Assembly: GCA_018303505.1 (NCBI GenBank)
Contig: JAGVYA010000020.1
Location: 97 to 64,096 of the forward strand
DNA length: 64,000 bases
DNA from: Candidatus Woesearchaeota archaeon
GTDB taxonomy: Archaea; Nanobdellota; Nanobdellia; Woesearchaeales; GW2011-AR4
Direction: 5' to 3'
Shown: one piece after another, positions 1-64,000 of the stretch
Layout: each line of letters starts with the position of its first letter
Position numbering within the stretch: position 1 is the stretch's first letter
Position numbers and translations under genes: made by a program
Notes under the pieces: generated by a model
Seen by the model: the letters and a program-made list of their open reading frames with translations, nothing else
What the model was told of the DNA's origin: nothing
The model's database searches: none

Positions 1-357
1 GCAGAATCTTTTTCCTGTTTCTGTCGGGCCATCATCAAAAACATGCCCAAGATGTCCATGACATTTTTTGCACAAAACTTCTGTCCTTACCACGCCATGG
101 GAAAAATCTTTTCTTAACTCTACGTTTTCTGTATTTTCCGGCTTGTCAAAGCTTGGCCATCCTGTTCCAGAGTCAAACTTTGCATCTGAATAAAAAAGCT
201 CTGCGCCGCATCCAGCGCAATAGTACATGCCTTTTTCCTTATTGTTGTGGTACTTGCCGGTGAATGCCATTTCCGTGCCCTTTTCCCGCAAAACATGATA
301 TTGTTCAAAACTTAATTTCTTTTTCCACTCTTGCCCTGATTTTGGCATTGATTTCAT
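1..357 (-). CDS. msrB: peptide-methionine (R)-S-oxide reductase MsrB, 3' end cut by window edge
   Basis: Own translation from ATG at 357 running off the window: [73 protein letters not shown]...[24 protein letters not shown]. Paired CxxC and GWPSF motifs of SelR/MsrB. Absent from the ORF track because no stop lies inside the window. Confidence 0.85.
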
Positions 358-375
358 TTTGACTTTTAATTAAGG

Positions 376-855
376 TTATTTCTTATTCAATTCTGGCTCT
401 CTACCTAACTCCATTTTAATCATGGCTAATATTTCAAATTCTAACAATGCAATCCTTCCCATGGTTTGTAAATCTTGATAGTCTCGAGTTATTTTATCAA
501 CATTGCATTTTTTAGGGATTGCCGCCACAAACAATCGTTCGCCATCGTTCCATTTAGGATAGGGAATATTATTTTTGATCTCTTTAAACAAACGATTTGC
601 ACCACTATGTCCATAGCCTCTTTTTATCCCACTATCAAATTGATTTAATCTTCCAATAAGTCCGGCTCTCGAGGTAGTCATACCTACATAATAGATATCA
701 TGAATATCTACTTTTTTACCTTCCACTTGGTTCTTAGTTTTAGCAACTACATAAACTCCTGGAAATTGATTATCTTTAACATTAAAGCGATTTTCCCATT
801 TAACCCAAGTTAAAGTTTCTAATTCTTCTTTTATTTCTTTAAGTCTATTACTCAT
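376..855 (-). CDS. GIY-YIG nuclease-domain protein (159 aa)
   Basis: Track ORF 376..999 trimmed to the internal Met (MSNRLKEIK) because the upstream 48 codons run through a tRNA gene. FPGVYVV...IYYVGMTTS...RLNQF fits GIY-YIG motif layout. Confidence 0.6.
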   Translation of the reverse strand: MSNRLKEIKEELETLTWVKWENRFNVKDNQFPGVYVVAKTKNQVEGKKVDIHDIYYVGMTTSRAGLIGRLNQFDSGIKRGYGHSGANRLFKEIKNNIPYPKWNDGERLFVAAIPKKCNVDKITRDYQDLQTMGRIALLEFEILAMIKMELGREPELNKK

Positions 856-868
856 TTTACAAATAAAG

Positions 869-1032
869 GGCGGCAAGGGAGAATCGAACTCCCGCCAAGC
901 GGGTACTGCATTCGGGACTGTGAGCTGGTGAGCGAGTTTCTCGCGAACCTCGCATGTCACTGTCCCGCAAGGTGTCAACGGACTTTGCCGTTGTTCCACA
1001 GCCGCCTATTCTGCCATTAAACTATTGCCACC
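869..1032 (-). tRNA. tRNA-His(GUG) with 92-nt intron at canonical 37/38
   Basis: Cloverleaf by eye. G-1 plus acceptor GTGGCAA/TTGCCGC with discriminator C. D arm GTTT-AATGGCA-GAAT. Anticodon stem GGCGG/CCGCT, anticodon GTG at 997-999. T arm GGGAG-TTCGATT-CTCCC. Intron about 904..995 has bulge GGA, 4-bp helix CTGT/GCAG, bulge TAC. CCA not encoded. Confidence 0.75.
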
Positions 1033-1125
1033 ATAGATATTAGGATATAAAATCAGATTATAAAGATTGTGGATTTAAATTTGAATAAAATTTATAAATA
1101 ATAAATATACATAAACAAGCTTTTT

Positions 1126-1200
1126 GAGGCAACCTGGGAGGTGATGCTCACTTCGGTGGGTGTTGCTTACAAGAATCTTCGGATTCAAAAATCCAGGCCT
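1126..1200. other. small GC-rich structured element with two UUCG-capped hairpins, function unknown
   Basis: CTCAC-TTCG-GTGGG and GAATC-TTCG-GATTC hairpins enclosed by CCTGG...CCAGG. Lies between tRNA-His and rps13. Confidence 0.25.
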
Positions 1201-1324
1201 AGACAAAAAAATCAGTAACCTTTTTAAATGACCATATTATCCCAATTCTATTGCCCGAGTTCATATAAGAGCGTTTCTAGGGTTTTAAAACACGATACGC
1301 TATTTTCTCGTGGCTTTATGTATT

Positions 1325-1373
1325 GGCGAGCAATGCGGCGAGCCTAAAATTTGTGCTGAAGGCACGGATTGAA
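1325..1373. repeat. short half-copy of the GC-rich intergenic repeat family (right-end module)
   Basis: ggcgag...aaaatttgtgctgaaggcacggattgaa matches the right ends of the copies at 4133, 25613, 31473 and 60552. Confidence 0.5.
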
Positions 1374-1398
1374 AATTCAAATTCAAAAATAATAAAAA

Positions 1399-1890
1399 AT
1401 GACTGAACCAGAGCAATCAAAGCAAGAACTAAAATATTTTGTAAGAATTGCGAACACAGACCTAGATGGAAATAAGCCTATTCAGCATGCTTTGATAAAG
1501 ATAAAGGGCATAAGCTTCATGTTTTCTAATGCTGTGTTGAATGTTGCGGATATTGAAAAAACCAAAAAGGCAGGCTACCTGGAGGATAATGAAGCAGCTA
1601 AAATTGATGAGGTTATAAAGGATCCTTCAAAGTTTGGAATTCCATCTTGGCTTTTCAACAGAAAAAGTGACCCTGAAGACAATACAAACAGGCACTTGAC
1701 AGGCCCGATTTTGACTTTCACCCAAGATAATGACATAAAAATGATGAAGAAGATAAAGTCATACAAAGGAATAAGGCACTCATTGGGGCTGCCTGTAAGG
1801 GGCCAAAGAACAAAATCAAACTTCAGGAAAAACAAAGGAAAGGTTATGGGAGTCAAGAAAAAAGAAGGCTCAAAAGCAGGAAGGGTATAA
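1399..1890 (+). CDS. rps13: 30S ribosomal protein uS13
   Basis: YFVRIANTDLDGNKPIQHALIKIKGI N-terminus and basic C-tail; position in the archaeal uS13-uS4-uS11-RpoD cluster. Confidence 0.95.
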   Translation: MTEPEQSKQELKYFVRIANTDLDGNKPIQHALIKIKGISFMFSNAVLNVADIEKTKKAGYLEDNEAAKIDEVIKDPSKFGIPSWLFNRKSDPEDNTNRHLTGPILTFTQDNDIKMMKKIKSYKGIRHSLGLPVRGQRTKSNFRKNKGKVMGVKKKEGSKAGRV

Positions 1891-1892
1891 TG

Positions 1893-2025
1893 CCGCAAAT
1901 CACTGAGATGCGAGTGAGCAGTGAATTTGCGAAAGCTCGACCTGCTTGCGAGAACGCGAGCTCGCGTTCAACTCTTTCGCTCGCTTATGTCACAGCGAAC
2001 TCGCTCACAATTGTCTGATTCGCGG
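1893..2025. repeat. nested GC-rich palindromic repeat in the rps13-rps4 spacer
   Basis: Outer arms ccgcaaatcactgagatgcgagtgagc / gcgaactcgctcacaattgtctgattcgcgg match the hairpin elements at 32551-32675 and 14691-14750. The 75-nt interior (1920-1994) matches the core at 22381-22445. Confidence 0.7.
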
Positions 2026-2055
2026 ACATTTCCAAAATCAGGAGATTTTTGAAAA

Positions 2056-2580
2056 ATGGGAGACCAAAAAAAACAAAGAAAGAAATTTACAACTCCAAGT
2101 CATCCGTGGCAGAAGGAAAGAATAGCTGCGGAAAAAGAAGTATTAAAGCAGTATGGCTTGCGAAGGAAATACGAAGTATGGAAAATGGATTCGATGCTTA
2201 AAAAATTTCTCCACAGGGCAAAAACAATTATCGGGGAAAGAACACAGCAGTCAGAGCTGGAAAAGAAGCAGTTATTGGACAGGCTCTATTTATTGGGTTT
2301 GCTAAAAAAAGACTCAAAGGTTGAAGATATCTTAAATCTTACATTAAAAAATATTCTGGAGAGAAGATTGCAGACATTGATATGCAGGAGACAAATGGCA
2401 AAAACTATGCTTCAGGCAAGGCAATTCATCACGCATGAGCATATAGCGGTTGGCAGCAAAAAAATAACAAATCCATCGTACCTTGTTTCAATTGAAGAAG
2501 AGCCTCAGATTAAACTGGTTCGTGCTATGCAATTAATAGATAATACAAAAGAGCAAAAAGCAGAAAAGGTAAACCAATAA
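2056..2580 (+). CDS. rps4: 30S ribosomal protein uS4
   Basis: [39 protein letters not shown] and an S4 RNA-binding region; cluster context. Confidence 0.95.
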
Positions 2581-2584
2581 TAAA

Positions 2585-2983
2585 ATGGAGCAGCGCCAAT
2601 CAAGATGGGGAATTGCGCATATTTATGCGTCATACAACAACACAATAATCCATATAACAGATATAACAGGAACTGAAACACTGGCTGTTGGAAGTGGCGG
2701 CATGGTTGTTAAGAGCGACAGAATGGAAGGCTCTCCAACTGCTGCAATGATTGCTGCAAAAAAAGCTGCTGAAATTGCAATGGACAAGGGCATAACTGGA
2801 ATTCATGTTAAGATAAAAGCTCCAGGCGGCCATAACGGACCGACTAGCCCTGGCCCAGGAGCGCAGGCTGCAATAAGGTCATTGTCAAGAATGGGGCTGA
2901 AGATTGGAATCATAGAGGAAGTAACGCCTTTGCCGCATGACGGCTGCAGAAAAAAAGGCGGCAAACGAGGAAGAAGGGTTTGA
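2585..2983 (+). CDS. rps11: 30S ribosomal protein uS11
   Basis: [27 protein letters not shown]...[11 protein letters not shown]; cluster context. Confidence 0.95.
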
Positions 2984-2995
2984 GCAGGAGGTAAA

Positions 2996-3793
2996 ATGGA
3001 AATAAGGGTTTTAGAAAATAACAAAGAGCAAGGCAAGCTTTCTTTTATTTTAAAAGATTCCATACCTGTTTTCGCAAATACCTTAAGAAGGCTCATGATA
3101 AATGAGGTTCCAACAATGGCTATTGAGAGTGTAACATTCTCAAAAAATAATTCAATACTTTATGATGAAATGATTGCTCACAGGCTTGGCTTAATTCCAC
3201 TAAAAACAGATTTGAAATCATATAACCTTCCGGATAAATGCAAGTGCGAAGGCAAAGGCTGCAACAGATGTCAATTAAAAATGGTGCTCAAAGCCACAAA
3301 AGGATCCGGCATAGTTTATGCTTCTGAAATCAAAAGCAAAGATCCAGCTGTGAAGCCAGTTTATGGGGATATACCTATTGTAAAGCTTCTAAAGGGCCAA
3401 ACTTTGGAATTAGAGGCTACTGCTGTCCTGGGCAGGGGAAAAGACCATATGAAATGGAGCCCATGCCATGCCTATTATAAGTACAGGCCAATCGTGGAGA
3501 TTACAGGCGAGGTAAAAAATCCTGAAGCCATAATAGAAGTCGACCACAATAACATCTTCGAGATAAAAGACAGAAAACTCGTGATAAACAAGGACAGGGT
3601 ACTAGATTGCGACTTGTCATTGGATTTTTCAGAGATAGACAAAGCTGTTAAGGTGACTGCAAGCGACACAGAATTTGTTTTTTATGTTGAATCATTTGGC
3701 CAATTAAGCTGCAAGGAAATCATCAACAAAGCCATTGACATATTTGACGAGCATCTCGATGAGTTCGTAGAAGAACTCAAGAAAGCAAAATAA
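2996..3793 (+). CDS. rpoD: DNA-directed RNA polymerase subunit D (Rpo3)
   Basis: FANTLRRLMINEVPTMAIESV, LGLIPL and a Cys cluster CKCEGKGCNRC; follows rps11 as in archaeal operons. Confidence 0.9.
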   Translation: MEIRVLENNKEQGKLSFILKDSIPVFANTLRRLMINEVPTMAIESVTFSKNNSILYDEMIAHRLGLIPLKTDLKSYNLPDKCKCEGKGCNRCQLKMVLKATKGSGIVYASEIKSKDPAVKPVYGDIPIVKLLKGQTLELEATAVLGRGKDHMKWSPCHAYYKYRPIVEITGEVKNPEAIIEVDHNNIFEIKDRKLVINKDRVLDCDLSLDFSEIDKAVKVTASDTEFVFYVESFGQLSCKEIINKAIDIFDEHLDEFVEELKKAK

Positions 3794-3811
3794 TCCCCCA
3801 ATGATAATTAT

Positions 3812-3943
3812 GCGGGGGTGGCAGAGCCTGGTCAATTTCCGCAAGGAAGGCCAAATGCACTAGGTTGAGGGCCTAGTCCAAATGCACTAGGTTGAGGGCC
3901 TAGTCCCTAAGTGGGTGCGCGTGTTCAAATCACGTCCCCCGCA
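3812..3943 (+). tRNA. tRNA-Leu(GAG) with 17-nt D-loop intron and an internal 27-nt tandem duplication
   Basis: Acceptor GCGGGGG/CCCCCGC plus A. D arm GCA..AGCCTGGTCAA..TGC. Anticodon arm CTAGG-TTGAGGG-CCTAG. Long variable arm CCC-TAAGT-GGG. T arm GCGTG-TTCAAAT-CACGT. Length is 132 nt against about 88 expected. The extra 17 nt are at about 3836-3852 and the extra 27 nt at 3880-3906. Confidence 0.75.
3853..3906 (+). repeat. perfect tandem duplication 2 x 27 nt inside tRNA-Leu
   Basis: aaatgcactaggttgagggcctagtcc at 3853-3879 and again at 3880-3906, duplicating the D-stem 3' strand and the whole anticodon arm. Confidence 0.95.
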
Positions 3944-3979
3944 TTTCAAAATTAAAATTATAAAAAACGAGATAAAAAA

Positions 3980-4133
3980 TCAATCCGTCGCTTCGCGACA
4001 AAAGTTACACTCGGCAAAAATTTTTCCTGCCAATAATTTTTGCCTCGTATTTATTCAATGCATGCACAGGCGAGCCCGAGTGATATGGCAGAGAAGCGAG
4101 GGCGAGCACAAAAATTTGGCGAAGCCGAATTGA
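3980..4133. repeat. full-length copy of the GC-rich TIR/hairpin element (MITE-like)
   Basis: Termini tcaatccg...cgaattga. Terminal hairpins GTCGC-TTC-GCGAC and GGC-GAA-GCC. Internal hairpin GGCAAAAATT/AATTTTTGCC. Colinear with 25457-25613 and 53442-53650. Confidence 0.75.
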
Positions 4134-4166
4134 AATTAAAAACAGATAATAAAACTTAAAATCAAA

Positions 4167-4532
4167 ATGTCAAAAAGAACTGGTCCAAGCAATCCAATAT
4201 TGCAAAATTTAATTCAAGAATTAAAGAAAAAAAGTAGAGAGCAGTCCATAAATTTATGGAAGCGAGTTGCGACTGATTTAGAGAAGCCTACAAGGCAAAG
4301 AAGGATTGTTAATCTTTCAAGCATAAGCAGATACACAAAGGAAAATGAGATTATTGTGGTGCCGGGAAAGGTTCTTGGAGCCGGTGTTTTAGAGCACAAA
4401 CTGACAATATCTGCTTTCCAGTTTTCAGATGGCGCAAAGGAAAAGATTGAGAAAGCTGGCGCAAAAATAGTTCCACTACTGGAATTAAGCAAAGAAAATC
4501 CAAGTGGAAAGGGAATAAGGATAATTGGTTAA
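4167..4532 (+). CDS. rpl18e: 50S ribosomal protein eL18 (L18e)
   Basis: NPILQNLIQELKKKS...WKRVATDLEKPTRQRRIVNLS...VVVPGKVLGAG; conserved position before rpl13. Confidence 0.9.
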   Translation: MSKRTGPSNPILQNLIQELKKKSREQSINLWKRVATDLEKPTRQRRIVNLSSISRYTKENEIIVVPGKVLGAGVLEHKLTISAFQFSDGAKEKIEKAGAKIVPLLELSKENPSGKGIRIIG

Positions 4533-4555
4533 AAGAAATTGTTTTAGGAAGAGAA

Positions 4556-4867
4556 GTGGAATTAGCAAAAGTCTTGCTTCAAAAGTTGATAGATTTGAGT
4601 TCATCATCAAAAGGGATTTCTGCGGTTGATTTATTGCATGCATCTAAAGATGGTTTACATGAAGTGGAGAATAGATATGAGAGATACGAGCATAGAGATG
4701 ATAGGCGCCTTCTAGATGATTATTATCAACTATTAGAAAAACTTGATAGGGCCAGATATATTGATGTTTCAGGAACGCCCCTCCGGGTGGTGTGGGGACC
4801 TGCGATATTGTCAATGCCCGAAGTTGCCAAAGAATTTTTTATAAAAACCTACTCGCCATCACATTAA
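4556..4867 (+). CDS. hypothetical protein (103 aa, GTG start) inserted between rpl18e and rpl13
   Basis: Track ORF. Locally GC-richer and not K/I/N-rich. No motif recognised. Confidence 0.45.
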   Translation: MELAKVLLQKLIDLSSSSKGISAVDLLHASKDGLHEVENRYERYEHRDDRRLLDDYYQLLEKLDRARYIDVSGTPLRVVWGPAILSMPEVAKEFFIKTYSPSH

Positions 4868-4868
4868 A

Positions 4869-5354
4869 ATGATAATCGACGCTAAAGACGCAATTTTAGG
4901 AAGGCTAAGCAGCTATGTTGCAAAGCAGGTTTTGCTAGGCAGCAAAGTAGATGTTATAAACTGCGAGGAATGTAGGCTAAGCAGCTATGTTGCAAAGCAG
5001 GTTTTGCTAGGCAGCAAAGTAGATGTTATAAACTGCGAGGAATGTGTTATTAGCGGAAGAAAACATGCAATATTAAATGAGTACATAAGAAGGCTTCATA
5101 GAAAGGCTCCAACAAAAGCTCCTTATTTCTACAGAAGGCCTGACATGCTTGTCAAAAGAACAATAAGGGGCATGATTCCATTCAAAAGAGCGAGAGGCAG
5201 GGACGCTTTCAAAAATGTAAAATGCTATATTGGCGTTCCTGAAAATTTAAAGAACGAAAAGGCTTTGACTGTTGGAAGCGCAGGGGTTGAGAAGCTGCAC
5301 TCTGCAGATTATTTAAAAGTCAAGGACGTATGCAAAGCAGTAGGCACAAAATGA
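4869..5354 (+). CDS. rpl13: 50S ribosomal protein uL13 carrying an in-frame 24-aa duplication
   Basis: MIIDAKDAILGRLSSYVAKQVLLGSKVDVINCEEC then RLSSYVAKQVLLGSKVDVINCEEC repeated, then VISGRKH...; uL13 N-terminal pattern. Confidence 0.9.
   Translation: MIIDAKDAILGRLSSYVAKQVLLGSKVDVINCEECRLSSYVAKQVLLGSKVDVINCEECVISGRKHAILNEYIRRLHRKAPTKAPYFYRRPDMLVKRTIRGMIPFKRARGRDAFKNVKCYIGVPENLKNEKALTVGSAGVEKLHSADYLKVKDVCKAVGTK
4902..5045 (+). repeat. perfect tandem duplication 2 x 72 nt inside rpl13
   Basis: Unit aggctaagcagctatgttgcaaagcaggttttgctaggcagcaaagtagatgttataaactgcgaggaatgt at 4902-4973 and 4974-5045. Confidence 0.95.
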
Positions 5355-5752
5355 AAAAGATTCACGCATCTGGAAAAAGAAAAACAGCAATTGCAAGAGC
5401 CACATTAAAGCATGGAAATGGCTTAATTAGGGTTAATAATATCTTAATTGATTTTATAGAGCCGAGAATATCGAGGCTTAAATTGCGTGAACCGCTAATA
5501 TTGGCTGGGGATGTTGCTGACAAAGTTGATATTGATGTAAGCGTTGCAGGAGGAGGCACAACTTCACAGGCAGAAGCATCAAGATTAGCTATTGCAAAAG
5601 CATTAGTCAACTTTACAAAAAGCGACAAATTGAAGGAAGTTTTTTTGAATTATGATAGAAACTTGCTCGTTGCAGACGTAAGACGCAAGGAAACTGCAAA
5701 GCCAAACAGGCATGGACAGGCAAGGTCAAAAGTGCAAAAGAGTTACAGATAA
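5351..5752 (+). CDS. rps9: 30S ribosomal protein uS9
   Basis: MKKIHASGKRKTAIARATL...RRKETAKPNRHGQARSKVQKSYR. ATG at 5351 overlaps the rpl13 stop (ATGA). Track ORF trimmed. Confidence 0.92.
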   Translation: MKKIHASGKRKTAIARATLKHGNGLIRVNNILIDFIEPRISRLKLREPLILAGDVADKVDIDVSVAGGGTTSQAEASRLAIAKALVNFTKSDKLKEVFLNYDRNLLVADVRRKETAKPNRHGQARSKVQKSYR

Positions 5753-6039
5753 GACAGAATAAGTCTTTTTTTACTAAAAAATAATCAATTTATTCTTCAA
5801 TTACTAAAATAATATTAAAAAAGCTTTATTAATTGATTATAAGCTCTATTTAACCTATTTAATTCCTCGACCACTGGACATCTTCGTGTGAACTTTATAA
5901 AGGACAAATTCTACAATTTTTTTGATTAGCTCGTTATTTTAATCACCTCAAACAATGTTTCAACTACCAAATTATCATTTTTGCTAAAGCTAAAAATGGT
6001 TTACGCAGTCTCAACCAAGTAAAAACTCGGTGATTCAAA

Positions 6040-7149
6040 ATGAACTCGCTTAAACATCAAAAAATTAAAACTAGAAATTATTATTTAAAAGGCCTAGAAA
6101 TTGGTAGGAAGTTTAGAAAGAAACAGCTAGAAGAATTTAGAAACGAAATTCCAAAAGTTAATGAACTTATTAAAGATAATTCCTTAAATTTCGAAAAATG
6201 GTTTGATTATTACCAAAAATTAATCAATTTTGGATGTAGAGAAATAAAAAGTATTGAAAGAGAAAACAATAAATTAAAAATTACATATACAAATTATGCT
6301 AATGGTAAAAAGAAATTATTCTCAACATTATTTCCTAGAAAAATAGAAATTGATGAAGATTTTTTATATTTCTTTGGTTTATGGGTAGGAGATAAAGCAG
6401 GTGGTGGAAGATTAGGTATTATGAATAAAAATAAAACAATTAACCTCTATACAGCACAATATTTAAGAAAACTTTTCCAGCAACCAGAATTCGTTTTACA
6501 TGTTCATGATAATAATATACCAAAATTAAGTTATAAAATCGATAAAATAGTAAGAATAAACAGCGTAAGGAATGGTTATTCTATTTCTGTTCATGCAACA
6601 AATAGTATGTTAAAATCATTTTTTGAATACCTAGAAACTGATTTGGATAGTTTTCTTAGTTTAGTTTCTAATAAAAATATTTTCTTTGCTGGACTCTTTG
6701 ATGCAGAAGGTAATGTGTTTTTGGAAGACAAATGCTTTAGATGGTCATCTAAGAATGAACGAAATATCGAGATTTTTACTAAACATCTCAAAGAGTTAAA
6801 TTTATTTAAAAGATTTGATGGTTGTAACTTAGTAACCTACAATAAAGAAATTTTCTTAAAGAAAATCCTACCCTACATAAAACATCCTCAAAAGATTAAT
6901 GACACAAACCTTATCCTATATAAGACAGGTACTTTGAGTATGAGATTTAATAGAATACTTAAATTCGTTAATGATAATCCAGGGAAAACTGCGAAAGAAA
7001 TTGCGAAAGCTTTAAAAATGGTCAAGGTCTACTCTCAGATAAAGTTCTTAGAATATTTAGAACTAATAAAAGCTGAGGATTATCCGCGTAAAATGTTTAT
7101 AACTAATAAAAGTTCGGGAGTATTGCTCCGAGGGGGGAAGGATTTATGA
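6040..7149 (+). CDS. free-standing double-motif LAGLIDADG homing endonuclease with C-terminal HTH-like region
   Basis: FFGLWVGDKAGG and FFAGLFDAEGNVF motifs. C-terminal GKTAKEIAKALKMVKVYSQIKFLEYLELI. Sits between rps9 and rpoN, which are normally adjacent. Confidence 0.8.
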   Translation: MNSLKHQKIKTRNYYLKGLEIGRKFRKKQLEEFRNEIPKVNELIKDNSLNFEKWFDYYQKLINFGCREIKSIERENNKLKITYTNYANGKKKLFSTLFPRKIEIDEDFLYFFGLWVGDKAGGGRLGIMNKNKTINLYTAQYLRKLFQQPEFVLHVHDNNIPKLSYKIDKIVRINSVRNGYSISVHATNSMLKSFFEYLETDLDSFLSLVSNKNIFFAGLFDAEGNVFLEDKCFRWSSKNERNIEIFTKHLKELNLFKRFDGCNLVTYNKEIFLKKILPYIKHPQKINDTNLILYKTGTLSMRFNRILKFVNDNPGKTAKEIAKALKMVKVYSQIKFLEYLELIKAEDYPRKMFITNKSSGVLLRGGKDL

Positions 7150-7344
7150 TCATACCTATCCGTTGTTGGTAGCTGCGGCAAGCCAATTGCTCATTTATGG
7201 GAAAGTTATGTTGAAAGAGTCAACAAAGGCGAAGACAGGAAAAAGGTAATGGATGACTTGGGCTTGCAGAGGTACTGCTGCAGGGCAATGTTCCTCGGCC
7301 ATGTCGATTTGATTGATACGGCGGCGCAGTTTAAGAAGTTTTGA
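7146..7344 (+). pseudogene. rpoN: RNA polymerase subunit N (Rpo10) interrupted by a +1 frameshift after codon 8
   Basis: ATG at 7146 gives MIIPIRCW then TAG. Skipping T7170 continues SCGKPIAHLWESYVERVNKGEDRKKVMDDLGLQRYCCRAMFLGHVDLIDTAAQFKKF, stop at 7342-7344. Together 65 aa with the RpoN RCxxCGK and RYCCR signatures. Confidence 0.75.
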
Positions 7345-7389
7345 ATTATTATTTTTCTTTATTATTTTTTAATTTTGTTTATTAAAAAA

Positions 7390-7915
7390 ATGAAATTCAT
7401 TATAGAACACCTTGAACCTGAACTTTGTGAATGGTGTTTAATAGAGTACGAGCATATTTCTAAGATTGTAGATAAAAATAATCTGATTTTTACCAACATT
7501 AAAAATAAAAAAAATATTGAAAAATTTAAAAAATATGGGGCTGTTTATAGAAAAGGTATCGCTGAATTGAATTTTAACAATATTTGTGCCTTATCCCAAT
7601 ATTCTAAAAAAACATTAACAACAAAAGACAAAAATAAGTTTCAATATTTTGTTTTTGGCGGCATTTTGGGCGACAATCCAGCAAAAAAAAAGAAACCTTG
7701 GCAAGAAGCAGATGCCTACTGATACTGCAATTTATGTCGCAAAGAAAATTTTAGATGGAATAAAATTAAGTGATTTCAAGTTTGTTGACGAATTGGAAAT
7801 TGAAATTAATGAAAATGAAAGTGTTACTTTGCCTTTTAGGTATGTTATTGAGAATAATAAATTGATTATAAATGAAAAATTGGTGGAGTATTTGAGGAAT
7901 AGGAAAGAGTTTTGA
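7390..7915 (+). pseudogene. SPOUT-like (DUF431-type) putative methyltransferase split by a frameshift in an A9 run
   Basis: Track ORFs 7375..7722 and 7649..7915 join as ..FGGILGDNPAKKK / RNLGKKQMPTDTAIYVAKKILDG.. across the A-run at 7683-7691. Family call is from memory of FIIEHLEPEL-type N-termini. Confidence 0.5.
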
Positions 7916-7920
7916 TTGAG

Positions 7921-8250
7921 CTATTTATTTTTAAAAGGCACTAAACACATATCTCTATCTATTTCATCTTCAATATTATTACACACTTGGCTATCATTAC
8001 TTAATGCAGCAACAATTGTATAACAACCTTCCCTATCACCTTCGTACTCGATTTTTTTGCAAAGTGAAGGGTCCAATGTTTCAAAAATAAGATTTAAGAG
8101 GCATTGATCTCTTTCTGACTCATTCTTAATACTTTTACAAAAGGAGACGTCTTGATTTTTTAAATTCGTATTGTTCTTAAGGTTCATGAAAACTAATGCT
8201 ACTATGAATAGAATACTGAAAACAATAAGGACTAGTATAAACTTCTTCAT
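7921..8250 (-). CDS. small membrane-anchored or secreted Cys-repeat protein
   Basis: N-terminal hydrophobic segment, then four C...(E/D)RD.C-like repeats. Confidence 0.55.
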   Translation of the reverse strand: MKKFILVLIVFSILFIVALVFMNLKNNTNLKNQDVSFCKSIKNESERDQCLLNLIFETLDPSLCKKIEYEGDREGCYTIVAALSNDSQVCNNIEDEIDRDMCLVPFKNK

Positions 8251-8348
8251 AAACTATTTTTTATACACTCATATAAAATACTTTTTATTGTTACGTAATA
8301 AAAATAATACATAATCTTTAAAAACCAAAATATAAAACTCATTCTGAA

Positions 8349-11102
8349 ATGACTGATACTGTTGATTTTAATGCCATTGCCAAAAAATGGCAGAAGAAGT
8401 GGGAAGAAAAGCAGATATTCAAAGTTAGAGAGGATCCTAAAAAGAAGAAGTTCTATTGCTTAGAGATGTATCCCTACACAAGCGAGCGTTTGCATATGGG
8501 TCATTTAAGAAATTATTCTATTGGAGACTCATTTGCAAGATATAAAAGAATGCAAGGCTATAATGTGCTTTATCCAATGGGGTATGATGCATTTGGATTG
8601 CCTGCTGAAAATGCAGCCATCAAGCACGGAATAGACCCTGAAAAGTGGACATTAACAAATATGGACACTATGAGGCAGCAGCAAAAGGACATGGGTTTTT
8701 CTTATGATTGGGATAGAGAGATTGCAAGCTTGCACGAAAATTATTACAAATGGAACCAATGGATTTTCTTAAAATTTTATGAAAAAGGTTTAGCTTACAA
8801 GAAAAAGGCTGCTGCAAATTGGTGTCCTAGCTGTGCAACTGTGCTTGCAAACGAGCAAGTCATAGACGGAAAATGCTGGCGCTGCCAAAATGATGTGACA
8901 GAAACTTTTCTTGAGCAGTGGTTTTTCAAGATTACAGATTACGCAGAGGAGTTATTGCAAGACATAGAAAAGCTTGAGCATTGGCCGGAAAGAGTAAAAA
9001 TAATGCAAAAAAACTGGATTGGAAAAAGCCATGGTGTAGAGATAGATTTCAAAATAAAAGGAACAAACAAAACAATTTCAACTTTCACCACAAGGCCAGA
9101 CACAATTTTTGGAGTTACAGCCTTAGTATTTTCAGTCGAGCATCCAATGGTTTTGGAACTGGTTGGAGGAACAAAATACGAAAAACCTGTTAAAGATTTT
9201 ATAACTGAAACAAAGAAGAGAAGCAGAGCTGAGAGGATATCAGCTGAAACTGAAAAGAACGGAGTTTATGTTGGAAAGCATGCAATTAACCCTGTAAACA
9301 ATGAAGAAATACCGATTTATGTTGCCGATTACGTATTGATGGACTATGGTACAGGTGCTGTTATGGTAGTTCCTGCTCATGACCAGAGAGATTTTGAATT
9401 TGCCACGAAATACTATTTAAAAATTAAAGAGGTTATAAGCCTTACAGGTAAACCACAGGGAATTCTTAAAGCAAGTTGTGAAGATTATGGAATATTGATA
9501 AATTCTGGAAAATATTCTGGAATGAAGAGTGAAGAAGCTATCGAAAAAATAGCAGAGGAGTTAAAAAACAATAAACAAGGAAAGCGTAGCATAAATTTTA
9601 GACTTCGTGACTGGCTCATATCAAGGCAAAGATACTGGGGCACTCCTATTCCAATAATTTATTGCGATAAATGCGGCATTGCGCCAGTTCCATATGAGGA
9701 TTTGCCTGTTAAACTTCCAAAACCAGAAAAGTGCAAGTTTACAGGCCAAGGCAATCCACTTGAAACTTGCAAGGAATTTGTAGAAGCAAAATGCCCAAAA
9801 TGCCATGGCAAAGCAAAGCGTGAAACAGATACAATGGATACTTTTGTCGACAGCTCATGGTATTTCTTAAGATATTGCAGCCCTAAATATGATAAAGAAC
9901 CTTTTGACAAGGAATCTGCAGAATACTGGATGCCAGTTGACCAGTATACTGGAGGCATAGAGCACGCAATATTGCATTTGCTTTATGCGAGATTTTTTAC
10001 AAAAGCATTGCGCGATTTGGGCTTGGCAACAGTTGACGAGCCTTTTGCAAGGCTATTAACACAAGGAATGGTCATAAAGGACGGAGCAAAAATGTCAAAG
10101 TCTCTTGGCAATGTTGTTGACCCAGCTGAGATAAGCGAGAAATATGGGCCTGATACAGCTAGGCTTTTTATTTTATTTGCTGCACTGCCAGAAAAAGAAC
10201 TAGAATGGAGTGATAAGGGAGTTAACGGCTCATTTAGATTCCTAAACAGGGTTTATAATTTGGTTAATGACAACATCCAGAATATTTCTCATAAGCATTA
10301 CGACGAGCATAAATTGAATGACACAGACAAGTATGTTCTGAGCAAGATGCACCTCACAATAAAAAACGTAACAAAACATGTTGAAAATTTTGAATTCAGC
10401 TTGGCAATCGGAAAGATTATGGAATACTTTGATGTTTTGCAGAAATACAAGGAAAAATCCTTCAGAAACAAAGTTTCTGGGGAACTTGAAAATCAAAGAT
10501 TTTCAAGTAACAAAGAGGTTTTTGGAGAAGCTGTTAAAAACCTTGCTTTGATGATGCTGCCTTTCACACCTCATTTAAGCGAGGAAATATGGCGTATGAT
10601 AAAATGCGAAAGATTTGCTTCGTTGCAGAAATGGCCAAGCTATGACGAAAATAAGATTGACAAAAGGGCTGAAGCAGTTGCAATGCTTGTAGAAAACACT
10701 AGAAAGGACATTATTGAAATTTTAAAGTTAACAAAAATAGAAAAACCATCAAAGATTACTTTATTCGCTGCAGAAAAATGGAAATATGACTTTATGGAGA
10801 AACTAGGAGAAGAGATGAAAAAAACAAGAGATGTAAATGATTTAATTAAAATATTAATGTCTAGTGATTTAAAGGTTTATGGACATGAGATAACTAAATT
10901 GATTCCAAAACTATTGAATGATACAACAAAAATTCCGCAGATTGTTTTAAGTCAAGAAATTGAGTTTCATGCTTTAAATGACTCATCTAAAGACTATGAA
11001 GAAGAGTTCAAATGCAAAGTTGAGGTTATAGTGGCTGAAAAAGCAGTGGAAATCAAAGCAAAGCAGGCATTGCCATCGAAAGCAGCTATTTTAATTGAGT
11101 GA
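8349..11102 (+). CDS. leuS: leucyl-tRNA synthetase, bacterial-type architecture
   Basis: HMGH and KMSKS motifs. [20 protein letters not shown] and [26 protein letters not shown]...[16 protein letters not shown]. Confidence 0.93.
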
Positions 11103-11554
11103 TTACTTTCTTTTCTTGGAAGATTTTTCATATTCACTTACTAATTTTTCTGATTTGTAATTAAACAAAGTCTTTAATTTATCAAAAAAAGTTTTAGGGT
11201 AATGTTTTATCTTTATCTTTCCTAGTCTTTCTAGCCAGAACTCTTCCCTCACTTCTACAAAATGCGAAGCTATTATTGACAAGCCGTATAATGCAATTGC
11301 AACTCCGGCAAATGCATAAATTATTGTGAATATTTTACCAAAATCTGTTTTTGGCGTTATGTCGCCATAGCCAACGGTTGTCATTGTTGCTGCTGAGAGG
11401 TACAGCGCGTCTATATAGCGAATTTTTCTATATAATGGTAAAAAGTTGCACCTCCGAATAAAAATAGCAGTATTACAATAACAATATAGTAAATTCTTCT
11501 ATGAAATCTTCTATGCTCTTCCTCCTCTGCCTTCATCAATTCTTTTTTGTCCAT
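11103..11554 (-). pseudogene. two-TM potassium channel interrupted by a frameshift in a 5-nt homopolymer
   Basis: Own translation: MDKKELMKAEEEEHRRFHRRIYYIVIVILLFLFGGATFYHYIEK in one frame. IRYIDALYLSAATMTTVGYGDITP... follows in the track ORF frame. The shift is at the T5 run 11423-11427 (plus strand). TVGYGD selectivity filter present. Confidence 0.75.
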
Positions 11555-11645
11555 TTGAAATATTAATTTTTAAAACTCTATATAAACTTTATGCTAAACG
11601 AAAACAATATAAATAAGAACTCAAATCAAATAAAAGCTTTCTAAC

Positions 11646-12758
11646 ATGAACTACAAGATTGCTGTTTTTCCAGGAGATGGTGTCGGACCAGAATTAATAA
11701 ATGAAGGAATAAAAGTAATTGAGAAAGCAGCTGAGCTTGACAAGTTTGAGATAGAGTGGATAAAATATCCCCACGGAGCAGAGCACTACCTTGAAACAAA
11801 AGAGGTATTAAGTAAAAAAATCCTAAAGGAGATTAAGAATTCGTGCAATGTGATTTACTGCGGCGCTTTTGATGCTATAGGAGAGCAGAAGGTTTCTAAT
11901 TTAATAAGGACTTATTTTGACCAATTTGTCAGTTTAAGGCCAATAAAACTATTGCCAAGCGTTGAAAGCCCATTAGCTAACAAAACTCACAATGAGATTA
12001 ATTTTGTTATTATAAGGGAAAATACCGAAGACTTTTATGTTGGGGCTTATGGAAGAGTAAAAAATGGTAAAAATAAGCAACAGCTTGAGATTGACAATAA
12101 TACACTTAAAGCAAAATTTGGGCTGAGCATAGAAACAAAAGAGAGTATTGCTTATTCAATCGGAATTTTAAGCAGAAAAGCTTGCGAAAGAATTATAAGG
12201 TACGCTTTTGAGTATGCAAAAAGAAAAAACATAAAAAAAATAGTTGCTATTGATAAAGCAAATATGATTGAGGCTTATAATTTTTGGCGTGAAAGTATTG
12301 ATAAAGTTGGAAAAGAATATCATGGAATAGAGTACGAGTTTAACCTAATTGATGCTGCTGTAATGAACTTCATAAGGCAGCCAGAGAAATATGAAGTGAT
12401 TGTTGCTCCTAACATGTTTGGCGACATTTTGGGCGATTTGGGAACAGTAATACAAGGTGGGTTAGCTTTTGCCACACAAGGAAATATCAATCCAGAAGGT
12501 ATTTCTATGTTCAAGCCAGTGCACGGAAGTGCTGCAAAACTAAAAGGCCAGGGCATTGTCAACCCTATTGCAACAATATGGGCAGGCGCTCTGATGCTCG
12601 ATACAATTGGACAGCAGAAATCCGGCGATTTAATAATCAAAGCGATTGAAGCTGTTTTGAAAGAAAGCAGGACAAGAACGCAGGATTTAAGCGGAAACAA
12701 CACAACATCAGAGATGGGAGATGCAATCGTAGATAAATTCATTGAAATTCACGATTAA
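11646..12758 (+). CDS. isocitrate/isopropylmalate dehydrogenase-family oxidative decarboxylase (tartrate dehydrogenase-like)
   Basis: KIAVFPGDGVGPEL, IIRENTEDFYVG, APNMFGDILGDL, HGSA motifs. Confidence 0.8.
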   Translation: MNYKIAVFPGDGVGPELINEGIKVIEKAAELDKFEIEWIKYPHGAEHYLETKEVLSKKILKEIKNSCNVIYCGAFDAIGEQKVSNLIRTYFDQFVSLRPIKLLPSVESPLANKTHNEINFVIIRENTEDFYVGAYGRVKNGKNKQQLEIDNNTLKAKFGLSIETKESIAYSIGILSRKACERIIRYAFEYAKRKNIKKIVAIDKANMIEAYNFWRESIDKVGKEYHGIEYEFNLIDAAVMNFIRQPEKYEVIVAPNMFGDILGDLGTVIQGGLAFATQGNINPEGISMFKPVHGSAAKLKGQGIVNPIATIWAGALMLDTIGQQKSGDLIIKAIEAVLKESRTRTQDLSGNNTTSEMGDAIVDKFIEIHD

Positions 12759-12802
12759 AATAATCAATAATAAGATTAATATTGAAAAAATAATTTGCAA
12801 AA

Positions 12803-13231
12803 ATGAAACTGCCGCGCCCAAATTATTATCAAGGAATATTGCAGCTTAGGGATATAAATGATGAAATACTAAATTTTGTTTGCAACCAGATTAAAAAAAG
12901 AGCAGATGTGGCTATAACAAAAACTGTGAAATTTGACAATGGCGTGGACTTCTATATAACATCGCAGAAATTCATAAGGATATTGGGCAAGAAGCTGAAA
13001 GAGAGTTTTGGGGGCGAATTGAAAGTAAGCTCAAAGCTTCATACAAGAAGCAGGCATGGAAAAGACCTTTACAGGGTAAATGTGCTCTTCAAGCTGTCAA
13101 AATACAAAAAAGGCGATGTTGTTTCAGTAAGAGGAGACAAGGTAAGGCTTATAAGAATTGGCAAAAAGATATTTGCAAGAGACTTAAAGACCGGAAATAA
13201 AGTCACGATAAGAAATAGCGATCTAAATTAG
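12803..13231 (+). CDS. NMD3-like domain protein (short)
   Basis: YYQGILQLRD... resembles the NMD3 core. No N-terminal Cys fingers. Weak call. Confidence 0.4.
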   Translation: MKLPRPNYYQGILQLRDINDEILNFVCNQIKKRADVAITKTVKFDNGVDFYITSQKFIRILGKKLKESFGGELKVSSKLHTRSRHGKDLYRVNVLFKLSKYKKGDVVSVRGDKVRLIRIGKKIFARDLKTGNKVTIRNSDLN

Positions 13232-14389
13232 CTCCTCTTTCTCTCTTCTGTAGTCATCAATGATTTTCTTAATCCAGTTAACCTTGCTCTTTTCAGTTTC
13301 AAAATGCCTTTTTTCTGCAAATGCAAAATGTTCGTATTCGTCAATTTTGAGGCTTTTGGCGCTGATAAACAAAAATGGAAGTTCAGCTTCAATCTTCTTG
13401 CTGATTGGCTTTTTATGAACAATGACAAAAACCTTATTTTTTAATAGGTTTATTATGCTGGCGCTTGCAATATTCGGGTTATCAATAAGAAGAAGGTCAT
13501 TAGTTTGTATATTTAATATTTTATTTTTAAAATTAAACTCATTAATGCCTAATGTATCAAGCTTTTTTAGTATATAAAAATTGTTTATATCAGATATGAT
13601 TTTATTGAATTTTTTAATTAATAAGTTTAAATACTCTATATCTTTTTCTCTGGATTTAAGTCGGTTCTCCAAAAATCTGAGCCTGTTTTCTTTGAAATCT
13701 ACAAATTTTTTATTGTTATTTTTTGGCTCCTCTAATTTATCCTGTTTTTCCAAATTGCTTATTCTTTTCCTTAAATTGTTGTTATATGATTTTATAAGGT
13801 TTAGTTCTGCCTCATATTTTTTCAGCTTATTGTACAATTTCAAAAAATCATTTTCACTTAGCTTTTTCTCAGCAATAACTTTTTCTATTATTTGGGATTC
13901 TTCATCTCCTTTCTCAATTATGCTGGCTGCATTTTTTATGCTCATTTTCTTTGTGATGACAAGCTCTTTTATTTTATCCCTGATGCTATGCTTTTTAGCA
14001 TCTTCAACAAAAAAGTCTATCTTATCAAGCAGGGTTTTTATTTCCTTGTAGGCAAACAGTGCAGAAGCCAGGGCATCGCCTTGATGCTCATCATTGAAGT
14101 TAAAATTGCTGATCATTTTTCTTTTTTCATAAACTTTTATATCTTCTTGAGGGCTTGCAATTCTTGCTCCAAATTTTGCTGCAAACGCCTCAATCAAGCC
14201 AGGCACTTTTACTTTGTCTGTGCCGACTAAAACAACTTTGCCAAAATCCAATGTTTTAGAAATTAATTTTTTTAAGTCGAGCTGCTTTGAAGAATCAAGG
14301 TGAATTAAGTTCCCTTCAATGTCAAGAACCGCAAAGCCTGTGGTTGTCCCTGGGTCAATGCCAACAATAAGCAGTTTCTTGTTTACCAT
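13223..14389 (-). CDS. DUF460/COG2433-type RNase H-fold putative nuclease with coiled-coil
   Basis: LLIVGIDPGTTTGFAVLDIEGNLI...VLVGTDK...EHQGDALASALFAY. Trimmed to ATG (MVNKK) because the GTG-extended part of the track ORF overlaps a hairpin repeat. Confidence 0.6.
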   Translation of the reverse strand: MVNKKLLIVGIDPGTTTGFAVLDIEGNLIHLDSSKQLDLKKLISKTLDFGKVVLVGTDKVKVPGLIEAFAAKFGARIASPQEDIKVYEKRKMISNFNFNDEHQGDALASALFAYKEIKTLLDKIDFFVEDAKKHSIRDKIKELVITKKMSIKNAASIIEKGDEESQIIEKVIAEKKLSENDFLKLYNKLKKYEAELNLIKSYNNNLRKRISNLEKQDKLEEPKNNNKKFVDFKENRLRFLENRLKSREKDIEYLNLLIKKFNKIISDINNFYILKKLDTLGINEFNFKNKILNIQTNDLLLIDNPNIASASIINLLKNKVFVIVHKKPISKKIEAELPFLFISAKSLKIDEYEHFAFAEKRHFETEKSKVNWIKKIIDDYRREKEELI

Positions 14390-14469
14390 CTGCTTAAGAG
14401 AATGATTTGCCGGTTTAAAAATCTTTGCGCCATAAGCTTTATAAGTGAAATTAGAATACTTGATTGTGT

Positions 14470-14750
14470 CAAAAACCACCCATCATAGATGGGTGGCATG
14501 AAGCGGAAGCTTAATTATAGGCTTGAATTGATGGTGGTTTTTGAGCATCTCAAAAATGTCCTACATTTTTGATGATCATCGGAAATCTTTTGATTTCCGA
14601 GATGCTCGAGAATATACCATCTTGTACAAGCACATCTGACTTACGTCCATTAGTCATATGTCGGTAAATGCTTTGCATTTCCGAGCACACTCGAAAATCT
14701 GTCGAATGTGAGCGAGTTCGCGAGCTCACTCGCATCTCACTGATTTTTGA
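14470..14750. repeat. array of GC-rich hairpins (same superfamily as 32551-32675)
   Basis: CCACCCATC-ATA-GATGGGTGG, CAAAAACCACC...GGTGGTTTTTG, TCGGAAATC-TTTT-GATTTCCGA and CGGTAAATGC-TTT-GCATTTCCG. Long hairpin at 14691-14750 with a GTGAGCGAG..CTCACTCGC core. Confidence 0.7.
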
Positions 14751-14775
14751 TGGACTAATGGTATATTTTCGACAT

Positions 14776-15614
<839 letters not shown>

Positions 15615-15615
15615 A

Positions 15616-16020
15616 ATGACAAAGCTTGGTATGGTTGTTTCATTGTTTAATTATGAGATAACAGGAGAGATGAGCAAAAAAGCACAAGAAAGGGTAAAAG
15701 AATTAGGTGCAAAAATCATTAAAATAATAGAAGTGCCAGGCTCTTTTGAAATACCCTTGGCTGTTAAGGAATTGCTTAAAGACAAAAACATAGAAGGTGT
15801 TGTTACAATAGGCACGATCATCAAAGGCGGCACAGACCATGACACTGTTGTTGCTCATTCTGTTGCAAGAAAGCTTCTAGATTTGTCAGTTCAGTACAGC
15901 AAGCCAGTTTCCCTAGGTATTTCTGGACCTAATATAACATGGCAGCAGAGCGAGAAAAGAATTGATGAGTATGCAATAAGGGCTGTTGACAGCGTTGTGA
16001 AGATGCTTAGGAGAAGCTAA
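15616..16020 (+). CDS. ribH: 6,7-dimethyl-8-ribityllumazine synthase
   Basis: VVSLFNYEIT...EVPGSFEIPLAVKELL...; rib cluster context. Confidence 0.85.
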   Translation: MTKLGMVVSLFNYEITGEMSKKAQERVKELGAKIIKIIEVPGSFEIPLAVKELLKDKNIEGVVTIGTIIKGGTDHDTVVAHSVARKLLDLSVQYSKPVSLGISGPNITWQQSEKRIDEYAIRAVDSVVKMLRRS

Positions 16021-16088
16021 TTTATTATAAAAAAAATTTATATATAAATACGCGCCCTCCTATATTATAAAATTTTTTATTATTAACC

Positions 16089-16664
16089 ATGAAGCACATT
16101 GTACCAATCCTAATATTTATCATGGCATTGTTTGTTGCTATAGCTAGCCTCGTTGGATGTACGCCACAGTTAGAGGGGCCTTTGCCACCACTAGAGATAA
16201 AGTTGCCAGATTTGATAATTGATTCAATTTCTTATAGAATTATACCGCCAAATGACTCGTTGGGGATGCCGGCGCTTCCGGATATAGCTTATATGGAATT
16301 CACAATTAAGATAAAAAATATTGGTGACGCTTCTATCACTGACCCTTTTTATATCGCAAACACCAAGTCCAATCTAGATTTAACGCGTGGTTATTACTCT
16401 AAAGTCCAAATAGTCAATCAAGACAAGCGAAGGCTAAACCCAAATGAGACTTTTGAAGTAATAGTGTTAGAGTCTATCGATTTAGCTCCAAATGAGCCAT
16501 TTGAAGTAACAGTGTTAACTGCTGTCGATTCTGATGTCGATAGGGTACGTTTTCTTATTGTTCCTTATAGTGAGGATTATCAAAAAGACAAATTACCAGC
16601 ATTGTTTCCAGGAATTGAAGAGCGAGACTATCAAAACAATATATATGAACTGCTGATTAGGTAG
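16089..16664 (+). CDS. putative lipoprotein, CARDB-like beta-sandwich
   Basis: Signal peptide with LVGC lipobox. IKIKNIGDASITDPFYI pattern. Confidence 0.5.
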   Translation: MKHIVPILIFIMALFVAIASLVGCTPQLEGPLPPLEIKLPDLIIDSISYRIIPPNDSLGMPALPDIAYMEFTIKIKNIGDASITDPFYIANTKSNLDLTRGYYSKVQIVNQDKRRLNPNETFEVIVLESIDLAPNEPFEVTVLTAVDSDVDRVRFLIVPYSEDYQKDKLPALFPGIEERDYQNNIYELLIR

Positions 16665-16700
16665 GATAATTTCTAGCCAAAGAAAACTTTATTTTAATAT

Positions 16701-17489
16701 TTAAAAAAACTTCCCCAAAGTCGTTTCCAATTTTCTTGCTTTCTTCGGCTTGGTAAGTTTTCTCATATTCTCCTGCTCCATCAAGGAATTCAAAAACAGT
16801 TTCCTGGTTTTCTTATTCAAAACATTGTGCTCAAGCATTTCCGCCATCTCCGCAGCTTTCAGGCCAGAATTCTTCAGGATTGCTGCTAATCTATCCACAT
16901 TTGTCTTTCTGAACTCCTTGACAATTTCGTCATTACTCAAAATATTTGATAAAAATTCCTTTCTTGAATTTGATGTGAATGAGTCATTTACAAGCAGCTT
17001 TGCCATCTTTGCAGGCTCGCTCAGAAGCAAAAATTTTGTCAATTGCAAAGTCCTTATTATATCATTTTTGTAATACTGCGTGTCAAGGTTTTCCATGACA
17101 TCATATAGAATGTTTTCAAACTCCATTATTTGGATATCCATAATGCCAAATTCTTTTATTATGCCTGCCTTTTTTGACTTCGGCAGGGAGCCCAGCACAA
17201 GAACCCTCCTTATTGCAGGATTTTCAATGGAACTTATATTTTTTTGAACTACTTCCAAAATCGAATTATCATAAAATTTTTCCTCTGATATTTTTTCTGC
17301 GGAAATTCCCATCTCTTTGGAATCAATCGTGCCTGTCAAAGAACAGATTACTTGTACATGAAATACTTCCTGTGATTTGGGATTAATTGCAAGAATTCCA
17401 AGATCCTTGTTATTTGTTTTGATATTATTAATAGTGAAAAGCCCCTTTTTATTGTACCAATAATTAACTATCTCCTTTTCAGCACTCAT
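16701..17489 (-). CDS. hypothetical protein (possible nuclease-like N-terminus)
   Basis: Track ORF trimmed to MSAEKEIVNYWYNKKGLFTINNIK. No firm motif. Confidence 0.5.
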   Translation of the reverse strand: MSAEKEIVNYWYNKKGLFTINNIKTNNKDLGILAINPKSQEVFHVQVICSLTGTIDSKEMGISAEKISEEKFYDNSILEVVQKNISSIENPAIRRVLVLGSLPKSKKAGIIKEFGIMDIQIMEFENILYDVMENLDTQYYKNDIIRTLQLTKFLLLSEPAKMAKLLVNDSFTSNSRKEFLSNILSNDEIVKEFRKTNVDRLAAILKNSGLKAAEMAEMLEHNVLNKKTRKLFLNSLMEQENMRKLTKPKKARKLETTLGKFF

Positions 17490-17544
17490 AAACCATCCCC
17501 TTTTGAAGCAATAGATTAGTTTTTGTTTATAAGGTTTGTGGTTT

Positions 17545-17964
17545 TTAAATATCAAGAAGGTTCAGCCCGATAAAATCATCGTGCTTTCTGTTTATATTTG
17601 CGTTCAATTTCACCAGAATAATCTCGCATGTTGCAGCTATGGTTCCTTCTTTAATGTGTCCAGCAATTGCGTGCATTTTCTCATCGCTCAATACTATGTG
17701 GCAGTGCAAATATATTTCATTATTCATTGTTGTGATGTTGCCAGTCATATTTACTATTTCCAATGGCTGTTTGTAGGTTTTTGAAGTGTACTTCTTGTTC
17801 TCAACGATATAATGCGCTAACTCAACTTCGTTTAAAGCGCCAATTCCAAAGAAATAGCCGCATTTTATCTTGTTTTTATTGCAGAAATTCTTCAGCGTTT
17901 CAATTATTTTTTCTCCCCTGTCTAATCTTATGAAATAAGTGTCTTTAATTTGCTTATGTTTCAT
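17545..17964 (-). CDS. PPC (DUF296) domain protein
   Basis: YFIRLDRGEKIIETL...LEIVNMTGNI...HCHIVLSD...AGHIKEG pattern. Confidence 0.65.
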   Translation of the reverse strand: MKHKQIKDTYFIRLDRGEKIIETLKNFCNKNKIKCGYFFGIGALNEVELAHYIVENKKYTSKTYKQPLEIVNMTGNITTMNNEIYLHCHIVLSDEKMHAIAGHIKEGTIAATCEIILVKLNANINRKHDDFIGLNLLDI

Positions 17965-18674
17965 TTTCTTTTTAGAATAATAATATTGCCTCTTCCCTTT
18001 TTTATTTTTTCAATAATCCCCTTGTGCTCTAACTCAGCTATCATCAAGCTTATCTTTGCCTCTGAAAGAGGAATTTGCTTCCTTATGTATTTCTGTGTTG
18101 TTCTTCCGCCTTCCCGCTTGATTATTTTTATCAAATGCTCCAAATCATTATCCTCATATTTTTCCCCTGTTTTTTCTTCTTCAATTTTTATTGATTCTTT
18201 TTTTTGCGTTGTTCTTTTCTTAAAATAGTGCAATCCAATTAAAATAAACCCTAATGCAAGCAATATCATAGTGCCAACAGAAATTTTATACTTGCTTTTG
18301 TCTGTTTCAACAATATCGCCGTTAACATCAATATCAATATCTTCAATGCCTTCTTCAATATCCGGAAATAAAATTAGGTCAAGAACATAATTGCCGTCTT
18401 GCTTTATTGTTATATTTTCTTCAATTGATGCAAGCACAGTATTTCTTTGTATTAACTGAGCTTTTATTTTGTATTCCCCATTTGGCACAATAAAAGAATA
18501 AGAGCCATTTTGAGCAACAATAAATTGCTTAGGTGTAGTGCTGATTTCAACTCTTGCATTATCAACTTTTTTTAATGACAAATCATATATTGTGCCATAA
18601 ATCGTAGCTGCATTTGCTATGTTAGCGATTAAAGCGCATATAAAAATACAAATTAAAATCTTTAACTTAATCAT
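17961..18674 (-). CDS. membrane protein with extracellular beta-domain and cytoplasmic winged-helix
   Basis: Signal peptide, central TM segment, C-terminal TTQKYIRKQIPLSEAKISLMIAELEHKGIIEK. Confidence 0.55.
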   Translation of the reverse strand: MIKLKILICIFICALIANIANAATIYGTIYDLSLKKVDNARVEISTTPKQFIVAQNGSYSFIVPNGEYKIKAQLIQRNTVLASIEENITIKQDGNYVLDLILFPDIEEGIEDIDIDVNGDIVETDKSKYKISVGTMILLALGFILIGLHYFKKRTTQKKESIKIEEEKTGEKYEDNDLEHLIKIIKREGGRTTQKYIRKQIPLSEAKISLMIAELEHKGIIEKIKKGRGNIIILKRK

Positions 18675-18927
18675 AAAAAATCAATATTTTAATTAGTATA
18701 AAAACATTTTGAAATTGGAAATCATTTTAAAGTCTTTTTAACATTAAAAAAAAGAAAAATGCCTTTATAAAGCAAAAGAAAGCCGAATAAAGCTTTGTAA
18801 AGTTTTAAAATGGCTTAAAAACCATTAATTTTTAAACAAAAAAAGTTTGTTTATAAATAACAAGCCTATAACTCATTCAAGATTTGATAAAATCAATAAA
18901 AAATTCAAATAAAATTTGGAAGTCAAA

Positions 18928-20349
18928 ATGAAAAAAACAATCGCTTTGTCATTAATTGCAATATTTATTTTTAGTTTAATACCACTGGCTTTTGCTGAAT
19001 CTGGAGGAGGGCCAAGTGGAGATGTTTCTGCAAATGCTGAGGCAGATGCAGAATCAGGCTCGGGAAGATTAGGGGTTCTTGTTAGCGCTAGAGAAATTAA
19101 AGAGGAGCATAAAGAAAGATTAAGAATTCTAAAAGAAGATCAGAGAGCAAAAATAGAAGCATTGAATGCAGAAAAAATAGGGAGGCTTTCTAATTTAAGC
19201 AGTGAAAAATTGCGAAAAATTGCAGAGCTTGACAAAAGGCAAATAGACAGGCTGTCTGCATTAAACATGAAAAATCTTGATAAGATTACAGAGCTAAAAA
19301 AAGAAAGGCTTGAAAGAATATCAAAGCTTAGTGAAGAAAAGCTAAAAAGACTTGCAGAACTCGATAAAGAAAAGCTTGAAAAAATTTCTGATTTAAACGA
19401 GACTGAAATAGAGAAGTTAGCAGTGTTGAATAGGGCAAGACTTAAAGAATTAGCCAAGCTGGAAAAAGAAAAAATAAAGTTAGAATTAAGGGCTTACAAA
19501 ATCATTAGAGTGAAGAATATAAAAGATTTGAATGATAAGAATATAACAGATGAGGAGCTTGCATTATTAAGGCAAAGATTTGAAGATGCAAAAGCTAATT
19601 TAAGTGCAGCGAAAGAGGAATTAAATGAGGCAAGAAAGGCGCTAAAAGAAGCGATAAATGAAAGAAAAGAAGAATTAGTATTGCTTAATTCAAGATTTTA
19701 TTTGTTAAAGAGCATAAACTTGCTGATATTCCAATTGGAAAAGACAAAGATTGTGGTTAAGGCAAATGAGCATATTTCAGATGAAGAAGAAGCACGCATA
19801 ATAGCAGATATTGACGCACAAATTTCTGATTTGAACTCTTTTAAAGCAGAAGTAGAGGCTGCAACGACAAAAGAGCAGTTTAAGGAATTGGCAGGAAAAT
19901 TACGTGAAAAATGGCGTGAATTAAGGGAAGTAAAGCTATTGTTGCATGCTGAAATAGTGATGGTTGCAAGAGTCAAAGGCTTAGTCAAGAGAACAGAAGT
20001 GCTTGAAAAAAGGCTTGATAAAATATTGGCAAGAGCAAATGAAATCAACATATCAATTAATGTCAGTTTAGAGATGGAATTGTTCAGCGAGAAAATTGCA
20101 ACTGCAGAAGACAAGTATAAGCAAGCACAAGCCAAATTAGCTGAAGCTTTTAACTTAAGCTTGACAAATGAAACAGCTAACATCGATACGACAAAGGAAT
20201 TAATAAGGGAGGTAAGAGAACTCAGAAAGGAAGCGCATGAGGCATTAAAACAAGCGCATGATGTATTGAAGATAATAGTATTAAGGATAAGGATAGCAAA
20301 GCTCGATGCAGATATCTCAGCTGATATTGAAGTTGAAGTTGTTCAGTGA
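18928..20349 (+). CDS. secreted coiled-coil protein with 11-residue repeats
   Basis: MKKTIALSLIAIFIFSLIPLAFA signal. About nine units of xLxx(I/L)(S/A)xLxxE between about 19170 and 19470. Confidence 0.65.
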   Translation: MKKTIALSLIAIFIFSLIPLAFAESGGGPSGDVSANAEADAESGSGRLGVLVSAREIKEEHKERLRILKEDQRAKIEALNAEKIGRLSNLSSEKLRKIAELDKRQIDRLSALNMKNLDKITELKKERLERISKLSEEKLKRLAELDKEKLEKISDLNETEIEKLAVLNRARLKELAKLEKEKIKLELRAYKIIRVKNIKDLNDKNITDEELALLRQRFEDAKANLSAAKEELNEARKALKEAINERKEELVLLNSRFYLLKSINLLIFQLEKTKIVVKANEHISDEEEARIIADIDAQISDLNSFKAEVEAATTKEQFKELAGKLREKWRELREVKLLLHAEIVMVARVKGLVKRTEVLEKRLDKILARANEINISINVSLEMELFSEKIATAEDKYKQAQAKLAEAFNLSLTNETANIDTTKELIREVRELRKEAHEALKQAHDVLKIIVLRIRIAKLDADISADIEVEVVQ

Positions 20350-20406
20350 ATTTTCGGAAAAATTTAAATATAGAAAATATAGTGTTTGCAAAATGGGTGC
20401 TATTTA

Positions 20407-20661
20407 ATGAAAAAATTGTTGTTTTTTATTTTTGTATTGATGCTTATTTCTATTGCTGCATGCAAGCAGGCTGCTAAGGAAGAGGTTATGGAGAAGAAAG
20501 AAGAAGTGACAGCACCTGAAGCGCCAGTTGAAGCAACTGGAGAAGTGGTTGTTGATGCAGTTGGAAATGATTTAAACAGCATTCAAATTGTTGAGAAAGA
20601 CTTAGGCACAGAAGACTTAAATGAGCTCGATTCTGGACTGCAAGATATAGAGAATATTTGA
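20407..20661 (+). CDS. small acidic lipoprotein
   Basis: MKKLLFFIFVLMLISIAAC lipobox; track ORF trimmed. Confidence 0.5.
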   Translation: MKKLLFFIFVLMLISIAACKQAAKEEVMEKKEEVTAPEAPVEATGEVVVDAVGNDLNSIQIVEKDLGTEDLNELDSGLQDIENI

Positions 20662-20722
20662 TATGCTGGTAAATCAAAGATATTTAACAACGTTTAAATA
20701 AAAACTCTATTTCTTTCGTTGC

Positions 20723-21817
20723 ATGATTAAAATTGACGGAAATTACGGAGAGGCCGGCGGACAAATTGCTAGAACAGCTTTAGCTCTCTCCACAATCACT
20801 CAAAAATCATTTGAAGTTTATGGCATAAGAAAAGGAAGAAGAGACTCTGGCTTGAAAAACCAGCACCTTTATTGTGTGAAATCATTGCAAGATCTCTGCA
20901 ATGCAGATGCAGAAGGCGCAGAGCTAGGCTCTTTATATTTGAAGTATTATCCAAAAAAAATAATGGCTAAAAACCTCAATATAGACATTGAAACAGCTGG
21001 CTCAATAACGTTATTGCTTCAAGCTTTATTGCTGCCGGCAATGTTTGTGTCAAAACCAATAACAATTACCATTAAGGGTGGTACGGACACCAAATTTAGC
21101 ATGCCTTTCGACTATTTCAATAATGTTTTATTGCCACAATTACAAAGATTCGCTAAAATAGAAGCAAAATTGTTGAAGCGAGGATGCTATCCAAAAGGCA
21201 ACGGCAAGGTTGAAATTAAAATAAATCCAAAATACAAGTTAAATGATTTCTCAAATTTTGATGAATTTCATCATCATTTAATACAAAATGTGCATAAATA
21301 TAATTTAATTGAACAACATCATTTAATACAAATAAAAGGCATCTCACATGCTTCAAGAAATCTGCAGCAAACAAAAGTTGCTGAAAGGCAAGCAGAAGCT
21401 GCACAATCAATATTAAAACAAAAATACAATGTCTCCATTAAAATAATAACAGAATATCAAGACACATTATCAACAGGCTCTGGCATTACTCTCTGGGCGA
21501 TTTTTTCTAAGAATAAAGAAGACATAGATGAAAACAACCCAATAAGGCTTGGAGCAGACTCTCTTGGCGAGCAAGGGAAAAGGGCAGAGATTGTAGGGGA
21601 AGAAGCTGCTCATAATTTAATAAAAGAAATAGAAAGCAAAGCGCCGGTTGACAGGCATTTGGCAGATCAAATACTGCCATTTATGGCATTAATTAAAGAT
21701 TCTAAAACAAAAGTTTCTGAAATAACAAACCACTGTAAGACAAATATTTACACAATACAGCAGTTTCTTGGAGAGATTTTTGAAGTTGATGAAAAAAACA
21801 ATACAATTTCAATATAA
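20723..21817 (+). CDS. rtcA: RNA 3'-terminal phosphate cyclase
   Basis: IDGNYGEAGGQIARTALALSTITQKSFEVYGIRKGRRDSGLKNQHL. Confidence 0.88.
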   Translation: MIKIDGNYGEAGGQIARTALALSTITQKSFEVYGIRKGRRDSGLKNQHLYCVKSLQDLCNADAEGAELGSLYLKYYPKKIMAKNLNIDIETAGSITLLLQALLLPAMFVSKPITITIKGGTDTKFSMPFDYFNNVLLPQLQRFAKIEAKLLKRGCYPKGNGKVEIKINPKYKLNDFSNFDEFHHHLIQNVHKYNLIEQHHLIQIKGISHASRNLQQTKVAERQAEAAQSILKQKYNVSIKIITEYQDTLSTGSGITLWAIFSKNKEDIDENNPIRLGADSLGEQGKRAEIVGEEAAHNLIKEIESKAPVDRHLADQILPFMALIKDSKTKVSEITNHCKTNIYTIQQFLGEIFEVDEKNNTISI

Positions 21818-21856
21818 AAACAAACCTTTTTAAATTAAAATCTTATCCCAAAGCGA

Positions 21857-22033
21857 ATGACAGAGAAACAAGCAGTATGCACATCATGCAAAAAAAGGAT
21901 TTCTAATACAATTGGCTCTACAAGGTTTATGTGCCCTCGCTGTGCAAAGATTGAAATTGTAAGATGCAACCACTGCAGGGATATAGCTGCAAAATATACT
22001 TGCGCATCGTGCCACTTCGAAGGCCCAAATTAA
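21857..22033 (+). CDS. zinc-ribbon protein (COG2888-type) preceding aEF-1beta
   Basis: Own translation, 58 aa: MTEKQAVCTSCKKRISNTIGSTRFMCPRCAKIEIVRCNHCRDIAAKYTCASCHFEGPN. Four CxxC pairs. Below the ORF-track cutoff. Confidence 0.7.
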   Translation: MTEKQAVCTSCKKRISNTIGSTRFMCPRCAKIEIVRCNHCRDIAAKYTCASCHFEGPN

Positions 22034-22034
22034 G

Positions 22035-22313
22035 ATGGCAAGCGTGGTTATTACTTTTAGGATAATGCCTCAAAATACAAGCATAGACTTGTCTAATTTA
22101 GAAGCCGAAGCGAAAAAAGAGATTGTTGAGTTTTGCAATTCACAGGAATTCAAGATAAGTATCGAGCCTATAGCATTCGGGCTTAAGGCTCTTAATATAA
22201 TTTTTGTCATGGATGAGAGCAAAGGCAGCACAGAAGAGCTTGAAAAGAGAATAAGCCATATTGAAGGAGTTGAATCTGTTGAAGTTACTGATGTAAGGAG
22301 AGCGATTGGTTAA
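22035..22313 (+). CDS. ef1b: elongation factor 1-beta
   Basis: VVITFRIMPQNTSIDL...IEPIAFGLKALNIIFVMDE...VESVEVTDVRR. Confidence 0.88.
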   Translation: MASVVITFRIMPQNTSIDLSNLEAEAKKEIVEFCNSQEFKISIEPIAFGLKALNIIFVMDESKGSTEELEKRISHIEGVESVEVTDVRRAIG

Positions 22314-22342
22314 TTTGAAAATTATTGACTAAAAACAAAATT

Positions 22343-22457
22343 TTATCTGCCTTCGGTAAATTTTTGGCTCGCCAGTGAGATGCGAAAGCTCGACCTGCAT
22401 GCGAGAACGCTCGCATGCTCGCGTTCATCTATTTCGCTCGCTTAGCTACCTGCTCGC
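22343..22457. repeat. GC-rich repeat copy, inverted orientation
   Basis: tatctgccttcggtaaattttt resembles the reverse complement of the tttgccgaaggcggattgaa end. Core gatgcgaaagctcgacctgcatgcgagaacgc..gctcgcgttca..tttcgctcgctta matches 1930-1990. Confidence 0.65.
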
Positions 22458-23576
22458 CTATTTATTGTTTAATATTCTTACCAATTGGTTTATTTGGATA
22501 TTGCTCCTGATACCTTCTCCCTTAAAATGAGTATTGCTAACCTGATACCTTGATTTCTTAATTTTATTCATAATTTTTTCTTTTTTTTGCAAATTTTTAA
22601 TTTTATTTCTTTCACAAATGTCATGCAGGTCATAAAATCCAATAGCATGTATTTTTGATTCTTCTTTAATTGTTTGCAGAAATTTAATTAGTTGTTTATT
22701 ACTATTAAAAATTTTATTTTTAAATGCGTTTTTATGTATTTTATCAACTAAATTTTTATCCCATAAATTCCCAAGCCACATTGGCCCTGCATCATTAAGC
22801 ATTCCGTGCAATTTCAATGCTTCATCAACCTTATTCTTTCCTTTTATATTTTTTAAAAAAACCCTCATGTAATGCTCTTTAGAATAAGAATATATTGGAG
22901 TAAGCGCTTTGTCATACTGTGCGGCAATTAGCTGTATTTTTCTTATCAAAATTCTTAATCCACTTTCATGCATTATTGCATCCTTCTTAGGCATTGCCCA
23001 GTATTTCCTGATGCATGCCTTTGGAAATGTGCCGCATAATGCAGATGTGTCGGTAGCTGTAACTGCAAGTATGCCGTCTCTTGCCAATCTTTTGCATGCG
23101 CTGTCCAGAAATGCTCCGGGATAACCAAACGGGTCAATGTCAATGTAATCAAAGCCTGTGGAATTAAGCAGAAACAGATTTGCATCTTCATTACTTAAAA
23201 ATACTTTATTTTTAAGTTCCACCGAAACAAAGTTTCTGTAGGGTGCAATTAAAATTTTTTCATTATTTGTATATTGAATCTTATTTAATGCTAAATTTTG
23301 TTTTATCAATTTCGTTGAATCATTACTATAGTCATTAATATATATTTTTTTTATTTTATTTTTTCTTAGTTCTTTCAAAAATCTAATGCTTCTTACACCA
23401 GTCGCTGCCAATGGGTCTGCTATCTGCAGATTATTCTTATTTATAGAATTTAACAACAAAACAGAAATGTCTCTATTTAAGCGCATTGCAGGATTGTAGA
23501 AAACCCCCATTTCTTTTGATACCTTATCTGCTTTTGGTACTTTCAGTTTGATTGAGCCTTCTGTAATAATCCTCAT
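22458..23576 (-). CDS. trm1: tRNA (guanine26-N2)-dimethyltransferase
   Basis: FYNPAMRLNRDISVLLL, DPLAATGVRSIRF, IDIDPFGYPGAFLDSA. Confidence 0.9.
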   Translation of the reverse strand: MRIITEGSIKLKVPKADKVSKEMGVFYNPAMRLNRDISVLLLNSINKNNLQIADPLAATGVRSIRFLKELRKNKIKKIYINDYSNDSTKLIKQNLALNKIQYTNNEKILIAPYRNFVSVELKNKVFLSNEDANLFLLNSTGFDYIDIDPFGYPGAFLDSACKRLARDGILAVTATDTSALCGTFPKACIRKYWAMPKKDAIMHESGLRILIRKIQLIAAQYDKALTPIYSYSKEHYMRVFLKNIKGKNKVDEALKLHGMLNDAGPMWLGNLWDKNLVDKIHKNAFKNKIFNSNKQLIKFLQTIKEESKIHAIGFYDLHDICERNKIKNLQKKEKIMNKIKKSRYQVSNTHFKGEGIRSNIQINQLVRILNNK

Positions 23577-23664
23577 AACAGCGAAAAACCTTATTTTTAA
23601 TAAAAAGCTTTCTTATTACACAACGTTTAAAAACAAAATATGTTTACTATAATCTGACTCAAAA

Positions 23665-25425
23665 ATGCTAAGACAGCCAATTATTGTTGCCATGGGCAAC
23701 GTCGATGCCGGAAAGACCCAACTGCTAGATACAATTAGAGGTACCGCTATTGTTGATTCCGAGCCTGGAAAAATAACCCAAAGCATTGGATGCTCACAAA
23801 TTCCAATCGATGTTGTCAAAAAGATTAGTGGGACATTACTTCAGAAAGCTAAAATTGAAATCAGAATACCTGGGTTTCTTATAATCGATTCGCCTGGGCA
23901 TGCAGCTTTCACAAACTTAAGAAAAAGAGGAGGCAATCTTGCAGACATTGCCATTCTAGTTGTTGACATTAATGAAGGCATTAAGCTTCAAACAGTAGAG
24001 TGCATAGACATACTTAAGCAGTATAAAACGCCTTTTGTAGTAGCATTAAATAAGATTGACCTTTTGCCAGGGTGGAAATCAAATACCAATGCTCATTTGC
24101 TAGACAACATAAAAAAGCAAAATGAAAATTCAATGCTTCTTCTTGAAAAAAAGCTTTACGAGATTGTCGGAAAGCTAAGCGAATTTGGATTTAATGCTGA
24201 AAGATTTGACAGGGTTGAAGACTATACAAAACAAATTGCAATAATCCCAACTTCTGCAAAAACTGGGGAAGGATTGCCTGAATTATTGATGTTTATAACG
24301 GGTTTGTCTCAGAAATTTCTTGAAGAAAGTTTAAGGATAAGTATTGAAGGTAATGCAAAAGGAACTGTTTTAGAAGTGAAAGAAGAAAAAGGACTAGGAA
24401 CAACAATTGATTTAATTATTTATGATGGTTCCTTGAAAAAGAATGACATAATTGTCATAGGTTCATTAGGTGAACCAATTGTTACAAAAGTCAAAGCATT
24501 ATTTGAGCCTATGCCATTGGCAGAAATGCGCGATAAAAAAGCCAGATTCAAATCTGTTAAGCAGGTAATGGCTGCAACAGGCGTTAAGATTTCAGCACCT
24601 GAGCTTGATAATGTTGTTGCAGGCATGCCATTAAGAAGCTGCTTGCCTGGCGAGATTGAAAAAGTAAGGGAAGAAATAAAAAAAGAAGTTGAGGAAGTAA
24701 TAATAGAAACAGACAAGCAAGGAATTGTTATAAAGGCTGATTCTCTTGGAAGCTTAGAAGCGCTTGTAAAAATATTGAAGGAAAAGAATATTGAAATCAA
24801 AAAAGCCAGCATTGGCAACATCTCAAAAAAAGACATCTCAGACGCGGAAATAAATTACGAAAAGGAGCCTTTGCAGAGCGCAGTTCTTGGATTTAATGTC
24901 GAATTACTGCCTGAGGTCAAGGCAGGAAATGCTAAAGTCTTGTGCAACGACATAATTTACAAGCTCATTGAAGATTTTGAAAAATGGCAGCAAGAGGAAA
25001 GAAAAAGGCTTGAAGCAGAGCAGACTGAATATTTGTACAGGCCTTGCAAGATACAAATAATGAAAGGCTATATTTTCAGGCAGAATAATCCAGCTGTTGT
25101 TGGAGTTGAAGTGCTTGCAGGCACTTTAAAGGCAAACACCCCATTGATGAAAAAAGACGGCTCAGTGATAACAGAGGTAAAAAGCATCCAGCAGGAGCAG
25201 GAAAATTTAGAGAAAGCTGAGAAAGGCAAGCAAGTCGCTGTTTCATTGCCAAATGTGACTATTGGCAGACAAGTACATGAAAGTGATATTTTATACTCCT
25301 CAATTCCCGAAGAGCATTTCAGGAAATTAAAGGAATTTAAGAAGTATTTAACACAAGAAGAAATTGATATTTTGAAAGAAATAGCAGAGATAATGCGCAA
25401 GCAAAATCCAATGTGGGGGATTTGA
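23665..25425 (+). CDS. infB: translation initiation factor aIF5B (IF2-type GTPase), divergent P-loop
   Basis: RQPIIVAMGNVDAGKTQLLDTIRG, IDSPGH, NKID. Domain order and length fit aIF5B. Confidence 0.88.
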   Translation: MLRQPIIVAMGNVDAGKTQLLDTIRGTAIVDSEPGKITQSIGCSQIPIDVVKKISGTLLQKAKIEIRIPGFLIIDSPGHAAFTNLRKRGGNLADIAILVVDINEGIKLQTVECIDILKQYKTPFVVALNKIDLLPGWKSNTNAHLLDNIKKQNENSMLLLEKKLYEIVGKLSEFGFNAERFDRVEDYTKQIAIIPTSAKTGEGLPELLMFITGLSQKFLEESLRISIEGNAKGTVLEVKEEKGLGTTIDLIIYDGSLKKNDIIVIGSLGEPIVTKVKALFEPMPLAEMRDKKARFKSVKQVMAATGVKISAPELDNVVAGMPLRSCLPGEIEKVREEIKKEVEEVIIETDKQGIVIKADSLGSLEALVKILKEKNIEIKKASIGNISKKDISDAEINYEKEPLQSAVLGFNVELLPEVKAGNAKVLCNDIIYKLIEDFEKWQQEERKRLEAEQTEYLYRPCKIQIMKGYIFRQNNPAVVGVEVLAGTLKANTPLMKKDGSVITEVKSIQQEQENLEKAEKGKQVAVSLPNVTIGRQVHESDILYSSIPEEHFRKLKEFKKYLTQEEIDILKEIAEIMRKQNPMWGI

Positions 25426-25456
25426 AAATTTTATTTTAAGAATCCAATAATAAAAA

Positions 25457-25613
25457 TTCAATCCGTTGCCTTAGGCAACCAAATTTACACTCAGCGAAAA
25501 TTGTTTTGCCACTAATTTTCGCCTCAAATTTATTAAATGAATAAATCGGCGAGTTGTCGCGCAATGGCAGAAAAGCGACAACGAGCACTAAAGTTTGCCG
25601 AAGGCGGATTGAA
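25457..25613. repeat. full-length copy of the GC-rich TIR/hairpin element
   Basis: ttcaatccg...cggattgaa termini. Hairpins GTTGCC-TTA-GGCAAC, GCGAAAATT/AATTTTCGC and GCC-GAA-GGC. Confidence 0.75.
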
Positions 25614-25643
25614 AAAATAAAAATATACAAATTACAAATAAAA

Positions 25644-26099
25644 ATGCCAGAACTTAAAATCTTGAATAATAAAGAAATAAAAGAAATTTATGGATTTATA
25701 GAAAAGCAATGGGGTGCAAAAGTAAAGCTTGATTATGGTTTTTTGAAGAACAACAAAAATCGAGTTTTTATAATTAGCAAAGATATTTCAAAAATTGACA
25801 TTTCAAAGTTAAGGTTGAATTCTGCAGGCATGTATTTTTGCGAGATTGATAATAAAGGGATAAGGCTTAGCATTGAAGGCGCTCAAATTATTGGGCAAAA
25901 AGCAGCAAAAAATACAGTTGAGCTGAATGAAGAAGAAACGAAGAAATGGTTTAAGGGAGAAGATCTGGAAAAAGAATGCAAAGATTGCAGCGGGTTTGTT
26001 ATATTAAAGCATAATAAAGATTTTCTTGGCAATGGGAAATATACAAATGGCAGGATTTTGAATTATGTGGGGAAGACGAGGAGGGTGAATTTACTTTAG
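25644..26099 (+). CDS. NIP7-like PUA-domain protein
   Basis: Track ORF trimmed to MPELKILNNKEIKEIYGFIEKQWG.... C-terminal ..GFVILKHNKDFLGNGKYTNGRILNYVGK resembles a PUA fold. Confidence 0.5.
   Translation: MPELKILNNKEIKEIYGFIEKQWGAKVKLDYGFLKNNKNRVFIISKDISKIDISKLRLNSAGMYFCEIDNKGIRLSIEGAQIIGQKAAKNTVELNEEETKKWFKGEDLEKECKDCSGFVILKHNKDFLGNGKYTNGRILNYVGKTRRVNLL
26055..26090 (+). repeat. direct repeat copy 1 (36 bp, perfect)
   Basis: attttgaattatgtggggaagacgaggagggtgaat, identical to 26968-27003. Lies inside the 3' end of 25644..26099. Confidence 0.95.
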
Positions 26100-26567
26100 T
26101 ATCTCCTGTTTGTTTATTATGATTACTTTATCTTTGGTTTCGATATCATTAATTATTTGTTTAAGCTGATTCTTATTTACTAATTCCTTTAAAGAATATA
26201 AAATTGTTTCTAAGTCAACTACATTAATGTTTAAATTCTCTGCTAACTGAATGGCTTTATTATCGTTTGTTACCAATGTGAAATTTCTCATTTTGCATAT
26301 TGCAATGCATTCTACCTCCCCTCTCCCGAGATTTTTTTGATAATAAATATTTTTCACCAAATTAGACTCTTGTAAGCTTAGCTTTGGATGTTGGAAAATT
26401 TTTGATGCAAGAACATCTTTCACTAATGGTAATTTTGAACGTGCCAAGTCTGATATGACGGCAGGTGGGATTAAGAGATAACTCTTGCCGAATAATCTTT
26501 TTAGCAAGCTTAATTTTTTAATTTTCGCAAATGTGCTGAGCACATCTGCATCAAACACGAAAGCCAT
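26091..26567 (-). CDS. PIN-domain ribonuclease (VapC-like toxin)
   Basis: FVFDADVLSTF, GEVECIA, LVTNDNKA acidic residues in PIN order. Paired with the upstream antitoxin-like gene. Confidence 0.75.
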   Translation of the reverse strand: MAFVFDADVLSTFAKIKKLSLLKRLFGKSYLLIPPAVISDLARSKLPLVKDVLASKIFQHPKLSLQESNLVKNIYYQKNLGRGEVECIAICKMRNFTLVTNDNKAIQLAENLNINVVDLETILYSLKELVNKNQLKQIINDIETKDKVIIINKQEILK

Positions 26568-26571
26568 TAAT

Positions 26572-26901
26572 TCACCTTCTAGCTTTCCTTATTATTTCAA
26601 GCCCTTTTTTTACTCGTTTGTTAGAAGACTTAATAACGCGCACAATGCCTCTTTCAGCCAACGCATCCTTGAAATCTGCAGTATTCATCTCTGCAATCTC
26701 TGAGGCTTTGCCCAAGCTGACTTCTCCTGAGTTATATAGTTCAACTGCAGCAGTTATTTTTAAATGTGGCTTATGCTCAAACAGACATCTTAATGCATCT
26801 TTTGCAACATCTGATTTGCTTGAGTAAAATCCAGCCCTGACTAATGCGGAGATCTCATCACTAATTATTTCAGGTAAACTAAAAGTCTCGGCTTGCGGCA
26901 T
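26572..26901 (-). CDS. UPF0175-type antitoxin-like protein
   Basis: C-terminal GEVSLGKASEIAEMNTADFKDALAERGI pattern. 4-nt gap to the PIN gene. Confidence 0.65.
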   Translation of the reverse strand: MPQAETFSLPEIISDEISALVRAGFYSSKSDVAKDALRCLFEHKPHLKITAAVELYNSGEVSLGKASEIAEMNTADFKDALAERGIVRVIKSSNKRVKKGLEIIRKARR

Positions 26902-26967
26902 TTTTTCTCATATTTATTAATATCTGTTAATATATATATTTTTCTGTTTTTTGAGATTTAATTAAGA

Positions 26968-27003
26968 ATTTTGAATTATGTGGGGAAGACGAGGAGGGTG
27001 AAT
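26968..27003 (+). repeat. direct repeat copy 2 (36 bp, perfect)
   Basis: Identical to 26055-26090. Followed by att aat gtt taa, which would terminate the same reading frame. Confidence 0.95.
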
Positions 27004-27016
27004 ATTAATGTTTAAT

Positions 27017-27877
27017 TCACTTTTGGTATAATCCATGAGTAGACAACCTATAATCGTTACTAGAATGCACCCAATAAGCAATGATGCCTTCTCCAATCTT
27101 ATCCAACTTAGTTTGTGGTTGGACTCCCGTTAATAACAAACCCCACTTCCTCAATAGACCAACATACCGTTCTAATGCATCTAGCAAATTGCCATAATTA
27201 TCACTCCCTCTGAACCCGCCCATACCTTTCATTATGAGTGAAAAAATTCCATTTTTTACCATAACCTCCATTGCAGGTTTAACTTTTGTTGCATCAGCTT
27301 TAACAAAGTAGAGTGTTCTTTGCGTGTTTCCTACTTTATATCTTACTTTTGTAGTATAATTTCTATTATCAACTCTGTCAATATCGGCACCATATTTTTG
27401 AAGTCTTTGTACTACGCCATCAATAGTCTCTCGGCTTATTTGTGGATCAATCATTATATGTTTCGTTGCGTTGAATAGGACTCCATGCTCCACATCATCA
27501 AAAGAACCTAAATCGACACTAGGATATTTTTTTCTCTCTGGATTTTCTGCAGATTTTTTTATTATTTCGTATGCAAAAGGTTTATCCATAATACCTTGGA
27601 TTGCATTAGCTAAAAATACTCTTTCCTCTTGACTCAAATTTATGTCATCAAGAAGTCCCACTAATTCAGATGAGTCCCTTCCATTTACGACAAACTTGAC
27701 ACCTTCGTCAGTTAGTCTTGGAGTAGTCTCAGGGCTTGAAATAAATTGATGACTATACAACTCATCTAAAATAAGTCTAACAGTTGGATTACTAGTTGAA
27801 ATTGGTTTTCCAGCCCAAAGGTCCCTAATTACTTCTTCTTTTAATAGATGGTGTTCCATCAAAATCGCCCATATCAT
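27017..27877 (-). CDS. hypothetical protein, third gene of the RelA/SpoT-like cassette
   Basis: Track ORF, 286 aa. N-terminal VRLILDELYSHQFISSPETTPRLTDEGVKFV looks winged-helix-like. The rest is unrecognised. Confidence 0.6.
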   Translation of the reverse strand: MIWAILMEHHLLKEEVIRDLWAGKPISTSNPTVRLILDELYSHQFISSPETTPRLTDEGVKFVVNGRDSSELVGLLDDINLSQEERVFLANAIQGIMDKPFAYEIIKKSAENPERKKYPSVDLGSFDDVEHGVLFNATKHIMIDPQISRETIDGVVQRLQKYGADIDRVDNRNYTTKVRYKVGNTQRTLYFVKADATKVKPAMEVMVKNGIFSLIMKGMGGFRGSDNYGNLLDALERYVGLLRKWGLLLTGVQPQTKLDKIGEGIIAYWVHSSNDYRLSTHGLYQK

Positions 27878-27946
27878 TACTATGAATTACCCTATTTAAA
27901 TCTTTCGTTTTTTGACTACTTAGAAGTGGTTATTATTAGTGTCAAA

Positions 27947-28981
27947 TTACCGCTTGGCTTGTGTATATATCTTTGATAGTGGACTCGGCTTCAATCCAAA
28001 CAATTCCCTTAGCTGTATATTAAGCTCAAACCACGATTGTCCAGTTTTTTCTCTTGCCTCCTTGATAACTTGTCTGTATACCCTATGTGCGGCATCTGGG
28101 TGTAATTTATTAAAATCATACTTTTCTGTATCAACTATTTGAATCTCATGAAATAAGCCACAGTAGCTTATGACCAAATTAATGGCCTTATAACCGTTAT
28201 TTTTAGGATGTTGGATATAATCCTTTACACTAACAATAGATATATCCTTTCTCCCCTTTATATATCCTAAAACTATATAGCACATATTTTGGTTCATTGT
28301 AATAAATCTTATGCCACTCAAATCTTTCACTTCATCATTTTCGCTAGGTATTTTATCAACTCTGTAAATTTTATCGATACCAAAGTTTCTATCTGTTATT
28401 TTATCCGCTAAATCGCCTGGTGATTTTATTCTACCAGTGATTCCGATAACATCTCTTTTTTTTCTTTTAAGTTGTTCTTCAATTTCACCAAAAGAAGAAG
28501 ATCTTGAACTTATAATCTTCCTTACAAAATTATCTGGAGCATATATCAAAAAGGATTTTTCCACTTCTACTGGAACATTATGTGCTTTGCATGTTTGTAA
28601 TTCACTATGTCTTGCAGTAATCATATTAGTTAATTCTTCATCTGTTGATTGCAAAGCAATAATATCTGGTCTCGTTAGATCTTCAACTACAACTATAGGG
28701 TTATTGTGGAATCTGTACGCACATAAGCCTTCTAGCGTCATAGCTGGCTTAACAGGAAGGCCATGCCAATATCTACCTAAGAAAGTGTGAACTAAAGCGT
28801 GAGTCCTTGCTTCTGCATTTCTCATTTCCTCTTTGTATGCTTGTTGCACTAACTCTATTTCGTCTGATGGCAAAGAAATTCTTTTATGTTCTTTGTAAGC
28901 ACGTTTTATTTTTCTGACTGATTCTTTTATATCCTCATTATCAAAAATAGCTTCCAAATGTGATAAACTTTCAACTGTCAT
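27947..28981 (-). CDS. RelA/SpoT-family nucleotide pyrophosphokinase (small alarmone synthetase-like) with N-terminal extension
   Basis: Ordered motifs ITGRIKSPGDLADKI, DLSGIRFIT, DYIQHPKNNGYKAINLVI, FHEIQIVD...HPDAAHRVYR. Confidence 0.75.
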   Translation of the reverse strand: MTVESLSHLEAIFDNEDIKESVRKIKRAYKEHKRISLPSDEIELVQQAYKEEMRNAEARTHALVHTFLGRYWHGLPVKPAMTLEGLCAYRFHNNPIVVVEDLTRPDIIALQSTDEELTNMITARHSELQTCKAHNVPVEVEKSFLIYAPDNFVRKIISSRSSSFGEIEEQLKRKKRDVIGITGRIKSPGDLADKITDRNFGIDKIYRVDKIPSENDEVKDLSGIRFITMNQNMCYIVLGYIKGRKDISIVSVKDYIQHPKNNGYKAINLVISYCGLFHEIQIVDTEKYDFNKLHPDAAHRVYRQVIKEAREKTGQSWFELNIQLRELFGLKPSPLSKIYTQAKR

Positions 28982-29045
28982 TTTATTATGAGAAATTAGT
29001 TATTATTTAATATTTTTTGGATTTTTTGTTAAAAACCTCTTTAAG

Positions 29046-30758
29046 CTATTGGCTACCATTTGGTCTTCTGTAGTCTGTAATCATCTCTGAATGGTCTGGC
29101 AATAGCCTCATCAAAAGATTAAAGTCGTCAAGAGTGGAAAAAATATGTTTTCTAGGATCATAATCGCCAGGACTATTTAGTGTGGCAAGTTGACGAGAGT
29201 CCCTTCTTGCATGTTTGTCATACACCATAGTAAATTTTGGAAGCAGTATTTCTAAATGTCTTGCATCTTTGTAGCTTTCTATTCTTTCTTTTGTATCTCT
29301 ATCTAATGCGTCAATACTTTCTCTACCGCCTGCATCTCTTGCGAGCCAAGTCCCAATAAATCCAGGATCAGTTATCCTATAATAAAATGTAGTTCGTTTT
29401 TTTCTTTCAATTAATTTATCAACTAGGGGTTTAATTGCTTTTATTTCTGGATCATCCTCGTATATTTTTATTGCAGATTGTGCCAACCTTAATTTGGCAT
29501 CTACTAAATCGCTTATTGCATAAACTGCAAGTCTCATTAATTGATGTGTACCTTCATTTACTTTTCCAGAGACCGTGGGTATACCATAACTATTAAAAGT
29601 TCGGTTTGCATATTGCATGCCTGAAACCCCTGCTACCGAGTTTGCCACACGCATTGCAGCACTCATTGATTTTCCGTCTTTTTCTAGGCTTCCAAACCTT
29701 TTTGTAAACTCTTCTCCAATAACATAACTAATTTCATTACCATCTACAGAACCAGTAATTATCCTTCCATTTTTAGAGGCCATTCTTAATTGTTGCATTA
29801 CCTCGGCAGGAATAGGATCAGTTTCATCACTATTACTTATCAAATCAGCACTTTTTACAACAAATCTTCTAAAAGTTTGATCAAGCCCCTCACCACCATC
29901 TCTTGAGAAATCATGTCTTAGGGAGTAGGCATAAGAATTTTTATCTGTAAATCTTGTAGCATCCATTACGATTCTTACAGCTTTAGTGTGATATTTCCTG
30001 TAATCTTCTCTTTCAGCTCCTTTCACACCTTGGGGAATGTAACCATTTAATCTCCTTTCGAGTTCTTCAGCCTTTTTTCTTCTTGCTTCGGTTAATAACC
30101 CAGAATATTTTTTTAAATTAGCCCCATCATTCCTAAAAAGAGCATCTAGCCAATTATTTTCAAACCCTTTTATTTCTGGATCTTCTTCAATTTTGTCATG
30201 CAGTAAGGCTGCAATAAAAATTATATAATCAAGGGGCACACCAGCCTTTAATGATATTTTAAGCGCTTCTTGTAAATCACTATAGATATGGGAACTTGCA
30301 GGCAATGCGCTGTGCCTTCTTTGCCCAATTGCTATAAAATCTTTTTGTACATCTTCTTCAACTCTAGCCGCTATTTCTTTTAGCGGGTCTTTCAAATATC
30401 TGCCATATTTATCTTCAGTCTGTTTAAAATTAGGTGAATCTAAAAAACTTCCAAAAAACAAGTGCTTTTTTAGCCATTCTTCATAATCATTTCTCCTTGT
30501 GGGGCTGGGGTGTAATATTTCATTAACAAATAACTCATCGATGGTTAGAACATATCTTCCGTTAGGAGACGCATAAACATCATATCTCGGCTGTGGAGTT
30601 ACTTCTGTAGACTGTTGAATTGCTTTATCTATTTCTGGAGTTTCAACAATAACTGGTGATGGACTTTCTTGTCTAAACCACCCCAAAAATCCTACTGCCA
30701 TTGTCCCAACCTTTGTTGCTCTTTTCAAAAATTTTTCCAAATCGTCTTTCTGTGACAT
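29046..30758 (-). CDS. SpoT-type HD-domain (alarmone hydrolase-like) protein, 570 aa
   Basis: SHIYSDL...IFIAALLHDKIEEDP and VVKSADLISN resemble the H..HD..ED and KLADRLHN motifs of RelA/SpoT hydrolase domains. Large flanking regions are unrecognised. Confidence 0.7.
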   Translation of the reverse strand: MSQKDDLEKFLKRATKVGTMAVGFLGWFRQESPSPVIVETPEIDKAIQQSTEVTPQPRYDVYASPNGRYVLTIDELFVNEILHPSPTRRNDYEEWLKKHLFFGSFLDSPNFKQTEDKYGRYLKDPLKEIAARVEEDVQKDFIAIGQRRHSALPASSHIYSDLQEALKISLKAGVPLDYIIFIAALLHDKIEEDPEIKGFENNWLDALFRNDGANLKKYSGLLTEARRKKAEELERRLNGYIPQGVKGAEREDYRKYHTKAVRIVMDATRFTDKNSYAYSLRHDFSRDGGEGLDQTFRRFVVKSADLISNSDETDPIPAEVMQQLRMASKNGRIITGSVDGNEISYVIGEEFTKRFGSLEKDGKSMSAAMRVANSVAGVSGMQYANRTFNSYGIPTVSGKVNEGTHQLMRLAVYAISDLVDAKLRLAQSAIKIYEDDPEIKAIKPLVDKLIERKKRTTFYYRITDPGFIGTWLARDAGGRESIDALDRDTKERIESYKDARHLEILLPKFTMVYDKHARRDSRQLATLNSPGDYDPRKHIFSTLDDFNLLMRLLPDHSEMITDYRRPNGSQ

Positions 30759-30946
30759 TTTCTTTTAATCTTCTCCAATATTAACATTCATTCCGTCCTC
30801 TATTTATCAACCTCTTTTCCTTCTCGAGAACCAAAAGTTTACAGCTCCCCTAAGTAATCCATAATGATTTATTCATTTAAAAAGTTATCTGTTTTTGGTG
30901 ATAAAAATTCTATATAAAATATATAGAAAATGTTTTATTTTCTACT

Positions 30947-31360
30947 TTATTCTTCTTTATTTTCAATGATAACACCTATTCTATTCTTTTTTTCTTTTAA
31001 AAAACTAATTAAATGCCTATCCAAGTCAAATGCGGCCTTATTTGCCCTTATTGCAAATGTCCTTTCAGAAACGAAATTAGTCTTTCTAATTACGAGTTCC
31101 TTACTGCTGTTGAAGCTTGGATTAAGTTCTGCACTAACTGTTTCCTGATATTTTTTATCCTCTGATGCAATTTTTATTATTATTCGATTATTTTTAGAAT
31201 CTTTAATGAATTCCTTTATTTTGATTAAATCAAAATCAGCTTTAACTGCAACAATGCAGTCTCCTTTCAAGCTGACTTCTTTGTCTTTTGTAAATTCTAG
31301 TGTTGTTTTATGAGTTGCTAATATGTTTGGATGACCATAAGCATTGAATTTGTAAATCAT
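30947..31360 (-). CDS. DUF371-family protein
   Basis: AYGHPNILATHKTTLEFTKD...GDCIVAV pattern. Confidence 0.55.
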   Translation of the reverse strand: MIYKFNAYGHPNILATHKTTLEFTKDKEVSLKGDCIVAVKADFDLIKIKEFIKDSKNNRIIIKIASEDKKYQETVSAELNPSFNSSKELVIRKTNFVSERTFAIRANKAAFDLDRHLISFLKEKKNRIGVIIENKEE

Positions 31361-31381
31361 TTTATTTGTTTAAATATAATA

Positions 31382-31473
31382 GGCGAGGAGGTTTAATGTC
31401 AGTGAGTTGGTGAGCGAGTCTCTCGCGAGTCTCGCATGTCACTAGCACAAGAGTTTGCCGAAGGCATATTGAA
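31382..31473. repeat. half-length GC-rich repeat (right-end module)
   Basis: ggcgaggagg..cagtgagttggtgagcgagtctctcgcgagtctcgcatgtcactagcac..tttgccgaaggcatattgaa; near-identical layout to 60463-60552. Confidence 0.75.
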
Positions 31474-31585
31474 TTTTTATTTTTTGGTTAAAGTTATCCT
31501 TCAGTTAATTTAGTTTGTGCTTCTTGCCCTAGACAATTAGGCACTCACAATAATAAAATTTAATTAAATAAAAATAAATCAAAAA

Positions 31586-32497
31586 TTACTTTACTAATAA
31601 ACTCTGCAGATAATCTTTCTTAAACTTAAAACCTTTCTTTTTAGCTAATTTTTCTATCCCATTTACAAAATTGCTTCCATATTGGGCAGCTTGCTTCTTG
31701 CGCCATGCAAACTCTTTTTTTAACCCAATAAATTCTGCTGCCTCTCTTAGTATTATTTTTTTATTATTCTTGTCTAATTTAAACATTGGATGTATATTCA
31801 TTGCAGCTTTTATCAGCTCTTTGTCCAAAAATGGTGCTCTTAAATCCAGCCCAAGGCTTTTGGCAATTGTAAAATCCCTGACTAAATCCCTTTGCCGCAT
31901 ACTCTTCAATCCATTCCAGCATTCTCTATGAAGGCTCTCAAAGTTATTTTCCTGCAAAGCGCTTTCATGCCTTTGGTAGCCAGCAAATAACTCCTCGCTT
32001 CCCAAGCCGCCAAACAATGCATTGTTCCCGTCTGCCAATGCCAATTTTCCAGCAGCGTACAAGACAGCGCCAACGCTTGCTTTTACAATGTCCGCATCAT
32101 TCAGCAGCTTAACCGCATTTTTCAATATAATCTCCAATTCATCCAATTCAAATATTTTATATTTAAAATTAAATTTGTACTCATCAGCAACTTTCTTTGC
32201 CCATTCAATATCGTCAGAGCCTTCAATTCCAACAGTATAACAAGTGAAGTTGCATTTAAGCTGCTTGCAAACAAAAGCTATTAATGAGCTGTCTACTCCG
32301 CCAGAAAACAAAACTCCAAATTTTGGCACAATTCTTTTTTTGATTGCATTGATTATCGCTTCTGCCAATTCCCTTTTTGCCCTTTCCTTGTTGGTTTCTA
32401 GGTTCTCAAAATCATTCTCCAGGCTTTTTACAAACTTCATCCACATATCTTCTGGAATAAGCTTGCCTTCCTTTACAATGCCTAAAACTTTGGTCAT
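31586..32497 (-). CDS. asparagine synthase-like PP-loop ATPase (no glutaminase domain)
   Basis: FGVLFSGGVDSSLIA PP-loop and an AsnB C-terminal-like layout. Confidence 0.65.
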   Translation of the reverse strand: MTKVLGIVKEGKLIPEDMWMKFVKSLENDFENLETNKERAKRELAEAIINAIKKRIVPKFGVLFSGGVDSSLIAFVCKQLKCNFTCYTVGIEGSDDIEWAKKVADEYKFNFKYKIFELDELEIILKNAVKLLNDADIVKASVGAVLYAAGKLALADGNNALFGGLGSEELFAGYQRHESALQENNFESLHRECWNGLKSMRQRDLVRDFTIAKSLGLDLRAPFLDKELIKAAMNIHPMFKLDKNNKKIILREAAEFIGLKKEFAWRKKQAAQYGSNFVNGIEKLAKKKGFKFKKDYLQSLLVK

Positions 32498-32550
32498 AAT
32501 ACTATGTTATATATGTTTTTTTAAAAATCTTATCAAAAACCTTGGTTCAT

Positions 32551-32675
32551 CGAAAATCTATGATTTTCGGAGTGTTCGGAAATGCGAAGCATTTGCCGAC
32601 ATTTGGGAATGCTCGGAAATCTGTGAAATGCGAGTGAGCTAGTTGCGAACTCGCTCACATTCGACTGATTTCCGA
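32551..32675. repeat. array of three GC-rich hairpins
   Basis: CGAAAATC-TAT-GATTTTCG and CGGAAATGC-GAA-GCATTTGCCG. Long hairpin TCGGAAATC..gcgagtgagc tagtt gcgaactcgctcac..GATTTCCGA. Confidence 0.7.
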
Positions 32676-32719
32676 CATTTTTAGAAATCCTTATATACTA
32701 ATCCATTTTAATTTCTATA

Positions 32720-32935
32720 ATGCCAAAAGACATAAGCAAGGACGAGCAAGTTGGATTTCACAAGGGCTCTTTGACAACGCTTGCAAAGGAAAGGGAAGAA
32801 ATGCTAAAAATATTGTCTATAGTAGAGCAGTTAATGCAGATGCATATAAAAAGCCTGCAAGACCTGGGAGTTGACTTGCAAAAGACAGCTCAGCAAACAA
32901 AGACAAAAAAACCAATTGAAGACGTTTTAAGGTAA
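32720..32935 (+). CDS. small hypothetical protein (71 aa)
   Basis: Track ORF with helical, coiled-coil-like composition. Confidence 0.4.
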   Translation: MPKDISKDEQVGFHKGSLTTLAKEREEMLKILSIVEQLMQMHIKSLQDLGVDLQKTAQQTKTKKPIEDVLR

Positions 32936-33010
32936 GATTATTTCTTAAACTGCCATCAATCTTTATAAAAACATAACTTATTAAATCCTTATAGTTTTTA
33001 ATATTTTAAA

Positions 33011-33931
33011 ATGAAGCACACGCCTAGAGTAATTATTGCCTTGGTTTTATTTTTCTTCATAGCGCAATTCACAGGCTTGCTGGTGATAAATCATTACATT
33101 GACCACAAAAAGACTATTGAAACAAAAGCAGTTGCTTGGCAGCCATTGCCGTACAACCTTGAAAGGCCTGAAGTGAAAAATCAAAGTGCATCTTTCATTT
33201 ATATAACCATAGCAATTTTAATTGGCACAATTTTGGTCTTGCTGCTGATAAAATTCAACAAGCCGTTTATTTGGAAACTATGGTTTTTTCTTACAGTATG
33301 GCTTACTCTGGCAATTGCATTTGCAGCATTCATAAACAATATTATTGCAGCTGTTATTGCTTTGATAGTATCAATTTTAAAATTATACAAGCCTAACATA
33401 ATTATACAAAATCTTTCTGAAGTATTTATTTATGGCGGATTAGCTGCGATATTTGTTCCAATAATCAATTTATTTGCTGCATTTATGCTTTTAGTGGTTA
33501 TATCAATATATGACTATATATCTGTCTTTAAAACAAAGCACATGATAAAAATGGCTAAGTTCCAGTCAAGCTCAAATGTTTTTGCAGGATTGCTTATTCC
33601 TTATGAAAAAGATAAAGTTCAACTAAATCAATCTTCAATTTCAAAATTTAAAATTAAAAAATCTATTAAAATTCCAAAAAAGCAGTCTGTTGCTATGCTT
33701 GGCGGCGGTGATATTGGCTTCACACTGATATTTGCAGGTGTAGTGATGAAAGATTTGATGCTGCAAGAAACAGTGTTAATAGGGTTCTTAAAAACTTTAA
33801 TAATACCATTTTTTGTCAGCTTAGCCTTGTCAATTTTGCTGCTTAAAGGGCAGCATAACAAATTTTATCCAGCAATGCCTATTCTTAGCTTAGGTTGCTT
33901 TGTTGGTTATTTGGTTGTTTTGATAATTTAA
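33011..33931 (+). CDS. presenilin/signal-peptide-peptidase family intramembrane aspartyl protease
   Basis: Multi-TM. ISIYDYISVF (YD), MLGGGDIGF (GxGD), YPAMP (PAL-like). Confidence 0.75.
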   Translation: MKHTPRVIIALVLFFFIAQFTGLLVINHYIDHKKTIETKAVAWQPLPYNLERPEVKNQSASFIYITIAILIGTILVLLLIKFNKPFIWKLWFFLTVWLTLAIAFAAFINNIIAAVIALIVSILKLYKPNIIIQNLSEVFIYGGLAAIFVPIINLFAAFMLLVVISIYDYISVFKTKHMIKMAKFQSSSNVFAGLLIPYEKDKVQLNQSSISKFKIKKSIKIPKKQSVAMLGGGDIGFTLIFAGVVMKDLMLQETVLIGFLKTLIIPFFVSLALSILLLKGQHNKFYPAMPILSLGCFVGYLVVLII

Positions 33932-33944
33932 AATAGCATAAACA

Positions 33945-33951
33945 TTTAAAA
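33945..33951 (+). promoter_or_regulatory. TATA-like box upstream of the RNA candidate
   Basis: tttaaaa centred about 26 nt before the GGGAGG start at 33974, the usual archaeal spacing. Confidence 0.3.
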
Positions 33952-33973
33952 TCTGTTATGTATTCTATCGTAT

Positions 33974-34319
33974 GGGAGGACTCTGCCGGGAAGCTAGCAC
34001 TCTCCTGTCAGCGCAAACGTGCTTTAGGCGCGGTGAAGCTCTTGAAGCAGCTTGAGTCTTTGCATTTAGTCTTGCTGCTGGCGTAGAAGCTCTGCCTTAT
34101 AGGGCTTGTGCTTTTGAAAATCCGTAAGGTCTGGAAAGAAATCAACTGCGAAATCAGTTGACACTTTGTGGGACATAAAGTCCCACGTGCTCACTACGTT
34201 CGCAAAATTGACTTAAAGCAGCGGTAATCTTGAGCATTGGTGCTTATGAGTAACAGAGTGGAGTCGGTAACAAGGTAGCTGATTGCAATAACTTTTGCCC
34301 ATTCTTGAGCATGTCCTCC
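33974..34319 (+). ncRNA. unclassified structured RNA candidate (SRP RNA or RNase P RNA are the leading guesses)
   Basis: GC-enriched non-coding island in AT-rich DNA. GGAGGAC (33975-81) pairs with GTCCTCC (34313-19). Long-range helix 34050-63 with 34202-19. Hairpins CAACTG-CGAAAT-CAGTTG and GTGGGAC-ATAAA-GTCCCAC. AGGTCT-GGAA-AGA and CCTGTCA motifs. G-U pairs favour the plus strand. Confidence 0.5.
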
Positions 34320-34336
34320 TACTTAATTTTGATGAA

Positions 34337-34723
34337 ATGAAACTTGAAAATTATCTTAATAATGGAAAATTCTATATCTGGAAAGGAAAATTTGCAATAG
34401 TTAAATCCAGAAAACCTTTGCCAGATTCTTTTGCAGTCATAAAAGACAAAAATGAAATCACAGCAATAATTGGACAATCAGAAATTAATAAAAATAAAAA
34501 ACATATAATAAAGATTGATAAGAATTGGAAAATAATAACCTTTGATATGATTCTGCCTTTTGGGCTTGTAGGTTTTTTAGCTAAAATCTCAAAAATTCTT
34601 GCTGATGAAAAAATAAGCATTTTTGTTATCTCTGCATATTCTACTGATCATATTTTGATTAAAGAAAAAGATAGTAGTAAAGCAATAAATAGATCAAAAA
34701 GTATAGGATTAAAAATTAAATAA
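34337..34723 (+). CDS. ACT-domain protein
   Basis: ITFDMILPFGLVGFLAKISKILADEKISIFVISAYSTDHILIKE. Trimmed from the TTG start to ATG (MKLENYL). Confidence 0.6.
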   Translation: MKLENYLNNGKFYIWKGKFAIVKSRKPLPDSFAVIKDKNEITAIIGQSEINKNKKHIIKIDKNWKIITFDMILPFGLVGFLAKISKILADEKISIFVISAYSTDHILIKEKDSSKAINRSKSIGLKIK

Positions 34724-34740
34724 ATATCTTAAATTTTAAA

Positions 34741-35706
34741 ATGCAACTAATCTACAACAAAATATTTCTTGAACATAAAGCAGAAAATCACCCAGAAAGT
34801 CCAGCAAGACTTCTTGCTTTTGGTGATTTGGAGCAATCTGAAATAGAAAATGGAAAAAAATATCTTAACTTAGTTTATGATGATGAATATATTAATCTGA
34901 TTAAAAATGCAAGTGCAAAAGAAATGAATTTAGATGAAGATACCTACACAAATTCCAAAAGCTACGAGGTTGCCTGCTATGCAGTCGGCGCAGCGATAAA
35001 GGCGGCAAAGCAGAATGATTTTGCATTAATAAGGCCGCCTGGGCATCATGCAACAAGCAACAAAGCAATGGGATTCTGCCTGTTCAACAGCATTGCAATT
35101 GCATGCAAGTGGCTGAATGAAAGAGGAAAGAGAGTTTTGGTTGTCGATATTGATGGGCATCATGGTAATGGCACTCAAGATATTTTTTATAAAACCGATA
35201 AAATTCTTTATCTATCAATCCATCAATTCCCCACGTATCCAGGAACGGGGTGGGTTAACGAAATAGGAGAAAGTAAAGGTAAATATTATACAATAAATGT
35301 TCCAGTTCAGCCTTACACTAGTGATGATTTATTTGTAGATATTTTATCTAAGATAATACCAGTAATAAAAAATCAATACAAACCAGATATAGTGGCTGTA
35401 TCAGCTGGATTTGACGGGCATAAAGATGATCCACTTTTGCAATTGAATTTGACAGTAAATTCATATTACGAGGTTGGAAAACTATTATCTGCTAATTTTA
35501 ATAATATTTTTGCATGCCTGGAAGGCGGCTATAATGCAGAAGTATTGCCGCATTGCGTTTCTGCCTTCCTAATGGGAGTAAATAATGAAAAGGCAAAACT
35601 AAAGTTTACTGAGCAGAGAACAACATCAGCAGCAAATGTACAAAGGGAATTTGAGGCAAGAAAAAAAAGCTTAAGATTAAGCCATGATGGCTTTTGGGTT
35701 TTCTAA
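34741..35706 (+). CDS. histone deacetylase/acetylpolyamine amidohydrolase family protein
   Basis: RPPGHHA, VVDIDGHHGNGTQDIFY, SAGFDGH motifs. Confidence 0.88.
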   Translation: MQLIYNKIFLEHKAENHPESPARLLAFGDLEQSEIENGKKYLNLVYDDEYINLIKNASAKEMNLDEDTYTNSKSYEVACYAVGAAIKAAKQNDFALIRPPGHHATSNKAMGFCLFNSIAIACKWLNERGKRVLVVDIDGHHGNGTQDIFYKTDKILYLSIHQFPTYPGTGWVNEIGESKGKYYTINVPVQPYTSDDLFVDILSKIIPVIKNQYKPDIVAVSAGFDGHKDDPLLQLNLTVNSYYEVGKLLSANFNNIFACLEGGYNAEVLPHCVSAFLMGVNNEKAKLKFTEQRTTSAANVQREFEARKKSLRLSHDGFWVF

Positions 35707-36674
35707 ACTCTTAGCCTTTTGAAATGATCAAACCCACTTTTAATATTTTCTTTTTTATTATTTTTTATTAATTTAATTCCATGTTTTTTAGCCACAATTT
35801 GTCCAATAACTTTAACATCAAATTTTTTTAATTGTTTTATTTTATTTTTATTTGCTGTGAATATCAACTCAAAATCTTCTCCTCCATAAAGAGCAAAATC
35901 AAGCGGATTTTTGTTTATTTTTTTAGCATCATTTATCATTTCTTTTGATATTGGAATTTTATCAGCATAAATTATTGCTCCAACATTTGATTCATTGCAA
36001 ATATGCCTAACCTCTGATGCAACACCATCGCTAATGTCTATCATGGAATTAATCCCAACTTTGACCAATTTCCTTGCTAAACTCAATCTTGCTTCCGGCT
36101 CAAGATGCTTTTTTATTGATTTTCCTTTGAGATTGCACCTTAACAACTCTAAACCAATACTTGAAGAGCCAAAATTTCCGCTGCAAAAAATCACATCGCC
36201 AATTTTTGCTCCGCTCCTTAATGCCAAATATTTCTTCTCTACAAACCCAATTAATGCAACGCTGACAACAATATCTTTTGAATGCATTATATTTCCGCCA
36301 ACAATACTTATTCTGTACTTTTTTGATTTTTGGTTGACTCCACTGTACAATTTATCAACAAAATCAACATCAATTTCATTTGGCAAAGCCAGCGAAACAA
36401 GAGCAAATTTGGGAATGCCGCCCATAGAAGCTATATCGCTTGCATTCTGCTCAATTGCCTTCATTCCAATCTGCTGCGGATTTGAATATTTTAAGGAGAA
36501 ATGGTCATTTTCAACAAGCATGTCGGTAGTGAAAAGAAGATAATTATTTTTGTCATACTTTAAAACAGCGGTATCATCTCCAATTCCTGCAACAATGCCT
36601 TTTGAAAATAATTTAATTTTATTCTTAATTCTATCAATTAATCCAAACTCGCCCCCAATATCTCTTATTTTCAT
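35703..36674 (-). CDS. thiL: thiamine-monophosphate kinase
   Basis: GEFGLIDRI, GIGDDTAVL, TTDMLVENDHF. Confidence 0.85.
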   Translation of the reverse strand: MKIRDIGGEFGLIDRIKNKIKLFSKGIVAGIGDDTAVLKYDKNNYLLFTTDMLVENDHFSLKYSNPQQIGMKAIEQNASDIASMGGIPKFALVSLALPNEIDVDFVDKLYSGVNQKSKKYRISIVGGNIMHSKDIVVSVALIGFVEKKYLALRSGAKIGDVIFCSGNFGSSSIGLELLRCNLKGKSIKKHLEPEARLSLARKLVKVGINSMIDISDGVASEVRHICNESNVGAIIYADKIPISKEMINDAKKINKNPLDFALYGGEDFELIFTANKNKIKQLKKFDVKVIGQIVAKKHGIKLIKNNKKENIKSGFDHFKRLRV

Positions 36675-36676
36675 AT

Positions 36677-37582
36677 TTATTCAACATAAGTAAGCCATTT
36701 ACTGTACTTCTTGTCTTTTCCCCTTACAATATTGTAGTATTTGTCTTTGGTTTTTGAGGTTATTTCTCCAACTTTTCCGTTTCCAATCTTTTTGTTGTCA
36801 ATGGATATTACAGGCGCTATTTCAGTTGCAGTGCCGCAGAAGAAAAGCTCGTCAGCGTTTTTGACTTCTTTAATAGTCACTTTTCTCTCATAAGCTCTAA
36901 TTCCAATATCGCGGCTTATTTTTAATATCGATTTTCTTGTTATTCCAGGCAGCGCGCTCCTGCTATTAGGTGTTATCAAAGTTCTGTTTTTAACAAGAAA
37001 TATATTTTCAGCAGGGCCCTCCGCAACATAGCCGTTAAGGTCAAGCATCAATGCTTCGTCAAAACATTTTTTTCTTACCTCATACATTGCAAGAATCGAG
37101 TTTGCATAATTGCCGCTTATCTTTGCGCCAAAAACAGATGATTTTTCAGAATGCCTTGCATACTTAGATATCATAATCCTCAAATTTGTTGAATAATAAT
37201 GCTCCCACGGCACGGTTATGATAGCCACATTAGTCGGAACATCTTTTGGGAAAACTCCAATGTTCCCATAACCATAGTAAACGACTGGCCTTATATAAGC
37301 GTCACTTACTTTATTTATTTTTATCAGGTTTTTGATTGCGTCCTTTAATTGCTTTTTTGTAAATTTAAGCTTCATGCTCAAAGCATTTGCAGAATGAAAA
37401 AGCCTGTCAAGATGGTCGTCAAGCCTAAATATAGCAGTTCCGTCATCTGCCTTATAGGAATGTATTCCCTCAAATACAGCGGACCCGTAGTGAATTGCAT
37501 GAGTTAGAATATGTACTTTTGCATCTTTCCATTTCACAAACTTTCCATCCATCCAGATGAATTTTGTTTTAATTATAGCCAT
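36677..37582 (-). CDS. ilvE: branched-chain amino acid aminotransferase
   Basis: Class IV aminotransferase pattern: HYGSAVFEGI, RPVVYYG, EGPAENIF, PGITR. Confidence 0.88.
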   Translation of the reverse strand: MAIIKTKFIWMDGKFVKWKDAKVHILTHAIHYGSAVFEGIHSYKADDGTAIFRLDDHLDRLFHSANALSMKLKFTKKQLKDAIKNLIKINKVSDAYIRPVVYYGYGNIGVFPKDVPTNVAIITVPWEHYYSTNLRIMISKYARHSEKSSVFGAKISGNYANSILAMYEVRKKCFDEALMLDLNGYVAEGPAENIFLVKNRTLITPNSRSALPGITRKSILKISRDIGIRAYERKVTIKEVKNADELFFCGTATEIAPVISIDNKKIGNGKVGEITSKTKDKYYNIVRGKDKKYSKWLTYVE

Positions 37583-38361
37583 ACTGCATTAAGATGCCTA
37601 TCTGACAGTTTTATTGTTGCTTTGCTTCCGTTTTTGAAACTATACTCCCTGCTGACAGAATCAGCTATTAAGACTCCATCAAGCATCTCTGAAACAATTT
37701 TTATTTTTTGGTTTTTATTTAATATTCCATATTTAAATTTGTAGTTTTTGAAAACCTTGCCTTCATATGGCTCGCGCACAACAAACTGGCAGTTTTTTGA
37801 ATTTAATGGCAAAGTTTTGTTGCAGCAGGATTTGGCCCATGCATAGCTTCCAGTTGGCGTAGTTACCAGAATGCCGCTGCTTTTCTGCCTTTCATTTTTG
37901 CTGCCCACTTGTATTGTGTACTTTGCCGCATGATATGATTTTCTTGCCCCAATAAAGAATTCATTCAAAGCAAAAGTTTCAATTTTTTTGTTGTTAATGC
38001 AAGCCTCTAATCTCGGCAGTTTCCTGACGTTGAATTGATTTTTAATTATTTTTTTTAGTTTTTTTTCAAAATCATTTTTATTGGATTTCATGAAAAACCC
38101 TTCCTTGTTTTTCACATCAGCGTTCACTCCAAGCAAAAGCTGGTTTTCAACAAAATGCGCAGCCCTCAGGAAAGTGCCATCACCTCCAACGGCAATCACC
38201 AAATCCTTGTTTTTGAATTGATTTTTATTTAAGTTGTCCCTGTTGGACAATCTGCAGTTTATATTATATTTTTTAATTATTTTTTTGACTATTTCCAAGG
38301 TTGATTTTTGCTCTTTGGTTCTTGGGGACGTGTAGACCACCAATATGTTATTGATTTTCAT
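37573..38361 (-). CDS. nadK: NAD kinase
   Basis: VIAVGGDGTFLRAA and a C-terminal beta-domain pattern. Confidence 0.85.
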   Translation of the reverse strand: MKINNILVVYTSPRTKEQKSTLEIVKKIIKKYNINCRLSNRDNLNKNQFKNKDLVIAVGGDGTFLRAAHFVENQLLLGVNADVKNKEGFFMKSNKNDFEKKLKKIIKNQFNVRKLPRLEACINNKKIETFALNEFFIGARKSYHAAKYTIQVGSKNERQKSSGILVTTPTGSYAWAKSCCNKTLPLNSKNCQFVVREPYEGKVFKNYKFKYGILNKNQKIKIVSEMLDGVLIADSVSREYSFKNGSKATIKLSDRHLNAVWL

Positions 38362-38463
38362 TATATAATTAAGTATTCAATTTGTTTATATGCTTTATTG
38401 TTTTTTTGCAGGGATTAAGTACAGTAAGATTTTTAAAGTAAACATCACAATTTCATATTTAAA

Positions 38464-39252
38464 ATGTTAGAAAAATATATCCCAGGGACATACACAATAC
38501 CGGAATTGGTATTAGGGAAAAAGATGGTTCTTAGAGATATTAATATTGAGGTTTTTAGCGATAGATCATTTCCTAGGGACAAGCTAATCGTTGGCTTTAT
38601 GGGTTCTGCTGGAAAAGAGCCTGATATGAATGGGTATGTATTCGAGCCAACACCTGAACTAAAAGTCAGGGGAGAGATGCTAGGAAAGATAGTTGCTGAA
38701 GAAGATGGAATTGCAAGTAATGGTGCTGTCTGGGGAGCTCCTTACTATCCAATTCGTGGCGCTCATGAAAGCGGAGGTTTTACAATGGGCGTGTCCCCTT
38801 TCCCGGACGAGAAGTCCCATGTCAAATCAAACCCCATTAAGCACTTAGATTTACTGATTTACCTCGGTATTGGTTGTTTCATCAACCCTAGGGCAGATTT
38901 TACTTTTAGGGACTGGTGTAACAGTATTTTTCCCGATGTGTTTTTTTCAGAAGATGGAAGGTGGGGTACTGCAAATGAAGTTACACAATACATTGAAATT
39001 GGAGGGATCTATGTTCCAGCAAAGGGGAGTGGTGGAGCTACAGACATGATTGTGGATGCTTATGAATCTAAAAAAATTGTTAAGGACACTGGCGCAATCT
39101 TTGTTATTCAAGATGATTTAGAAGATGGGTTGGAGTATAAACTTAGAAAGGCGATGGCTCTTGCCAAGGAAAGATGGAAGAAAGAAGGCAGGGCACAAAA
39201 CCGGTTTTCTTATGTTGCAGACGAATTAGAAAAAGTAATGTTTGCAAAATAA
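38464..39252 (+). CDS. LOG/SLOG-type Rossmann-fold nucleotide-binding protein (COG1611/TIGR00725-like)
   Basis: IVGFMGSAG...NGAVWGAPYYPIRGAHESGGFTMGVSP...GRWGTANEV. Confidence 0.5.
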   Translation: MLEKYIPGTYTIPELVLGKKMVLRDINIEVFSDRSFPRDKLIVGFMGSAGKEPDMNGYVFEPTPELKVRGEMLGKIVAEEDGIASNGAVWGAPYYPIRGAHESGGFTMGVSPFPDEKSHVKSNPIKHLDLLIYLGIGCFINPRADFTFRDWCNSIFPDVFFSEDGRWGTANEVTQYIEIGGIYVPAKGSGGATDMIVDAYESKKIVKDTGAIFVIQDDLEDGLEYKLRKAMALAKERWKKEGRAQNRFSYVADELEKVMFAK

Positions 39253-39356
39253 TTGCATAACTATTTCTTTTTAAACACGGCATTGAAATTTTGTTGTTAT
39301 TCAAACTCTGCTTAAAAAATCAAAACCTTTTTATTCTTTTTGCAAAAGCTCAGTTT

Positions 39357-39977
39357 ATGAAGAATTGGAAGAAAAAATGGAAGAAAATATGGTATTTTAT
39401 ATGGGAGGATAACAGTATTTGGAGCTGGGTTGTCAACATTTTAGTGGCTTTTGTGCTTATCAAGTTTATTGTTTACCCTGGTTTGGGGCTGGCTCTTCAG
39501 ACATCCCATCCAGTTGTTGCTGTTGTGAGCGAAAGCATGGAACACAATAATGGGTTTGACAATTGGTGGCAAAAATCAAGCAATTGGTACATTAACAACA
39601 GCGTAAACAAAGGAGATTTTGACAAATTTCCATTGAAAAATGGATTTAATAAAGGCGACATAATGGTTTTGAAAGGCAAAAAGCCTGAAAATATTGAAAT
39701 TGGCGATGTTGTTGTGTTCTGGAGCGCTAAAAAGGACCCTATAATCCATAGGGTTGTCAAGAAATGGCAGGATAACAATATTTATTACTTCCAAACTAAG
39801 GGGGATAACTATAAAACAAACCCCATGTCCATAAAAAGCGCTTTTCTTGATGAAACAAAGATAAGCGAAGAGAGTATTGTAGGCAACGCTGTCTTAAGAA
39901 TTCCTTTGCTTGGCTATGTCAAGATATTGTTTGTGGAAGCATTCAATATTTTAAAGGGCATTACCCAAAAAGGTTAA
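39357..39977 (+). CDS. signal peptidase I, archaeal/eukaryal type (S26B)
   Basis: VVSESMEH, GDIMVLKG, IIHRVV, TKGDNYKTNP. Track ORF trimmed to MKNWKKKW. Confidence 0.8.
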   Translation: MKNWKKKWKKIWYFIWEDNSIWSWVVNILVAFVLIKFIVYPGLGLALQTSHPVVAVVSESMEHNNGFDNWWQKSSNWYINNSVNKGDFDKFPLKNGFNKGDIMVLKGKKPENIEIGDVVVFWSAKKDPIIHRVVKKWQDNNIYYFQTKGDNYKTNPMSIKSAFLDETKISEESIVGNAVLRIPLLGYVKILFVEAFNILKGITQKG

Positions 39978-40013
39978 ATTTATATAGAATTTGTCAAAGT
40001 TTTTAGATTTAAG

Positions 40014-40331
40014 ATGTTTTGCCCTAAATGCGGCTCAATTCTTGTGCCAAGGAAAGAAGACAGCAAAAAGATGCTTGTTTGCTCTTGCGGATACAAAACA
40101 ACGCAAGTAGCTGGCGCTACAGTCAAAGAGACTATTATAAAAACAGACAAAGCTGTTGAAGTGATAGACAAAGGCGAGCTGCAGACACTGCCTAAAACAA
40201 CTGCAGAATGCCCTAAATGCGGGCATAAAACAGCTTACTTCTGGCTTGTGCAGACAAGAGCAGGGGATGAGCCGGAAACAAAGTTCTTAAGGTGCGAGAA
40301 ATGCGGGCACACTTGGAGAGATTATGATTAA
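40014..40331 (+). CDS. tfs: transcription factor S
   Basis: MFCPKCGSILVP...CPKCGHKTAYFWLVQTRAGDEPETKFLRCEKCGHTWRDYD. Confidence 0.92.
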   Translation: MFCPKCGSILVPRKEDSKKMLVCSCGYKTTQVAGATVKETIIKTDKAVEVIDKGELQTLPKTTAECPKCGHKTAYFWLVQTRAGDEPETKFLRCEKCGHTWRDYD

Positions 40332-40702
40332 GTTGGTTCTTGTGGCTTTTGCCTAATTATTCGGTCAATATCTTTCACGTCAAAAGGTTTTATAATCAAT
40401 TTGTCTCCTGCTACCATTCTAGCCTTATTAAATAATTCACCTACAGTCTCGGCTGCCATTATATAAACATTTTTTATACCCCTAGAAAGTGCATAGTTCC
40501 AAACTTCTACACCAGTTGGTGTTTGCTTTAGGTCAGTAAATACGAAGTCATAAGGGTTCTGTGCCAGTTTGTAGAGTCCTTCTTGAGTAGTTTCTGCATA
40601 GTCCGTATTTACGCCAAGGCCTTTTAATATCCATTCAAACGATTCCCTCACACCAAGTTCATCATCAATTATCAGTGCTGTCAGCGTTCTTTGTCCTTCC
40701 AT
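40328..40702 (-). CDS. single-domain response regulator (REC)
   Basis: ALIIDDELG, DFVFTDLKQ, LIIKPF. Trimmed to MEGQRTL. Confidence 0.75.
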   Translation of the reverse strand: MEGQRTLTALIIDDELGVRESFEWILKGLGVNTDYAETTQEGLYKLAQNPYDFVFTDLKQTPTGVEVWNYALSRGIKNVYIMAAETVGELFNKARMVAGDKLIIKPFDVKDIDRIIRQKPQEPT

Positions 40703-40706
40703 TTTA

Positions 40707-41126
40707 TCAGAGTCCTTTATCTGATTTAATTTTTTTGATATATTCCTGAATAGTATCAAGCGAAAATGGTTTTTGTATTACACCATCGGGTCCTAATTGC
40801 CCAAGCAAGCCATAGAGTTTTTTGTAAGTATCATCAGACTGACGTCCTGTTACAACATAAACTGGTGTTGGTTGAGATATGCCCTTAATCCGTTTAACTA
40901 CTTCTATCCCACTTGCTTCTGGCATATTTAAGTCTGTGAATACTGCGTCATATGGTTTTCCCCCATTAAACATTGAAACATATTTTTCTATACCATCTTT
41001 TCCATTCAAAGCTGTAGTAACATTTGCCCCACATGGCTCGATTATTTCCTTTAGAAAGTCTCTAATTAAAGGATCATCATCTATGACTAAGACTTCTAGC
41101 CGTCTACCTTGGTTTATTTCTGGCAT
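40707..41126 (-). CDS. single-domain response regulator (REC)
   Basis: VLVIDDDPL, DAVFTDLNMPEASG, VIQKPF. Confidence 0.8.
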   Translation of the reverse strand: MPEINQGRRLEVLVIDDDPLIRDFLKEIIEPCGANVTTALNGKDGIEKYVSMFNGGKPYDAVFTDLNMPEASGIEVVKRIKGISQPTPVYVVTGRQSDDTYKKLYGLLGQLGPDGVIQKPFSLDTIQEYIKKIKSDKGL

Positions 41127-41230
41127 ATGGGTATATAATGGTATGTCTATTTATAAATCTTTTTATTTTTGTTATTATAAAGTGGTGAAAAATAGAAAAG
41201 TTTAAATACTAGTTTTAAGGTGATTATGCT

Positions 41231-41461
41231 ATGAGAAATGAGAGAATAGTTAGTGTTGATTTGACTAACCCATATTTAATTGCCATAGTAGCAGAACTAA
41301 TTGGTTTAAATAATCAACCAAAAAAAGAAAGACCAAAACCTGAAAAAAGAGAGGGTATTCAACCTGTACCACCAGTTTATCATACTTATGATAGCCAAGG
41401 CAGGCTTCCAAAGTATGGAGAAAGACCGCCACAATATGTTCCTATTGATTTGAGAGTATAA
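41231..41461 (+). CDS. small Pro-rich hypothetical protein
   Basis: Track ORF only. Confidence 0.35.
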   Translation: MRNERIVSVDLTNPYLIAIVAELIGLNNQPKKERPKPEKREGIQPVPPVYHTYDSQGRLPKYGERPPQYVPIDLRV

Positions 41462-41542
41462 ATTTTACACCATATAGCTTTTTCTTAAAACCAATAAATA
41501 TTTAAAAATAAACAAATATGGCAATTAAAAAGAGGTATAAAT

Positions 41543-42463
41543 ATGTTATTCTCTAAACTTAAGCATAAAGATGAAGAGCTTCTTCCGCCTCCACCTCCGT
41601 TTCCTAATCTGGAGTTTGAAGAACAAGCTGAGGAAAAGCCCAAGTTCTTTGACGAAATCATAAAGCCAAAAAAAGCTGAAACTTTTCCTGAAGAAAAGGA
41701 GTTTAGCGAATTAGTAAAAAAAGTGGAAGAATTAAAGCCAAAAAAAATGTTAAGCAAAAGGGAAAAAACAATTGCAAAAAAACGATTCAAAAAAATAACT
41801 CAACAAAAAAAAATAAAGGTAAAGAAAGCGCAACCAATAAAAATAATTCAAGTTAAACCAATAAAAGAAAAGAAAATAACATTAAAAAAACCTTCAATAA
41901 AACAAGCTAAAAAACCTTTACCAAAAATAAAACAAAAATTACCAATTAAAAAAACAAAAACACCAAAAATTGAACTGCCTGAGTTGAAAGAAGATTTTCT
42001 TAAGGATATTGACTTTGGGCTTCCAAAAAAACTTGAAAAATCTAAAGAAGGAACTGGATTTCCGGAAACATTAGAAGATTTTGATATTGAGGGGGAATAT
42101 AAACAAAAACCTAAAGAAATTTTAGAGGCTGAAGAGGAGATAAAAAGCGCTATTGAAAATATAAAAAAGCAGGAAAATAAATCTATATTAAAGAGGTTAT
42201 TTTCAAAGAAGTTAAAAGAAGAAGCGCCAGAAGAGCGTCTAATGCTTGAACTTCCAGCAGTAGATAATCTTTCCAAAATACAAAATAAAATAAATGAAGC
42301 AAGGCAGGCATTGATGAAATTTGACTTGAAGACGGCAAAGAGGAACTACATTGAGGCAATGAGGCTCTACAACAATATAAGCCCGGAAGATAAAGCCAAA
42401 GTCTACCATGACATAAAAGAACTTTATTTTGAGAGAAAAAGCGCAGAGGAACTAAAGGTTTAG
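41543..42463 (+). CDS. Lys/Pro-rich low-complexity protein with helical C-terminal domain
   Basis: N-terminal ELLPPPPPFPNLEFEE. C-terminal ..AKRNYIEAMRLYNNISPEDKAKVYHDIKELY. Paralogous to 42838..43773. Confidence 0.6.
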   Translation: MLFSKLKHKDEELLPPPPPFPNLEFEEQAEEKPKFFDEIIKPKKAETFPEEKEFSELVKKVEELKPKKMLSKREKTIAKKRFKKITQQKKIKVKKAQPIKIIQVKPIKEKKITLKKPSIKQAKKPLPKIKQKLPIKKTKTPKIELPELKEDFLKDIDFGLPKKLEKSKEGTGFPETLEDFDIEGEYKQKPKEILEAEEEIKSAIENIKKQENKSILKRLFSKKLKEEAPEERLMLELPAVDNLSKIQNKINEARQALMKFDLKTAKRNYIEAMRLYNNISPEDKAKVYHDIKELYFERKSAEELKV

Positions 42464-42499
42464 CTGATTTCTATCTTCTCCCCCACTTTCAACCTTAAC
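42453..42499. repeat. direct repeat copy 1 (47 bp, 3 mismatches to 43804-43850)
   Basis: taaaggtttagctgatttctatcttctcccccactttcaaccttaac. Confidence 0.9.
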
Positions 42500-42837
42500 T
42501 AGACCAAATCGTAAATAATTGCTCGCAATTAATCGGCGAGTTTATTGTATTTTACTCTTTTAATTATGAATTAATAATTACGAATCAGTGCACTTAATCT
42601 TTTTTTTGGCTTTAATCTTTCCATTTCCTTCAGCAGGTCTTCAAATTCCTCATCTTTATCCTTGGCTTTTTTTGGCTTTGCGTCAGTAGAAATATCCGGC
42701 TCTTTTTCCTCCTCAAGCTCCATGCTTGGAAAAGCCGGCGAAATAACCTTAAATATAAAGAATAAATTTTATGATGTTGTGAGGGGAATATACAAAAAGT
42801 ACAGGCAACGGCTCGCCTATGCTGATTAAACAATAAT

Positions 42838-43773
42838 TCATTTCAAACTGTTGTACAAATCCATTAATTCACCATAAACTTCCTTTTTCTCGTGGTATTC
42901 CATGCTCATATAAAGATTTCTCACCTCTAAGTATAGCTTCTTGGCTTTTGCAGCATTGCCCTTGCTAATGGATTCTTTTGCCTCATGCAAAGCTTTGTAG
43001 CATTTGCCAAAAGCTTTGCTTTTTCCTGTGAGCTTGATCTTAGGCTTTTCCTCTTTTACCTTTTCTTTTGCCTTGACAACCTCTTTTTCAAAGAATTTCT
43101 TTTCTGGAGATATTTTTTCTTCTTTTATTGGTGTTGATTTTTCCTCTTTTTTCAGCAGCCTCTCAAATATGCCTGGCTTTTTCTTCGAAATTTCGAATTT
43201 ACCCTTTTCCATCTCCTTGAAAAGCCCCAAGCTTTTGATTGCCTCCTCTAATTCCTCTGCTTCGCTGGCTGGCTTTGATTTTTTTGGCTTTTCTTCTACC
43301 TCTTCAGGGACAGCTTCTATTTTTTCTGAAATTGGCTCTTGAGCCTCTCTTTTGCCGAACAGTCTTCCTAAAATAGTAGGCTTCTCCTCAAGGATTGGTT
43401 CTTCTTCCTTTAACTCCTCTTTTATCTCTTCCCGCTCATGCTCTTTCTTCCTGAACAAGCGCTCAAACAAGCCGGCTTTCTTTTCTTCCTGCTTCTTTTC
43501 TTCTATTTCTTTTTGTTTTGCTAATGACTCTTGCTTAATCTTTTCTTCTTTCAGCCTTAGCCTCTCCTCCAAAGCCTTTCTTTTTTCCTCTTCTTTTTCT
43601 TTCCTTATTTTTTGTGCCCTTTCCTTATAGCCAGACACCAGATTTTTTAAGAAAGTCAAACTAAACTTTGACAGCTCTGCTTTATTCTGAGCTTTTATTT
43701 GAGCCTGCCTTTGCTTTTCCAACTCCTTTTGTGCCCTTTCCTGTTCTTTTGCCCTTCTCTCATCATCCTTCAT
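42838..43773 (-). CDS. Lys/Glu-rich low-complexity protein, paralogue of 41543..42463
   Basis: C-terminal ..AKAKKLYLEVRNLYMSMEYHEKKEVYGELMDLY aligns with the C-terminus of the neighbour. Confidence 0.6.
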   Translation of the reverse strand: MKDDERRAKEQERAQKELEKQRQAQIKAQNKAELSKFSLTFLKNLVSGYKERAQKIRKEKEEEKRKALEERLRLKEEKIKQESLAKQKEIEEKKQEEKKAGLFERLFRKKEHEREEIKEELKEEEPILEEKPTILGRLFGKREAQEPISEKIEAVPEEVEEKPKKSKPASEAEELEEAIKSLGLFKEMEKGKFEISKKKPGIFERLLKKEEKSTPIKEEKISPEKKFFEKEVVKAKEKVKEEKPKIKLTGKSKAFGKCYKALHEAKESISKGNAAKAKKLYLEVRNLYMSMEYHEKKEVYGELMDLYNSLK

Positions 43774-43803
43774 CTTCTTTTCCTCTTCAGATTTTCTTTT
43801 TGG

Positions 43804-43850
43804 TAAAGGTTTAGCTTATTTCTATCTTATCCCCCACTTTCAATCTTAAC
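43804..43850. repeat. direct repeat copy 2 (47 bp)
   Basis: taaaggtttagcttatttctatcttatcccccactttcaatcttaac; contains the last 12 codons and stop of 43811..44536. Confidence 0.9.
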
Positions 43851-44536
43851 CTTTTAGATGCTTTGGAATTTTTTACAGAGATTTCAAGCGTGCCAGAGCT
43901 TCCTTTGATGAGAAACAGCTTATTTAAAGGTGCTGATTCATAAGTTTTGTAAAGGCTTAATTTTTGATTAAAATGTCCTGTTTTTACTTTGTATGATTTT
44001 TTATTTAACGAACTCAAGTTTGTTATTATATTGCTGAAATTATCAATCCTCACAACTTCGCCTTCTCTGCCTTCAATATGAAAATCAAGCTTTGTTTTTA
44101 TTGTTGTTTGCTTGCCTAGTTTATCAATTTTAACTCCTTTTTCAAGCATTGCTGCTGCTTTTGCAAACACATCTCTTCCGTGAAAAGTCATCGATGTGTT
44201 TTTTACAGGCAATTTGACTGCAGCAACAAATCCATCTTCAAAAGCTGCCTTGTGCATCAACCCATTATCAGGTCCCACAAAAAAATAATTCCTGGTTTTG
44301 ACGGCCAGGCACTGTCTTTTGCTTCCAACTCCGGGATCAACAACGCATAAAAATATGGTATTTTTTGGAAAATACCTGTAGTTCTTATATAATATCCATG
44401 CGCCTTCCTTTATGTTATGGTGAGTCACAAAATTAGACAAATCAACTATTTTTGTGTTCTTTTTAATAGAATAAATAACCCCCTTCATCACACCCAGATA
44501 CTCAGAATGCCCAAAGTCCGTCAATATCACAATCAT
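43811..44536 (-). CDS. SAM hydroxide adenosyltransferase family protein (DUF62)
   Basis: MIVILTDFGHSEYLGVMKGVIYSI... N-terminus. Confidence 0.7.
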   Translation of the reverse strand: MIVILTDFGHSEYLGVMKGVIYSIKKNTKIVDLSNFVTHHNIKEGAWILYKNYRYFPKNTIFLCVVDPGVGSKRQCLAVKTRNYFFVGPDNGLMHKAAFEDGFVAAVKLPVKNTSMTFHGRDVFAKAAAMLEKGVKIDKLGKQTTIKTKLDFHIEGREGEVVRIDNFSNIITNLSSLNKKSYKVKTGHFNQKLSLYKTYESAPLNKLFLIKGSSGTLEISVKNSKASKRLRLKVGDKIEIS

Positions 44537-44617
44537 ACAGCAAAGTTATTATACATTTTATTTAAAGTTTTGCGATTTTGCATAAATTTAATAAATTAGC
44601 TTGAAATCTCAAAGTCT

Positions 44618-45241
44618 ATGAAAAAAGGAATTTTTATTGTTGTTGACGGCATTGACGGCTCTGGCAAAAGCGAGATAGTCAAGATGCTGCACAACTACCT
44701 TTTTTCAAAAAGCAAGAAATACGGGATTTTGACAACAAGAGAGCCAACAAATGGAATATATGGAAAGCAAATAAGACAAATGCTAAGAAAAGAGAATGAT
44801 CCGGAAAGCAGCAGCAAAAAATTGATGAGCCTATTTATAAAAGACAGGGCAGAACACTTAAAAAATACAATAGAGCTGTTTTTAAAAAAATCTAATAAGC
44901 ACGAATTAAACATTGTGCTTTGCGACCGCTATTATTATTCGACAATTGCTTTCCAGAGCGCGCAGGGATTAAACATTAAAGATATGATTGAAAAAAATAA
45001 GATATTCAGAGAGCCTGATATAGCATTTATCCTTGATGTTGAGCCTTACTTGGCGCTAGAAAGAATAGAATACAGGAAAAAAGAAAAGTTCGAGCAGCTT
45101 GAATTCATGAAAAAGATAAGAAAGAATTTCCTTAGATTGCCAAAATTATTGAGCGATAATATAAGAATTATAGACTCTTCAAAGCCTTTAAAGAAGGTTT
45201 TTGAAAGTGTAAGGAAAGAAGTGGATAGAATATTAAATTGA
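44618..45241 (+). CDS. tmk: thymidylate kinase
   Basis: GIFIVVDGIDGSGKS P-loop, CDRYYYST, lid region. Confidence 0.88.
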   Translation: MKKGIFIVVDGIDGSGKSEIVKMLHNYLFSKSKKYGILTTREPTNGIYGKQIRQMLRKENDPESSSKKLMSLFIKDRAEHLKNTIELFLKKSNKHELNIVLCDRYYYSTIAFQSAQGLNIKDMIEKNKIFREPDIAFILDVEPYLALERIEYRKKEKFEQLEFMKKIRKNFLRLPKLLSDNIRIIDSSKPLKKVFESVRKEVDRILN

Positions 45242-45885
45242 TTATTTTGAATATTTTTTTCTTACCACAGCATTATCAATAGTCATTATAAAATTTTTAT
45301 AAAATATTCTTAAAATATCGTCAACATTATGGGTTTGCCAACCATTTTGAATCTCTATTCTTCTTATATTTCCAACAACACCTGCATCCCTCATCTCATA
45401 TTCTGCCATTAACTCTTCTGGGAACATCACTTTTCTGGGAACGCTAAAGTAAGCATGACTGCGTTCCGGGAAAATTTCAATATAATGATCCCCGCCAGGC
45501 CCATTCGGACTTATTTTTTCTTTTCCTATGTACAGTCCACCTTTGATTGGAAATGGACTTACATATTTCCCAGAATCTACTTGGCGAATTTGACCTAGCT
45601 TTATTTTTGAGTTTGAGGGTCTCGCTCAAAAGATTCAAGTTCAAACTGAATACCAACTATCTTGCCTTTTACTGCTTCTAAATCTTTGACTGTATCTTCA
45701 AGTGCTTCGCCAAGAACAGAAACTGCAAGCTCTACATCAATTCCTTCTTCTCTCATTGAAGGGTGGTAAGGTGGTAGCCAAATTCTTTCAAAATCATAGA
45801 ATTTCTTGCCATCTCTAGTCTTTGCTTCAACAATCTCGACAGGAAAATGCTCCCTCTGAAACAATAATCGAGAAATATCTGTCAT
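45242..45885 (-). pseudogene. hypothetical protein split by a frameshift in a 5-nt homopolymer
   Basis: Track ORF 45601..45885 ends ..DPQTQK-stop at caaaaataa. Adding one A continues K-I-K-LGQIRQVDSGKYVSPFPIKGGLYIGKEKISPNGPGGDHYIEIFPERSHAYFSVPRKV into track ORF 45242..45430 with no intervening stop. Confidence 0.55.
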
Positions 45886-45893
45886 TTTGAAAA

Positions 45894-46289
45894 TTAGGGC
45901 GTTCTCACATTGCTGTCGCTTTTGTAATAAGGCTCTGAAATGTCTTCAACTGGTTCTTTTTCTTCAATTTTCTCCATAACAGCTTGCTTCTGCTCTTTTC
46001 TGAATCTAAGCTCTCCGCCTTTAAAAATCCATGCTGAAATTACTATCGCCAAGCCTATTATTACAGCAGGCCAGAATAAGTTATATTGGACAATTGTTTT
46101 CTGTATTGTTGGATAAGAATGGCATGAAAAATCAGAGCCGCAATATGACTCTGAGCCGCAGTCTCTATTAACCTTGCATTCTCTTTGGCTAACATTAATA
46201 AGCCAGCCTAGAAAAAATACTATAACTATGATTACTAGTAAAGTAGTAGCTGCTTCTGACTTCTTATATAGCCACCCCATAACAAGCAA
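45894..46289 (-). CDS. membrane protein with extracytoplasmic Cys-rich loop
   Basis: Two hydrophobic segments flanking RECKVNRDCGSESYCGSDFSCH. Confidence 0.5.
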   Translation of the reverse strand: MLVMGWLYKKSEAATTLLVIIVIVFFLGWLINVSQRECKVNRDCGSESYCGSDFSCHSYPTIQKTIVQYNLFWPAVIIGLAIVISAWIFKGGELRFRKEQKQAVMEKIEEKEPVEDISEPYYKSDSNVRTP

Positions 46290-46346
46290 GTTATATAGAT
46301 GTATTTTTAAATCTTTTCTTAATGACTACTTGAAAGTAAGTAAGAA

Positions 46347-46472
46347 CTAGTCAACTAGTTGTTGCTCTTCTTGATTAATTGGTTTAGCTTCATCAGCAGC
46401 AAATTCCGCCAGTTTCGTGTTTTTCTGTACTGTCTTGAACCTTATCGGCTTGCTTGTATCCTTGCCCATCAT
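46347..46472 (-). CDS. possible small protein (41 aa)
   Basis: Own translation: MMGKDTSKPIRFKTVQKNTKLAEFAADEAKPINQEEQQLVD. Preceded by GAGGTGGG. Directly downstream of dut. Confidence 0.3.
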   Translation of the reverse strand: MMGKDTSKPIRFKTVQKNTKLAEFAADEAKPINQEEQQLVD

Positions 46473-46482
46473 CCCACCTCTT

Positions 46483-46917
46483 TTACTCTAAACCAGTGCT
46501 TCCGAACCCCTGCTCGTTTCTTGTAGTTTCTTCAAGCTTGTCAATTTCCTCAAAAACAGCTTCCTCTACTTTTGTAAACACCATCTGGCCAATTTTCTTG
46601 CCTTTTTCTATTTTGTATGGCTTGTCGCTGAAATTAATCATTGGTATTTTTATCTCTCCCCTATAGGATGAGTCAATTGTGCCTATGCTGTTGGCATGGC
46701 TTATGCCATGCTCCAAAGCCAAGCCGCTTTTTGGCCTTATTTGAGCTTCATAACCATAAGGAATTTCTATCTTAATGCCAGTTCCAATCAATTTTCTTTC
46801 CATTGGCTTTAGCAGGTAATCCTCAGCAGCATACAAATCAACTCCTGAGTCGCCTTTGTGGGAATAGAAAGGTGTTTTGACATCAGCAACTTTTTTGATT
46901 TTAACCTTTAAGTCCAT
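46483..46917 (-). CDS. dut: dUTP diphosphatase (trimeric type)
   Basis: GDSGVDLYA, IRPKSGLA, IDSSYRGEI, GFGSTG motifs. Confidence 0.88.
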   Translation of the reverse strand: MDLKVKIKKVADVKTPFYSHKGDSGVDLYAAEDYLLKPMERKLIGTGIKIEIPYGYEAQIRPKSGLALEHGISHANSIGTIDSSYRGEIKIPMINFSDKPYKIEKGKKIGQMVFTKVEEAVFEEIDKLEETTRNEQGFGSTGLE

Positions 46918-47022
46918 TTTAATCACAAAGAAAACTCAATTTTTAACAGCTTACTTATATTTAAATAATTCGCAATTTAAAAATATAGTTTTATTAAGTT
47001 ATGTTGATTAGTTTATATTGCT

Positions 47023-47526
47023 TTATTCTTTTCTAAAAGAAAGTATGGATGAAAGATTGTGCTCAAGCACCTTGCCATTGGATGCATCTATTTTAATATT
47101 TAAAGTGTTGAAAGCTTCTGTTATATATGTTATGTTCCATATATTGCCTAGGTTTGGCATGTTTTGCAGTATTGCAATAGTCTTTATGCTTTTGTCCTTT
47201 GGAAAGTTTTTTTGCTGGAATTCATCTGCTTTTCCAATAGCACTGTCAAATGTTATCTTCACCTTGTCCAGCTGTATTTCATTCACTTTCATTCCTTCCT
47301 TTTTGAAGATTTCTTCTTCTGGCCTTATCTTAATGTTGTCTCCTGCTATGACAAAAGTGGTTATTTTGTCTTTTTTGGAGTTATAGAAGCCAAACTGCCA
47401 GTCATTTGAGCCCATTTCCTGCGGTATTTTAAAGGCATAAGAGAAATATGTATTTTTGTTTTTTTTATGCCATACCTTGAAATCTGGGCTTTCCTCAAGC
47501 TTTTTTAACGCAGGCTTTAAGTCCAT
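47023..47526 (-). CDS. hypothetical protein
   Basis: Track ORF trimmed to MDLKPALKKLEESPDF, since the upstream part overlaps the taw1 start region. Confidence 0.5.
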   Translation of the reverse strand: MDLKPALKKLEESPDFKVWHKKNKNTYFSYAFKIPQEMGSNDWQFGFYNSKKDKITTFVIAGDNIKIRPEEEIFKKEGMKVNEIQLDKVKITFDSAIGKADEFQQKNFPKDKSIKTIAILQNMPNLGNIWNITYITEAFNTLNIKIDASNGKVLEHNLSSILSFRKE

Positions 47527-47578
47527 AAGAAGTTTGAAAACCTCAAAATTTATATAGATTTGTATTTTATTTATAGGC

Positions 47579-48529
47579 ATGATAACAGCAGATGTAAAGT
47601 TAATGTTAAAAAAGCAGCAATATGAAGTAGTTGGCAACCATACAAGAGTCAAGACATGCCACTGGACTAAAAGCGACTTGAGAGGAGAAGGTGGCTGTTA
47701 TAAAAACAAGTTTTACGGCATTAACAGCCATCAATGCGTCCAGATGACTCCTACATTTACTTGCAACAATGCCTGTGTCTTTTGCTGGCGTGATTTAAGG
47801 TATCATACACAGCCTGCTATGGAAGGAAGCATAGATGAGCCAGAAGAAATTGTTGAAGGCACAATAGAGGCCCAAAAAAAACTGCTTTCTGGATTTGGAG
47901 GAAATGAAAAAACGAGCAAAGAGAAATTCGAAAAGTCAATGCATCCGCAGCATGTTGCCATATCATTGGATGGAGAGCCAACTTTGTATCCAAAGCTGAC
48001 AGAGTTAATTAGGGCATATAAAAAAAGGAATTTCTCGACATTTGTTGTGAGCAATGGCTTGTTGCCTGAAAGAATTGAGAAATTGCTTGAAGAGCCGCCA
48101 ACGCAGATTTACATCAGCGTAGACGCTCCAAATGAAGAACTTTTTAATATCATTGACCGACCTATTATTAAGAATGCGTGGCAAGGCTTGATGAAAACTT
48201 TCGGTATACTGCCAAAATTAAGAGAAAGAATGAGAACTGTTTTACGATTTACTTTAATCAAAGACCTTAACATGATTTATCCTGAGCAGTGGGCTGAAAT
48301 CATAAAGCTCAGCAACCCGATGTTTGTTGAAGCCAAAGCATACATGTGGGTGGGCATGTCAAGAGAAAGACTGCTGCAGGAAAATATGCCAAGCCATGAA
48401 GAGGTAAAGCGGTTTGCTCTTGAGATAGCAAAGCACGCAGATTACAAGCTGATAGACGAGCATGAGCCTTCAAGAGTTGTTTTATTAATGAAAGGGGATT
48501 TTGAAGGAAGGGTTATGAAGTTTGAGTGA
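47579..48529 (+). CDS. taw1: 4-demethylwyosine synthase (radical SAM, Tyw1/Taw1)
   Basis: VKTCHWTKSDLRGEGGCYKNKFYGI...CNNACVFCWR. Confidence 0.88.
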   Translation: MITADVKLMLKKQQYEVVGNHTRVKTCHWTKSDLRGEGGCYKNKFYGINSHQCVQMTPTFTCNNACVFCWRDLRYHTQPAMEGSIDEPEEIVEGTIEAQKKLLSGFGGNEKTSKEKFEKSMHPQHVAISLDGEPTLYPKLTELIRAYKKRNFSTFVVSNGLLPERIEKLLEEPPTQIYISVDAPNEELFNIIDRPIIKNAWQGLMKTFGILPKLRERMRTVLRFTLIKDLNMIYPEQWAEIIKLSNPMFVEAKAYMWVGMSRERLLQENMPSHEEVKRFALEIAKHADYKLIDEHEPSRVVLLMKGDFEGRVMKFE

Positions 48530-48667
48530 AGATTAATTGTAGTTGTTTCAATTAAAGCGAATTTTGAACCTGACAACTCACCTTAATTACAAGATTGTCA
48601 GTTCATATTTACGGGGGTTGAGCTTTGGGAAGAAATATTTAAATACCTAAATCCATATTTTTTAAAA

Positions 48668-48889
48668 ATGAATAAAAGTGATAAGCCAGTTAGGATTATC
48701 GTTAATCATGTATACCACAATCCTCCTAATCCTAACGAAGGTTCAGGAGCTCCATTATTTTTTGGAATAATTATTTTTATTATATCTGTGCTTGGAGTTT
48801 TTGCAACACCTATTGAGGTGTGGAATTTCATTGCTCTTGGTGTGGCTATTCTATTAGGTAAATGGTTGTATGGTCAGTTCTTTACTTAA
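48668..48889 (+). CDS. small membrane protein
   Basis: Two hydrophobic segments; track ORF. Confidence 0.4.
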   Translation: MNKSDKPVRIIVNHVYHNPPNPNEGSGAPLFFGIIIFIISVLGVFATPIEVWNFIALGVAILLGKWLYGQFFT

Positions 48890-48970
48890 ACAACTGGTAA
48901 AATGTTTAATGTAAGTACAAGCTGGATTAAGATAAAGTTTAATATTATGATATTTAGGTTTAAATGTGAG

Positions 48971-49144
48971 ATGAATAAGGAAGTAAAAAAATATTTTGGA
49001 GGGGGATTGTTAATTCTCGCTTTAGGTATTTCTATTATATTGGTGTCATTAATCCCATATTATAGATTTTTTAGAATAGTGGGTTATTCAGTTATTTTTT
49101 TAAGTTTAGTTCCTTTTGGTATTGGAATTTGGTTATACAAGTAA
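48971..49144 (+). CDS. small membrane protein
   Basis: Track ORF trimmed to MNKEVKKYFGG; two hydrophobic segments. Confidence 0.4.
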   Translation: MNKEVKKYFGGGLLILALGISIILVSLIPYYRFFRIVGYSVIFLSLVPFGIGIWLYK

Positions 49145-49250
49145 TTAAAAAAGATAGGATATACTAGATAGGCATTAAAATTATTGTATATACGTTGACT
49201 TAATTGTTTTTTGTAATTATGGTGTTTTATAAATACATTCTCACACAATA

Positions 49251-49279
49251 AAATACGTAAGCCCCCAACTTTTCAGTCT
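49251..49279. repeat. direct repeat copy 1 (29 bp, 4 mismatches to 49996-50024)
   Basis: aaatacgtaagcccccaacttttcagtct. Confidence 0.75.
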
Positions 49280-49448
49280 TTCGAACATCTACTCTGCTTC
49301 GCAGTAATTCATGCATGCTGATAATCTTAAAAAAATAACGAAAAACGGCTGTCCCGCCGTCCCAAAGTTTGCTTATTTCATTCGTAAAAAATCAAAACAT
49401 TTATATATCTATGATATATATCAGTAATATATCTCGCTGGTGACTTTC

Positions 49449-49733
49449 ATGAATTTCACTTACAAGGGAAAGCCAATACTTCCAACCAAAACGGCGTTAA
49501 ATGAATTAAGCGATATTAATGTAAATTTGTATGAAGTCCCAGAAATTTTGGAAAAAGGCTTTGAAGTCAGAAAAAGAGCGAAGAACATTACTGAAAGAGG
49601 CATTCAAAGGGGAAAGAAAGTGATAAATGTTGTAGTGGTTGATTTGGGAGACTACTACAAGTTAATTCATGCGGGCGAATTTACATTAAGTAAAAAATTC
49701 AAAAAATTAATGAGGTATAAAAATGGAATTTGA
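49449..49733 (+). CDS. small toxin-like protein (DUF4258-like, weak)
   Basis: MNFTYKGKPILPTKTALNEL...ITERGIQRGKKVINVVVVD. Confidence 0.4.
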   Translation: MNFTYKGKPILPTKTALNELSDINVNLYEVPEILEKGFEVRKRAKNITERGIQRGKKVINVVVVDLGDYYKLIHAGEFTLSKKFKKLMRYKNGI

Positions 49734-49818
49734 AAATCTAAAGCTGAAATGCGAATGCGGCGGAAAGATGGAAAAGATAAGAACAGAATGGAAAGGAATA
49801 GAAGTAAGAGGATGGTAG
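49723..49818 (+). CDS. 31-codon zinc-ribbon ORF (YgiT/MqsA-like finger)
   Basis: Own translation: MEFENLKLKCECGGKMEKIRTEWKGIEVRGW-stop. Start overlaps the upstream stop. Confidence 0.35.
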   Translation: MEFENLKLKCECGGKMEKIRTEWKGIEVRGW

Positions 49819-49985
49819 AAATAGAAAGGGCTAGAAAGAAAAATCTCCTTACTGTAAAATTAAGGAAGGTAGGAAAAAGCAATGTTGTTACAGTGCCGCA
49901 GCCAATAATAGAAGCTGAAAACCTAAAAGAAGGGCAAAAATTGGAATGGAAGATAGAAGCTGGTAGATTAGTTTTGAGCCCGTAA
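49812..49985 (+). CDS. AbrB/SpoVT-like antitoxin-type DNA-binding protein
   Basis: MVEIERARKKNLLTVKLRKVGKSNVVTVPQPIIEAENLKEGQKLEWKIE. Internal Met of track ORF 49749..49985. Overlaps the previous ORF by ATGGTAG. Confidence 0.55.
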   Translation: MVEIERARKKNLLTVKLRKVGKSNVVTVPQPIIEAENLKEGQKLEWKIEAGRLVLSP

Positions 49986-49995
49986 ATATATAACG

Positions 49996-50024
49996 AAATA
50001 CGCAAGTCCTCAACTTTTCAGCCT
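49996..50024. repeat. direct repeat copy 2 (29 bp)
   Basis: aaatacgcaagtcctcaacttttcagcct; abuts and overlaps the stop codon of 50023..50676. Confidence 0.75.
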
Positions 50025-50676
50025 AAATCTCAACAATCTTCCCAAACGGCCCAGGGTTTACAACTTTTGTATGCTTTATTTTATCTTCTTTTCCAAAATT
50101 TTCATGCAAATGCCCGCAAATCAACAAATCAATTTTATTCTTTTCAATAAAATGCCTTATTGGTTTGTTGCCGCAATGCCCTCCAACAAGTTTGTCAAGC
50201 TTTGTTTTGTAAGGAGGAGCATGAGTCACAAGAATTGTTTTTTTATCTTTGTTGTCACTTAAAAATCCTTGATTTTTAAGTTCCCCAGAAGCTTCGCTTC
50301 TGTAGGATTTAATTATTTTTTTGAATTTTATTGCAATTTTCTCAAACTCCTTATCAACCATAGAAAAGCCTCCTCCTCCATAGCCAAGGAATAATGTGTT
50401 GTTTTTTATAAAATGATTTTTATGTATAAAGATAATATTCTTGAATAATTTTGATAATTTTCTAAAAGTAGTATCATCTTCATGGTTGCCATGAATTATT
50501 ATAATTTTCTTATTTAATCTATTTAGCCTTCTAATTATACCAACGATTCCATGCTCGAAAATAGAGATATCTCCAGCACAAACTAGCAAATCAGGTTTTT
50601 GAGCTTTTGTTTTTTGTTCTATTCTTCTCAAAGCCGATAAAGAGCCATGAGTGTCTGTAAAAGCTAGTAGTTTCAT
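50023..50676 (-). CDS. metallophosphoesterase
   Basis: FTDTHGS, CAGDIS, IHGNHED, VTHAPP, GHLH motifs. Confidence 0.8.
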   Translation of the reverse strand: MKLLAFTDTHGSLSALRRIEQKTKAQKPDLLVCAGDISIFEHGIVGIIRRLNRLNKKIIIIHGNHEDDTTFRKLSKLFKNIIFIHKNHFIKNNTLFLGYGGGGFSMVDKEFEKIAIKFKKIIKSYRSEASGELKNQGFLSDNKDKKTILVTHAPPYKTKLDKLVGGHCGNKPIRHFIEKNKIDLLICGHLHENFGKEDKIKHTKVVNPGPFGKIVEI

Positions 50677-50737
50677 ATTTCAGAGTAATTTAAAGGTGTA
50701 TTTAAAGGTAATTGTTACTACTTATCAAGTAAGAAAA

Positions 50738-51124
50738 ATGGAAAGGTTTATAAAGGGAGTAATTACAATATTTATTATGAAATTTGAAAATTCTGGTGAT
50801 GAATTTATCTATAATATGCGTGTAGCACGGTGGGTAGTAAATGGAAGTCTAGATGACAAACTTGAATTAAAGTTAACTCCAGACCATTCAAGGCTGCGAG
50901 TGAGGGCAAGAATAGAAAAATTGCCCGATGATAGTTATAGAACAAGGAGGATGATTTATTTTAGAGGAGGGAAAAGGACACAGAGTACATATTACAGCTC
51001 CACCAAGTATCAGGTAATGGTTGATTTTAGAAGAATAATTGATAGTTTGGTAGCAGCTTGTATTGATGGAGAAACAAACGATCCGAGATTATTAAAATTT
51101 TATGAAGCTCACAAAGTCAAATAA
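50738..51124 (+). CDS. hypothetical protein
   Basis: Track ORF trimmed to MERFIKG. Not K/I/N-rich. No motif. Confidence 0.4.
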   Translation: MERFIKGVITIFIMKFENSGDEFIYNMRVARWVVNGSLDDKLELKLTPDHSRLRVRARIEKLPDDSYRTRRMIYFRGGKRTQSTYYSSTKYQVMVDFRRIIDSLVAACIDGETNDPRLLKFYEAHKVK

Positions 51125-52304
51125 CGCTATAATAATCCTCCAACACTAATTTGTCAACATTCTCCAAATTTCTAACAACATAAAGCCTGCCTTCTCCTAA
51201 CTCAACTATTTTCTCTGCCAATTTCTTTCCTTTTTCATCCAAGTTAATCCCAATTAAAGAAATAGTTATGCCCTTGCTTCTTACAATAGATGCTTCTTCA
51301 AGAGTTGATTTTTCAGGCTCATCTCCTTTTGTCGGCAAAGCATCTGTTATCAAGATCAAGTGCTTTGTTATGTTTTCGCTAGGAAAAATCTCAATTGCTT
51401 TCTGCAGTGTTGAAACAATATCAGTTTCTTTAGAAGCTCTTATCCTTGTTATTTCCTTAAGCAACGTTGTAAAATCCAATGTTGGCTCTATTGTTTCTTT
51501 TACTTCAGAGCCAAACACAATCAATCCAACTCTGTCTTTTTCATTTATTGCTTTATAAGCAAGCGCAATTCCAGCTTTTTTACATGCGTCTATCTTCTTT
51601 CCTTTCATCGAGCCAGACGCATCAAGCGCATAAACAATATAAGTCTGGCCTTTGCTTTGCTTTTCATAAACCTGCAAGTCTTTGTCATCAAAATAATTAT
51701 GTCCTCTTCGTACAGCAAGCTTGACAGATTTTTTTAGTGCAATGTCCCTGTACCTGTCTCCTTTTTTATAAAGCCTTGAGTTTTCCTTTTCACCATAGAC
51801 AAAAGTTTTTTTGCTTATTTTTTCTCCTATAATTCCTTTTGGCACTATCTTGTCAAGCTCTTCAAAATATAAAACCAAAGAAGCAAGCTCAACTCCTTTC
51901 TCTGATAAAGAATTATCTTTCAGCAAAAAACCTTCTTCTTTTAGATCTTCAATCTTCTGCTGTATTTTCTCTTTCAGCTCTTTCTGGAATTCTGGAATGC
52001 CTATGTTTTTCTTTATGTAATCAGGCTCGTACCCAGAAACAAGCCTTATGATTGACTCGCCATATATTTGCTTAGCCAATTGATAGCTTTTGACAAGCTG
52101 CTCAAACATCAAATCCGGTGAAAAAGAACTCATGCCTTGGTTTATTGCGTCGCTTATTAGTTTGCCGCTGTCAATTATTTTCTTATCGTTCTCAAGAACA
52201 GAATGCATAAACTTGTCTTCTAATTGTTGAAATGCCAATTTGCCGCTTAATTCTTCTGCTCGGCTTAATTGCTTTACTTCTAATTTTTCGCTACCGTAAA
52301 TCAC
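51117..52304 (-). CDS. von Willebrand factor A domain protein
   Basis: YIVYALDASGSMKGKKID...GLIVFGS...ITDALPT MIDAS-type pattern in the C-terminal half. Confidence 0.75.
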   Translation of the reverse strand: MIYGSEKLEVKQLSRAEELSGKLAFQQLEDKFMHSVLENDKKIIDSGKLISDAINQGMSSFSPDLMFEQLVKSYQLAKQIYGESIIRLVSGYEPDYIKKNIGIPEFQKELKEKIQQKIEDLKEEGFLLKDNSLSEKGVELASLVLYFEELDKIVPKGIIGEKISKKTFVYGEKENSRLYKKGDRYRDIALKKSVKLAVRRGHNYFDDKDLQVYEKQSKGQTYIVYALDASGSMKGKKIDACKKAGIALAYKAINEKDRVGLIVFGSEVKETIEPTLDFTTLLKEITRIRASKETDIVSTLQKAIEIFPSENITKHLILITDALPTKGDEPEKSTLEEASIVRSKGITISLIGINLDEKGKKLAEKIVELGEGRLYVVRNLENVDKLVLEDYYSVI

Positions 52305-53334
52305 CAGATTCTTGCTCTTCTTCCAAGTGGTTTTGCCATTTAGTTGCTTCTATGTTTTTGTGAAATTGTTCTTTTATGTAATCTTCAATGCTTTGCAAAT
52401 ATCTAACAGATGGCTTTAGCCTTATCCTATGCGATAAAACAGAAACAAGCACATCTTTTATGTCTTCAAACTGCACATTTTTTCTTCCATTAAGCAAAGC
52501 ATTTGATTGTGACCTTTCATATAATCCAATTGAAGCTCTTACGCTTGGTTTTTTCTCCAATTTTTCATCATTTCTAAGCAATCTTATCAAATAAACCATT
52601 AAATTTAGCAAATCATCACTTACATTTGCAATCTTTTTTCCTTTCATTACAACTATTTGCTTTTCAATATCTATACTTTCAGGATAGTCCATATAGATAA
52701 TGTCAAATCTATCCAATAAAACATCGCTAAGCTTTTCAGTTGATGTATCTTCTGGATTCATGGTGGAGATAAAAATGAAATGAACATCAAAATCAACATC
52801 ATAAGAGCCGATAGTTGCTTTTCCTTCTTCAAGAACCTGCAATAATGCATTTTGCAGCTTTTCAGGGCATCTGTTTAGCTCGTCAAAAAATAAAACTCCA
52901 TTGTTGGCTTTGAATATCTTGCCAGGAGTGAAAGCTTCAAGGCTCAAAGGACCAAACTTTAATGCTTTGATTGGGTCTATGTCACCTAGCAAGTCTTCTA
53001 CTGTTAAGTCTGGGCTTCCTTGAATCCTGACAAATCTCTTTATGCCCTGTAGTTTTACAGTTTTATGTTTTGTTTTTTGCTTGCATGACGGGCATATTGG
53101 GTTTGAAGGGGTGCAATGGTAAGAGCAGCCATCAATGACTTCTATATCCGGCAAAAGCTTTGCTATGTTCTTTGCCAAAGTTGTCTTGCCAATTCCAGGA
53201 GCTCCAACTATTATTATGTGCCTGTTCATGAGCAAAGCTGACTTCATGCCCTGCTTTGCACTTTCCTGCCCAAGTATGTCTGTAAAGGGGTCTTTGTTTT
53301 TTAGGAATATTTCTTTTAGTTGTTCATTTAGCAT
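52291..53334 (-). CDS. AAA+ ATPase, ChlI/MoxR-like
   Basis: IIIVGAPGIGKTTLA Walker A, VLFFDELNR Walker B, Cys-rich insert CSYHCTPSNPICPSC. Overlaps the VWA gene. Confidence 0.8.
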   Translation of the reverse strand: MLNEQLKEIFLKNKDPFTDILGQESAKQGMKSALLMNRHIIIVGAPGIGKTTLAKNIAKLLPDIEVIDGCSYHCTPSNPICPSCKQKTKHKTVKLQGIKRFVRIQGSPDLTVEDLLGDIDPIKALKFGPLSLEAFTPGKIFKANNGVLFFDELNRCPEKLQNALLQVLEEGKATIGSYDVDFDVHFIFISTMNPEDTSTEKLSDVLLDRFDIIYMDYPESIDIEKQIVVMKGKKIANVSDDLLNLMVYLIRLLRNDEKLEKKPSVRASIGLYERSQSNALLNGRKNVQFEDIKDVLVSVLSHRIRLKPSVRYLQSIEDYIKEQFHKNIEATKWQNHLEEEQESGDLR

Positions 53335-53441
53335 TTTACAAAATAATTTAAGCCACAGAGAAAGGAAATGATTGTTTATAAAGGTATTGTTAAATTAATA
53401 AAGGACATTAATTTTCGGACACTTTCTTTGTGACATAAAAA

Positions 53442-53650
53442 TTCAATACGTTGCTTCGCAACAAAAAATAGTCTCGGCGAAAATTCTCCTGCCAATGAAT
53501 TTTCGCCTCGCAATTAATTCAATATTAATGAATAAATAGGCGAGGCTTCGCGAGTAGATGAGCGAGCGAGAGGCGAGCTCTCGCATTCGACTGGCAGAAC
53601 ATCGAAGCCTAGCACCATAATTTGTGAGCGTAAGCGAACAGATGATTGAA
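53442..53650. repeat. full-length, expanded copy of the GC-rich TIR/hairpin element
   Basis: ttcaatacg...gattgaa termini. GTTGC-TTC-GCAAC and GGCGAAAATTC/GAATTTTCGCC hairpins. Enlarged gagcgagcgagaggcgagctctcgc core. Confidence 0.7.
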
Positions 53651-53689
53651 GATTTAAATTTATATTTGTCCAATTACTTACGTCGCTGA

Positions 53690-54283
53690 CTAAATAATCC
53701 TAACCAGCCAAACAGCAGCTCCAGCAACAAAAGGCACTATCAAATTGTCCTCTACTTGTTGTGTGCCTATCTTTATCTCAACTGCTTCAACAATCATAGC
53801 TGCGAAAGATGCCAAAAGGGCGTCCCACCAAGGCAGGAACACAAAAGCACCTATGAATCCGAATATTATGCCTGCAATTGTGCCTTCAAGAAACTTTGTT
53901 TTTGAAAATGGATGCTTTATTTTGCCATAATGCAGACCATAAAGATGTGATACAGAATCTCCTAATGCTAATACCATTATAGAAGCCATTGCTATGTCTT
54001 TTGGAAATAACAGCAAAGCAGCATAAGCCCCTATAAAATAAAAGATAATTCCTTTGCCAGGAAATTTCTTTATATCCTCTTTGCGCTCAAATATTTCCAG
54101 CAAATTGTATATCACAGGAATATTTATTTTTTTGCTTAAATAAGATATAATAATGCCTGTAATAATTATTATTAATATTATTTTTTTGTCAATAAAATCG
54201 TACAAGAGCAATGCTACTATTGCAATGCCTAAAAAAATGTGAAAAAACTGCCTGTTCCACTCAAATGAATTTAGATTTTCCAT
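53690..54283 (-). CDS. polyprenol/dolichol kinase-like CTP-dependent membrane enzyme
   Basis: Multi-TM. LALGDSVSHLYGLHYGKIKHPFSKTKFLEGTIAG. Confidence 0.45.
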   Translation of the reverse strand: MENLNSFEWNRQFFHIFLGIAIVALLLYDFIDKKIILIIIITGIIISYLSKKINIPVIYNLLEIFERKEDIKKFPGKGIIFYFIGAYAALLLFPKDIAMASIMVLALGDSVSHLYGLHYGKIKHPFSKTKFLEGTIAGIIFGFIGAFVFLPWWDALLASFAAMIVEAVEIKIGTQQVEDNLIVPFVAGAAVWLVRII

Positions 54284-54837
54284 AATTTGCCTTTATCTTT
54301 CAGCTCCAAAAAGTAATCTCCGATAAAGTAGCCTGCCAAAGCGCCAAAAATAACGTCGCTGAGGAAATGAAATCCTAGGTACACTCTAGTGAAAGCAACT
54401 AAAAACGCAAAAGAAATCGAATAATACCTATATTTTGGAAGCTTTTTTATTAATATCGGTAGCAATGAAAAAACAACTATGGAATGCGTGCTTGGGAATG
54501 AATAATTGATTATGTTGAGAAAAGGGTATGTGAATGTGTCTACAGGCCTAATTCTATGAACAACTAATTTTACGATAAAATTCAAGATGAAAGAAACTAT
54601 AAACGCCAACCAAAGCAAGTAAATGGAATCTTTATTTTTTCTGTAAAGAATAATGGAGGGAATAAACAGCATTACCACCAAAACAAATCCGAAATTTGTG
54701 ATAATGCTGAAAATAAAATCAAAAAATGCAAATTGTGATTCTTGAAAGAAAGAGCTTATTTGTCGGTCAAAATTATAAGAAAGAATATACATCAATATTG
54801 ATACTACAAAAATCACAATTCTATTTACTTTTTTCAT
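54271..54837 (-). CDS. PAP2-family phosphatase
   Basis: RIRP, SFPSTHS, RVYLGFHFLSDV motifs. Confidence 0.8.
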   Translation of the reverse strand: MKKVNRIVIFVVSILMYILSYNFDRQISSFFQESQFAFFDFIFSIITNFGFVLVVMLFIPSIILYRKNKDSIYLLWLAFIVSFILNFIVKLVVHRIRPVDTFTYPFLNIINYSFPSTHSIVVFSLLPILIKKLPKYRYYSISFAFLVAFTRVYLGFHFLSDVIFGALAGYFIGDYFLELKDKGKLWKI

Positions 54838-55438
54838 TTTTTCTCTTATGGTGCTTCCACACAAAATAGATCAAAAACAAAACAACTACTGCAATAAAAA
54901 TGATATCTAATTGCTGGGAATATTCATGTATTTTCTCCCAATGATCTCCTAGCTCAAATCCTGCATACAACAAAATAAAGTTCCATATTGATGCTCCTAA
55001 AAGAGTATAAATCAAAAATTTTTGCATGGACATTTTTGCTATTCCCGCCGGTATTGATATCAAATGCCTCACAACAGGCACAAACCTGCTTATGAATATT
55101 GTTTTTTCTCCATGCCTTTTGAACCATTTTTCTGTCCATTCAAGGTGCTCCTCTTCAAGCAATAAGTACTTGCCGAATTTCAATACAAAAGGCCTGCCGC
55201 CATAAACGCCAATATAATAGGACAAAAGTGAGCCAAAAATAGAGCCTAAGCTGCTAACTGAGACAGCAATCCAAAAATCAAATCTGCCTTGCAGAACTAA
55301 GTAGCCTGCAAATGGCATTACAACTTCGCTTGGCACAGGAGCAATCATGCTTTCCAGTGCCATCAGAATAAACAAGCCAAAATACCCCCCTATAGACATC
55401 CCAATAGTTATATACTCAACAATTTTTTCAACAATCAT
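54821..55438 (-). CDS. DedA-family membrane protein
   Basis: ESMIAPVPSEVVMPFAGYLV...GRPF...RFVPVVRHLISIPAG. Confidence 0.8.
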   Translation of the reverse strand: MIVEKIVEYITIGMSIGGYFGLFILMALESMIAPVPSEVVMPFAGYLVLQGRFDFWIAVSVSSLGSIFGSLLSYYIGVYGGRPFVLKFGKYLLLEEEHLEWTEKWFKRHGEKTIFISRFVPVVRHLISIPAGIAKMSMQKFLIYTLLGASIWNFILLYAGFELGDHWEKIHEYSQQLDIIFIAVVVLFLIYFVWKHHKRKNEKSK

Positions 55439-56424
55439 TGAACATCATGCTCGATATTTTTGTTTTTGATTTTCTTATTAGGCCATATTTTGCAATGTTT
55501 AATCAGAACATTTTTTAATTTCACATTATCTGATATTATTGCATTCAGCGCATTTCCCTTAAAGCTTACATTTTCACCAATAACAGAATTTTCAACAATA
55601 GAGTTCTCATCAATAATTGTTTTATCCATTATTATTGAATTTTTTACAATTCCCTTTATAATACAATTTTTTCCGATGCTGGTATTTTTGACATTGCCAA
55701 GGATTTTTGTATTTTTGCCAATAATGTTTTTGTTTTTTCTCAATTCCTTGTCTGCTTTTAACAAATCAGAAGCATAAACAATTGGCAACCATTTTTTGCT
55801 TTTGACAATATGTATTTTCTCTTCTTTCGCCAATAATTTGATTGCATCCGGCATTTCAAGCTCATTTCTTTTTGATTTTTTAATTTGTCTGATGTAATTG
55901 AATATTTTCTTGTCAAGCGAATAAAAGGCAGTGCTTGCCGTATCAGAAACAAATTTTTTTGGTTTTTCCACAAACCCAGTTAAAATTCCGTTTTTTTCGA
56001 TTACAACGCCAAAATTTTGCGGGTTTTCAACCTTTTTTGTCAATATTGAATATCTGTATCGAATGCATTTTTTCATGTCTTCTCTTGAATATATATCATC
56101 ACCCATCAGCAAAACAAATCTGTCTTTAATATGCCCCTCACCTAAAGAAACAGCATGGGCAGTTCCAAGCTGTTGTTTTTGCTCAACAAACTTTATTTTC
56201 AGATTTTTATATTTATTTCCAATATATTTTTTTATTAAATTTTTTTTGTAGCCGACAACAATGATAACTTCATCTGCAATGCCATTTAAATTATCTAAAT
56301 TATGCTCAAGCATTGTCTTGTTGGCAACCTTAAGCAACGGCTTTGGCTTTGTAAGTGTCAAAGGGTATGTTCTTGTTGATTTTCCAGCTGCCAGTATTAC
56401 TGCTTGCATTTTAGAAAACTTCAA
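55435..56424 (-). CDS. sugar-phosphate nucleotidyltransferase with C-terminal left-handed beta-helix
   Basis: AVILAAGKSTRTYPLTLTKPKPLLKV and hexapeptide-like repeats at the C-terminus. Confidence 0.8.
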   Translation of the reverse strand: MKFSKMQAVILAAGKSTRTYPLTLTKPKPLLKVANKTMLEHNLDNLNGIADEVIIVVGYKKNLIKKYIGNKYKNLKIKFVEQKQQLGTAHAVSLGEGHIKDRFVLLMGDDIYSREDMKKCIRYRYSILTKKVENPQNFGVVIEKNGILTGFVEKPKKFVSDTASTAFYSLDKKIFNYIRQIKKSKRNELEMPDAIKLLAKEEKIHIVKSKKWLPIVYASDLLKADKELRKNKNIIGKNTKILGNVKNTSIGKNCIIKGIVKNSIIMDKTIIDENSIVENSVIGENVSFKGNALNAIISDNVKLKNVLIKHCKIWPNKKIKNKNIEHDVQ

Positions 56425-57667
56425 CTTTTATTAATTTAGATCTTTCTTTTACAAATTGGTTTTTTACAATATTTTTTAATAAGTCAATAGGTTTTGTGAA
56501 ATTTCTTTGCTCTAAGGCATATATTTTGTTTTTCTTGACAAATGTTTTTTTGTGAATTTTTTTAAAATTATCAGCATGCTGCTTTATTTTAAGAGGCGGG
56601 CCTTCAATCTCAACAAATTTTGGCAATGGCTTATTGTCGAATAAAAAATAGAATACTGCATCGCTCTTTTTATACCATTCCCAATCAGTTTTTTTTATTC
56701 GGAAATCATGCTTCTGCAATTTTTCATTTAAAAATTCATAAATTTTCAGTAATTTGCTCCCAACAACATCTATTTTTCCGCTTAATGGGTCTGCTTTGAT
56801 TATTATTAATTTTGAATTGCTTGTTTTTTCTTTTAAGAACAATGATTTTAAATCTTTCCTGGCAAAAAATTCTTTTGATGGTTTTTTTAAGAATTCAATT
56901 GAAGCCTTTTTGAAGGCTTCAAATTTTTCGATGCTTAAGGCTGCTGCGGCATTCCTGTCTTTCTGCACAGGATCAATGACTATTAATGGCGATATAAGTT
57001 TTGATGTATTGACTAATTTAAAGACATCTTTGCCCTTGTAGTATCCTTGTGCATCTACAATAACTCTGCTATTCCATTTGGCTGCATTTTTTATCAAATT
57101 CAAAAAAGAGCCATAATAAACAGTCAGTATTTCGCATATATATCCGGAAAATCCTCTTATGTAGCTTTCTGCGCCATAAATATTTTGAGCCTGACAGAAC
57201 TGCTTTGTAAGCTTCATCTCATTGACAAGCTTTTTATGCCTTGAAACCCATTTTGAGTGCAGCGGGCTTGCATCAGTTATATTCTTGGCCTGCTCTGATT
57301 TTTGGATTTTTAATATAGGAACAATCTCAAAAGTGAAATTGCCTTGCTTAATCTGAAAATAATCTCTTGAGCCATGCAGCCTTAGAACATTTTTGAATCT
57401 CTTCTTCAATATTTTTTCCAGAATATCAGACAATTTGTCGCTTTTGTCCTTAAATTTTTTATAATCAAATAAAGCAAAAATGTCAGCGTCAAACGTCTTT
57501 AACCAAGTGCCTTTAGCTCCAGAACCTCCTAAAATTGCCTTGATATTTTTTTGGTTTTGGTTGATTTTTTTAATGATGAGGTCTAGTTTTTCAAATATTT
57601 CTTTCTCGTAATTTTTATCAGGCTGTATTTCCTTAAGCGCTTCGTCAAGTATTTGCTTGATTTTCAT
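56411..57667 (-). CDS. cca: CCA-adding enzyme, archaeal class I
   Basis: ILGGSGAKGTWLKTFDADIFALF nucleotidyltransferase motif. Consistent with tRNA genes that lack encoded CCA. Confidence 0.85.
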   Translation of the reverse strand: MKIKQILDEALKEIQPDKNYEKEIFEKLDLIIKKINQNQKNIKAILGGSGAKGTWLKTFDADIFALFDYKKFKDKSDKLSDILEKILKKRFKNVLRLHGSRDYFQIKQGNFTFEIVPILKIQKSEQAKNITDASPLHSKWVSRHKKLVNEMKLTKQFCQAQNIYGAESYIRGFSGYICEILTVYYGSFLNLIKNAAKWNSRVIVDAQGYYKGKDVFKLVNTSKLISPLIVIDPVQKDRNAAAALSIEKFEAFKKASIEFLKKPSKEFFARKDLKSLFLKEKTSNSKLIIIKADPLSGKIDVVGSKLLKIYEFLNEKLQKHDFRIKKTDWEWYKKSDAVFYFLFDNKPLPKFVEIEGPPLKIKQHADNFKKIHKKTFVKKNKIYALEQRNFTKPIDLLKNIVKNQFVKERSKLIKVEVF

Positions 57668-57715
57668 AGATAGAAATTAACTTTAATTGCTATAAAAAAG
57701 TTTGGGTTTTTAGAA

Positions 57716-60166
57716 TTACTTTCCATTATTCTCTCTCGGCACCTTTACAGCTGCAACAACCTTGTCATTTTCTTCCAATTTCATTATTTTAACTCCTTGA
57801 GTGTTTCTTCCAATTACAGAAATGTCAGTTGCAGGCACTCTTATGATAATGCCATTCTTGCTTATGAAAATAATATCATCATTTTCTGTCACAGGACAGA
57901 TAGAAACAACTTTGCCATTTCTTTCACTGCATTGTATGTTAATGACGCCAGAGCCTCCTCTGTTAATCAAGCGATATTCTGCTATTGAAGTTCTTTTGCC
58001 ATAGCCGTTCTCTGTGACAGTAAGCAAAGTATTTTCATCAGATGCAACAACCATGCCCATAACCTCGTCATTGTCCTTCAAGCTTATTCCCCTGACCCCT
58101 TGCGCAGATCTTCCCGTAGGCCTTACATTTCGCTCTTCAAACCTTACAGCAAGCCCATTTTTGGTTGCTAAAATAATCTGCCGGTTTCCATCTGTCAGCT
58201 CGACATTAATCAATTCATCATTTTGCTCAAGCTTGATTGCGACAATTCCATGCCTTCTGGGGTTGCTGTAAGCCATAAGCTCTGTTTTCTTGACAGTTCC
58301 ATTTTTTGTTGACATTATGAGATAATGCTCGTTGTCAAAATTCTTGACAGGTACTAATGCTGTAACAGTCTCGTCATTCCCAAGCTCAAGAAGATTCACA
58401 ATGGCTTTGCCTCTTGCTTGCCTGCTGGCTTCCGGAAGATTATATACTTTAATCCAGTGCACTTTTCCTTTGTTTGTAAAAAAAAGAATGCAGGAATGTG
58501 TGCTTGCAACAAAAATGTCCTTTACAATGTCCTCATCTTTTGTTGTTGTTGCAATTATACCTTTGCCTCCTCGATGCTGAAGCTTGTATGTCTGCAATGG
58601 CAATCGCTTGATGTAGCCGGAATTTGTTATTGTTATTGCCATTTCCTCGTCTTTTATCAGGTCCTCGGTTTCAAGCTCTGCATTTTCAAGCTCTATGATT
58701 TGGGTTCTTCTTGCGTCATTATACCCTTCTTTTAATTTGCTTAATTCTTTTTTAATTATGTCCAGTATCTTTTGCGGATTTGAAAGGATTGATTCAAGCT
58801 CTTCAATCAGCTTCAGCAAATCAATATGCTCCTGCCTTATTTTTTCTTGCTCTAAAGAAGTCAGCCTTTGCAACCTCATCTCCAGAATTGCAACAGCCTG
58901 CTCATTTGTCAGATTGAAATTTGATGCCAAGGCTTGCTTTGCAGTTTCCACTGATTTGCTGTCCTTGATTAATTTAATGACATTATTTATATTAGTCAAT
59001 GCCACTATCAAGCCTTCAAGAATATGGGCCCTTGTTTGCGCCTTGTTTAAATCAAACAAAGTTCTTTTTCTTACTACATCTTTTCTGTGCTCTATGTAAT
59101 AATGGATTAACTGCTTAATGCTCAGGACTTTTGGCTCGTTATTGACAAGAGCAAGCATTATTATGCCAAATGTTGTCTGCATTCTTGTGTGCTGGAATAA
59201 CTGGTTAAGCACAATGCTTGAGTCTGCATCTTTCTTGAGTTCAATGACAACCCTTATTCCATGCCTGTCGCTTTCATCCCTTAAATCAGAAATGCCAATA
59301 ATTTTTTTATCGCTCACAAGATCTGCTATTTCCTCCAAAAGCTCTGATTTATTGACCATAAATGGTATTTCGCTTATAATAATCGCAGATTTATTTTTGC
59401 TTTGCTCAATGCTCGTTTTTGCCCTTACAAGAATTTTGCCTCTTCCGGTTGAATATGCCTCCTTAACCCCATTTCTGCCGCAAATGAATGCTCCTGTTGG
59501 AAAATCAGGCCCATGGATAATGCGCATTATTTCTTCTATATCTAAATCAGGATTGTCAATTTGTTTTATTGCAGCATCAATTATTTCTCCAATGTTATGG
59601 GGTGGAATGTTTGTTGCCATCCCAACTGCAATTCCAGAGCTTCCATTAATCAGTAAGTTAGGCAGCTTTGAAGGCAAGACTGTTGGCTCTGTTGTGCTGT
59701 TGTCAAAATTTGGGATAAAGCGCACAGTTCTTTTATCAATATCCTCAAGCATTTCTTCTGCGAGCTTTGTTAGTCTACACTCGGTGTAGCGCATTGCGGC
59801 ACTCGGATCCCCATCGATCGATCCCAAATTGCCTTGCCCATCAACAAGAGGATACCTCATTGAGAAATCTTGGGCTAAACGAACTAGAGTGTCGTAAATT
59901 GCTGCGTCAGAATGGGGATGAAATTTTGCCATGCAATTTCCTACGACATTTGCAGATTTTTTGAATGGTTTATCGTGGGTTAGCCCGATATCCCACATTG
60001 TATAAAGCACACGTCTATGTACAGGCTTAAGACCATCACGAACGTCTGGAAGAGCTCTGCCAACAATCACACTCATAGAATAATCTAAATAACTCTTTTT
60101 CATCTCATCTTGGATGATTCTGGGGATTATTCTTGTCCCTAATTTCTGTTGACTTTCTTCTGCCAT
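57716..60166 (-). CDS. gyrA: DNA gyrase subunit A
   Basis: SVIVGRALPDVRDGLKPVHRRVLY, AAMRYTE and C-terminal beta-pinwheel repeats. Confidence 0.95.
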   Translation of the reverse strand: MAEESQQKLGTRIIPRIIQDEMKKSYLDYSMSVIVGRALPDVRDGLKPVHRRVLYTMWDIGLTHDKPFKKSANVVGNCMAKFHPHSDAAIYDTLVRLAQDFSMRYPLVDGQGNLGSIDGDPSAAMRYTECRLTKLAEEMLEDIDKRTVRFIPNFDNSTTEPTVLPSKLPNLLINGSSGIAVGMATNIPPHNIGEIIDAAIKQIDNPDLDIEEIMRIIHGPDFPTGAFICGRNGVKEAYSTGRGKILVRAKTSIEQSKNKSAIIISEIPFMVNKSELLEEIADLVSDKKIIGISDLRDESDRHGIRVVIELKKDADSSIVLNQLFQHTRMQTTFGIIMLALVNNEPKVLSIKQLIHYYIEHRKDVVRKRTLFDLNKAQTRAHILEGLIVALTNINNVIKLIKDSKSVETAKQALASNFNLTNEQAVAILEMRLQRLTSLEQEKIRQEHIDLLKLIEELESILSNPQKILDIIKKELSKLKEGYNDARRTQIIELENAELETEDLIKDEEMAITITNSGYIKRLPLQTYKLQHRGGKGIIATTTKDEDIVKDIFVASTHSCILFFTNKGKVHWIKVYNLPEASRQARGKAIVNLLELGNDETVTALVPVKNFDNEHYLIMSTKNGTVKKTELMAYSNPRRHGIVAIKLEQNDELINVELTDGNRQIILATKNGLAVRFEERNVRPTGRSAQGVRGISLKDNDEVMGMVVASDENTLLTVTENGYGKRTSIAEYRLINRGGSGVINIQCSERNGKVVSICPVTENDDIIFISKNGIIIRVPATDISVIGRNTQGVKIMKLEENDKVVAAVKVPRENNGK

Positions 60167-60292
60167 TTTTGAAAGAACTTCATAACCACTTTATCGTCTA
60201 TAAATCGGTATGTTTTATGATTTATAAGGGTTATGTTTTTGTATTCTTTTCTATATAGAAAATTTCAATATGGAAAATAAGTCTATATTGCT

Positions 60293-60433
60293 CTAAATTT
60301 TCTTCACAATTGCCTTATTTATAGAAAAACTATGGTTGCAATAAACACACTTTTTCTTTTTTCCAGAAAGATATATATCTTTACTTTGGTACTTCATTTT
60401 ATTTTTACATTTAGGGCATTGCAGAATGAACAT
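60293..60433 (-). CDS. possible small zinc-ribbon protein (46 aa)
   Basis: Own translation: MFILQCPKCKNKMKYQSKDIYLSGKKKKCVYCNHSFSINKAIVKKI; CPxC...CxxC. Confidence 0.35.
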   Translation of the reverse strand: MFILQCPKCKNKMKYQSKDIYLSGKKKKCVYCNHSFSINKAIVKKI

Positions 60434-60462
60434 TTTAACCAATTTTTTATTTTACAATGTAT

Positions 60463-60552
60463 GGCGAGGCGGAGCAGTGAGATGGTGAGCGAGTTTCGAC
60501 GAGCGAACCTCGCATGTCACTAGCACTAAATTTTGCCGAAGGCGGATTGAAA
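60463..60552. repeat. half-length GC-rich repeat (right-end module)
   Basis: ggcgaggcgg..cagtgagatggtgagcgagtttcgacgagcgaacctcgcatgtcactagcac..tttgccgaaggcggattgaa. Confidence 0.75.
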
Positions 60553-60683
60553 TTATCTTTTCAATTTTAATTTAGTTCTTTTATTTGTTATTTTAAGCGT
60601 TATTCTTTATGTCATTTATTTTGTATATTTCACAACGCATTAATCTATAATTCTTCAACAATAAAATTAATTTTTCAAAAAAT

Positions 60684-61703
60684 TCAAACTTCCTTATTTT
60701 CTTCTTTACTTTCTTTTTGTGCGCCAATTATTTGCTCAACTTTTTTATCAACTATTGCTTCCATTTCGGAAGTCATCTTGATGCCCTCGCTTTTCTTTTT
60801 TTGTTTTGCTTTGGGTTGTTGCTCTGCAGATTGAATTGCCTGCTCTGTTTTCTGTGGCTGCATATATGGAATTTGTTTTTCTTTTTTTGGCTTTGGTTTT
60901 TGCTCTTCTTCAATTATCTCCATTTCGCCAATTTTCTCTTTTTCAACAATCAAATTTCCTTCTTTTTCAAAACCAGCTCTGATGGTGCCGAACTCGGTTC
61001 GAGCATCTTCAGAAATAAGCTCTTTTGATTTTGCCTCATAAGTTTTCAATGGAACTCCAAATTCTTCTTCAGCTTCATCCAATGATTCAATTTCCTTCTT
61101 TATTTTTTCATCTTCTTTTTTCAGCTCCTCTGCTCTTTTGCGCTGCTCTTCCTTTATTTTATCGACTTCTTCCTCTTTTTCCTTGATTGCCTTTGCTATG
61201 CTCTCAAAATCCTTGAACTGCTCTTTGAGCTTTTCTTCTGTTAGGTCAAAATACCTGAAGAATTTTTCAGTTAACTTGATTAAATTGGTTCTGCCGTGCT
61301 TCTGCCTTGATATGTAGCCTGACTTTTCCAGCTCTGCAAGATGTTCATAAGCCTTATTGGTCCTTATCTTTATCAAATCTGACTGCAGGATTGGGTACTT
61401 AAAGGCTATAACAGAGAGTGTTTCAAGCACGCTCTTTGTAAGCTCTGTCTCTGTCACAATTTTTCTTACCATAGAAATAAAATGGTCCCTGACTGTGAAT
61501 TTCCAGAATTCCCCTTCTTCAACAAGCATCAAGGATGATTGCTTTTCATCATACTCTTTTTGCAGCTCTTTAAGCGAAGAAATCACATCTTCTTTTCTTG
61601 AGCGGCACAGCTTGCTTATCTCTTCCAAGCTTATCCTGTTGCCTGTAGAAAAAAGCACCGCTTCCACCTTGCTTTTCACGCTAGGTTTTTTTAGTTCCAT
61701 CAT
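60684..61703 (-). CDS. scpB: segregation and condensation protein B with long E/K-rich tail
   Basis: VEAVLFSTGNRISLEEISKL and a second winged helix ..AYEHLAELEKSGYISRQKHGR. Confidence 0.8.
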   Translation of the reverse strand: MMELKKPSVKSKVEAVLFSTGNRISLEEISKLCRSRKEDVISSLKELQKEYDEKQSSLMLVEEGEFWKFTVRDHFISMVRKIVTETELTKSVLETLSVIAFKYPILQSDLIKIRTNKAYEHLAELEKSGYISRQKHGRTNLIKLTEKFFRYFDLTEEKLKEQFKDFESIAKAIKEKEEEVDKIKEEQRKRAEELKKEDEKIKKEIESLDEAEEEFGVPLKTYEAKSKELISEDARTEFGTIRAGFEKEGNLIVEKEKIGEMEIIEEEQKPKPKKEKQIPYMQPQKTEQAIQSAEQQPKAKQKKKSEGIKMTSEMEAIVDKKVEQIIGAQKESKEENKEV

Positions 61704-62284
61704 GCCAAGCTGTATAACTCATTCTCTTTTTTAATTTTGTTTTCTTTAAGCAGCTTTTCAACAAAAATTTCAAGCTCTTTTTTGTCAACGCCTGTTATTT
61801 GGGAAAGCTGTTCCAAGGAAAGCCTGCTTACTTTTAAGCAGATTAATATTGCATTATGGAGTATCGCATTCATGTTGTGCTTCAAAAAATCATTCTCTGC
61901 CTTCAATTGCTTAACAATCATGTCAACATTATGCAGTCTTGCCTGCAAGTCATTAAGAAAGTTAGAAAGCTCGGGATTTGTCATTACCAAATGCTCTGGC
62001 TTGACAACTTCAATAGAAGAAGGCATGTACTCAAAGCAAAAGCCAATTAGTTTTTTTGTTCCTTTTACAACCAAATCCAATTCAACAAATTTGCTCCATA
62101 ATGGGCCTTGCTCCTTAATTTCAGAGTAATCTTCATTTAAGATTACAAGCTCAGAATCTTGTTTGATATGCTCAATATATTCCTTTATAGCATCCTCAAC
62201 ATACTCTTTTGGCTTGCCTAAAACCTCTATAATAGTCCTGCATCTAATATGAGCATGCTCGCCTTGTTTTTCAGCTTCAACCAT
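61700..62284 (-). CDS. hypothetical protein translationally coupled to scpB
   Basis: Track ORF with 4-nt overlap to the scpB start. C-terminal LSLEQLSQITGVDKKELEIFVEKLLKE looks wHTH-like. Confidence 0.55.
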   Translation of the reverse strand: MVEAEKQGEHAHIRCRTIIEVLGKPKEYVEDAIKEYIEHIKQDSELVILNEDYSEIKEQGPLWSKFVELDLVVKGTKKLIGFCFEYMPSSIEVVKPEHLVMTNPELSNFLNDLQARLHNVDMIVKQLKAENDFLKHNMNAILHNAILICLKVSRLSLEQLSQITGVDKKELEIFVEKLLKENKIKKENELYSLA

Positions 62285-62340
62285 GAGTTTTCAAAAACTA
62301 AATTTGTTTAAAAATGTTTCCTACGAAACCTATTTATAAA

Positions 62341-63063
62341 TTACCTTTTCCATATCAGTATTATATTCAATAAAATTGACAATGTCAAGAGAAATATCAT
62401 AATCCATCCTTTTACTCTTTCATTGCTTGATTCATAAACAATTTGAGGAGTTTGTATTGTGCTGGATGTTATTGGTTTTGATTCTTGGATTTTTTGAGTA
62501 TTTTTATTTGCTAATTGGATGGTGTTTTCTATTTCTTCATCAGTTGTTTTTGGAGCGGTTTTTGCTGGTTTAGTTGCGGTTTGTTTGTTATCAGCATCAT
62601 TAGTCAATGTATTTTCAGTCTTTGCTTCAATATCTTCATTTTTGCTTTCCTTATTATTTGCTTTCTCTATCTCGCCTTTTATTTTTATTTCTTTTTTATC
62701 TATATTGTTGTCCTTGTTTGTATCATCACATTCAACGCTTATCTCTGCAGTTATCTCATAATTGCCAGGCTTCAAGTTTGGAGTGTACTCGCTTGAAGTT
62801 TTTTGCTTTGAAATTGATTGAGAAGTCCATGGCTTGTAGCTTTTTACAGTTTTGCCATTTGAATCCTCTATTTCAGCTGTTCCTGTTATATTAGTGGATT
62901 TTCCTTCTATTTTAGTAGCCCTCATCCTCCACTTGAAATCCTCTATTTCAAATTCTTCACCGTCAATTATAATTTCAACTTTATAATCGCAAGCTGGCTG
63001 CTGTGCAAGAGAAATATTCATATAAACAAGCCCCAAAAGCAAGAAAATAACCAGTTTCTTCAT
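62341..63063 (-). CDS. secreted protein with C-terminal membrane anchor
   Basis: Signal peptide MKKLVIFLLLGLVYMNISLA, T/N/K-rich linker, C-terminal hydrophobic segment. Confidence 0.6.
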   Translation of the reverse strand: MKKLVIFLLLGLVYMNISLAQQPACDYKVEIIIDGEEFEIEDFKWRMRATKIEGKSTNITGTAEIEDSNGKTVKSYKPWTSQSISKQKTSSEYTPNLKPGNYEITAEISVECDDTNKDNNIDKKEIKIKGEIEKANNKESKNEDIEAKTENTLTNDADNKQTATKPAKTAPKTTDEEIENTIQLANKNTQKIQESKPITSSTIQTPQIVYESSNERVKGWIMIFLLTLSILLNIILIWKR

Positions 63064-63187
63064 TTTATTAGATATGTACTTGGATTATTTATTTTTTATG
63101 CTAGCAGGAATATATACTTTACTATTGAATAATGCTAACAAAAATTTTAATAAGAACGGCTTAGTATATGCAATAGGGTGCGTAAGA

Positions 63188-63847
63188 GTGGGTTTTTTAA
63201 AATTCTTAAAGAGGGAGAAAAAGGACACTTTAGATGAATTAGATTTGCCGCCTGCTCCTCCTCCATTAGAGGGCTTTGAAGAGAATATGCCGGAGTTGCC
63301 CGATTTTCCGGATTTTGGCGATGAAAAGGGTTCTGGCATGGAAATGCCAAATTTGGATTTTCCTGAAGAGGAAAAGAATATTCAAGATTTTAGCAAAGAA
63401 GAGACTATGCCGGAATTTCCAAGCTTTCCAGAAATGGATGAAAATCCAACGCCTATTCAACCTGTTAGTTCAAATTTACAAATTCCAGAGCCTCTATCAA
63501 CGCCCCAGCCAGAGTTTGAGCCTGAGCAAGAAGAGATTAGTGAAGAGCAGCCTATGCCATCAGACACTTATCCAAAAACTGCTGGAAGGCTTTTTAGCCA
63601 GGAAAAAAGAATTTTAAGAGAAAGGCCAAGTGCAAAAACAATTTATGTAAGTGTAGACAATTTTAAAGCGACGCTTGGAAGCATTAACATGGTCAGGAGC
63701 GATTTAAGAAAGTCTGAAGAAGCCTTAATGAAATTAGAAAGCATAAAGAATGCAAAAGACAAGTCATTTGACAAAATGAAAAGTTCGCTTGATGACTTGC
63801 AGAGAAAGCTTATTTTTGTTGATAAAACTTTATTCAAGGGTGAGTAA
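63188..63847 (+). CDS. acidic Pro-rich protein related at the N-terminus to 41543..42463
   Basis: Suggested GTG start (VGFLKFLKREKKDTLDELDLPPAPPPLEGFEE), by analogy with MLFSKLKHKDEELLPPPPPFPNLEFEE. The track ORF starts at 63074. Confidence 0.5.
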   Translation: MGFLKFLKREKKDTLDELDLPPAPPPLEGFEENMPELPDFPDFGDEKGSGMEMPNLDFPEEEKNIQDFSKEETMPEFPSFPEMDENPTPIQPVSSNLQIPEPLSTPQPEFEPEQEEISEEQPMPSDTYPKTAGRLFSQEKRILRERPSAKTIYVSVDNFKATLGSINMVRSDLRKSEEALMKLESIKNAKDKSFDKMKSSLDDLQRKLIFVDKTLFKGE

Positions 63848-63849
63848 AA

Positions 63850-64000
63850 ATGAGAGAGCAAAAAAGCGGCATGCCTGTTTTTGTGAAGGTTGATGAGTAC
63901 AAGGAGATTTTGGATGTTTTGGAGATGATAAAAAGCAAGATAAAGGAAATAAGGGCCGCATTAGGCGATATAAATGCTCTGCGAAATGAAGAGGATGCAG
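63850..64000 (+). CDS. hypothetical protein, 5' part only (runs off window)
   Basis: Own translation: MREQKSGMPVFVKVDEYKEILDVLEMIKSKIKEIRAALGDINALRNEEDA. Confidence 0.45.
   Translation, partial: MREQKSGMPVFVKVDEYKEILDVLEMIKSKIKEIRAALGDINALRNEEDA

Follow-up and report, generated by a model that had tools for sequence, protein, structure and literature searches.

The closest described counterparts of the arrangement reported here are the rhs, CDI and T6SS effector-immunity loci, in which displacement of 3' (C-terminal) gene ends generates arrays (Kirchberger et al. 2017, PMC5361080), a process attributed to homology-facilitated illegitimate recombination by Jackson et al. 2009, as that work is cited in PMC5361080. 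At the locus studied here a conserved upstream gene part likewise appears to serve as the homologous anchor, with new DNA added behind it, older 3' pieces pushed downstream as orphans that accumulate in arrays, no integrase, and an illegitimate join proposed for the far end. It departs from those loci in that a housekeeping gene (PUA/NIP7-like here, CarB-like and others at further loci), and not a toxin gene, acts as the anchor, in that the duplication is restricted to the last 12-45 codons, and in that the cargo is a self-contained toxin-antitoxin (TA) operon unrelated to the anchor and carried by a DPANN host.

Several other systems share some of these features. Integrative elements that target gene 3' ends and bring a replacement end along, including integrase-less derivatives of the CIME type, classically leave attL and attR as direct repeats over the 3' end of the gene; they resemble our locus in this repeat, in the intact target gene and in the possibility of tandem arrays. 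However, no integrase lies in or near the present insert, which spans only 0.9 kb, and the repeats found elsewhere are unrelated in sequence and variable in length. Integrons, which Ghaly et al. reportedly described in archaea in 2022, are similar in that their cassettes are small, promoter-bearing or promoterless, often TA pairs, and arrayed with repeats between them, but what is repeated here is a host gene end and not attC, it forms no hairpin, and there is no IntI nearby. Campbell-type insertion-duplication by a circular DNA carrying a chromosomal fragment, familiar chiefly from laboratory practice and from plasmids, yields the same H-insert-H layout (H being the homologous segment) with hybrid repeats; it requires homology, and recombination of one repeat with the other undoes it. 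In our case the homology would be only 36-143 nt, and no circular form was observed. Finally, the IS1634 family produces direct repeats of variable length, and the long, variable repeats around the inserts described here are reminiscent of IS1634/IS1549 elements; those elements have a transposase and inverted ends, whereas the present cassette has neither, and in one relative (L129) its flanking repeats are different alleles. A literature search recovered no description of the gene-end repeat/cassette pattern in DPANN archaea.

Below we analyze a 36-bp repeat of this kind, which we are inclined to regard as the scar of a homology-anchored insertion of a unit made up of a gene end plus a cassette, and which is unlikely to be either a target duplication left by a transposon or a dedicated att site.

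Anatomy of the repeat and its cargo

The host is a small groundwater archaeon of the DPANN assemblage with a 1.3 Mb genome. The window, i.e. the whole stretch of DNA analyzed (64,000 nucleotides), contains the following features at the locus:

25644-26099, plus strand: PUA-domain (NIP7-like) gene, 151 aa (PF13636, E=3.6e-9)
26055-26090, plus strand: repeat copy 1, inside the functional PUA gene end and encoding ...ILNYVGKTRRVN
26091-26567, minus strand: predicted DUF3368/PIN-like toxin gene, 158 aa (via homologues: PF11848, some PF01850)
26572-26901, minus strand: UPF0175 antitoxin-type gene, 109 aa (PF03683, E=4.6e-12)
26902-26967, minus strand: distal non-coding end of the cassette, AT-rich and TATA-like as read from the sequence
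26968-27003, plus strand: repeat copy 2, an orphaned gene end, found in 9 other assemblies (8 with both copies, plus L128)
27004-27015, plus strand: orphan tail ATT AAT GTT TAA (I-N-V-stop), read in frame with copy 2
27017-30758, minus strand: three-gene RelA/SpoT-type island (286 aa, 344 aa and 570 aa; PF04607, E=6.7e-16)
30947-31360, minus strand: DUF371 gene, the conserved right border of the slot (PF04027, E=7e-33)

We use H for the terminal few dozen bases of the PUA gene, which in the window correspond to the 36-mer ATTTTGAATTATGTGGGGAAGACGAGGAGGGTGAAT. As an earlier note on this DNA had described, the two copies at 26055-26090 and 26968-27003 form a perfect direct repeat; none is expected by chance (100 shuffles), and the window has exactly these two, with no further copy of H even when up to 12 mismatches are allowed. 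Extending the search to the whole genome (1,305,313 bases) revealed no third copy, and allowing one mismatch lengthens the repeat to 39 nt, with starts at 26052 and 26965. Because both copies and both junctions recur at 99.4-100% identity in eight independent public assemblies, the repeat is not an assembly artefact, a concern that the earlier note had raised; two additional public assemblies each cover one junction, and the corresponding repeats of relatives have diverged. The other elements of that first description also hold: the 877 bp between the copies contain only the PIN gene and its antitoxin-like partner (ORFs 26091-26567 and 26572-26901, both on the minus strand), the frame entered through copy 2 closes with N-I-N-V-stop, and the next ORF (27017-27877, minus strand) lies 13 bp beyond copy 2. 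The tail at 27004-27015 resembles a displaced gene end and is presumed to be the former terminus of a PUA gene.

The PUA gene is a conserved anchor gene: 54 of the 61 genomes searched have it (G000 included), among them 30 of the 36 relatives from the same genus, and its usual position is immediately behind aIF5B. In relatives it terminates 2-4 codons beyond RRVN; in the window its last two codons and stop (TTA CTT TAG) are cassette DNA, which supplies a new tail L-L-stop, overlapped over 9 bp by the stop and last codons of the toxin gene. The interval from the PUA gene to the DUF371 gene is a variable slot that ranges within the genus from 13 bp to ~4.9 kb, with the two genes directly adjoining each other in G015 and G024; in the window the RelA/SpoT-type island occupies the remainder of this slot beyond copy 2.

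Within the cassette the antitoxin gene comes first and the toxin gene follows 4 nt downstream, co-oriented and adjacent. This order and orientation, together with the family assignment of both proteins, point to a type II TA pair of a UPF0175 antitoxin and a DUF3368 PIN-like nuclease with predicted toxicity. The 158-aa protein gave no direct Pfam match, but among its listed homologues precomputed annotations show PF11848 in 36 of 37, with one also carrying PF01850 and one PF13638. An alignment of 13 homologues shows the acidic residues D6, E84, E86 and D102 to be invariant, and D118 and E120 nearly so. A protein identical to the 109-aa UPF0175 protein is encoded on at least 24 public contigs, and the two genes are paired in all examined public contexts that reach both. 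The cassette's own promoter is presumed to lie at 26902-26967, as this segment is AT-rich and TATA-like. Since many PIN homologues come from contigs of about 1 kb, a free 913-bp circle was first suspected; it was ruled out, the 1,056-bp contig L108 being merely collinear with window positions 25714-26769.

Junctions and cargos in relatives

Examination of relatives showed that the proximal junction, at which H runs directly into TTACTTTAG, is common to the window, L120, L129 and L133, in each of which H is followed by TTAYTTTAR and the PIN gene. L120 represents a lineage diverged by ~20%: its PUA and PIN genes are each ~75-80% identical to those of the window in nucleotides, and 81.5% (PUA) and 80% (PIN) in amino acids. 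Because the junction is shared at this distance, the joining of H to PIN appears to predate the event in the window, and we read the proximal junction as inherited rather than newly made.

The array in L129 consists of a DUF5678 + Asp-protease pair, a gene-end copy (H_A), the PIN/UPF0175 cassette (96% identical to that of the window in nucleotides), another gene-end copy (H_B) and a second DUF5678 + Asp-protease pair. H_A and H_B, with one and six mismatches to the 36-mer respectively, are different alleles, and as copies flanking the same cassette they differ from each other at ~7 of 36 positions. The junction of H_B with its cassette equals that of copy 1 with the cassette in L061, so that the proximal junctions of both the PIN and the L061-type cassettes are shared across contexts. 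Across L129/L133 different gene-end alleles stand between three different cassettes, in an array with at least three orphans; the window, G009 and L061 have one orphan each. These loci thereby display a conserved anchor with orphaned 3' pieces downstream of it, as in 3'-end displacement.

The distal junctions are more variable. The shared cassette sequence terminates in ...TTAATTAAGAAT, with homology to L129 extending to window position 26969, and the distal junction of the PIN cassette reads ...AAGAAT/TTTGAATT in the window and ...AAGAAT GAAAGTT/AATAGAAGGGTTTTG in L129 (the slash marks the join). In L133 an orphan is joined to a truncated GDPD gene with a 6-nt GATTTT overlap, giving a microhomology of 6 nt at this distal join against 2 nt in the window. 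For the G009-type cassette the distal junction is the same in G009 and L129. At the PUA target, three of the orphans, those of the window, L061 and L133, have a left edge no more than 1 nt away from GATTTTG; in three more this edge is placed 13-29 nt upstream of there, and right edges differ by 0-10 nt. The AAGA preceding copy 2 was considered as an L060-like allele and this was dropped, as L129 shows AAGA to be part of the cassette end.

The comparison with related genomes that the earlier note had proposed uncovered two relatives in which a different two-gene cargo occupies this gene end and the second copy has decayed; that copy lies 860 bp downstream in G009 (6 mismatches in 40) and ~770 bp downstream in L061 (40/48 identical). 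Both cargos are DUF5678 + Asp-protease pairs, in mutually opposite orientations. In L060 the arrangement is uninterrupted, and the gene found after copy 2 in L061 stands immediately behind the PUA stop. The PIN cassette is missing from the PUA site in L060, L061 and G017 (95%, 89% and 86% PUA identity, respectively). The exact empty site of the window's strain, in which the PUA gene through H would be followed directly by ATTAATGTTTAA, was not found among 43 genus genomes and 45 metagenome loci; in all sampled assemblies of the window's population the structure is fixed.

Comparable repeats elsewhere and searches for a recombinase

The genome contains at least 16 two-copy, locus-specific repeats of 29-143 nt (83-100% identical), each of a different sequence; dispersed intergenic families with 10-22 copies (C35, C71, C27_10578 and C65) were left out of this count. 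Most of these local repeats begin or end at or near the stop of a gene, and at least seven of them bracket TA-like pairs. The PIN/UPF0175 cassette family recurs at another gene in L115, with a 49-nt repeat of 82% identity. A CarB-like gene constitutes a second anchor: its repeat measures 143 nt in G000, where it encloses a PIN pair, and 83 nt in G033, where the enclosed two-gene cargo is a different one (HEPN/NTase-like by eye).

The remark in the earlier note that no integrase or transposase is visible was borne out on the 64-kb contig (C1), which carries neither and has no PF00589 match; the three PF00589 matches of the genome lie on contigs C67, C31 and C36. A Cas1/casposase-type long duplication was rejected, as no Cas1 was found. 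The sole reverse transcriptase of the genome, on C72, lies beside repeats spaced 1,229 bp and is DGR-like. The region has no tRNA or Rfam match, the cassette ends have no inverted repeats, and the 36-mer has no internal inverted symmetry of the kind that characterizes the dif-like two-arm site of Xer/IMEX elements. Folding of each copy together with its flanks gave -0.6 and -0.4 kcal/mol, no more stable than shuffled sequences (z=0.85 and 0.53). Nor was the synonymous-codon entropy of PUA codons 138-149 clearly below that of the rest of the gene in 56 sequences, which leaves the idea that H is constrained at the nucleotide level as an att site unsupported.

A proposed homology-anchored insertion of a gene end with its cassette

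The analysis establishes the anatomy of the locus, recurrence at one target, shared proximal and variable distal junctions, an array and the lack of a recombinase in cis. Related DNA suggests that such cassettes carry a duplicate of the gene end with them and enter through ordinary recombination, without an enzyme of their own. The earlier note's interpretation of the repeat as an insertion footprint at the PUA gene end is supported in that the repeat is the scar of an insertion there; its wording "duplicative or site-specific" is not supported, given the gene-end/PIN junction in L120, the ~7/36 differences in L129 and the unrelated repeats elsewhere.

Under homology-anchored insertion the mobile piece would be the unit of H plus cassette and not the bare TA cassette. 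Host homologous recombination, which we infer to be the mechanism and to involve RadA, would pair the incoming H with the resident PUA gene end, and the far end of the incoming DNA would be joined illegitimately, with little or no microhomology. This might proceed from a linear fragment by one-ended recombination, as in homology-facilitated illegitimate recombination, or the fragment might first be circularised and then integrate in the Campbell manner; either route would leave a functional gene end fused to the cassette with an orphaned gene end behind it, and repeated rounds would produce arrays of cassettes with orphans between them. As to the direction of the event in the window, the incoming side could be either the cassette or the RelA/SpoT island with its own PUA stub. 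TA addiction, if the pair is toxic as predicted, would select against recombinants that lose the cassette.

Some considerations weigh against this reading. In the organisms where it has been measured, homologous recombination works inefficiently when it has no more than 36 nt to act on. The distal junction that the G009-type cassette has in both G009 and L129 is more readily explained by inheritance via a circular intermediate than by illegitimate joining each time. The model gives no account of how a cassette first reaches a new anchor gene. The three orphan left edges within 1 nt of GATTTTG could instead reflect a defined cleavage or recombination site, and the 36/36 identity could instead be copy correction in an old structure.

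Alternative explanations

The alternative that survives best, though we regard it as unlikely, is site-specific integration in trans, wherein an att site at the PUA 3' end is recombined by a tyrosine recombinase acting from another place, for example any of the genome's three or one supplied by a virus or plasmid, the inserts being integrase-less att-flanked elements (CIME-like or integron-like) and the arrays tandem accretions. The overlap of the repeat with the 3' end of the PUA gene, the three different cargos at one target, the three orphan left edges within 1 nt of each other, the G009-type distal junction kept in two contexts, the resemblance of the L129 array to tandem accretion and the three PF00589 genes all fit this explanation. 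However, the at least 16 loci with unrelated repeats of 29-143 nt argue against a single att site; related cargos occur in both orientations at one site; the PIN cassette does not have the same distal junction in L129 as in the window; neither an inverted repeat nor a hairpin is present in H, whose synonymous sites show no unusual conservation; and only two genes lie between the repeats, with no integrase on the contig.

An old, vertically inherited adjacency, in which gene conversion has kept the repeat perfect and nothing recent has happened at the locus, is quite improbable. It would agree with the roughly equal divergence of the PUA gene and the cassette between the window and L120 and with the fixation of the structure in all sampled assemblies of the population, but the closer relatives L060, L061 and G017 are without the PIN cassette at the PUA site, orphans elsewhere have decayed (1-6 mismatches in 36), and conversion of a 36-nt tract 913 bp away would be expected to be rare. 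Least of all do we credit a true target-site duplication, in which a novel enzyme or a trans-acting IS1634/IS1549-type transposase would open a long staggered break for the bare cassette and gap filling would duplicate 36 bp: the perfect identity of the copies, the IS1634-like variation of repeat length between loci and the cargos in both orientations are compatible with it, but the H-PIN junction is older than the window event, a fresh duplication is excluded in L129 by flanking copies that differ at ~7/36 positions around a cassette 96% identical to that of the window, the repeats, at 29-143 nt, do not have one length typical of an element, and terminal inverted repeats, a transposase and Cas1 are all lacking.

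Implications for DPANN archaea

The movement of bare TA and defence cassettes that have no recombinase of their own is poorly understood, especially in uncultured, small-genome DPANN archaea. Homology-anchored insertion offers a concrete and testable picture of it for this locus, whereby a few dozen bases of a conserved gene end would travel with the cassette as its address, and orphans and arrays would arise as by-products. We suggest only tentatively, as a possibility that we consider doubtful, that DPANN archaea possess a general means of acquiring and stacking accessory cassettes that themselves need no recombinase, with TA addiction retaining them: either short copies of the 3' ends of housekeeping genes serve as the addresses, which may amount to integron-like arrays that rely on homology where integrons use attC/IntI, or an undiscovered enzyme makes long staggered cuts at gene ends. 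If general, the process would explain why accessory genes sit exactly behind housekeeping genes in these genomes, why such sites are hypervariable and how arrays form without integrons. For annotation, a short duplicated gene end is in addition a simple marker of recent gene gain.

The repeat and the genes that it brackets

The 36-mer ATTTTGAATTATGTGGGGAAGACGAGGAGGGTGAAT occurs as a perfect direct repeat around a PIN-like/UPF0175 gene pair, as the earlier note had claimed. The features are as follows:

25644-26099: PUA-domain (NIP7-like) gene, 151 aa, PF13636
26055-26090: repeat copy 1, the 3' end of the PUA gene
26091-26567, minus strand: DUF3368 PIN-like gene, 158 aa, 4 nt downstream of the UPF0175 gene
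26572-26901, minus strand: UPF0175 gene, 109 aa
26968-27003: repeat copy 2, an orphan gene end
30947-31360: DUF371 gene, the next conserved gene after the PUA gene

The repeat reaches 39 nt if one mismatch is allowed, the frame continues beyond copy 2 as I-N-V-stop, again as noted before, and the 877 bp separating the copies hold just the two minus-strand genes. No further match was recovered in the window with up to three mismatches (shuffles expect none) or in a script scan with up to 12, and the search of the remaining genome that had been proposed found no third site in its 1.3 Mb and 77 contigs. While the 158-aa protein itself has no direct Pfam match, PF11848 (DUF3368, PIN-like) is precomputed for 36 of its 36 closest full-length homologues, among which D6, E84, E86 and D102 are invariant.

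An assembly artefact had been raised as a possible refutation. Both copies and both junctions are present in eight independent public assemblies from groundwater at 99.4-100% identity, with one junction each in two more; the repeat structure is thus real. The public contigs with close PIN-like homologues (P0001-P0032) are mostly just 0.7-1.6 kb long, and assemblies seem to break at this cassette, as expected if it has several contexts in one community.

Neither a tRNA or Rfam family in the region nor a hairpin in the repeat was detected. The earlier observation that no integrase is visible holds for the entire contig, which lacks a tyrosine recombinase; the three PF00589 matches of the genome sit on other contigs (C67, C31 and C36). 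On C36 a tyrosine recombinase gene (7247-8049) is apparently split into two ORFs of 116 and 90 aa; a 54-nt direct repeat (copies at 8935 and 9890) lies ~0.9 kb away and encloses a 144-aa gene. Cas1 was not found in the genome, and its sole reverse transcriptase is on C72, which also carries several repeats spaced at exactly 1,229 bp, suggesting a diversity-generating retroelement (regions 662-1279 and 7063-8565 of C72).

The slot behind the PUA gene in relatives

In 20 same-genus genomes fetched, aIF5B usually precedes the PUA gene, and the gap between the PUA and DUF371 genes ranges from 13 bp (G024) and 60 bp (G015) up to ~4.6 kb. In the window this slot (26100-30946) spans 4.85 kb and contains the toxin-antitoxin (TA) pair and a three-gene RelA/SpoT-type island. 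The slot is hypervariable in the genus (13 bp to ~4.9 kb; loci L033-L052), and in several relatives it contains genes distantly homologous to the 570-aa gene and the RelA/SpoT-type genes. Directly upstream of the PUA gene (~25560-25620) we noticed by eye a diverged copy of a dispersed intergenic repeat family with the core GCCGAGCACTAAAATTTGCCGAAGGCGGATT, which has up to 22 matches on C65, C75, C6 and other contigs; other palindromic intergenic families occur on C35, C71 and C27.

Comparison with related genomes, as the earlier note had suggested, recovered both interrupted and uninterrupted arrangements. Searches with a profile of PUA gene tails identified a second, decayed gene-end copy in two other lineages: 860 bp downstream in the genome G009 (6 mismatches in 40 positions) and ~770 bp downstream in the metagenome contig L061 (40 identical positions out of 48). 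Both orphans retain an in-frame stop. The cargo between the copies is in both cases a DUF5678 gene and an aspartyl-protease-like gene, with only ~30-44% protein identity between the two pairs and opposite orientations. The arrangement is uninterrupted in the closest relative found (L060; 95% PUA identity), where a homologue of the gene behind copy 2 in L061 comes straight after the PUA stop. The exact empty allele of the window's strain was not found among 43 genus genomes and 45 metagenome loci.

The cassette in other contexts

UPF0175/DUF3368 pairs of this family occur in many contexts, with metK, ribB, purS/purE, TctA and Fe-S genes as neighbors; in one case (L115) a 49-nt repeat with 82% identity, derived from another gene's 3' end, flanks the pair. 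A diverged lineage, L120 (81.5% PUA and 80% PIN amino acid identity; both genes ~75-80% at the nucleotide level), has the copy-1 junction of the window, namely the gene end, then TTAYTTTAR and the end of the PIN gene. Hence, the junction between copy 1 and the cassette is older than the perfect repeat of the window. The public contig L129 is an array with the following parts, read in the window's orientation:

Part 1: G009-type cassette
Part 2: orphan gene end H_A with a single mismatch to the 36-mer and an in-frame stop
Part 3: the window's PIN/UPF0175 cassette, 96% nucleotide identity
Part 4: second orphan gene end H_B, 6 mismatches
Part 5: L061-type cassette
Part 6: start of a DUF2283-like gene (by eye)

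Here, the junction of H_A with the PIN gene equals the copy-1 junction of the window, and that of H_B with its cassette equals the copy-1 junction of L061. The distal join of the PIN cassette reads ...AAGAAT followed by TTTGAATT in the window, unlike L129, where ...AAGAAT GAAAGTT is followed by AATAGAAGGGTTTTG; the distal junction of the G009-type cassette is common to G009 and L129. Another contig, L133, prolongs the array leftward with a further orphan, which joins a truncated GDPD gene out of frame, the two overlapping by 6 nt (GATTTT). This GDPD gene (791-1024 of the reverse complement) is cut off after ~62 codons at the left edge of the array.

Similar repeats across the genome

Self-comparison of the genome, with repeats of dispersed families left out, recovered at least 16 local direct repeats with exactly two copies (29-143 nt, 83-100% identical, spaced 700-2,750 bp). 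Every one is a different sequence, and most start or end at or near a stop codon. At least seven bracket TA-like pairs, judged by eye as the Pfam scan covered the window's pair only: PIN genes next to a small partner, HEPN/nucleotidyltransferase combinations, and DUF2283-like pairs. For instance, the end of a CarB-like gene recurs on either side of a PIN pair on C8 (5846-5988 and 6706-6848), as a 143-nt repeat with 91% identity. In the relative G033 this CarB-like gene end forms an 83-nt, 94%-identical repeat (L149, contig C104, 1144-1226 and 2667-2749) around a different two-gene set that looks HEPN/nucleotidyltransferase-like. The CarB-like gene is a second recurrent anchor.

Within the window, a 47-nt, 94%-identical direct repeat (42453-42499 and 43804-43850), with only these two copies in the genome, overlaps two gene ends and encloses a 311-aa gene and a 50-aa ORF, showing the same kind of footprint as the 36-bp repeat. 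A 29-nt imperfect direct repeat (49251-49279 and 49996-50024) surrounds a ~716-bp cassette. On C27 (40943-43751) two repeat pairs (78 and 51 nt) from adjacent segments of one spacer bracket two neighboring cassettes, one a 63-aa plus 167-aa PIN-like pair; this locus looks like a small array from two side-by-side insertions.

Origin of the repeat

The gene end and the cassette are kept together in the window, L120, L129 and L133, and likewise in L061 and L129, which indicates that the mobile unit includes the gene end. The earlier proposal of a duplicative or site-specific insertion stands as regards insertion. Site-specific integration is kept alive by the left edges of three orphans, which agree within 1 nt of GATTTTG; however, repeats elsewhere in the genome have unrelated sequences and variable lengths and come without a recombinase, making a single dedicated att site unlikely and this reading, on such comparisons, rather improbable. 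In L129 a target-site duplication is excluded, since the two gene ends next to the PIN cassette there show ~7 differences in 36 positions around a cassette only 4% different from that of the window; for the window this reading is very unlikely.

We therefore lean, with some reserve, towards homology-anchored insertion at the resident gene end with an illegitimate join at the far end. The incoming DNA, which in the window may be the cassette or else the RelA/SpoT-type island with a PUA stub of its own, would pair through its gene end with the resident one, and its other end would be attached illegitimately. This could take place on a linear fragment, or when a fragment circularizes ahead of Campbell-type integration. 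Fresh joins would fit the different distal junctions seen for the PIN cassette, and inheritance via a circle would fit the common distal junction of the G009-type cassette. An ordinary double crossover replacing the variable island would remove the TA pair; putative addiction might thus favor rare recombinants joined downstream of it, leaving a gene-end stub.

We found no description in the literature of such a gene-end-repeat cassette pattern in DPANN archaea. The same logic, a homology anchor combined with an illegitimate join, has been proposed for the 3'-end displacement arrays of rhs and T6SS effector-immunity loci (PMC5361080). On this reading the present finding would belong to the already known class of homology-anchored displacement, but here the anchors are the ends of housekeeping genes and the cargo consists of toxin-antitoxin cassettes.

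Follow-up and report, generated by a model that had tools for sequence, protein, structure and literature searches.

Small accessory cassettes are inserted beside conserved genes in the genome of a Candidatus Woesearchaeota archaeon (GCA_018303505.1), and at two loci, L1 and L2, the direct repeats around the insert are true duplications of resident gene ends. These loci are recombinase-free insertions and belong descriptively to the class 'insertion with long target duplication'. On balance we favour host recombination with a relative's donor DNA that carried its own gene end, requiring no dedicated enzyme, as their origin. The window analysed here is a stretch of 64,000 nucleotides (JAGVYA010000020.1:97-64096) from a MAG (G000; 77 contigs, 88% complete) of a tiny groundwater archaeon with a 1.3-Mb genome that is 91% coding. 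ORFs were taken from a simple ORF caller, and the relatives compared are non-independent samples.

A search of positions 25000-51000 for direct pairs with at least 25 of 29 identical positions at a spacing of 200-3000 nt revealed exactly three, L1 (26052-26090 and 26965-27003; 38/39 identical), L2 (42453-42499 and 43804-43850; 44/47) and L3 (49251-49279 and 49996-50024; 25/29), all at the places given in the preliminary description. These pairs exceed chance, and 30 block shuffles of the same region gave zero pairs of at least 25/29, with a maximum of 23/29. The repeats of L1 (39 bp) and L2 (47 bp) are longer than 30 bp, the length criterion of Furuta et al. 2010, and that of L3 measures only 29 bp.

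The resident target at L1 is a PUA-domain gene (25644-26099, plus strand; Pfam Methyltranf_PUA, E=3.6e-9). Its last codons lie inside the gene-attached first repeat copy (26052-26090, plus strand), which ends 9 nt short of the end of the stop codon and is followed by a new tail of three codons, TTACTTTAG (LL*). PUA orthologs in the genus relatives share the same conserved terminal block, followed by variable tails. The cassette comprises, on the minus strand, a PIN-like (DUF3368-type) toxin gene (26091-26567; an ORF with a UPF0175 antitoxin partner), the stop of which overlaps the PUA gene tail, and a UPF0175/RHH antitoxin gene (26572-26901; Pfam UPF0175, E=4.6e-12); a paralogous cassette toxin matches DUF3368. 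The promoter/operator region (26902-26964) is conserved up to about position 26951 with the cassette copies of G009 and G020. The second repeat copy (26965-27003) together with an old-looking tail, ATTAATGTTTAA (INV*), forms a stranded PUA terminus (26965-27015, plus strand). An empty site with a single repeat copy was present in eight of the nine genus relatives examined. Homologs of the L1 cassette, G020:C89 and G009:C25, both lie at contig ends, and no donor arrangement with this cassette beside a PUA gene was found among them.

L2 lies between two convergent genes, a K/E-rich gene of 306 aa (41543-42463, plus strand) and the resident target, a gene for SAM hydroxide adenosyltransferase (SAM_HAT; 43811-44536, minus strand; Pfam SAM_HAT_N, E=6.5e-49, and SAM_HAT_C, E=1.3e-16), which are convergent in all relatives. 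The repeat spans their overlapping stop regions. Copy 1 (42453-42499) holds the working end of the 306-aa gene (its last 11 nt) and the stranded last 13 codons of SAM_HAT, and copy 2 (43804-43850) is the working 3' end of SAM_HAT. The insert of 1304 bp (42500-43803, minus strand) is absent from all ten genus relatives examined, each of which has an empty site with one repeat copy. It encodes a 311-aa K/E-rich paralog (42838-43773) and a 50-aa K/E-rich ORF (42571-42723), but no toxin-antitoxin pair, and a Pfam scan of the insert detected neither a Pfam domain nor a recombinase. Its best homologs are only 48-54% identical and are C-termini of much longer ORFs; the homolog search revealed no source of the insert.

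L3 is different: it represents a second class, in which copies of a noncoding element flank the cassette. Its first repeat copy (49251-49279) overlaps the start of element E (49261-49374), a conserved noncoding sequence that is 84-88% identical in relatives and has no Rfam match. The same cassette family also has element E beside it in G052, G004 and G016, at other genomic positions and with lengths of 115-170 nt. The reading of the 29-mer as a copy of a resident gene terminus was rejected; it is the start of element E, which travels with the cassette family. The second copy (49996-50024) is a truncated remnant of the start of E at the stop codon of a metallophosphoesterase gene (50023-50676, minus strand; Pfam Metallophos, E=7.3e-25), which it overlaps by 2 nt. 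Relatives in which the spacer is short lack this repeat downstream of the metallophosphoesterase stop, and no empty site with a single repeat copy was found at L3. The cassette itself (49440-49985, plus strand) consists of a 97-aa ORF (49440-49733), a 31-aa Zn-ribbon remnant (49723-49818) and a MazE/AbrB part (49812-49985). In relatives, the latter two form one gene of 105-116 aa; about 55 nt are missing from G000 at 49815/49816, and its antitoxin gene is broken. A single pattern of gene-end duplication, as first proposed for all three loci, therefore holds for L1 and L2 and not for L3, and the grading of repeat identity that had been taken for event age mixes two kinds of repeat, because the L3 repeat is the start of element E and not a gene terminus.

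The interval between the wyosine gene and the metallophosphoesterase gene ranges from 62 bp to 6 kb among relatives, and G000 and its closest relative also differ in the region to the right of L1 (27017-30789). Such variation would suit cassettes that are remnants of larger proviruses or plasmids, from which the integrase was deleted and attL and attR were left. We regard this origin as very improbable: the inserts are compact (0.7-1.4 kb), each a complete toxin-antitoxin operon with promoter, neither an integrase nor viral remnants were found in them, and several genomes contain the same small cassette as one unit.

Genome-wide, direct repeats outnumber inverted ones by 51 to 3 in the raw set and by 28 to 1 among locus-specific repeats, which bears out the recurrence of the architecture claimed from the three loci. 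At least nine events duplicate the ends of genes for carB, MgtC, an M17 aminopeptidase, a Cas4-like nuclease, 5S rRNA and an EndoIII-like protein; in the EndoIII-like gene, the 5' end is duplicated. Segments inside genes, 5' ends and an RNA gene (5S rRNA) are also used as sites. The repeats are 34 to about 225 bp long (143 nt at carB; 225 nt at EndoIII), with cores of 34-143 bp, and the inserts measure 0.7-2.7 kb. Stop codons are overlapped by 9 of the 28 direct repeats, against 4.4 expected; the association with gene ends stands to this extent, but the enrichment specific to stop codons is weak and the bias is towards gene edges generally. The repeats of L1, L2 and five further loci (C3, C8, C29, C61, C27a) have two genomic copies only; uniqueness fails at C70 and C73, flanked by the multi-copy element F, and at L3 with element E. 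The cassettes are not fixed, as seen from the empty sites at L1, at L2 and at the MgtC locus, where seven genomes carry the site with one repeat copy. A search of metagenome contigs for the exact empty-site pattern gave no match. Other genomes have events at these gene ends too: PUA in G009, M17 in G017 and G011, and carB in G049. That all this reflects chance repeats or artefacts of MAG assembly, as the 77 contigs and the short, only 86% identical L3 repeat might suggest, is already close to refuted: the shuffles never reach 25/29, imperfect repeats cannot come from a de Bruijn graph, the architecture recurs in the independently assembled genomes G009, G017, G011 and G049, and direct repeats prevail over inverted ones.

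By their domains, the cargo genes are mostly predicted type II toxin-antitoxin pairs. The L1 pair, UPF0175 and PIN-like, is small, adjacent and co-oriented; other loci carry VapB/PIN (carB), RHH+DUF3368, TumE+HVO_A0114, PIN, PIN_2, MNT/HEPN-like and DUF2283+PBECR2 genes. Cargo of another kind includes the K/E-rich protein, an AAA_14/DUF4143 ATPase and a LAGLIDADG gene. No restriction-modification genes were found among the cassette proteins examined. In Pfam scans of the cassette proteins, neither the cassettes nor their surroundings yielded a mobility gene, be it a recombinase, an integrase, a transposase or another kind, in agreement with the preliminary description. The wider search proposed there, for recombinases and casposase-like genes in the genome, yielded only three Phage_integrase-family genes, which are Xer-like paralogs (one of them split) and none of which adjoins the class A cassettes. 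The same search found no resolvase, and no match to Cas1 (PF01867), the casposase family, in the 88% complete genome; a casposon was therefore rejected. No enriched k-mer or motif was detected among 15 repeat cores (best CCCTC, 4/15, p=8e-4 uncorrected), and no inverted termini were seen on reading the L1-L3 sequence. DNA transposons, IS elements and MITEs were rejected on the lack of inverted termini, the variable duplications of 34-225 bp and the single locus-specific inverted repeat in the genome.

Integrative elements are known to insert at the 3' ends of tRNA or protein genes, where their att sites lie, as do phage 21 and e14 in icd and archaeal elements with SSV-type and pTN3-type integrases. 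The cassettes resemble them in supplying a replacement gene end that keeps the gene intact and in having flanking repeats with a nearly identical core and a diverged extension. A tyrosine or serine recombinase encoded elsewhere, acting in trans on cassette circles at gene-end att sites, would account for this classical att architecture and for the reuse of gene ends across genomes, and the three Phage_integrase-family genes could be its source. Such a dedicated integrase is nevertheless improbable, because no cassette contains or adjoins a recombinase and no motif is common to the repeats, which comprise more than nine unrelated sequences. Unlike att sites of integrative elements, the repeats have no common core, their core lengths vary and the cargo is tiny (0.7-1.4 kb); moreover, events at one site differ in their boundaries, the sites include 5' ends, segments inside genes and 5S rRNA, the candidate recombinases are Xer-like, and the same cassette occupies the same site without repeats in other genomes. 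What survives of the att-site comparison is its logic of incoming DNA with its own gene end, which fits the codon-periodic differences described below. As a whole, the original observation is partly confirmed and its interpretation partly supported.

Mismatches between the copies at nine repeats fall on codon positions 1, 2 and 3 in 9, 5 and 29 cases (29/43 at the third position, p=1e-5), and 28 are synonymous against 15 non-synonymous. An integrase-borne element with a selected copy of the gene end would also give such codon-periodic differences. At carB, the stranded end is nearer to the relatives' carB than the working copy is in most of the about two dozen genomes that match both queries (87 vs 85% identity in G013, 82 vs 77% in G006). 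The stranded 5' fragment of the EndoIII-like gene has an intact N-terminus and is of allelic type II, whereas the working gene is of type I; their shared core of 84 bp is 96% identical, compared with 65-88% among relatives. Several repeat pairs behave as two alleles, not as a copy and a decaying duplicate. Codon-periodic mismatches, stranded copies that match relatives as well as or better than the working ones, and the different allele therefore favour host recombination with donor DNA.

Taken literally, 'insertion with long target duplication' means duplication in place, in which two staggered cuts 30-150 bp apart, or the joining of the cassette ends to two sister chromosomes, would be followed by ligation and gap fill, so that the copies start identical. 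We consider this unlikely. The pooled third-position excess is larger than our estimate, not a computed value, for one selected and one neutral copy, the stranded carB copy is no more diverged from orthologs than the working one, and the stranded EndoIII fragment is a different allele. In favour of duplication in place, L1 and L2 have boundaries that are sharp on both sides, with no flanking diverged homology. Their 1 and 3 differing positions fit it equally well and are too few to separate it from the donor-allele route. At the PUA site of G009, all six differences are changes from G/C to A/T and four of the six are non-synonymous, the pattern that neutral decay would give if the copy had been made in place. 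Variable repeat lengths also agree with those of restriction-modification units (PMC2853133). Independent events at one gene end, however, share the stop-proximal boundary, and the other boundary varies (PUA in G000 and G009; M17 copies of 38 and 57 nt); identical stop-proximal boundaries would require a site-specific cut if the copies were made in place. The shared boundary is the point at which orthologous tails diverge.

For host recombination with donor DNA, we infer the following order of events and enzymes. DNA would enter from a related genome in which the cassette already adjoins the orthologous gene, and would bring the end of that gene with it. The conserved gene end would serve as a homology anchor for host recombination or repair, and end joining would attach the non-homologous far end of the cassette within the resident gene end or slightly past it; one-ended homologous repair with end joining or, equivalently, a single crossover with a circularised fragment could produce this outcome. 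The gene would then run on into the imported end and the cassette; the old end of the resident gene would remain stranded beyond the cassette and form the second 'repeat'. The bias towards gene edges could arise because, with 91% of the genome coding, an event would be retained only if both neighbouring genes stayed intact, and the toxin-antitoxin pair may then oppose its loss by recombination between the repeats. Donor-type arrangements exist: after the M17 stop, a DUF4258/DUF2283 cassette occurs with no detectable repeat in G008, G002 and G022 and with a degenerate repeat in G017 and G011, and the M17 site is empty in G041, G019, G015 and G023. To our knowledge, end joining is poorly documented in these archaea, which counts against this route.

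One homologous anchor combined with one illegitimate joint, without a dedicated recombinase, is also the hallmark of homology-facilitated illegitimate recombination, reportedly found in naturally transformable bacteria by de Vries and Wackernagel in 2002 and by Prudhomme et al. in the same year. We know of no description of it in archaea. The events described for that process usually delete recipient DNA, whereas here a stranded duplicate is left. Archaeal integrons are said to have been described by Ghaly et al. in 2022. Like integron cassettes and CALINs, the units studied here are promoter-poor small cassettes, often toxin-antitoxin pairs, between repeated sites, and arrays are possible, such as the two cassettes at the M17 gene end. 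An integron cassette array was nevertheless rejected, since the repeats duplicate the coding gene end of their own locus and are not palindromic attC sites, no integrase is adjacent and no IntI was found.

The closest known kind is the 'insertion with long target duplication' of bacterial restriction-modification gene complexes (Nobusato et al. 2000, Gene 259:99; Furuta, Abe and Kobayashi 2010, PMC2853133; reviewed by Mruk and Kobayashi 2014, PMC3874152). Both comprise a small 'addiction' unit without a mobility gene, flanked by long direct repeats of variable length (>30 bp) that are found nowhere else in the genome and are present singly at a relative's empty site. The published repeats also overlap gene 3' ends, by 2-15 bp (PMC2853133), and the inserts of 0.7-2.7 kb seen here lie within the size limit of that screen (<20 kb), in which no archaeal case survived. 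The present cases differ in their cargo of type II toxin-antitoxin pairs and other small genes, in their host, a DPANN archaeon with many events in one 1.3-Mb genome, and in that the copies often act as two gene-end alleles, not as an in-place duplicate. The restriction-modification papers proposed double-strand breakage by the restriction enzyme; the allele-like copies suggest a mechanism that these papers left open. We tentatively raise the possibility that DPANN toxin-antitoxin cassettes, and perhaps long-target-duplication insertions generally, are enzyme-free mobile units, each living at a given conserved gene end, spreading between related genomes on homologous recombination of that end and displacing, not duplicating, the resident end. 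If so, the long repeats would be allele pairs and handles for later excision and re-entry.

Insertion routes other than the repeat-flanked one also exist, since only about 3 of 18 PIN genes are flanked by repeats. Most indels between G000 and its closest relative likewise occur without repeats.

An ungapped scan of positions 25000-51000 of the window at spacings of 200-3000 nt revealed exactly three direct pairs with at least 25 of 29 identical positions. The best pair in 30 block shuffles of the same region reached 23/29 and none reached 25/29, so the repeats are real. All three pairs named in the preliminary description were confirmed at their positions: locus L1 (26052-26090 and 26965-27003, 38/39 identical), L2 (42453-42499 and 43804-43850, 44/47 identical) and L3 (49251-49279 and 49996-50024, 25/29 identical). 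The window comprises bases 97-64096 of contig C1 in a 1.3 Mb genome (G000; 77 contigs, 35% G+C, 91% coding with a simple ORF caller); the archaeal marker gene aIF5B lies at 23665-25425. Gene calls throughout come from this simple caller, and the genomes, being MAGs, are not complete.

When the genome was compared with itself for repeats of 28 bp or more, with an identity of 85% or more and a spacing of 250-5000 bp, the raw counts were 51 direct and 3 inverted pairs. Removal of dispersed families and of repeats within long genes left 28 direct versus 1 inverted pair (binomial p=1e-7). A stop codon lay within 10 nt of a repeat copy in 9 of the 28 pairs, versus 4.4 expected, and simulations reached up to 11. 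Specific targeting of stop codons is therefore rejected; the association with them is a weak effect, and what the repeats really favour is the edges of genes and the spacers, whatever the polarity. The single pattern proposed for all three loci was found at L1 and L2, where the repeats are duplicated gene ends, but not at L3, where the repeat is the start of a noncoding element.

At L1, the first repeat copy lies within the final codons of a gene with a PUA domain (25644-26099; Pfam Methyltranf_PUA). It is followed by a cassette on the minus strand, which comprises a toxin gene of PIN-like type (26091-26567), an antitoxin gene of the UPF0175 family (26572-26901) and their promoter. The gene-attached copy is followed by the tail LL-stop and the second copy by an in-frame alternative, INV-stop. 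The PUA block is present as a single copy without cassette in eight of nine genus relatives examined, and these relatives are akin to one another, so that such counts overstate. The ninth relative, G009, has a duplication of this gene end as well (47 nt, 87% identical), around another cassette that comprises a 135-aa gene, aspartyl protease-like on inspection alone, and a 64-aa gene. The conserved block was present at 28 further loci in public contigs from genomes and metagenomes, with a second copy only in a G009-like contig, which argues that the site is not commonly occupied. The exact 52-nt empty-site pattern had no match in metagenome contigs. Only two homologs of the L1 cassette were found, in G020, where it adjoins metK, and in G009, and each lies at the end of a contig. 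The stretch between aIF5B and the PUA gene (25426-25660) contains a 200-nt member of a dispersed family of hairpin repeats, which has over 50 partial copies in G000 and numerous ones in every genus relative.

At L2, all ten relatives with a SAM_HAT gene have it convergent with a gene for a K/E-rich 306-aa protein; the two genes overlap at their ends, and there is a single 47-mer. In G000, 1304 bp separate two copies of the 47-mer, so that neither gene has lost its end. A K/E-rich paralog of the 306-aa protein, with 311 aa and no Pfam domain, is encoded in the insert, and this cargo is not a toxin-antitoxin pair. No close homolog was found in the genus; the best relatives, C-termini of much longer ORFs, are only 48-54% identical, which points to a source outside the sampled genus. 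The two K/E-rich proteins (41543-42463 and 42838-43773) have a common C-terminal helical domain, and the family is unannotated. In relatives, this domain terminates ORFs that exceed 1000 aa and lie a few kb away from the PUA gene.

Locus-by-locus reading defined a class, here called class A, whose repeat copies the end of a flanking gene and is unique to the locus; cargo identities were backed by Pfam. Besides L1 (39 nt) and L2 (47 nt), it includes the 3' ends of carB (143 nt, 91%; VapB/PIN cargo), of an MgtC gene (43 nt; nucleotidyltransferase and HEPN-like cargo), of an M17 aminopeptidase gene with two events (38 and 57 nt; TumE/HVO_A0114 and DUF2283) and of a Cas4-like nuclease gene (34-nt core and a diverged tail; AAA_14/DUF4143 ATPase). 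The MgtC locus has a contiguous empty site in seven relatives. The 5' end of an EndoIII-like gene is duplicated over ~225 nt around a 349-aa gene. The same gene-end duplication architecture occurs at the end of an RNA gene with homing-endonuclease-like cargo. This locus lies beyond the window (C47:142-1204). Its 5S rRNA gene (C47:142-285; Rfam score 44.6 bits) has a 27-nt insert in one loop; after it come an opposite-strand LAGLIDADG_3 gene and then a second copy of the 5S 3' end (66/69 identical), which consists of the last 64 nt of the 5S rRNA and 5 nt more.

Duplication of a target in place would leave a stranded copy beyond the cassette that should decay evenly over codon positions and drift away from its orthologs. 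The 43 mismatches in nine repeats fell on codon positions 1, 2 and 3 in the proportion 9/5/29 (chi-square p=1e-5), and 28 were synonymous versus 15 non-synonymous. Both excesses imply that the copies diverged mostly while each was within a working gene. A comparison with the carB ends of relatives showed the stranded copy to be as close as or closer than the working, gene-attached copy in most of about two dozen genomes matching both (G013, 87 vs 85%; G011, 88 vs 85%; G006, 82 vs 77%), a number inflated by the kinship of these genomes. A second carB end was also found in G049, 1.5 kb from the first. The 75-residue N-terminus encoded by the stranded EndoIII-like fragment is intact and of allelic type II, the type of G005, G008 and G022, and the working gene is of type I, as in G013, G001, G015, G052 and G020. 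Their 84-bp core beside the cassette is 96% identical, and relatives differ there by 12-35%. Throughout the genus, this HhH-GPD gene (C27:8489-10559) has two sharply distinct N-terminal types, PEYSGGPKNE and TPKYHKNINL, whose distribution does not obviously match overall relatedness. At L1 and L2, where the copies differ at only 1 and 3 sites, respectively, duplication in place fits equally well, and the PUA-site repeat of G009 looks like neutral decay.

Every insertion stage is visible among relatives at the M17 locus. It is empty in G041, G019, G015 and G023; a DUF4258/DUF2283 pair directly follows the stop codon without detectable repeat in G008, G002 and G022, and is accompanied by a degenerate second copy in G017 and G011. 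In G000, each of the three copies of the gene end is followed by an in-frame stop (KN-stop, I-stop and K-stop), and the farthest copy retains the K-stop tail found in nearly all relatives. The copies have a common stop-proximal boundary and differ in the other one (38 and 57 nt), as do the PUA events in G000 and G009. The common boundary is the point at which orthologous tails diverge, which suggests that no junction lies there.

On balance, we favour the reading that class A cassettes are insertions of DNA from a relative, comprising the cassette and the adjacent end of the orthologous gene. For the steps beyond the meeting of two alleles, we infer that incoming DNA with the cassette and the neighbouring gene end would be joined on the gene side by homologous recombination and on the other side by end joining, or that a circularised fragment would enter via a single crossover. 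The resident gene end would be left stranded beyond the cassette. In a genome that is 91% coding, selection would retain only events sparing both neighbours, and a toxin-antitoxin pair could counter loss of the cassette via the repeats.

Examination of the cassette proteins revealed no recombinase, in agreement with the preliminary description. That description also suggested a genome search for tyrosine or serine recombinases or casposase-like genes. The 88% complete genome contains three tyrosine recombinase genes of Xer-like type, including a split one; searches for resolvases and Cas1 were both negative. The split gene (C36:7193-8049) consists of an N-terminal 116-aa and a C-terminal 170-aa ORF with a 7-nt overlap, and is a frameshift or a pseudogene. 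A k-mer enrichment analysis of 15 repeat cores detected no significant common word. A dedicated trans-acting recombinase for the cassettes is therefore unlikely.

The closest described kind of event is the 'insertion with long target duplication' of restriction-modification units, known in bacteria from genome comparison, where the repeats measure 45-420 bp and in some cases overlap gene 3' ends (PMC2853133; PMC3874152). The restriction-modification screen retained no archaeal case; its authors left the mechanism open and proposed double-strand breakage by the restriction enzyme (PMC2853133). Reviews term chromosomal toxin-antitoxin modules highly mobile and name no vehicle outside plasmids, phages and transposons (PMC2654758, PMC3874152). 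In open-access text we found no description of long target duplication for toxin-antitoxin cassettes or in archaea. G000 contributes a count over a whole genome, sites used again in other species and a test for alleles: one small genome provides a dozen before-and-after views of insertion, with gene ends reused in sister species, and the codon-position pattern of copy differences is a simple sequence test between 'duplicated in place' and 'two alleles brought together by recombination'. If widely true, this would supply a mechanism for a 25-year-old descriptive category, explain how selfish cassettes invade very compact genomes and leave genes unbroken, and make stranded gene-end fragments markers of recent gene flow among uncultured archaea.

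The 29-mer of L3 is the beginning of a conserved noncoding element (E, 49261-49374). No 29-mer-like sequence follows the stop codon in relatives with a gap of 62-230 bp between the wyosine-synthesis and metallophosphoesterase genes, so the L3 repeat does not duplicate a gene end. Element E lies before the cassette in G052 and after it in G004, whose order is that of G000 circularly permuted; G016 has a remnant resembling the second repeat copy after the cassette, and G013 and G003 have the element without cassette. The three-gene cassette family occurs with ~80-90% identity in many relatives at other loci. A Zn-ribbon ORF (31 aa) and a MazE/AbrB ORF (57 aa) at 49723-49985 correspond to a single 105-116-aa gene in relatives, and the loss of ~55 nt at 49815/49816 in G000 breaks the presumed antitoxin. 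The spacer at 48530-50022, from the radical SAM gene for wyosine synthesis (47579-48529) to the metallophosphoesterase gene, is a variable hot spot of 62 bp to ~6 kb among genus relatives. Element E has modules in common with an element at 48534-48615. Both contain GTGACAATCTT and CAAAGTTCGCTTTAA; the two elements are inverted relative to each other and border a pair of genes for small membrane proteins as well as the L3 cassette; their counterparts in G003 (C44) adjoin a tyrosine recombinase gene. An Rfam scan of both elements detected no family, folding of element E no significant structure, and ARAGORN no tRNA near L3, C47, C70 or C73.

L3 belongs with loci on C70, C73, C2 and several others to a second class, in which the flanking copies are of noncoding elements, either multi-copy or conserved. 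C70, C73 and C2 were rejected as target duplications, since their flanks are copies of multi-copy elements. One of these, of ~150 nt with the core GAGGTTTTTCTCCTCGAAAATTTTG, occurs in direct orientation at C70:3635-3772, C70:5167-5300 and C73:4380-4580, flanks MNT/HEPN and other cassettes, and may belong with the hairpin repeat families of the genome.

Of 18 PIN genes, only about 3 are in repeat-flanked cassettes, as are 3 of the 4 DUF2283 genes. Approximately 17 indels between the window and the closest relative, G013, were checked for flanking repeats; among true indel boundaries only L2 was positive, one further match, in G013, was a local tandem repeat, and L1 was nested inside a larger replaced region. 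The lack of repeats at most indels and the few flanked PIN genes indicate that this is one gene-gain route among several, or that the repeats are short-lived. A 400 kb contig of G052 contained 7 direct and no inverted repeats, and the flanked inserts were not toxin-antitoxin pairs. On contig C3 of G052, a 93-bp direct repeat (99% identical) surrounds a four-gene block at 377299-380746, and a 51-bp repeat (96%) surrounds a 413-aa lipoprotein-like gene at 149641-151294.

Follow-up and report, generated by a model that had tools for sequence, protein, structure and literature searches.

We report that positions 33974-34320 of the analysed window (the whole stretch of 64,000 nt) are, with near certainty, the single SRP (7S) RNA gene of a small, AT-rich DPANN-type archaeon, and that a 77-nt insert dividing the SRP54-binding motif of this gene is probably a bulge-helix-bulge (BHB) intron that is spliced from the transcript, a reading to which comparison with related genomes leads us to assign a probability of roughly 0.75. 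The features are collected in Table 1 (↓ marks an insertion point or predicted cut here and throughout).

Table 1 Features of the SRP RNA gene and its insert, with the insert-bearing genes of a second genus
Feature	Position	Strand	Basis or remark
TATA-box-like TTTAAAA	33945-33951	+	Sequence reading; centre ~26 nt upstream of G33974 (RNA 5′ end)
SRP (7S) RNA gene	33974-34320	+	347 nt encoded; predicted mature RNA 270 nt
Exon 1	33974-34140	+	Helix 1 5′ strand, Alu domain H2-H4, helix 5 5′ strand, helix 8 5′ strand
Exon 1, 3′ part: GGAA tetraloop and apical stem of helix 8	34133-34136 (tetraloop)	+	Model alignment, insert-less congeners
Central helix H, exonic strand AAAG	34135-34138	+	Pairs with 34212-34215; R-Y covariation, in MFE fold
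5′ bulge AA↓A	34139-34141	+	Predicted cut between 34140 and 34141; 3-nt bulge in 22/22 insert-bearing genes
Predicted BHB intron, 77 nt	34141-34217	+	Splits A↓GCA of SRP54-binding motif; comparison with congeners
Dispersed 63-nt hairpin repeat, one copy	34142-34204	+	Model R1, 87.5 bits
Repeat hairpin A	34142-34161	+	
Repeat hairpin B	34168-34186	+	
Repeat tail	34187-34204	+	
Stem h2, 3′ strand UUGA	34208-34211	+	Pairs with UCAA 34142-34145; compensatory changes
Central helix H′, intronic strand CUUA	34212-34215	+	Genus-wide geometry, covariation, fold
3′ bulge AA↓G	34216-34218	+	Predicted cut between 34217 and 34218, symmetric to 5′ cut; middle base A/G/U
Exon 2	34218-34320	+	GCA of AGCA, 3′ strands of helices 8, 5 and 1 (GUCCUCCU)
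SRP genes with insert in second genus (g37)	G104:C4:27822-28130; G079:C97:6229-6548; G144:C4:17056-17369		

With permissive thresholds, the Rfam model Archaea_SRP (RF01857, clan CL00003) matched the locus over model positions 1-317 of 317 (77.4 bits, E = 1.5e-17), and this was the only SRP RNA match in the genome carrying the window (denoted G000; a 1.3-Mb assembly, 88% complete). It is because the match is full-length, strong in E-value and the sole one in the genome that we assign the gene to SRP RNA, and the label "unclassified" in the initial annotation can be dropped. The locus falls under the gathering score of the model (96.5 bits), and the sole match at gathering threshold in the whole window was one intron-containing tRNA; at E up to 10, Rfam also gave CRISPR-DR22, lncRNA fragments, and U7 close by, all of them chance matches. 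The initial annotation had recognized a structured non-coding RNA gene with ends within one base of the model match, lying in a GC-enriched island (0.43-0.48 vs. about 0.27-0.35 in the flanks), and both observations are borne out. The TTTAAAA that it placed at archaeal TATA distance is present at a spacing of ~26 nt, which is usual for archaeal promoters, and a T-rich tract follows exon 2. The pairing ends (GGGAGGAC with GUCCUCC) are archaeal SRP helix 1 in the covariance-model alignment, where GGGAGGACU pairs with GUCCUCCU. Its two SRP-like hints were also sound: CCUGUCA represents the Alu-domain UGUNR motif (34004-34012, with CCUGUCAGC between two hairpins), and AGG-UCU-GGAA-AGA (34127-34139) is the helix 8 apex. 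The imperfect AGCA side and odd helix order that it found puzzling are explained by the 77-nt split of AGCA and by an absent helix 6. Other proposed features did not survive alignment: the pairing of GAGGACUCUGCC with ACAGAGUGGAGUC is not the conserved one, since the model pairs CAGAG with helix-5 CUCUG near 34091; the 20-mer resembling 16S rRNA lies in the 3′ strand of helix 5, varies among relatives, and resembles 16S by chance; and, of the 14-bp helix 34050-34063/34202-34219, the complementarity exists, yet it is not a conserved helix, its 3′ arm being intron sequence absent from 14 congeners.

The upstream neighbor on the same strand is a presenilin-type signal-peptide peptidase (SPP) gene (33011-33931, +; PF06550, 63.8 bits), and downstream lies an ACT-domain gene with a likely ATG at 34337. 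Viewed across loci L006-L097, the signal-peptide peptidase and SRP RNA genes are again adjacent (within 1.5 kb) in numerous members of the genus, and also in seven or more other families of the order.

SRP RNA orthologues were recovered in 53 of 61 relatives, and 36 of the 43 genus genomes have the gene; the seven genus genomes without a hit by either model or BLAST are incomplete, and we take the gene to be unassembled there. No genome searched carried two SRP RNA copies. The G000 exons share 92-93% identity with their counterparts in the closest congeners (G013, G025, G063, and G017). Insert-less congeners score 97-114 bits, over the gathering score, and the score shortfall of the others follows insert length. 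In the model alignment, G000 has 85 nt at the helix 8 apex where the model has 8 nt, and 5 nt in place of 40 helix 6 positions; its score is thus under the gathering score because helix 6 is missing and 77 nt are inserted in helix 8. The locus is therefore an SRP RNA variant without helix 6 and not a typical archaeal SRP RNA. For annotation, this means that searches at the gathering score overlook SRP RNA here and in 17 of the 52 other relatives with a match.

The insert is best delimited by comparison within the genus. Helix 8 of G000 reads CCGU-AAGG-UCU-GGAA-AGA-A↓[77 nt]↓GCA-GCGG, and the SRP54-binding motif is contiguous only with the insert removed, when it becomes the same as in G026, G029, and G033. 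Fourteen of the 36 genus SRP genes have no insert and read ...UYY-GGAA-RRA-A↓GCAGCGG, i.e., canonical helix 8, and the remaining 22 carry 21-78 nt at exactly A↓GCA, after ...UCY-GGAA-RGA-A and before GCAGCGG. Both boundaries are invariant while insert size varies, and gain or loss is always precise. The 77-78-nt form is also found in G004 and G020. Near-identical genes differ in their inserts on the SRP exon tree (G007 none, G028 52 nt, G065 22 nt, and G064 none; likewise the pair of G016 without insert and G027 with 22 nt), a tree that is poorly resolved (20 of 34 branches open), making counts of independent events rough. The base before GCAGCGG varies among A, G, and U, and because of this variation no other cut register is possible.

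A common plan is visible in all 22 inserts: exonic AARG pairs with intronic CYUA, followed by the 5′ bulge AA↓N and a 5-bp stem (h2), with A-N↓G on the opposite side. AARG spans the final two positions of the GGAA loop and two from the apical stem, and CYUA lies near the 3′ end of the insert; on the opposite strand h2 abuts CYUA directly, and A-N↓G adjoins its 3′ side. The R-Y pair covaries among distinct sequences (A-U 9, G-C 9, G-U 2, A-C 0, unpaired 0), and the gene tree implies three or more separate co-changes of R and Y, among them a series of G-C (G022), G-U (G009), and A-U (G004). All five pairs of h2 change on both sides (UCAAC/GUUGA, CACAC/GUGUG, UGUAC/GUACA, UACGC/GCGUA, UGCGG/CCGCA), and h2 is paired in 93%. 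Overall, 90% of cells pair as opposed to 25-42% with the partner slid, and the covariation score is 0.432 vs. 0.167 in shuffles, none of the 500 shuffles attaining 0.432. The middle base of the 3′ bulge varies among genomes (A/G/U), as expected for an unpaired intron base. The minimum free energy (MFE) fold of the precursor (RNAfold) contains H, bulge, and h2 in 7 of the 10 insert-bearing genes folded, G000 among them. Cuts after the second bulge base would yield GGAAAGAA↓GCAGCGG, which is the insert-less congener sequence with no base to spare.

The predicted splice motif is a relaxed BHB of the HBh′ type and not a canonical one. In G000 the central helix has three Watson-Crick pairs and a mismatch (A·A, A-U, A-U, G-C), and the A·A mismatch recurs in 21 of the 22 insert-bearing genes, only G030 having four Watson-Crick pairs. 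We call the motif relaxed because the helix next to the 3′ cut is weak: this outer helix has no covariation support, and in some species RNAfold puts the 3′ junction inside a short helix. Other arrangements were considered and rejected. Registers such as AGGUC/GACUU as central helix would remove the GGAA loop. A 56-nt intron further inside (h UCAAC/GUUGA, H GCGA/UCGC), leaving a 21-nt hairpin in the mature RNA, requires a 1x3 loop and a 5-6-bp H, clashes with the covarying hairpin A, and leaves AGCA split; nor can the 21-nt hairpin be a stand-in for helix 6, given that 14 congeners have neither.

Inserts in SRP genes of another genus of the same order (g37) bear on the same question. Three of its 13 SRP genes are 309-320 nt long with a 37-46-nt insert, which the other 10 congeners lack. 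The insertion site, C↓AGG on the 5′ strand of helix 8, differs from that of G000, and the BHB is canonical, with a 4-bp CUGG/CCAG helix and the bulges UC↓A and AG↓A; its h2 changes are compensatory (CACGUC/GAUGUG; AAGACGG/CUGUCUU), standard cuts restore the insert-less sequence, and the BHB is the MFE fold. This textbook BHB makes splicing by far the likelier reading for G000 as well. The machinery is encoded in G000: the splicing endonuclease EndA (201 aa, G000:C58; TIGR00324, 121 bits, cut-off 59.6) and the ligase RtcB (557 bits, G000:C64:9916-11259, -). The RtcB match spans a 502-aa frame with one in-frame TGA. Introns of tRNA genes in the genus of G000 lie in the D-loop, the anticodon loop, and the T-loop, so the endonuclease must accept varied sites. 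A canonical BHB could not be drawn for the homologous intron of tRNA-Pro(GGG), in which only two of four H pairs form, and the tRNA introns of G000 are thus also relaxed. ARAGORN found none of the intron-rich tRNAs, the one in the window among those missed.

We infer transcription start, cleavage, and ligation as follows. The TATA-like box would drive a 347-nt precursor, in which AAAG at the end of exon 1 would form a helix with CUUA close to the 3′ terminus of the insert. The helix would set the AA↓A bulge beside the UCAA/UUGA stem and AA↓G on the opposite strand, forming the relaxed BHB. Cleavage of both bulges by EndA 3′ of their second base and ligation by RtcB would then give a 270-nt RNA with the helix 8 sequence UCU-GGAA-AGA-AGCA-GCGG, the same as in insert-less congeners, which should be able to bind the M domain of SRP54. 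The intron interior would be mostly a passenger, a copy of a 63-nt mobile hairpin that is shared with tRNA introns of G000.

This hairpin is a dispersed repeat. Its consensus comprises hairpin A (UCAACYG-CGAAAU-CRGUUGA), CUUUG, hairpin B with an AUAAA loop, and the tail GUGCUCACUNCGUUCGCA; the perfect hairpins mentioned in the initial annotation are real and correspond here to hairpins A and B. Paralogues were first found by BLAST of G000, and a covariance model (R1) built from six copies then returned about 170 matches spread over 38 of the 43 genus genomes (1-14 copies per genome), with compensatory stem changes among copies. In G000 the repeat occupies the 37/38 introns of tRNA-Pro(CGG) and of the three-intron tRNA-Pro(GGG), from which it must be removed; further copies lie in intergenic DNA and in the 95-nt intron of the window's own tRNA (938-994). 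The 37/38 intron of tRNA-Pro(GGG) shares with the SRP intron the 63-nt repeat and the next roughly 12 nt (AGUUGAC-A/U-UAAA). The tRNA-Pro(GGG) gene with its three introns is at G000:C3:11960-12260 (-). The window tRNA (869-1031, -; Rfam 40.5 bits) has a 95-nt insert, and the R1 copy in this intron is a weaker one (25.1 bits, G000:C1:1034-1090).

Copies also occur outside tRNA genes. A 216-aa open reading frame (ORF; G000:C67:4033-4250; L058 1435-2085), IKGKEYAYIVENKWK ... RQKVKEYVGRV, contains a partial copy in frame, made up of hairpin A and a broken hairpin B; hairpin A and further GC-rich hairpins add about 54 residues to it with no stop codon. In G061 (C3:170041-170110) a variable hairpin of RNase P RNA harbors the repeat, immediately past the GAGGAAAGUCC core and with no obvious BHB; at that place the RNase P RNA of G000 (391 nt against 288 model positions) contains another, different segment of ~40 nt. 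About 300 nt from the SRP RNA of G030, a tRNA T-loop intron contains two repeat-like hairpins (G030:C46:108480-108700). In relatives, copies are found in many tRNA introns and antisense directly upstream of genes. Antisense copies (L067, L074, L081-L083, and L086) abut either a Shine-Dalgarno-like AGGTGA or the neighboring gene's start codon, and on that strand the hairpin-B loop reads TTTAT.

G000, G004, and G020 carry the repeat in their SRP introns yet are not sister taxa on the exon tree, and the 36-nt intron of G031 looks like an internal deletion of a repeat-bearing form. The nested repeat may have invaded an older, small intron or may have seeded the intron. Rickettsia palindromic elements and the bacterial REP/BIME sequences are hairpin repeats found in intergenic DNA, RNA genes, and protein genes. 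The present repeat resembles them in being short, dispersed, and placed in intergenic DNA, in RNA genes, and in frame in protein genes; it differs in its archaeal host, in the many copies within introns, and in that no mobilizing enzyme or transposase has been identified.

That the repeat may sometimes be retained in gene products, as its copies in the RNase P RNA hairpin of G061 and in the 216-aa ORF suggest, bears on the main alternative to splicing, namely that the mature SRP RNA keeps the insert, which would extend helix 8 as an expansion branch at a three-way junction and be tolerated because it points away from SRP54. The imperfect BHB, with A·A in H and a weak outer helix, would also fit such a branch. 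We consider it unlikely, since the insert interrupts AGCA, a universally conserved part of the SRP54-binding loop, and the covarying AARG/CYUA helix takes its exonic strand from the GGAA loop and the apical stem, so that its persistence would destroy the SRP54 site. Free variation in size between invariant boundaries, with precise gain or loss, and the textbook BHB at another helix-8 site in the second genus also argue against retention. Much less probable still is an SRP RNA pseudogene broken by the mobile hairpin, with a working gene in the unassembled 12% of the genome. The assembly lacks SRP54 and the Rfam score is under threshold, as such a pseudogene would allow, but the exons retain 92-93% identity to those of the four closest congeners with all motifs intact, the 77-78-nt form recurs in two other genomes, a second copy is seen in no genome, and synteny with the upstream SPP gene is kept. 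A different structured RNA (RNase P-like, as had been suggested, or of a new class) with chance SRP fragments, to which the score below gathering and the missing helix 6 might point, has a negligible probability and is refuted by the end-to-end RF01857 match, by the RNase P RNA of G000 on another contig (G000:C18:14577-14967, 99.3 bits, over its threshold) together with the lack of any RNase P (RF00373) match at the SRP locus in the Rfam search up to E 10, and by insert-less homologues that pass the threshold. With RNase P RNA located on that other contig, the RNase P-like hints of the initial annotation are due to chance.

Apart from the predicted intron, the RNA is unusual in its S domain. 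Only about 10 nt (UUUUGAAAAU) separate the 5′ strand of helix 5 from helix 8 in G000, and members of the order that were inspected likewise have ~10 nt there, too little to accommodate helix 6. A phylum sample yielded SRP RNA in 95 of its 101 high-quality genomes; nearly all of these RNAs are 263-278 nt long, and judging from these sequences helix 6 is missing across the lineage. The protein SRP19 (PF01922) was detected in none of 61 relatives and none of 121 phylum-sample genomes by a model that also missed Sulfolobus, one of four archaeal controls; given the limited sensitivity of this Pfam model, SRP19 is best described as not detectable in the phylum sample, its absence being unproven. In contrast, the SRP54 M domain (PF02978) was present in 24/24 congeners and in 39 of 41 genomes searched overall. 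It was not found in the 88%-complete G000 assembly, whose SRP54 gene is probably on an unassembled piece.

The long, Bacillus-type bacterial SRP RNA is about 270 nt long and has an Alu domain and helices 5 and 8, with no helix 6 and no SRP19. The predicted 270-nt mature RNA of G000 would have the same parts and length, and SRP54/Ffh would bind helix 8 without SRP19 in both; the G000 RNA differs in having an archaeal helix 1, in scoring best with the archaeal model, and in its archaeal host. Without helix 6 and with no detectable SRP19 across the phylum, this would be an archaeal SRP with a bacterial-style S domain, in contrast to a 2010 review that reports SRP19 in all archaeal groups, coexisting with helix 6 (PMC2905702). 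A passage of another paper (PMC6098224) cites SRP19 as dispensable in Haloferax.

Our literature search found, within the library that it covered, no paper describing an intron in SRP RNA. Among introns of other genes, the closest likeness is with the relaxed HBh′-type BHB introns of archaeal pre-tRNAs, which, with their transposition, were reportedly described by Fujishima and colleagues in 2010 (Mol Biol Evol 27:2233). The G000 motif shares with these introns a 3-nt bulge, a helix of roughly 4 bp, a second 3-nt bulge, and cuts after the second bulge base, as well as one strong and one weak flanking helix and the occurrence of related intron sequences in several RNA genes per genome. It differs in that the host gene encodes SRP RNA instead of tRNA, and that the shared part is a nested mobile hairpin and not the whole intron.

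The nearest known case in an SRP RNA gene is the circularly permuted gene of Thermoproteus tenax and T. uzoniensis (Plagens et al. 2015, eLife, PMC4731332), for which these authors postulate that the ancestral gene had simple BHB introns. Non-canonical tRNA introns are abundant in both hosts. The G000 gene, however, is collinear with a simple intron, so that its product would be linear and not circular; its site is A↓GCA of the symmetric loop and not the loop tip; and its RNA has no helix 6, in a lineage without detectable SRP19, whereas both helix 6 and SRP19 are present in Thermoproteus. Splicing was seen by RNA-seq in Thermoproteus, while in G000 we infer it from comparison.

A broader and more tentative interpretation, which we regard as possible but would not favor, is that helix 8 is a recurrent landing site for BHB introns that come from, or are carried by, mobile hairpins moving between tRNA genes and unrelated RNA genes. 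The Woesearchaeal genes, with two genera, two sites, nested repeats, and repeated precise gain or loss, might then be living examples of the simple-intron ancestor postulated by Plagens et al., and assembly of the SRP in these cells would require the tRNA splicing machinery. The two independent helix-8 intron sites would represent the collinear simple-intron stage, proposed yet unobserved for permuted SRP RNA (PMC4731332), and the nested hairpin repeat shows how mobile DNA can reshape the interior of an intron. Should the insert be spliced as we propose, an essential and universally conserved RNA of the secretion pathway would depend on the tRNA intron machinery.
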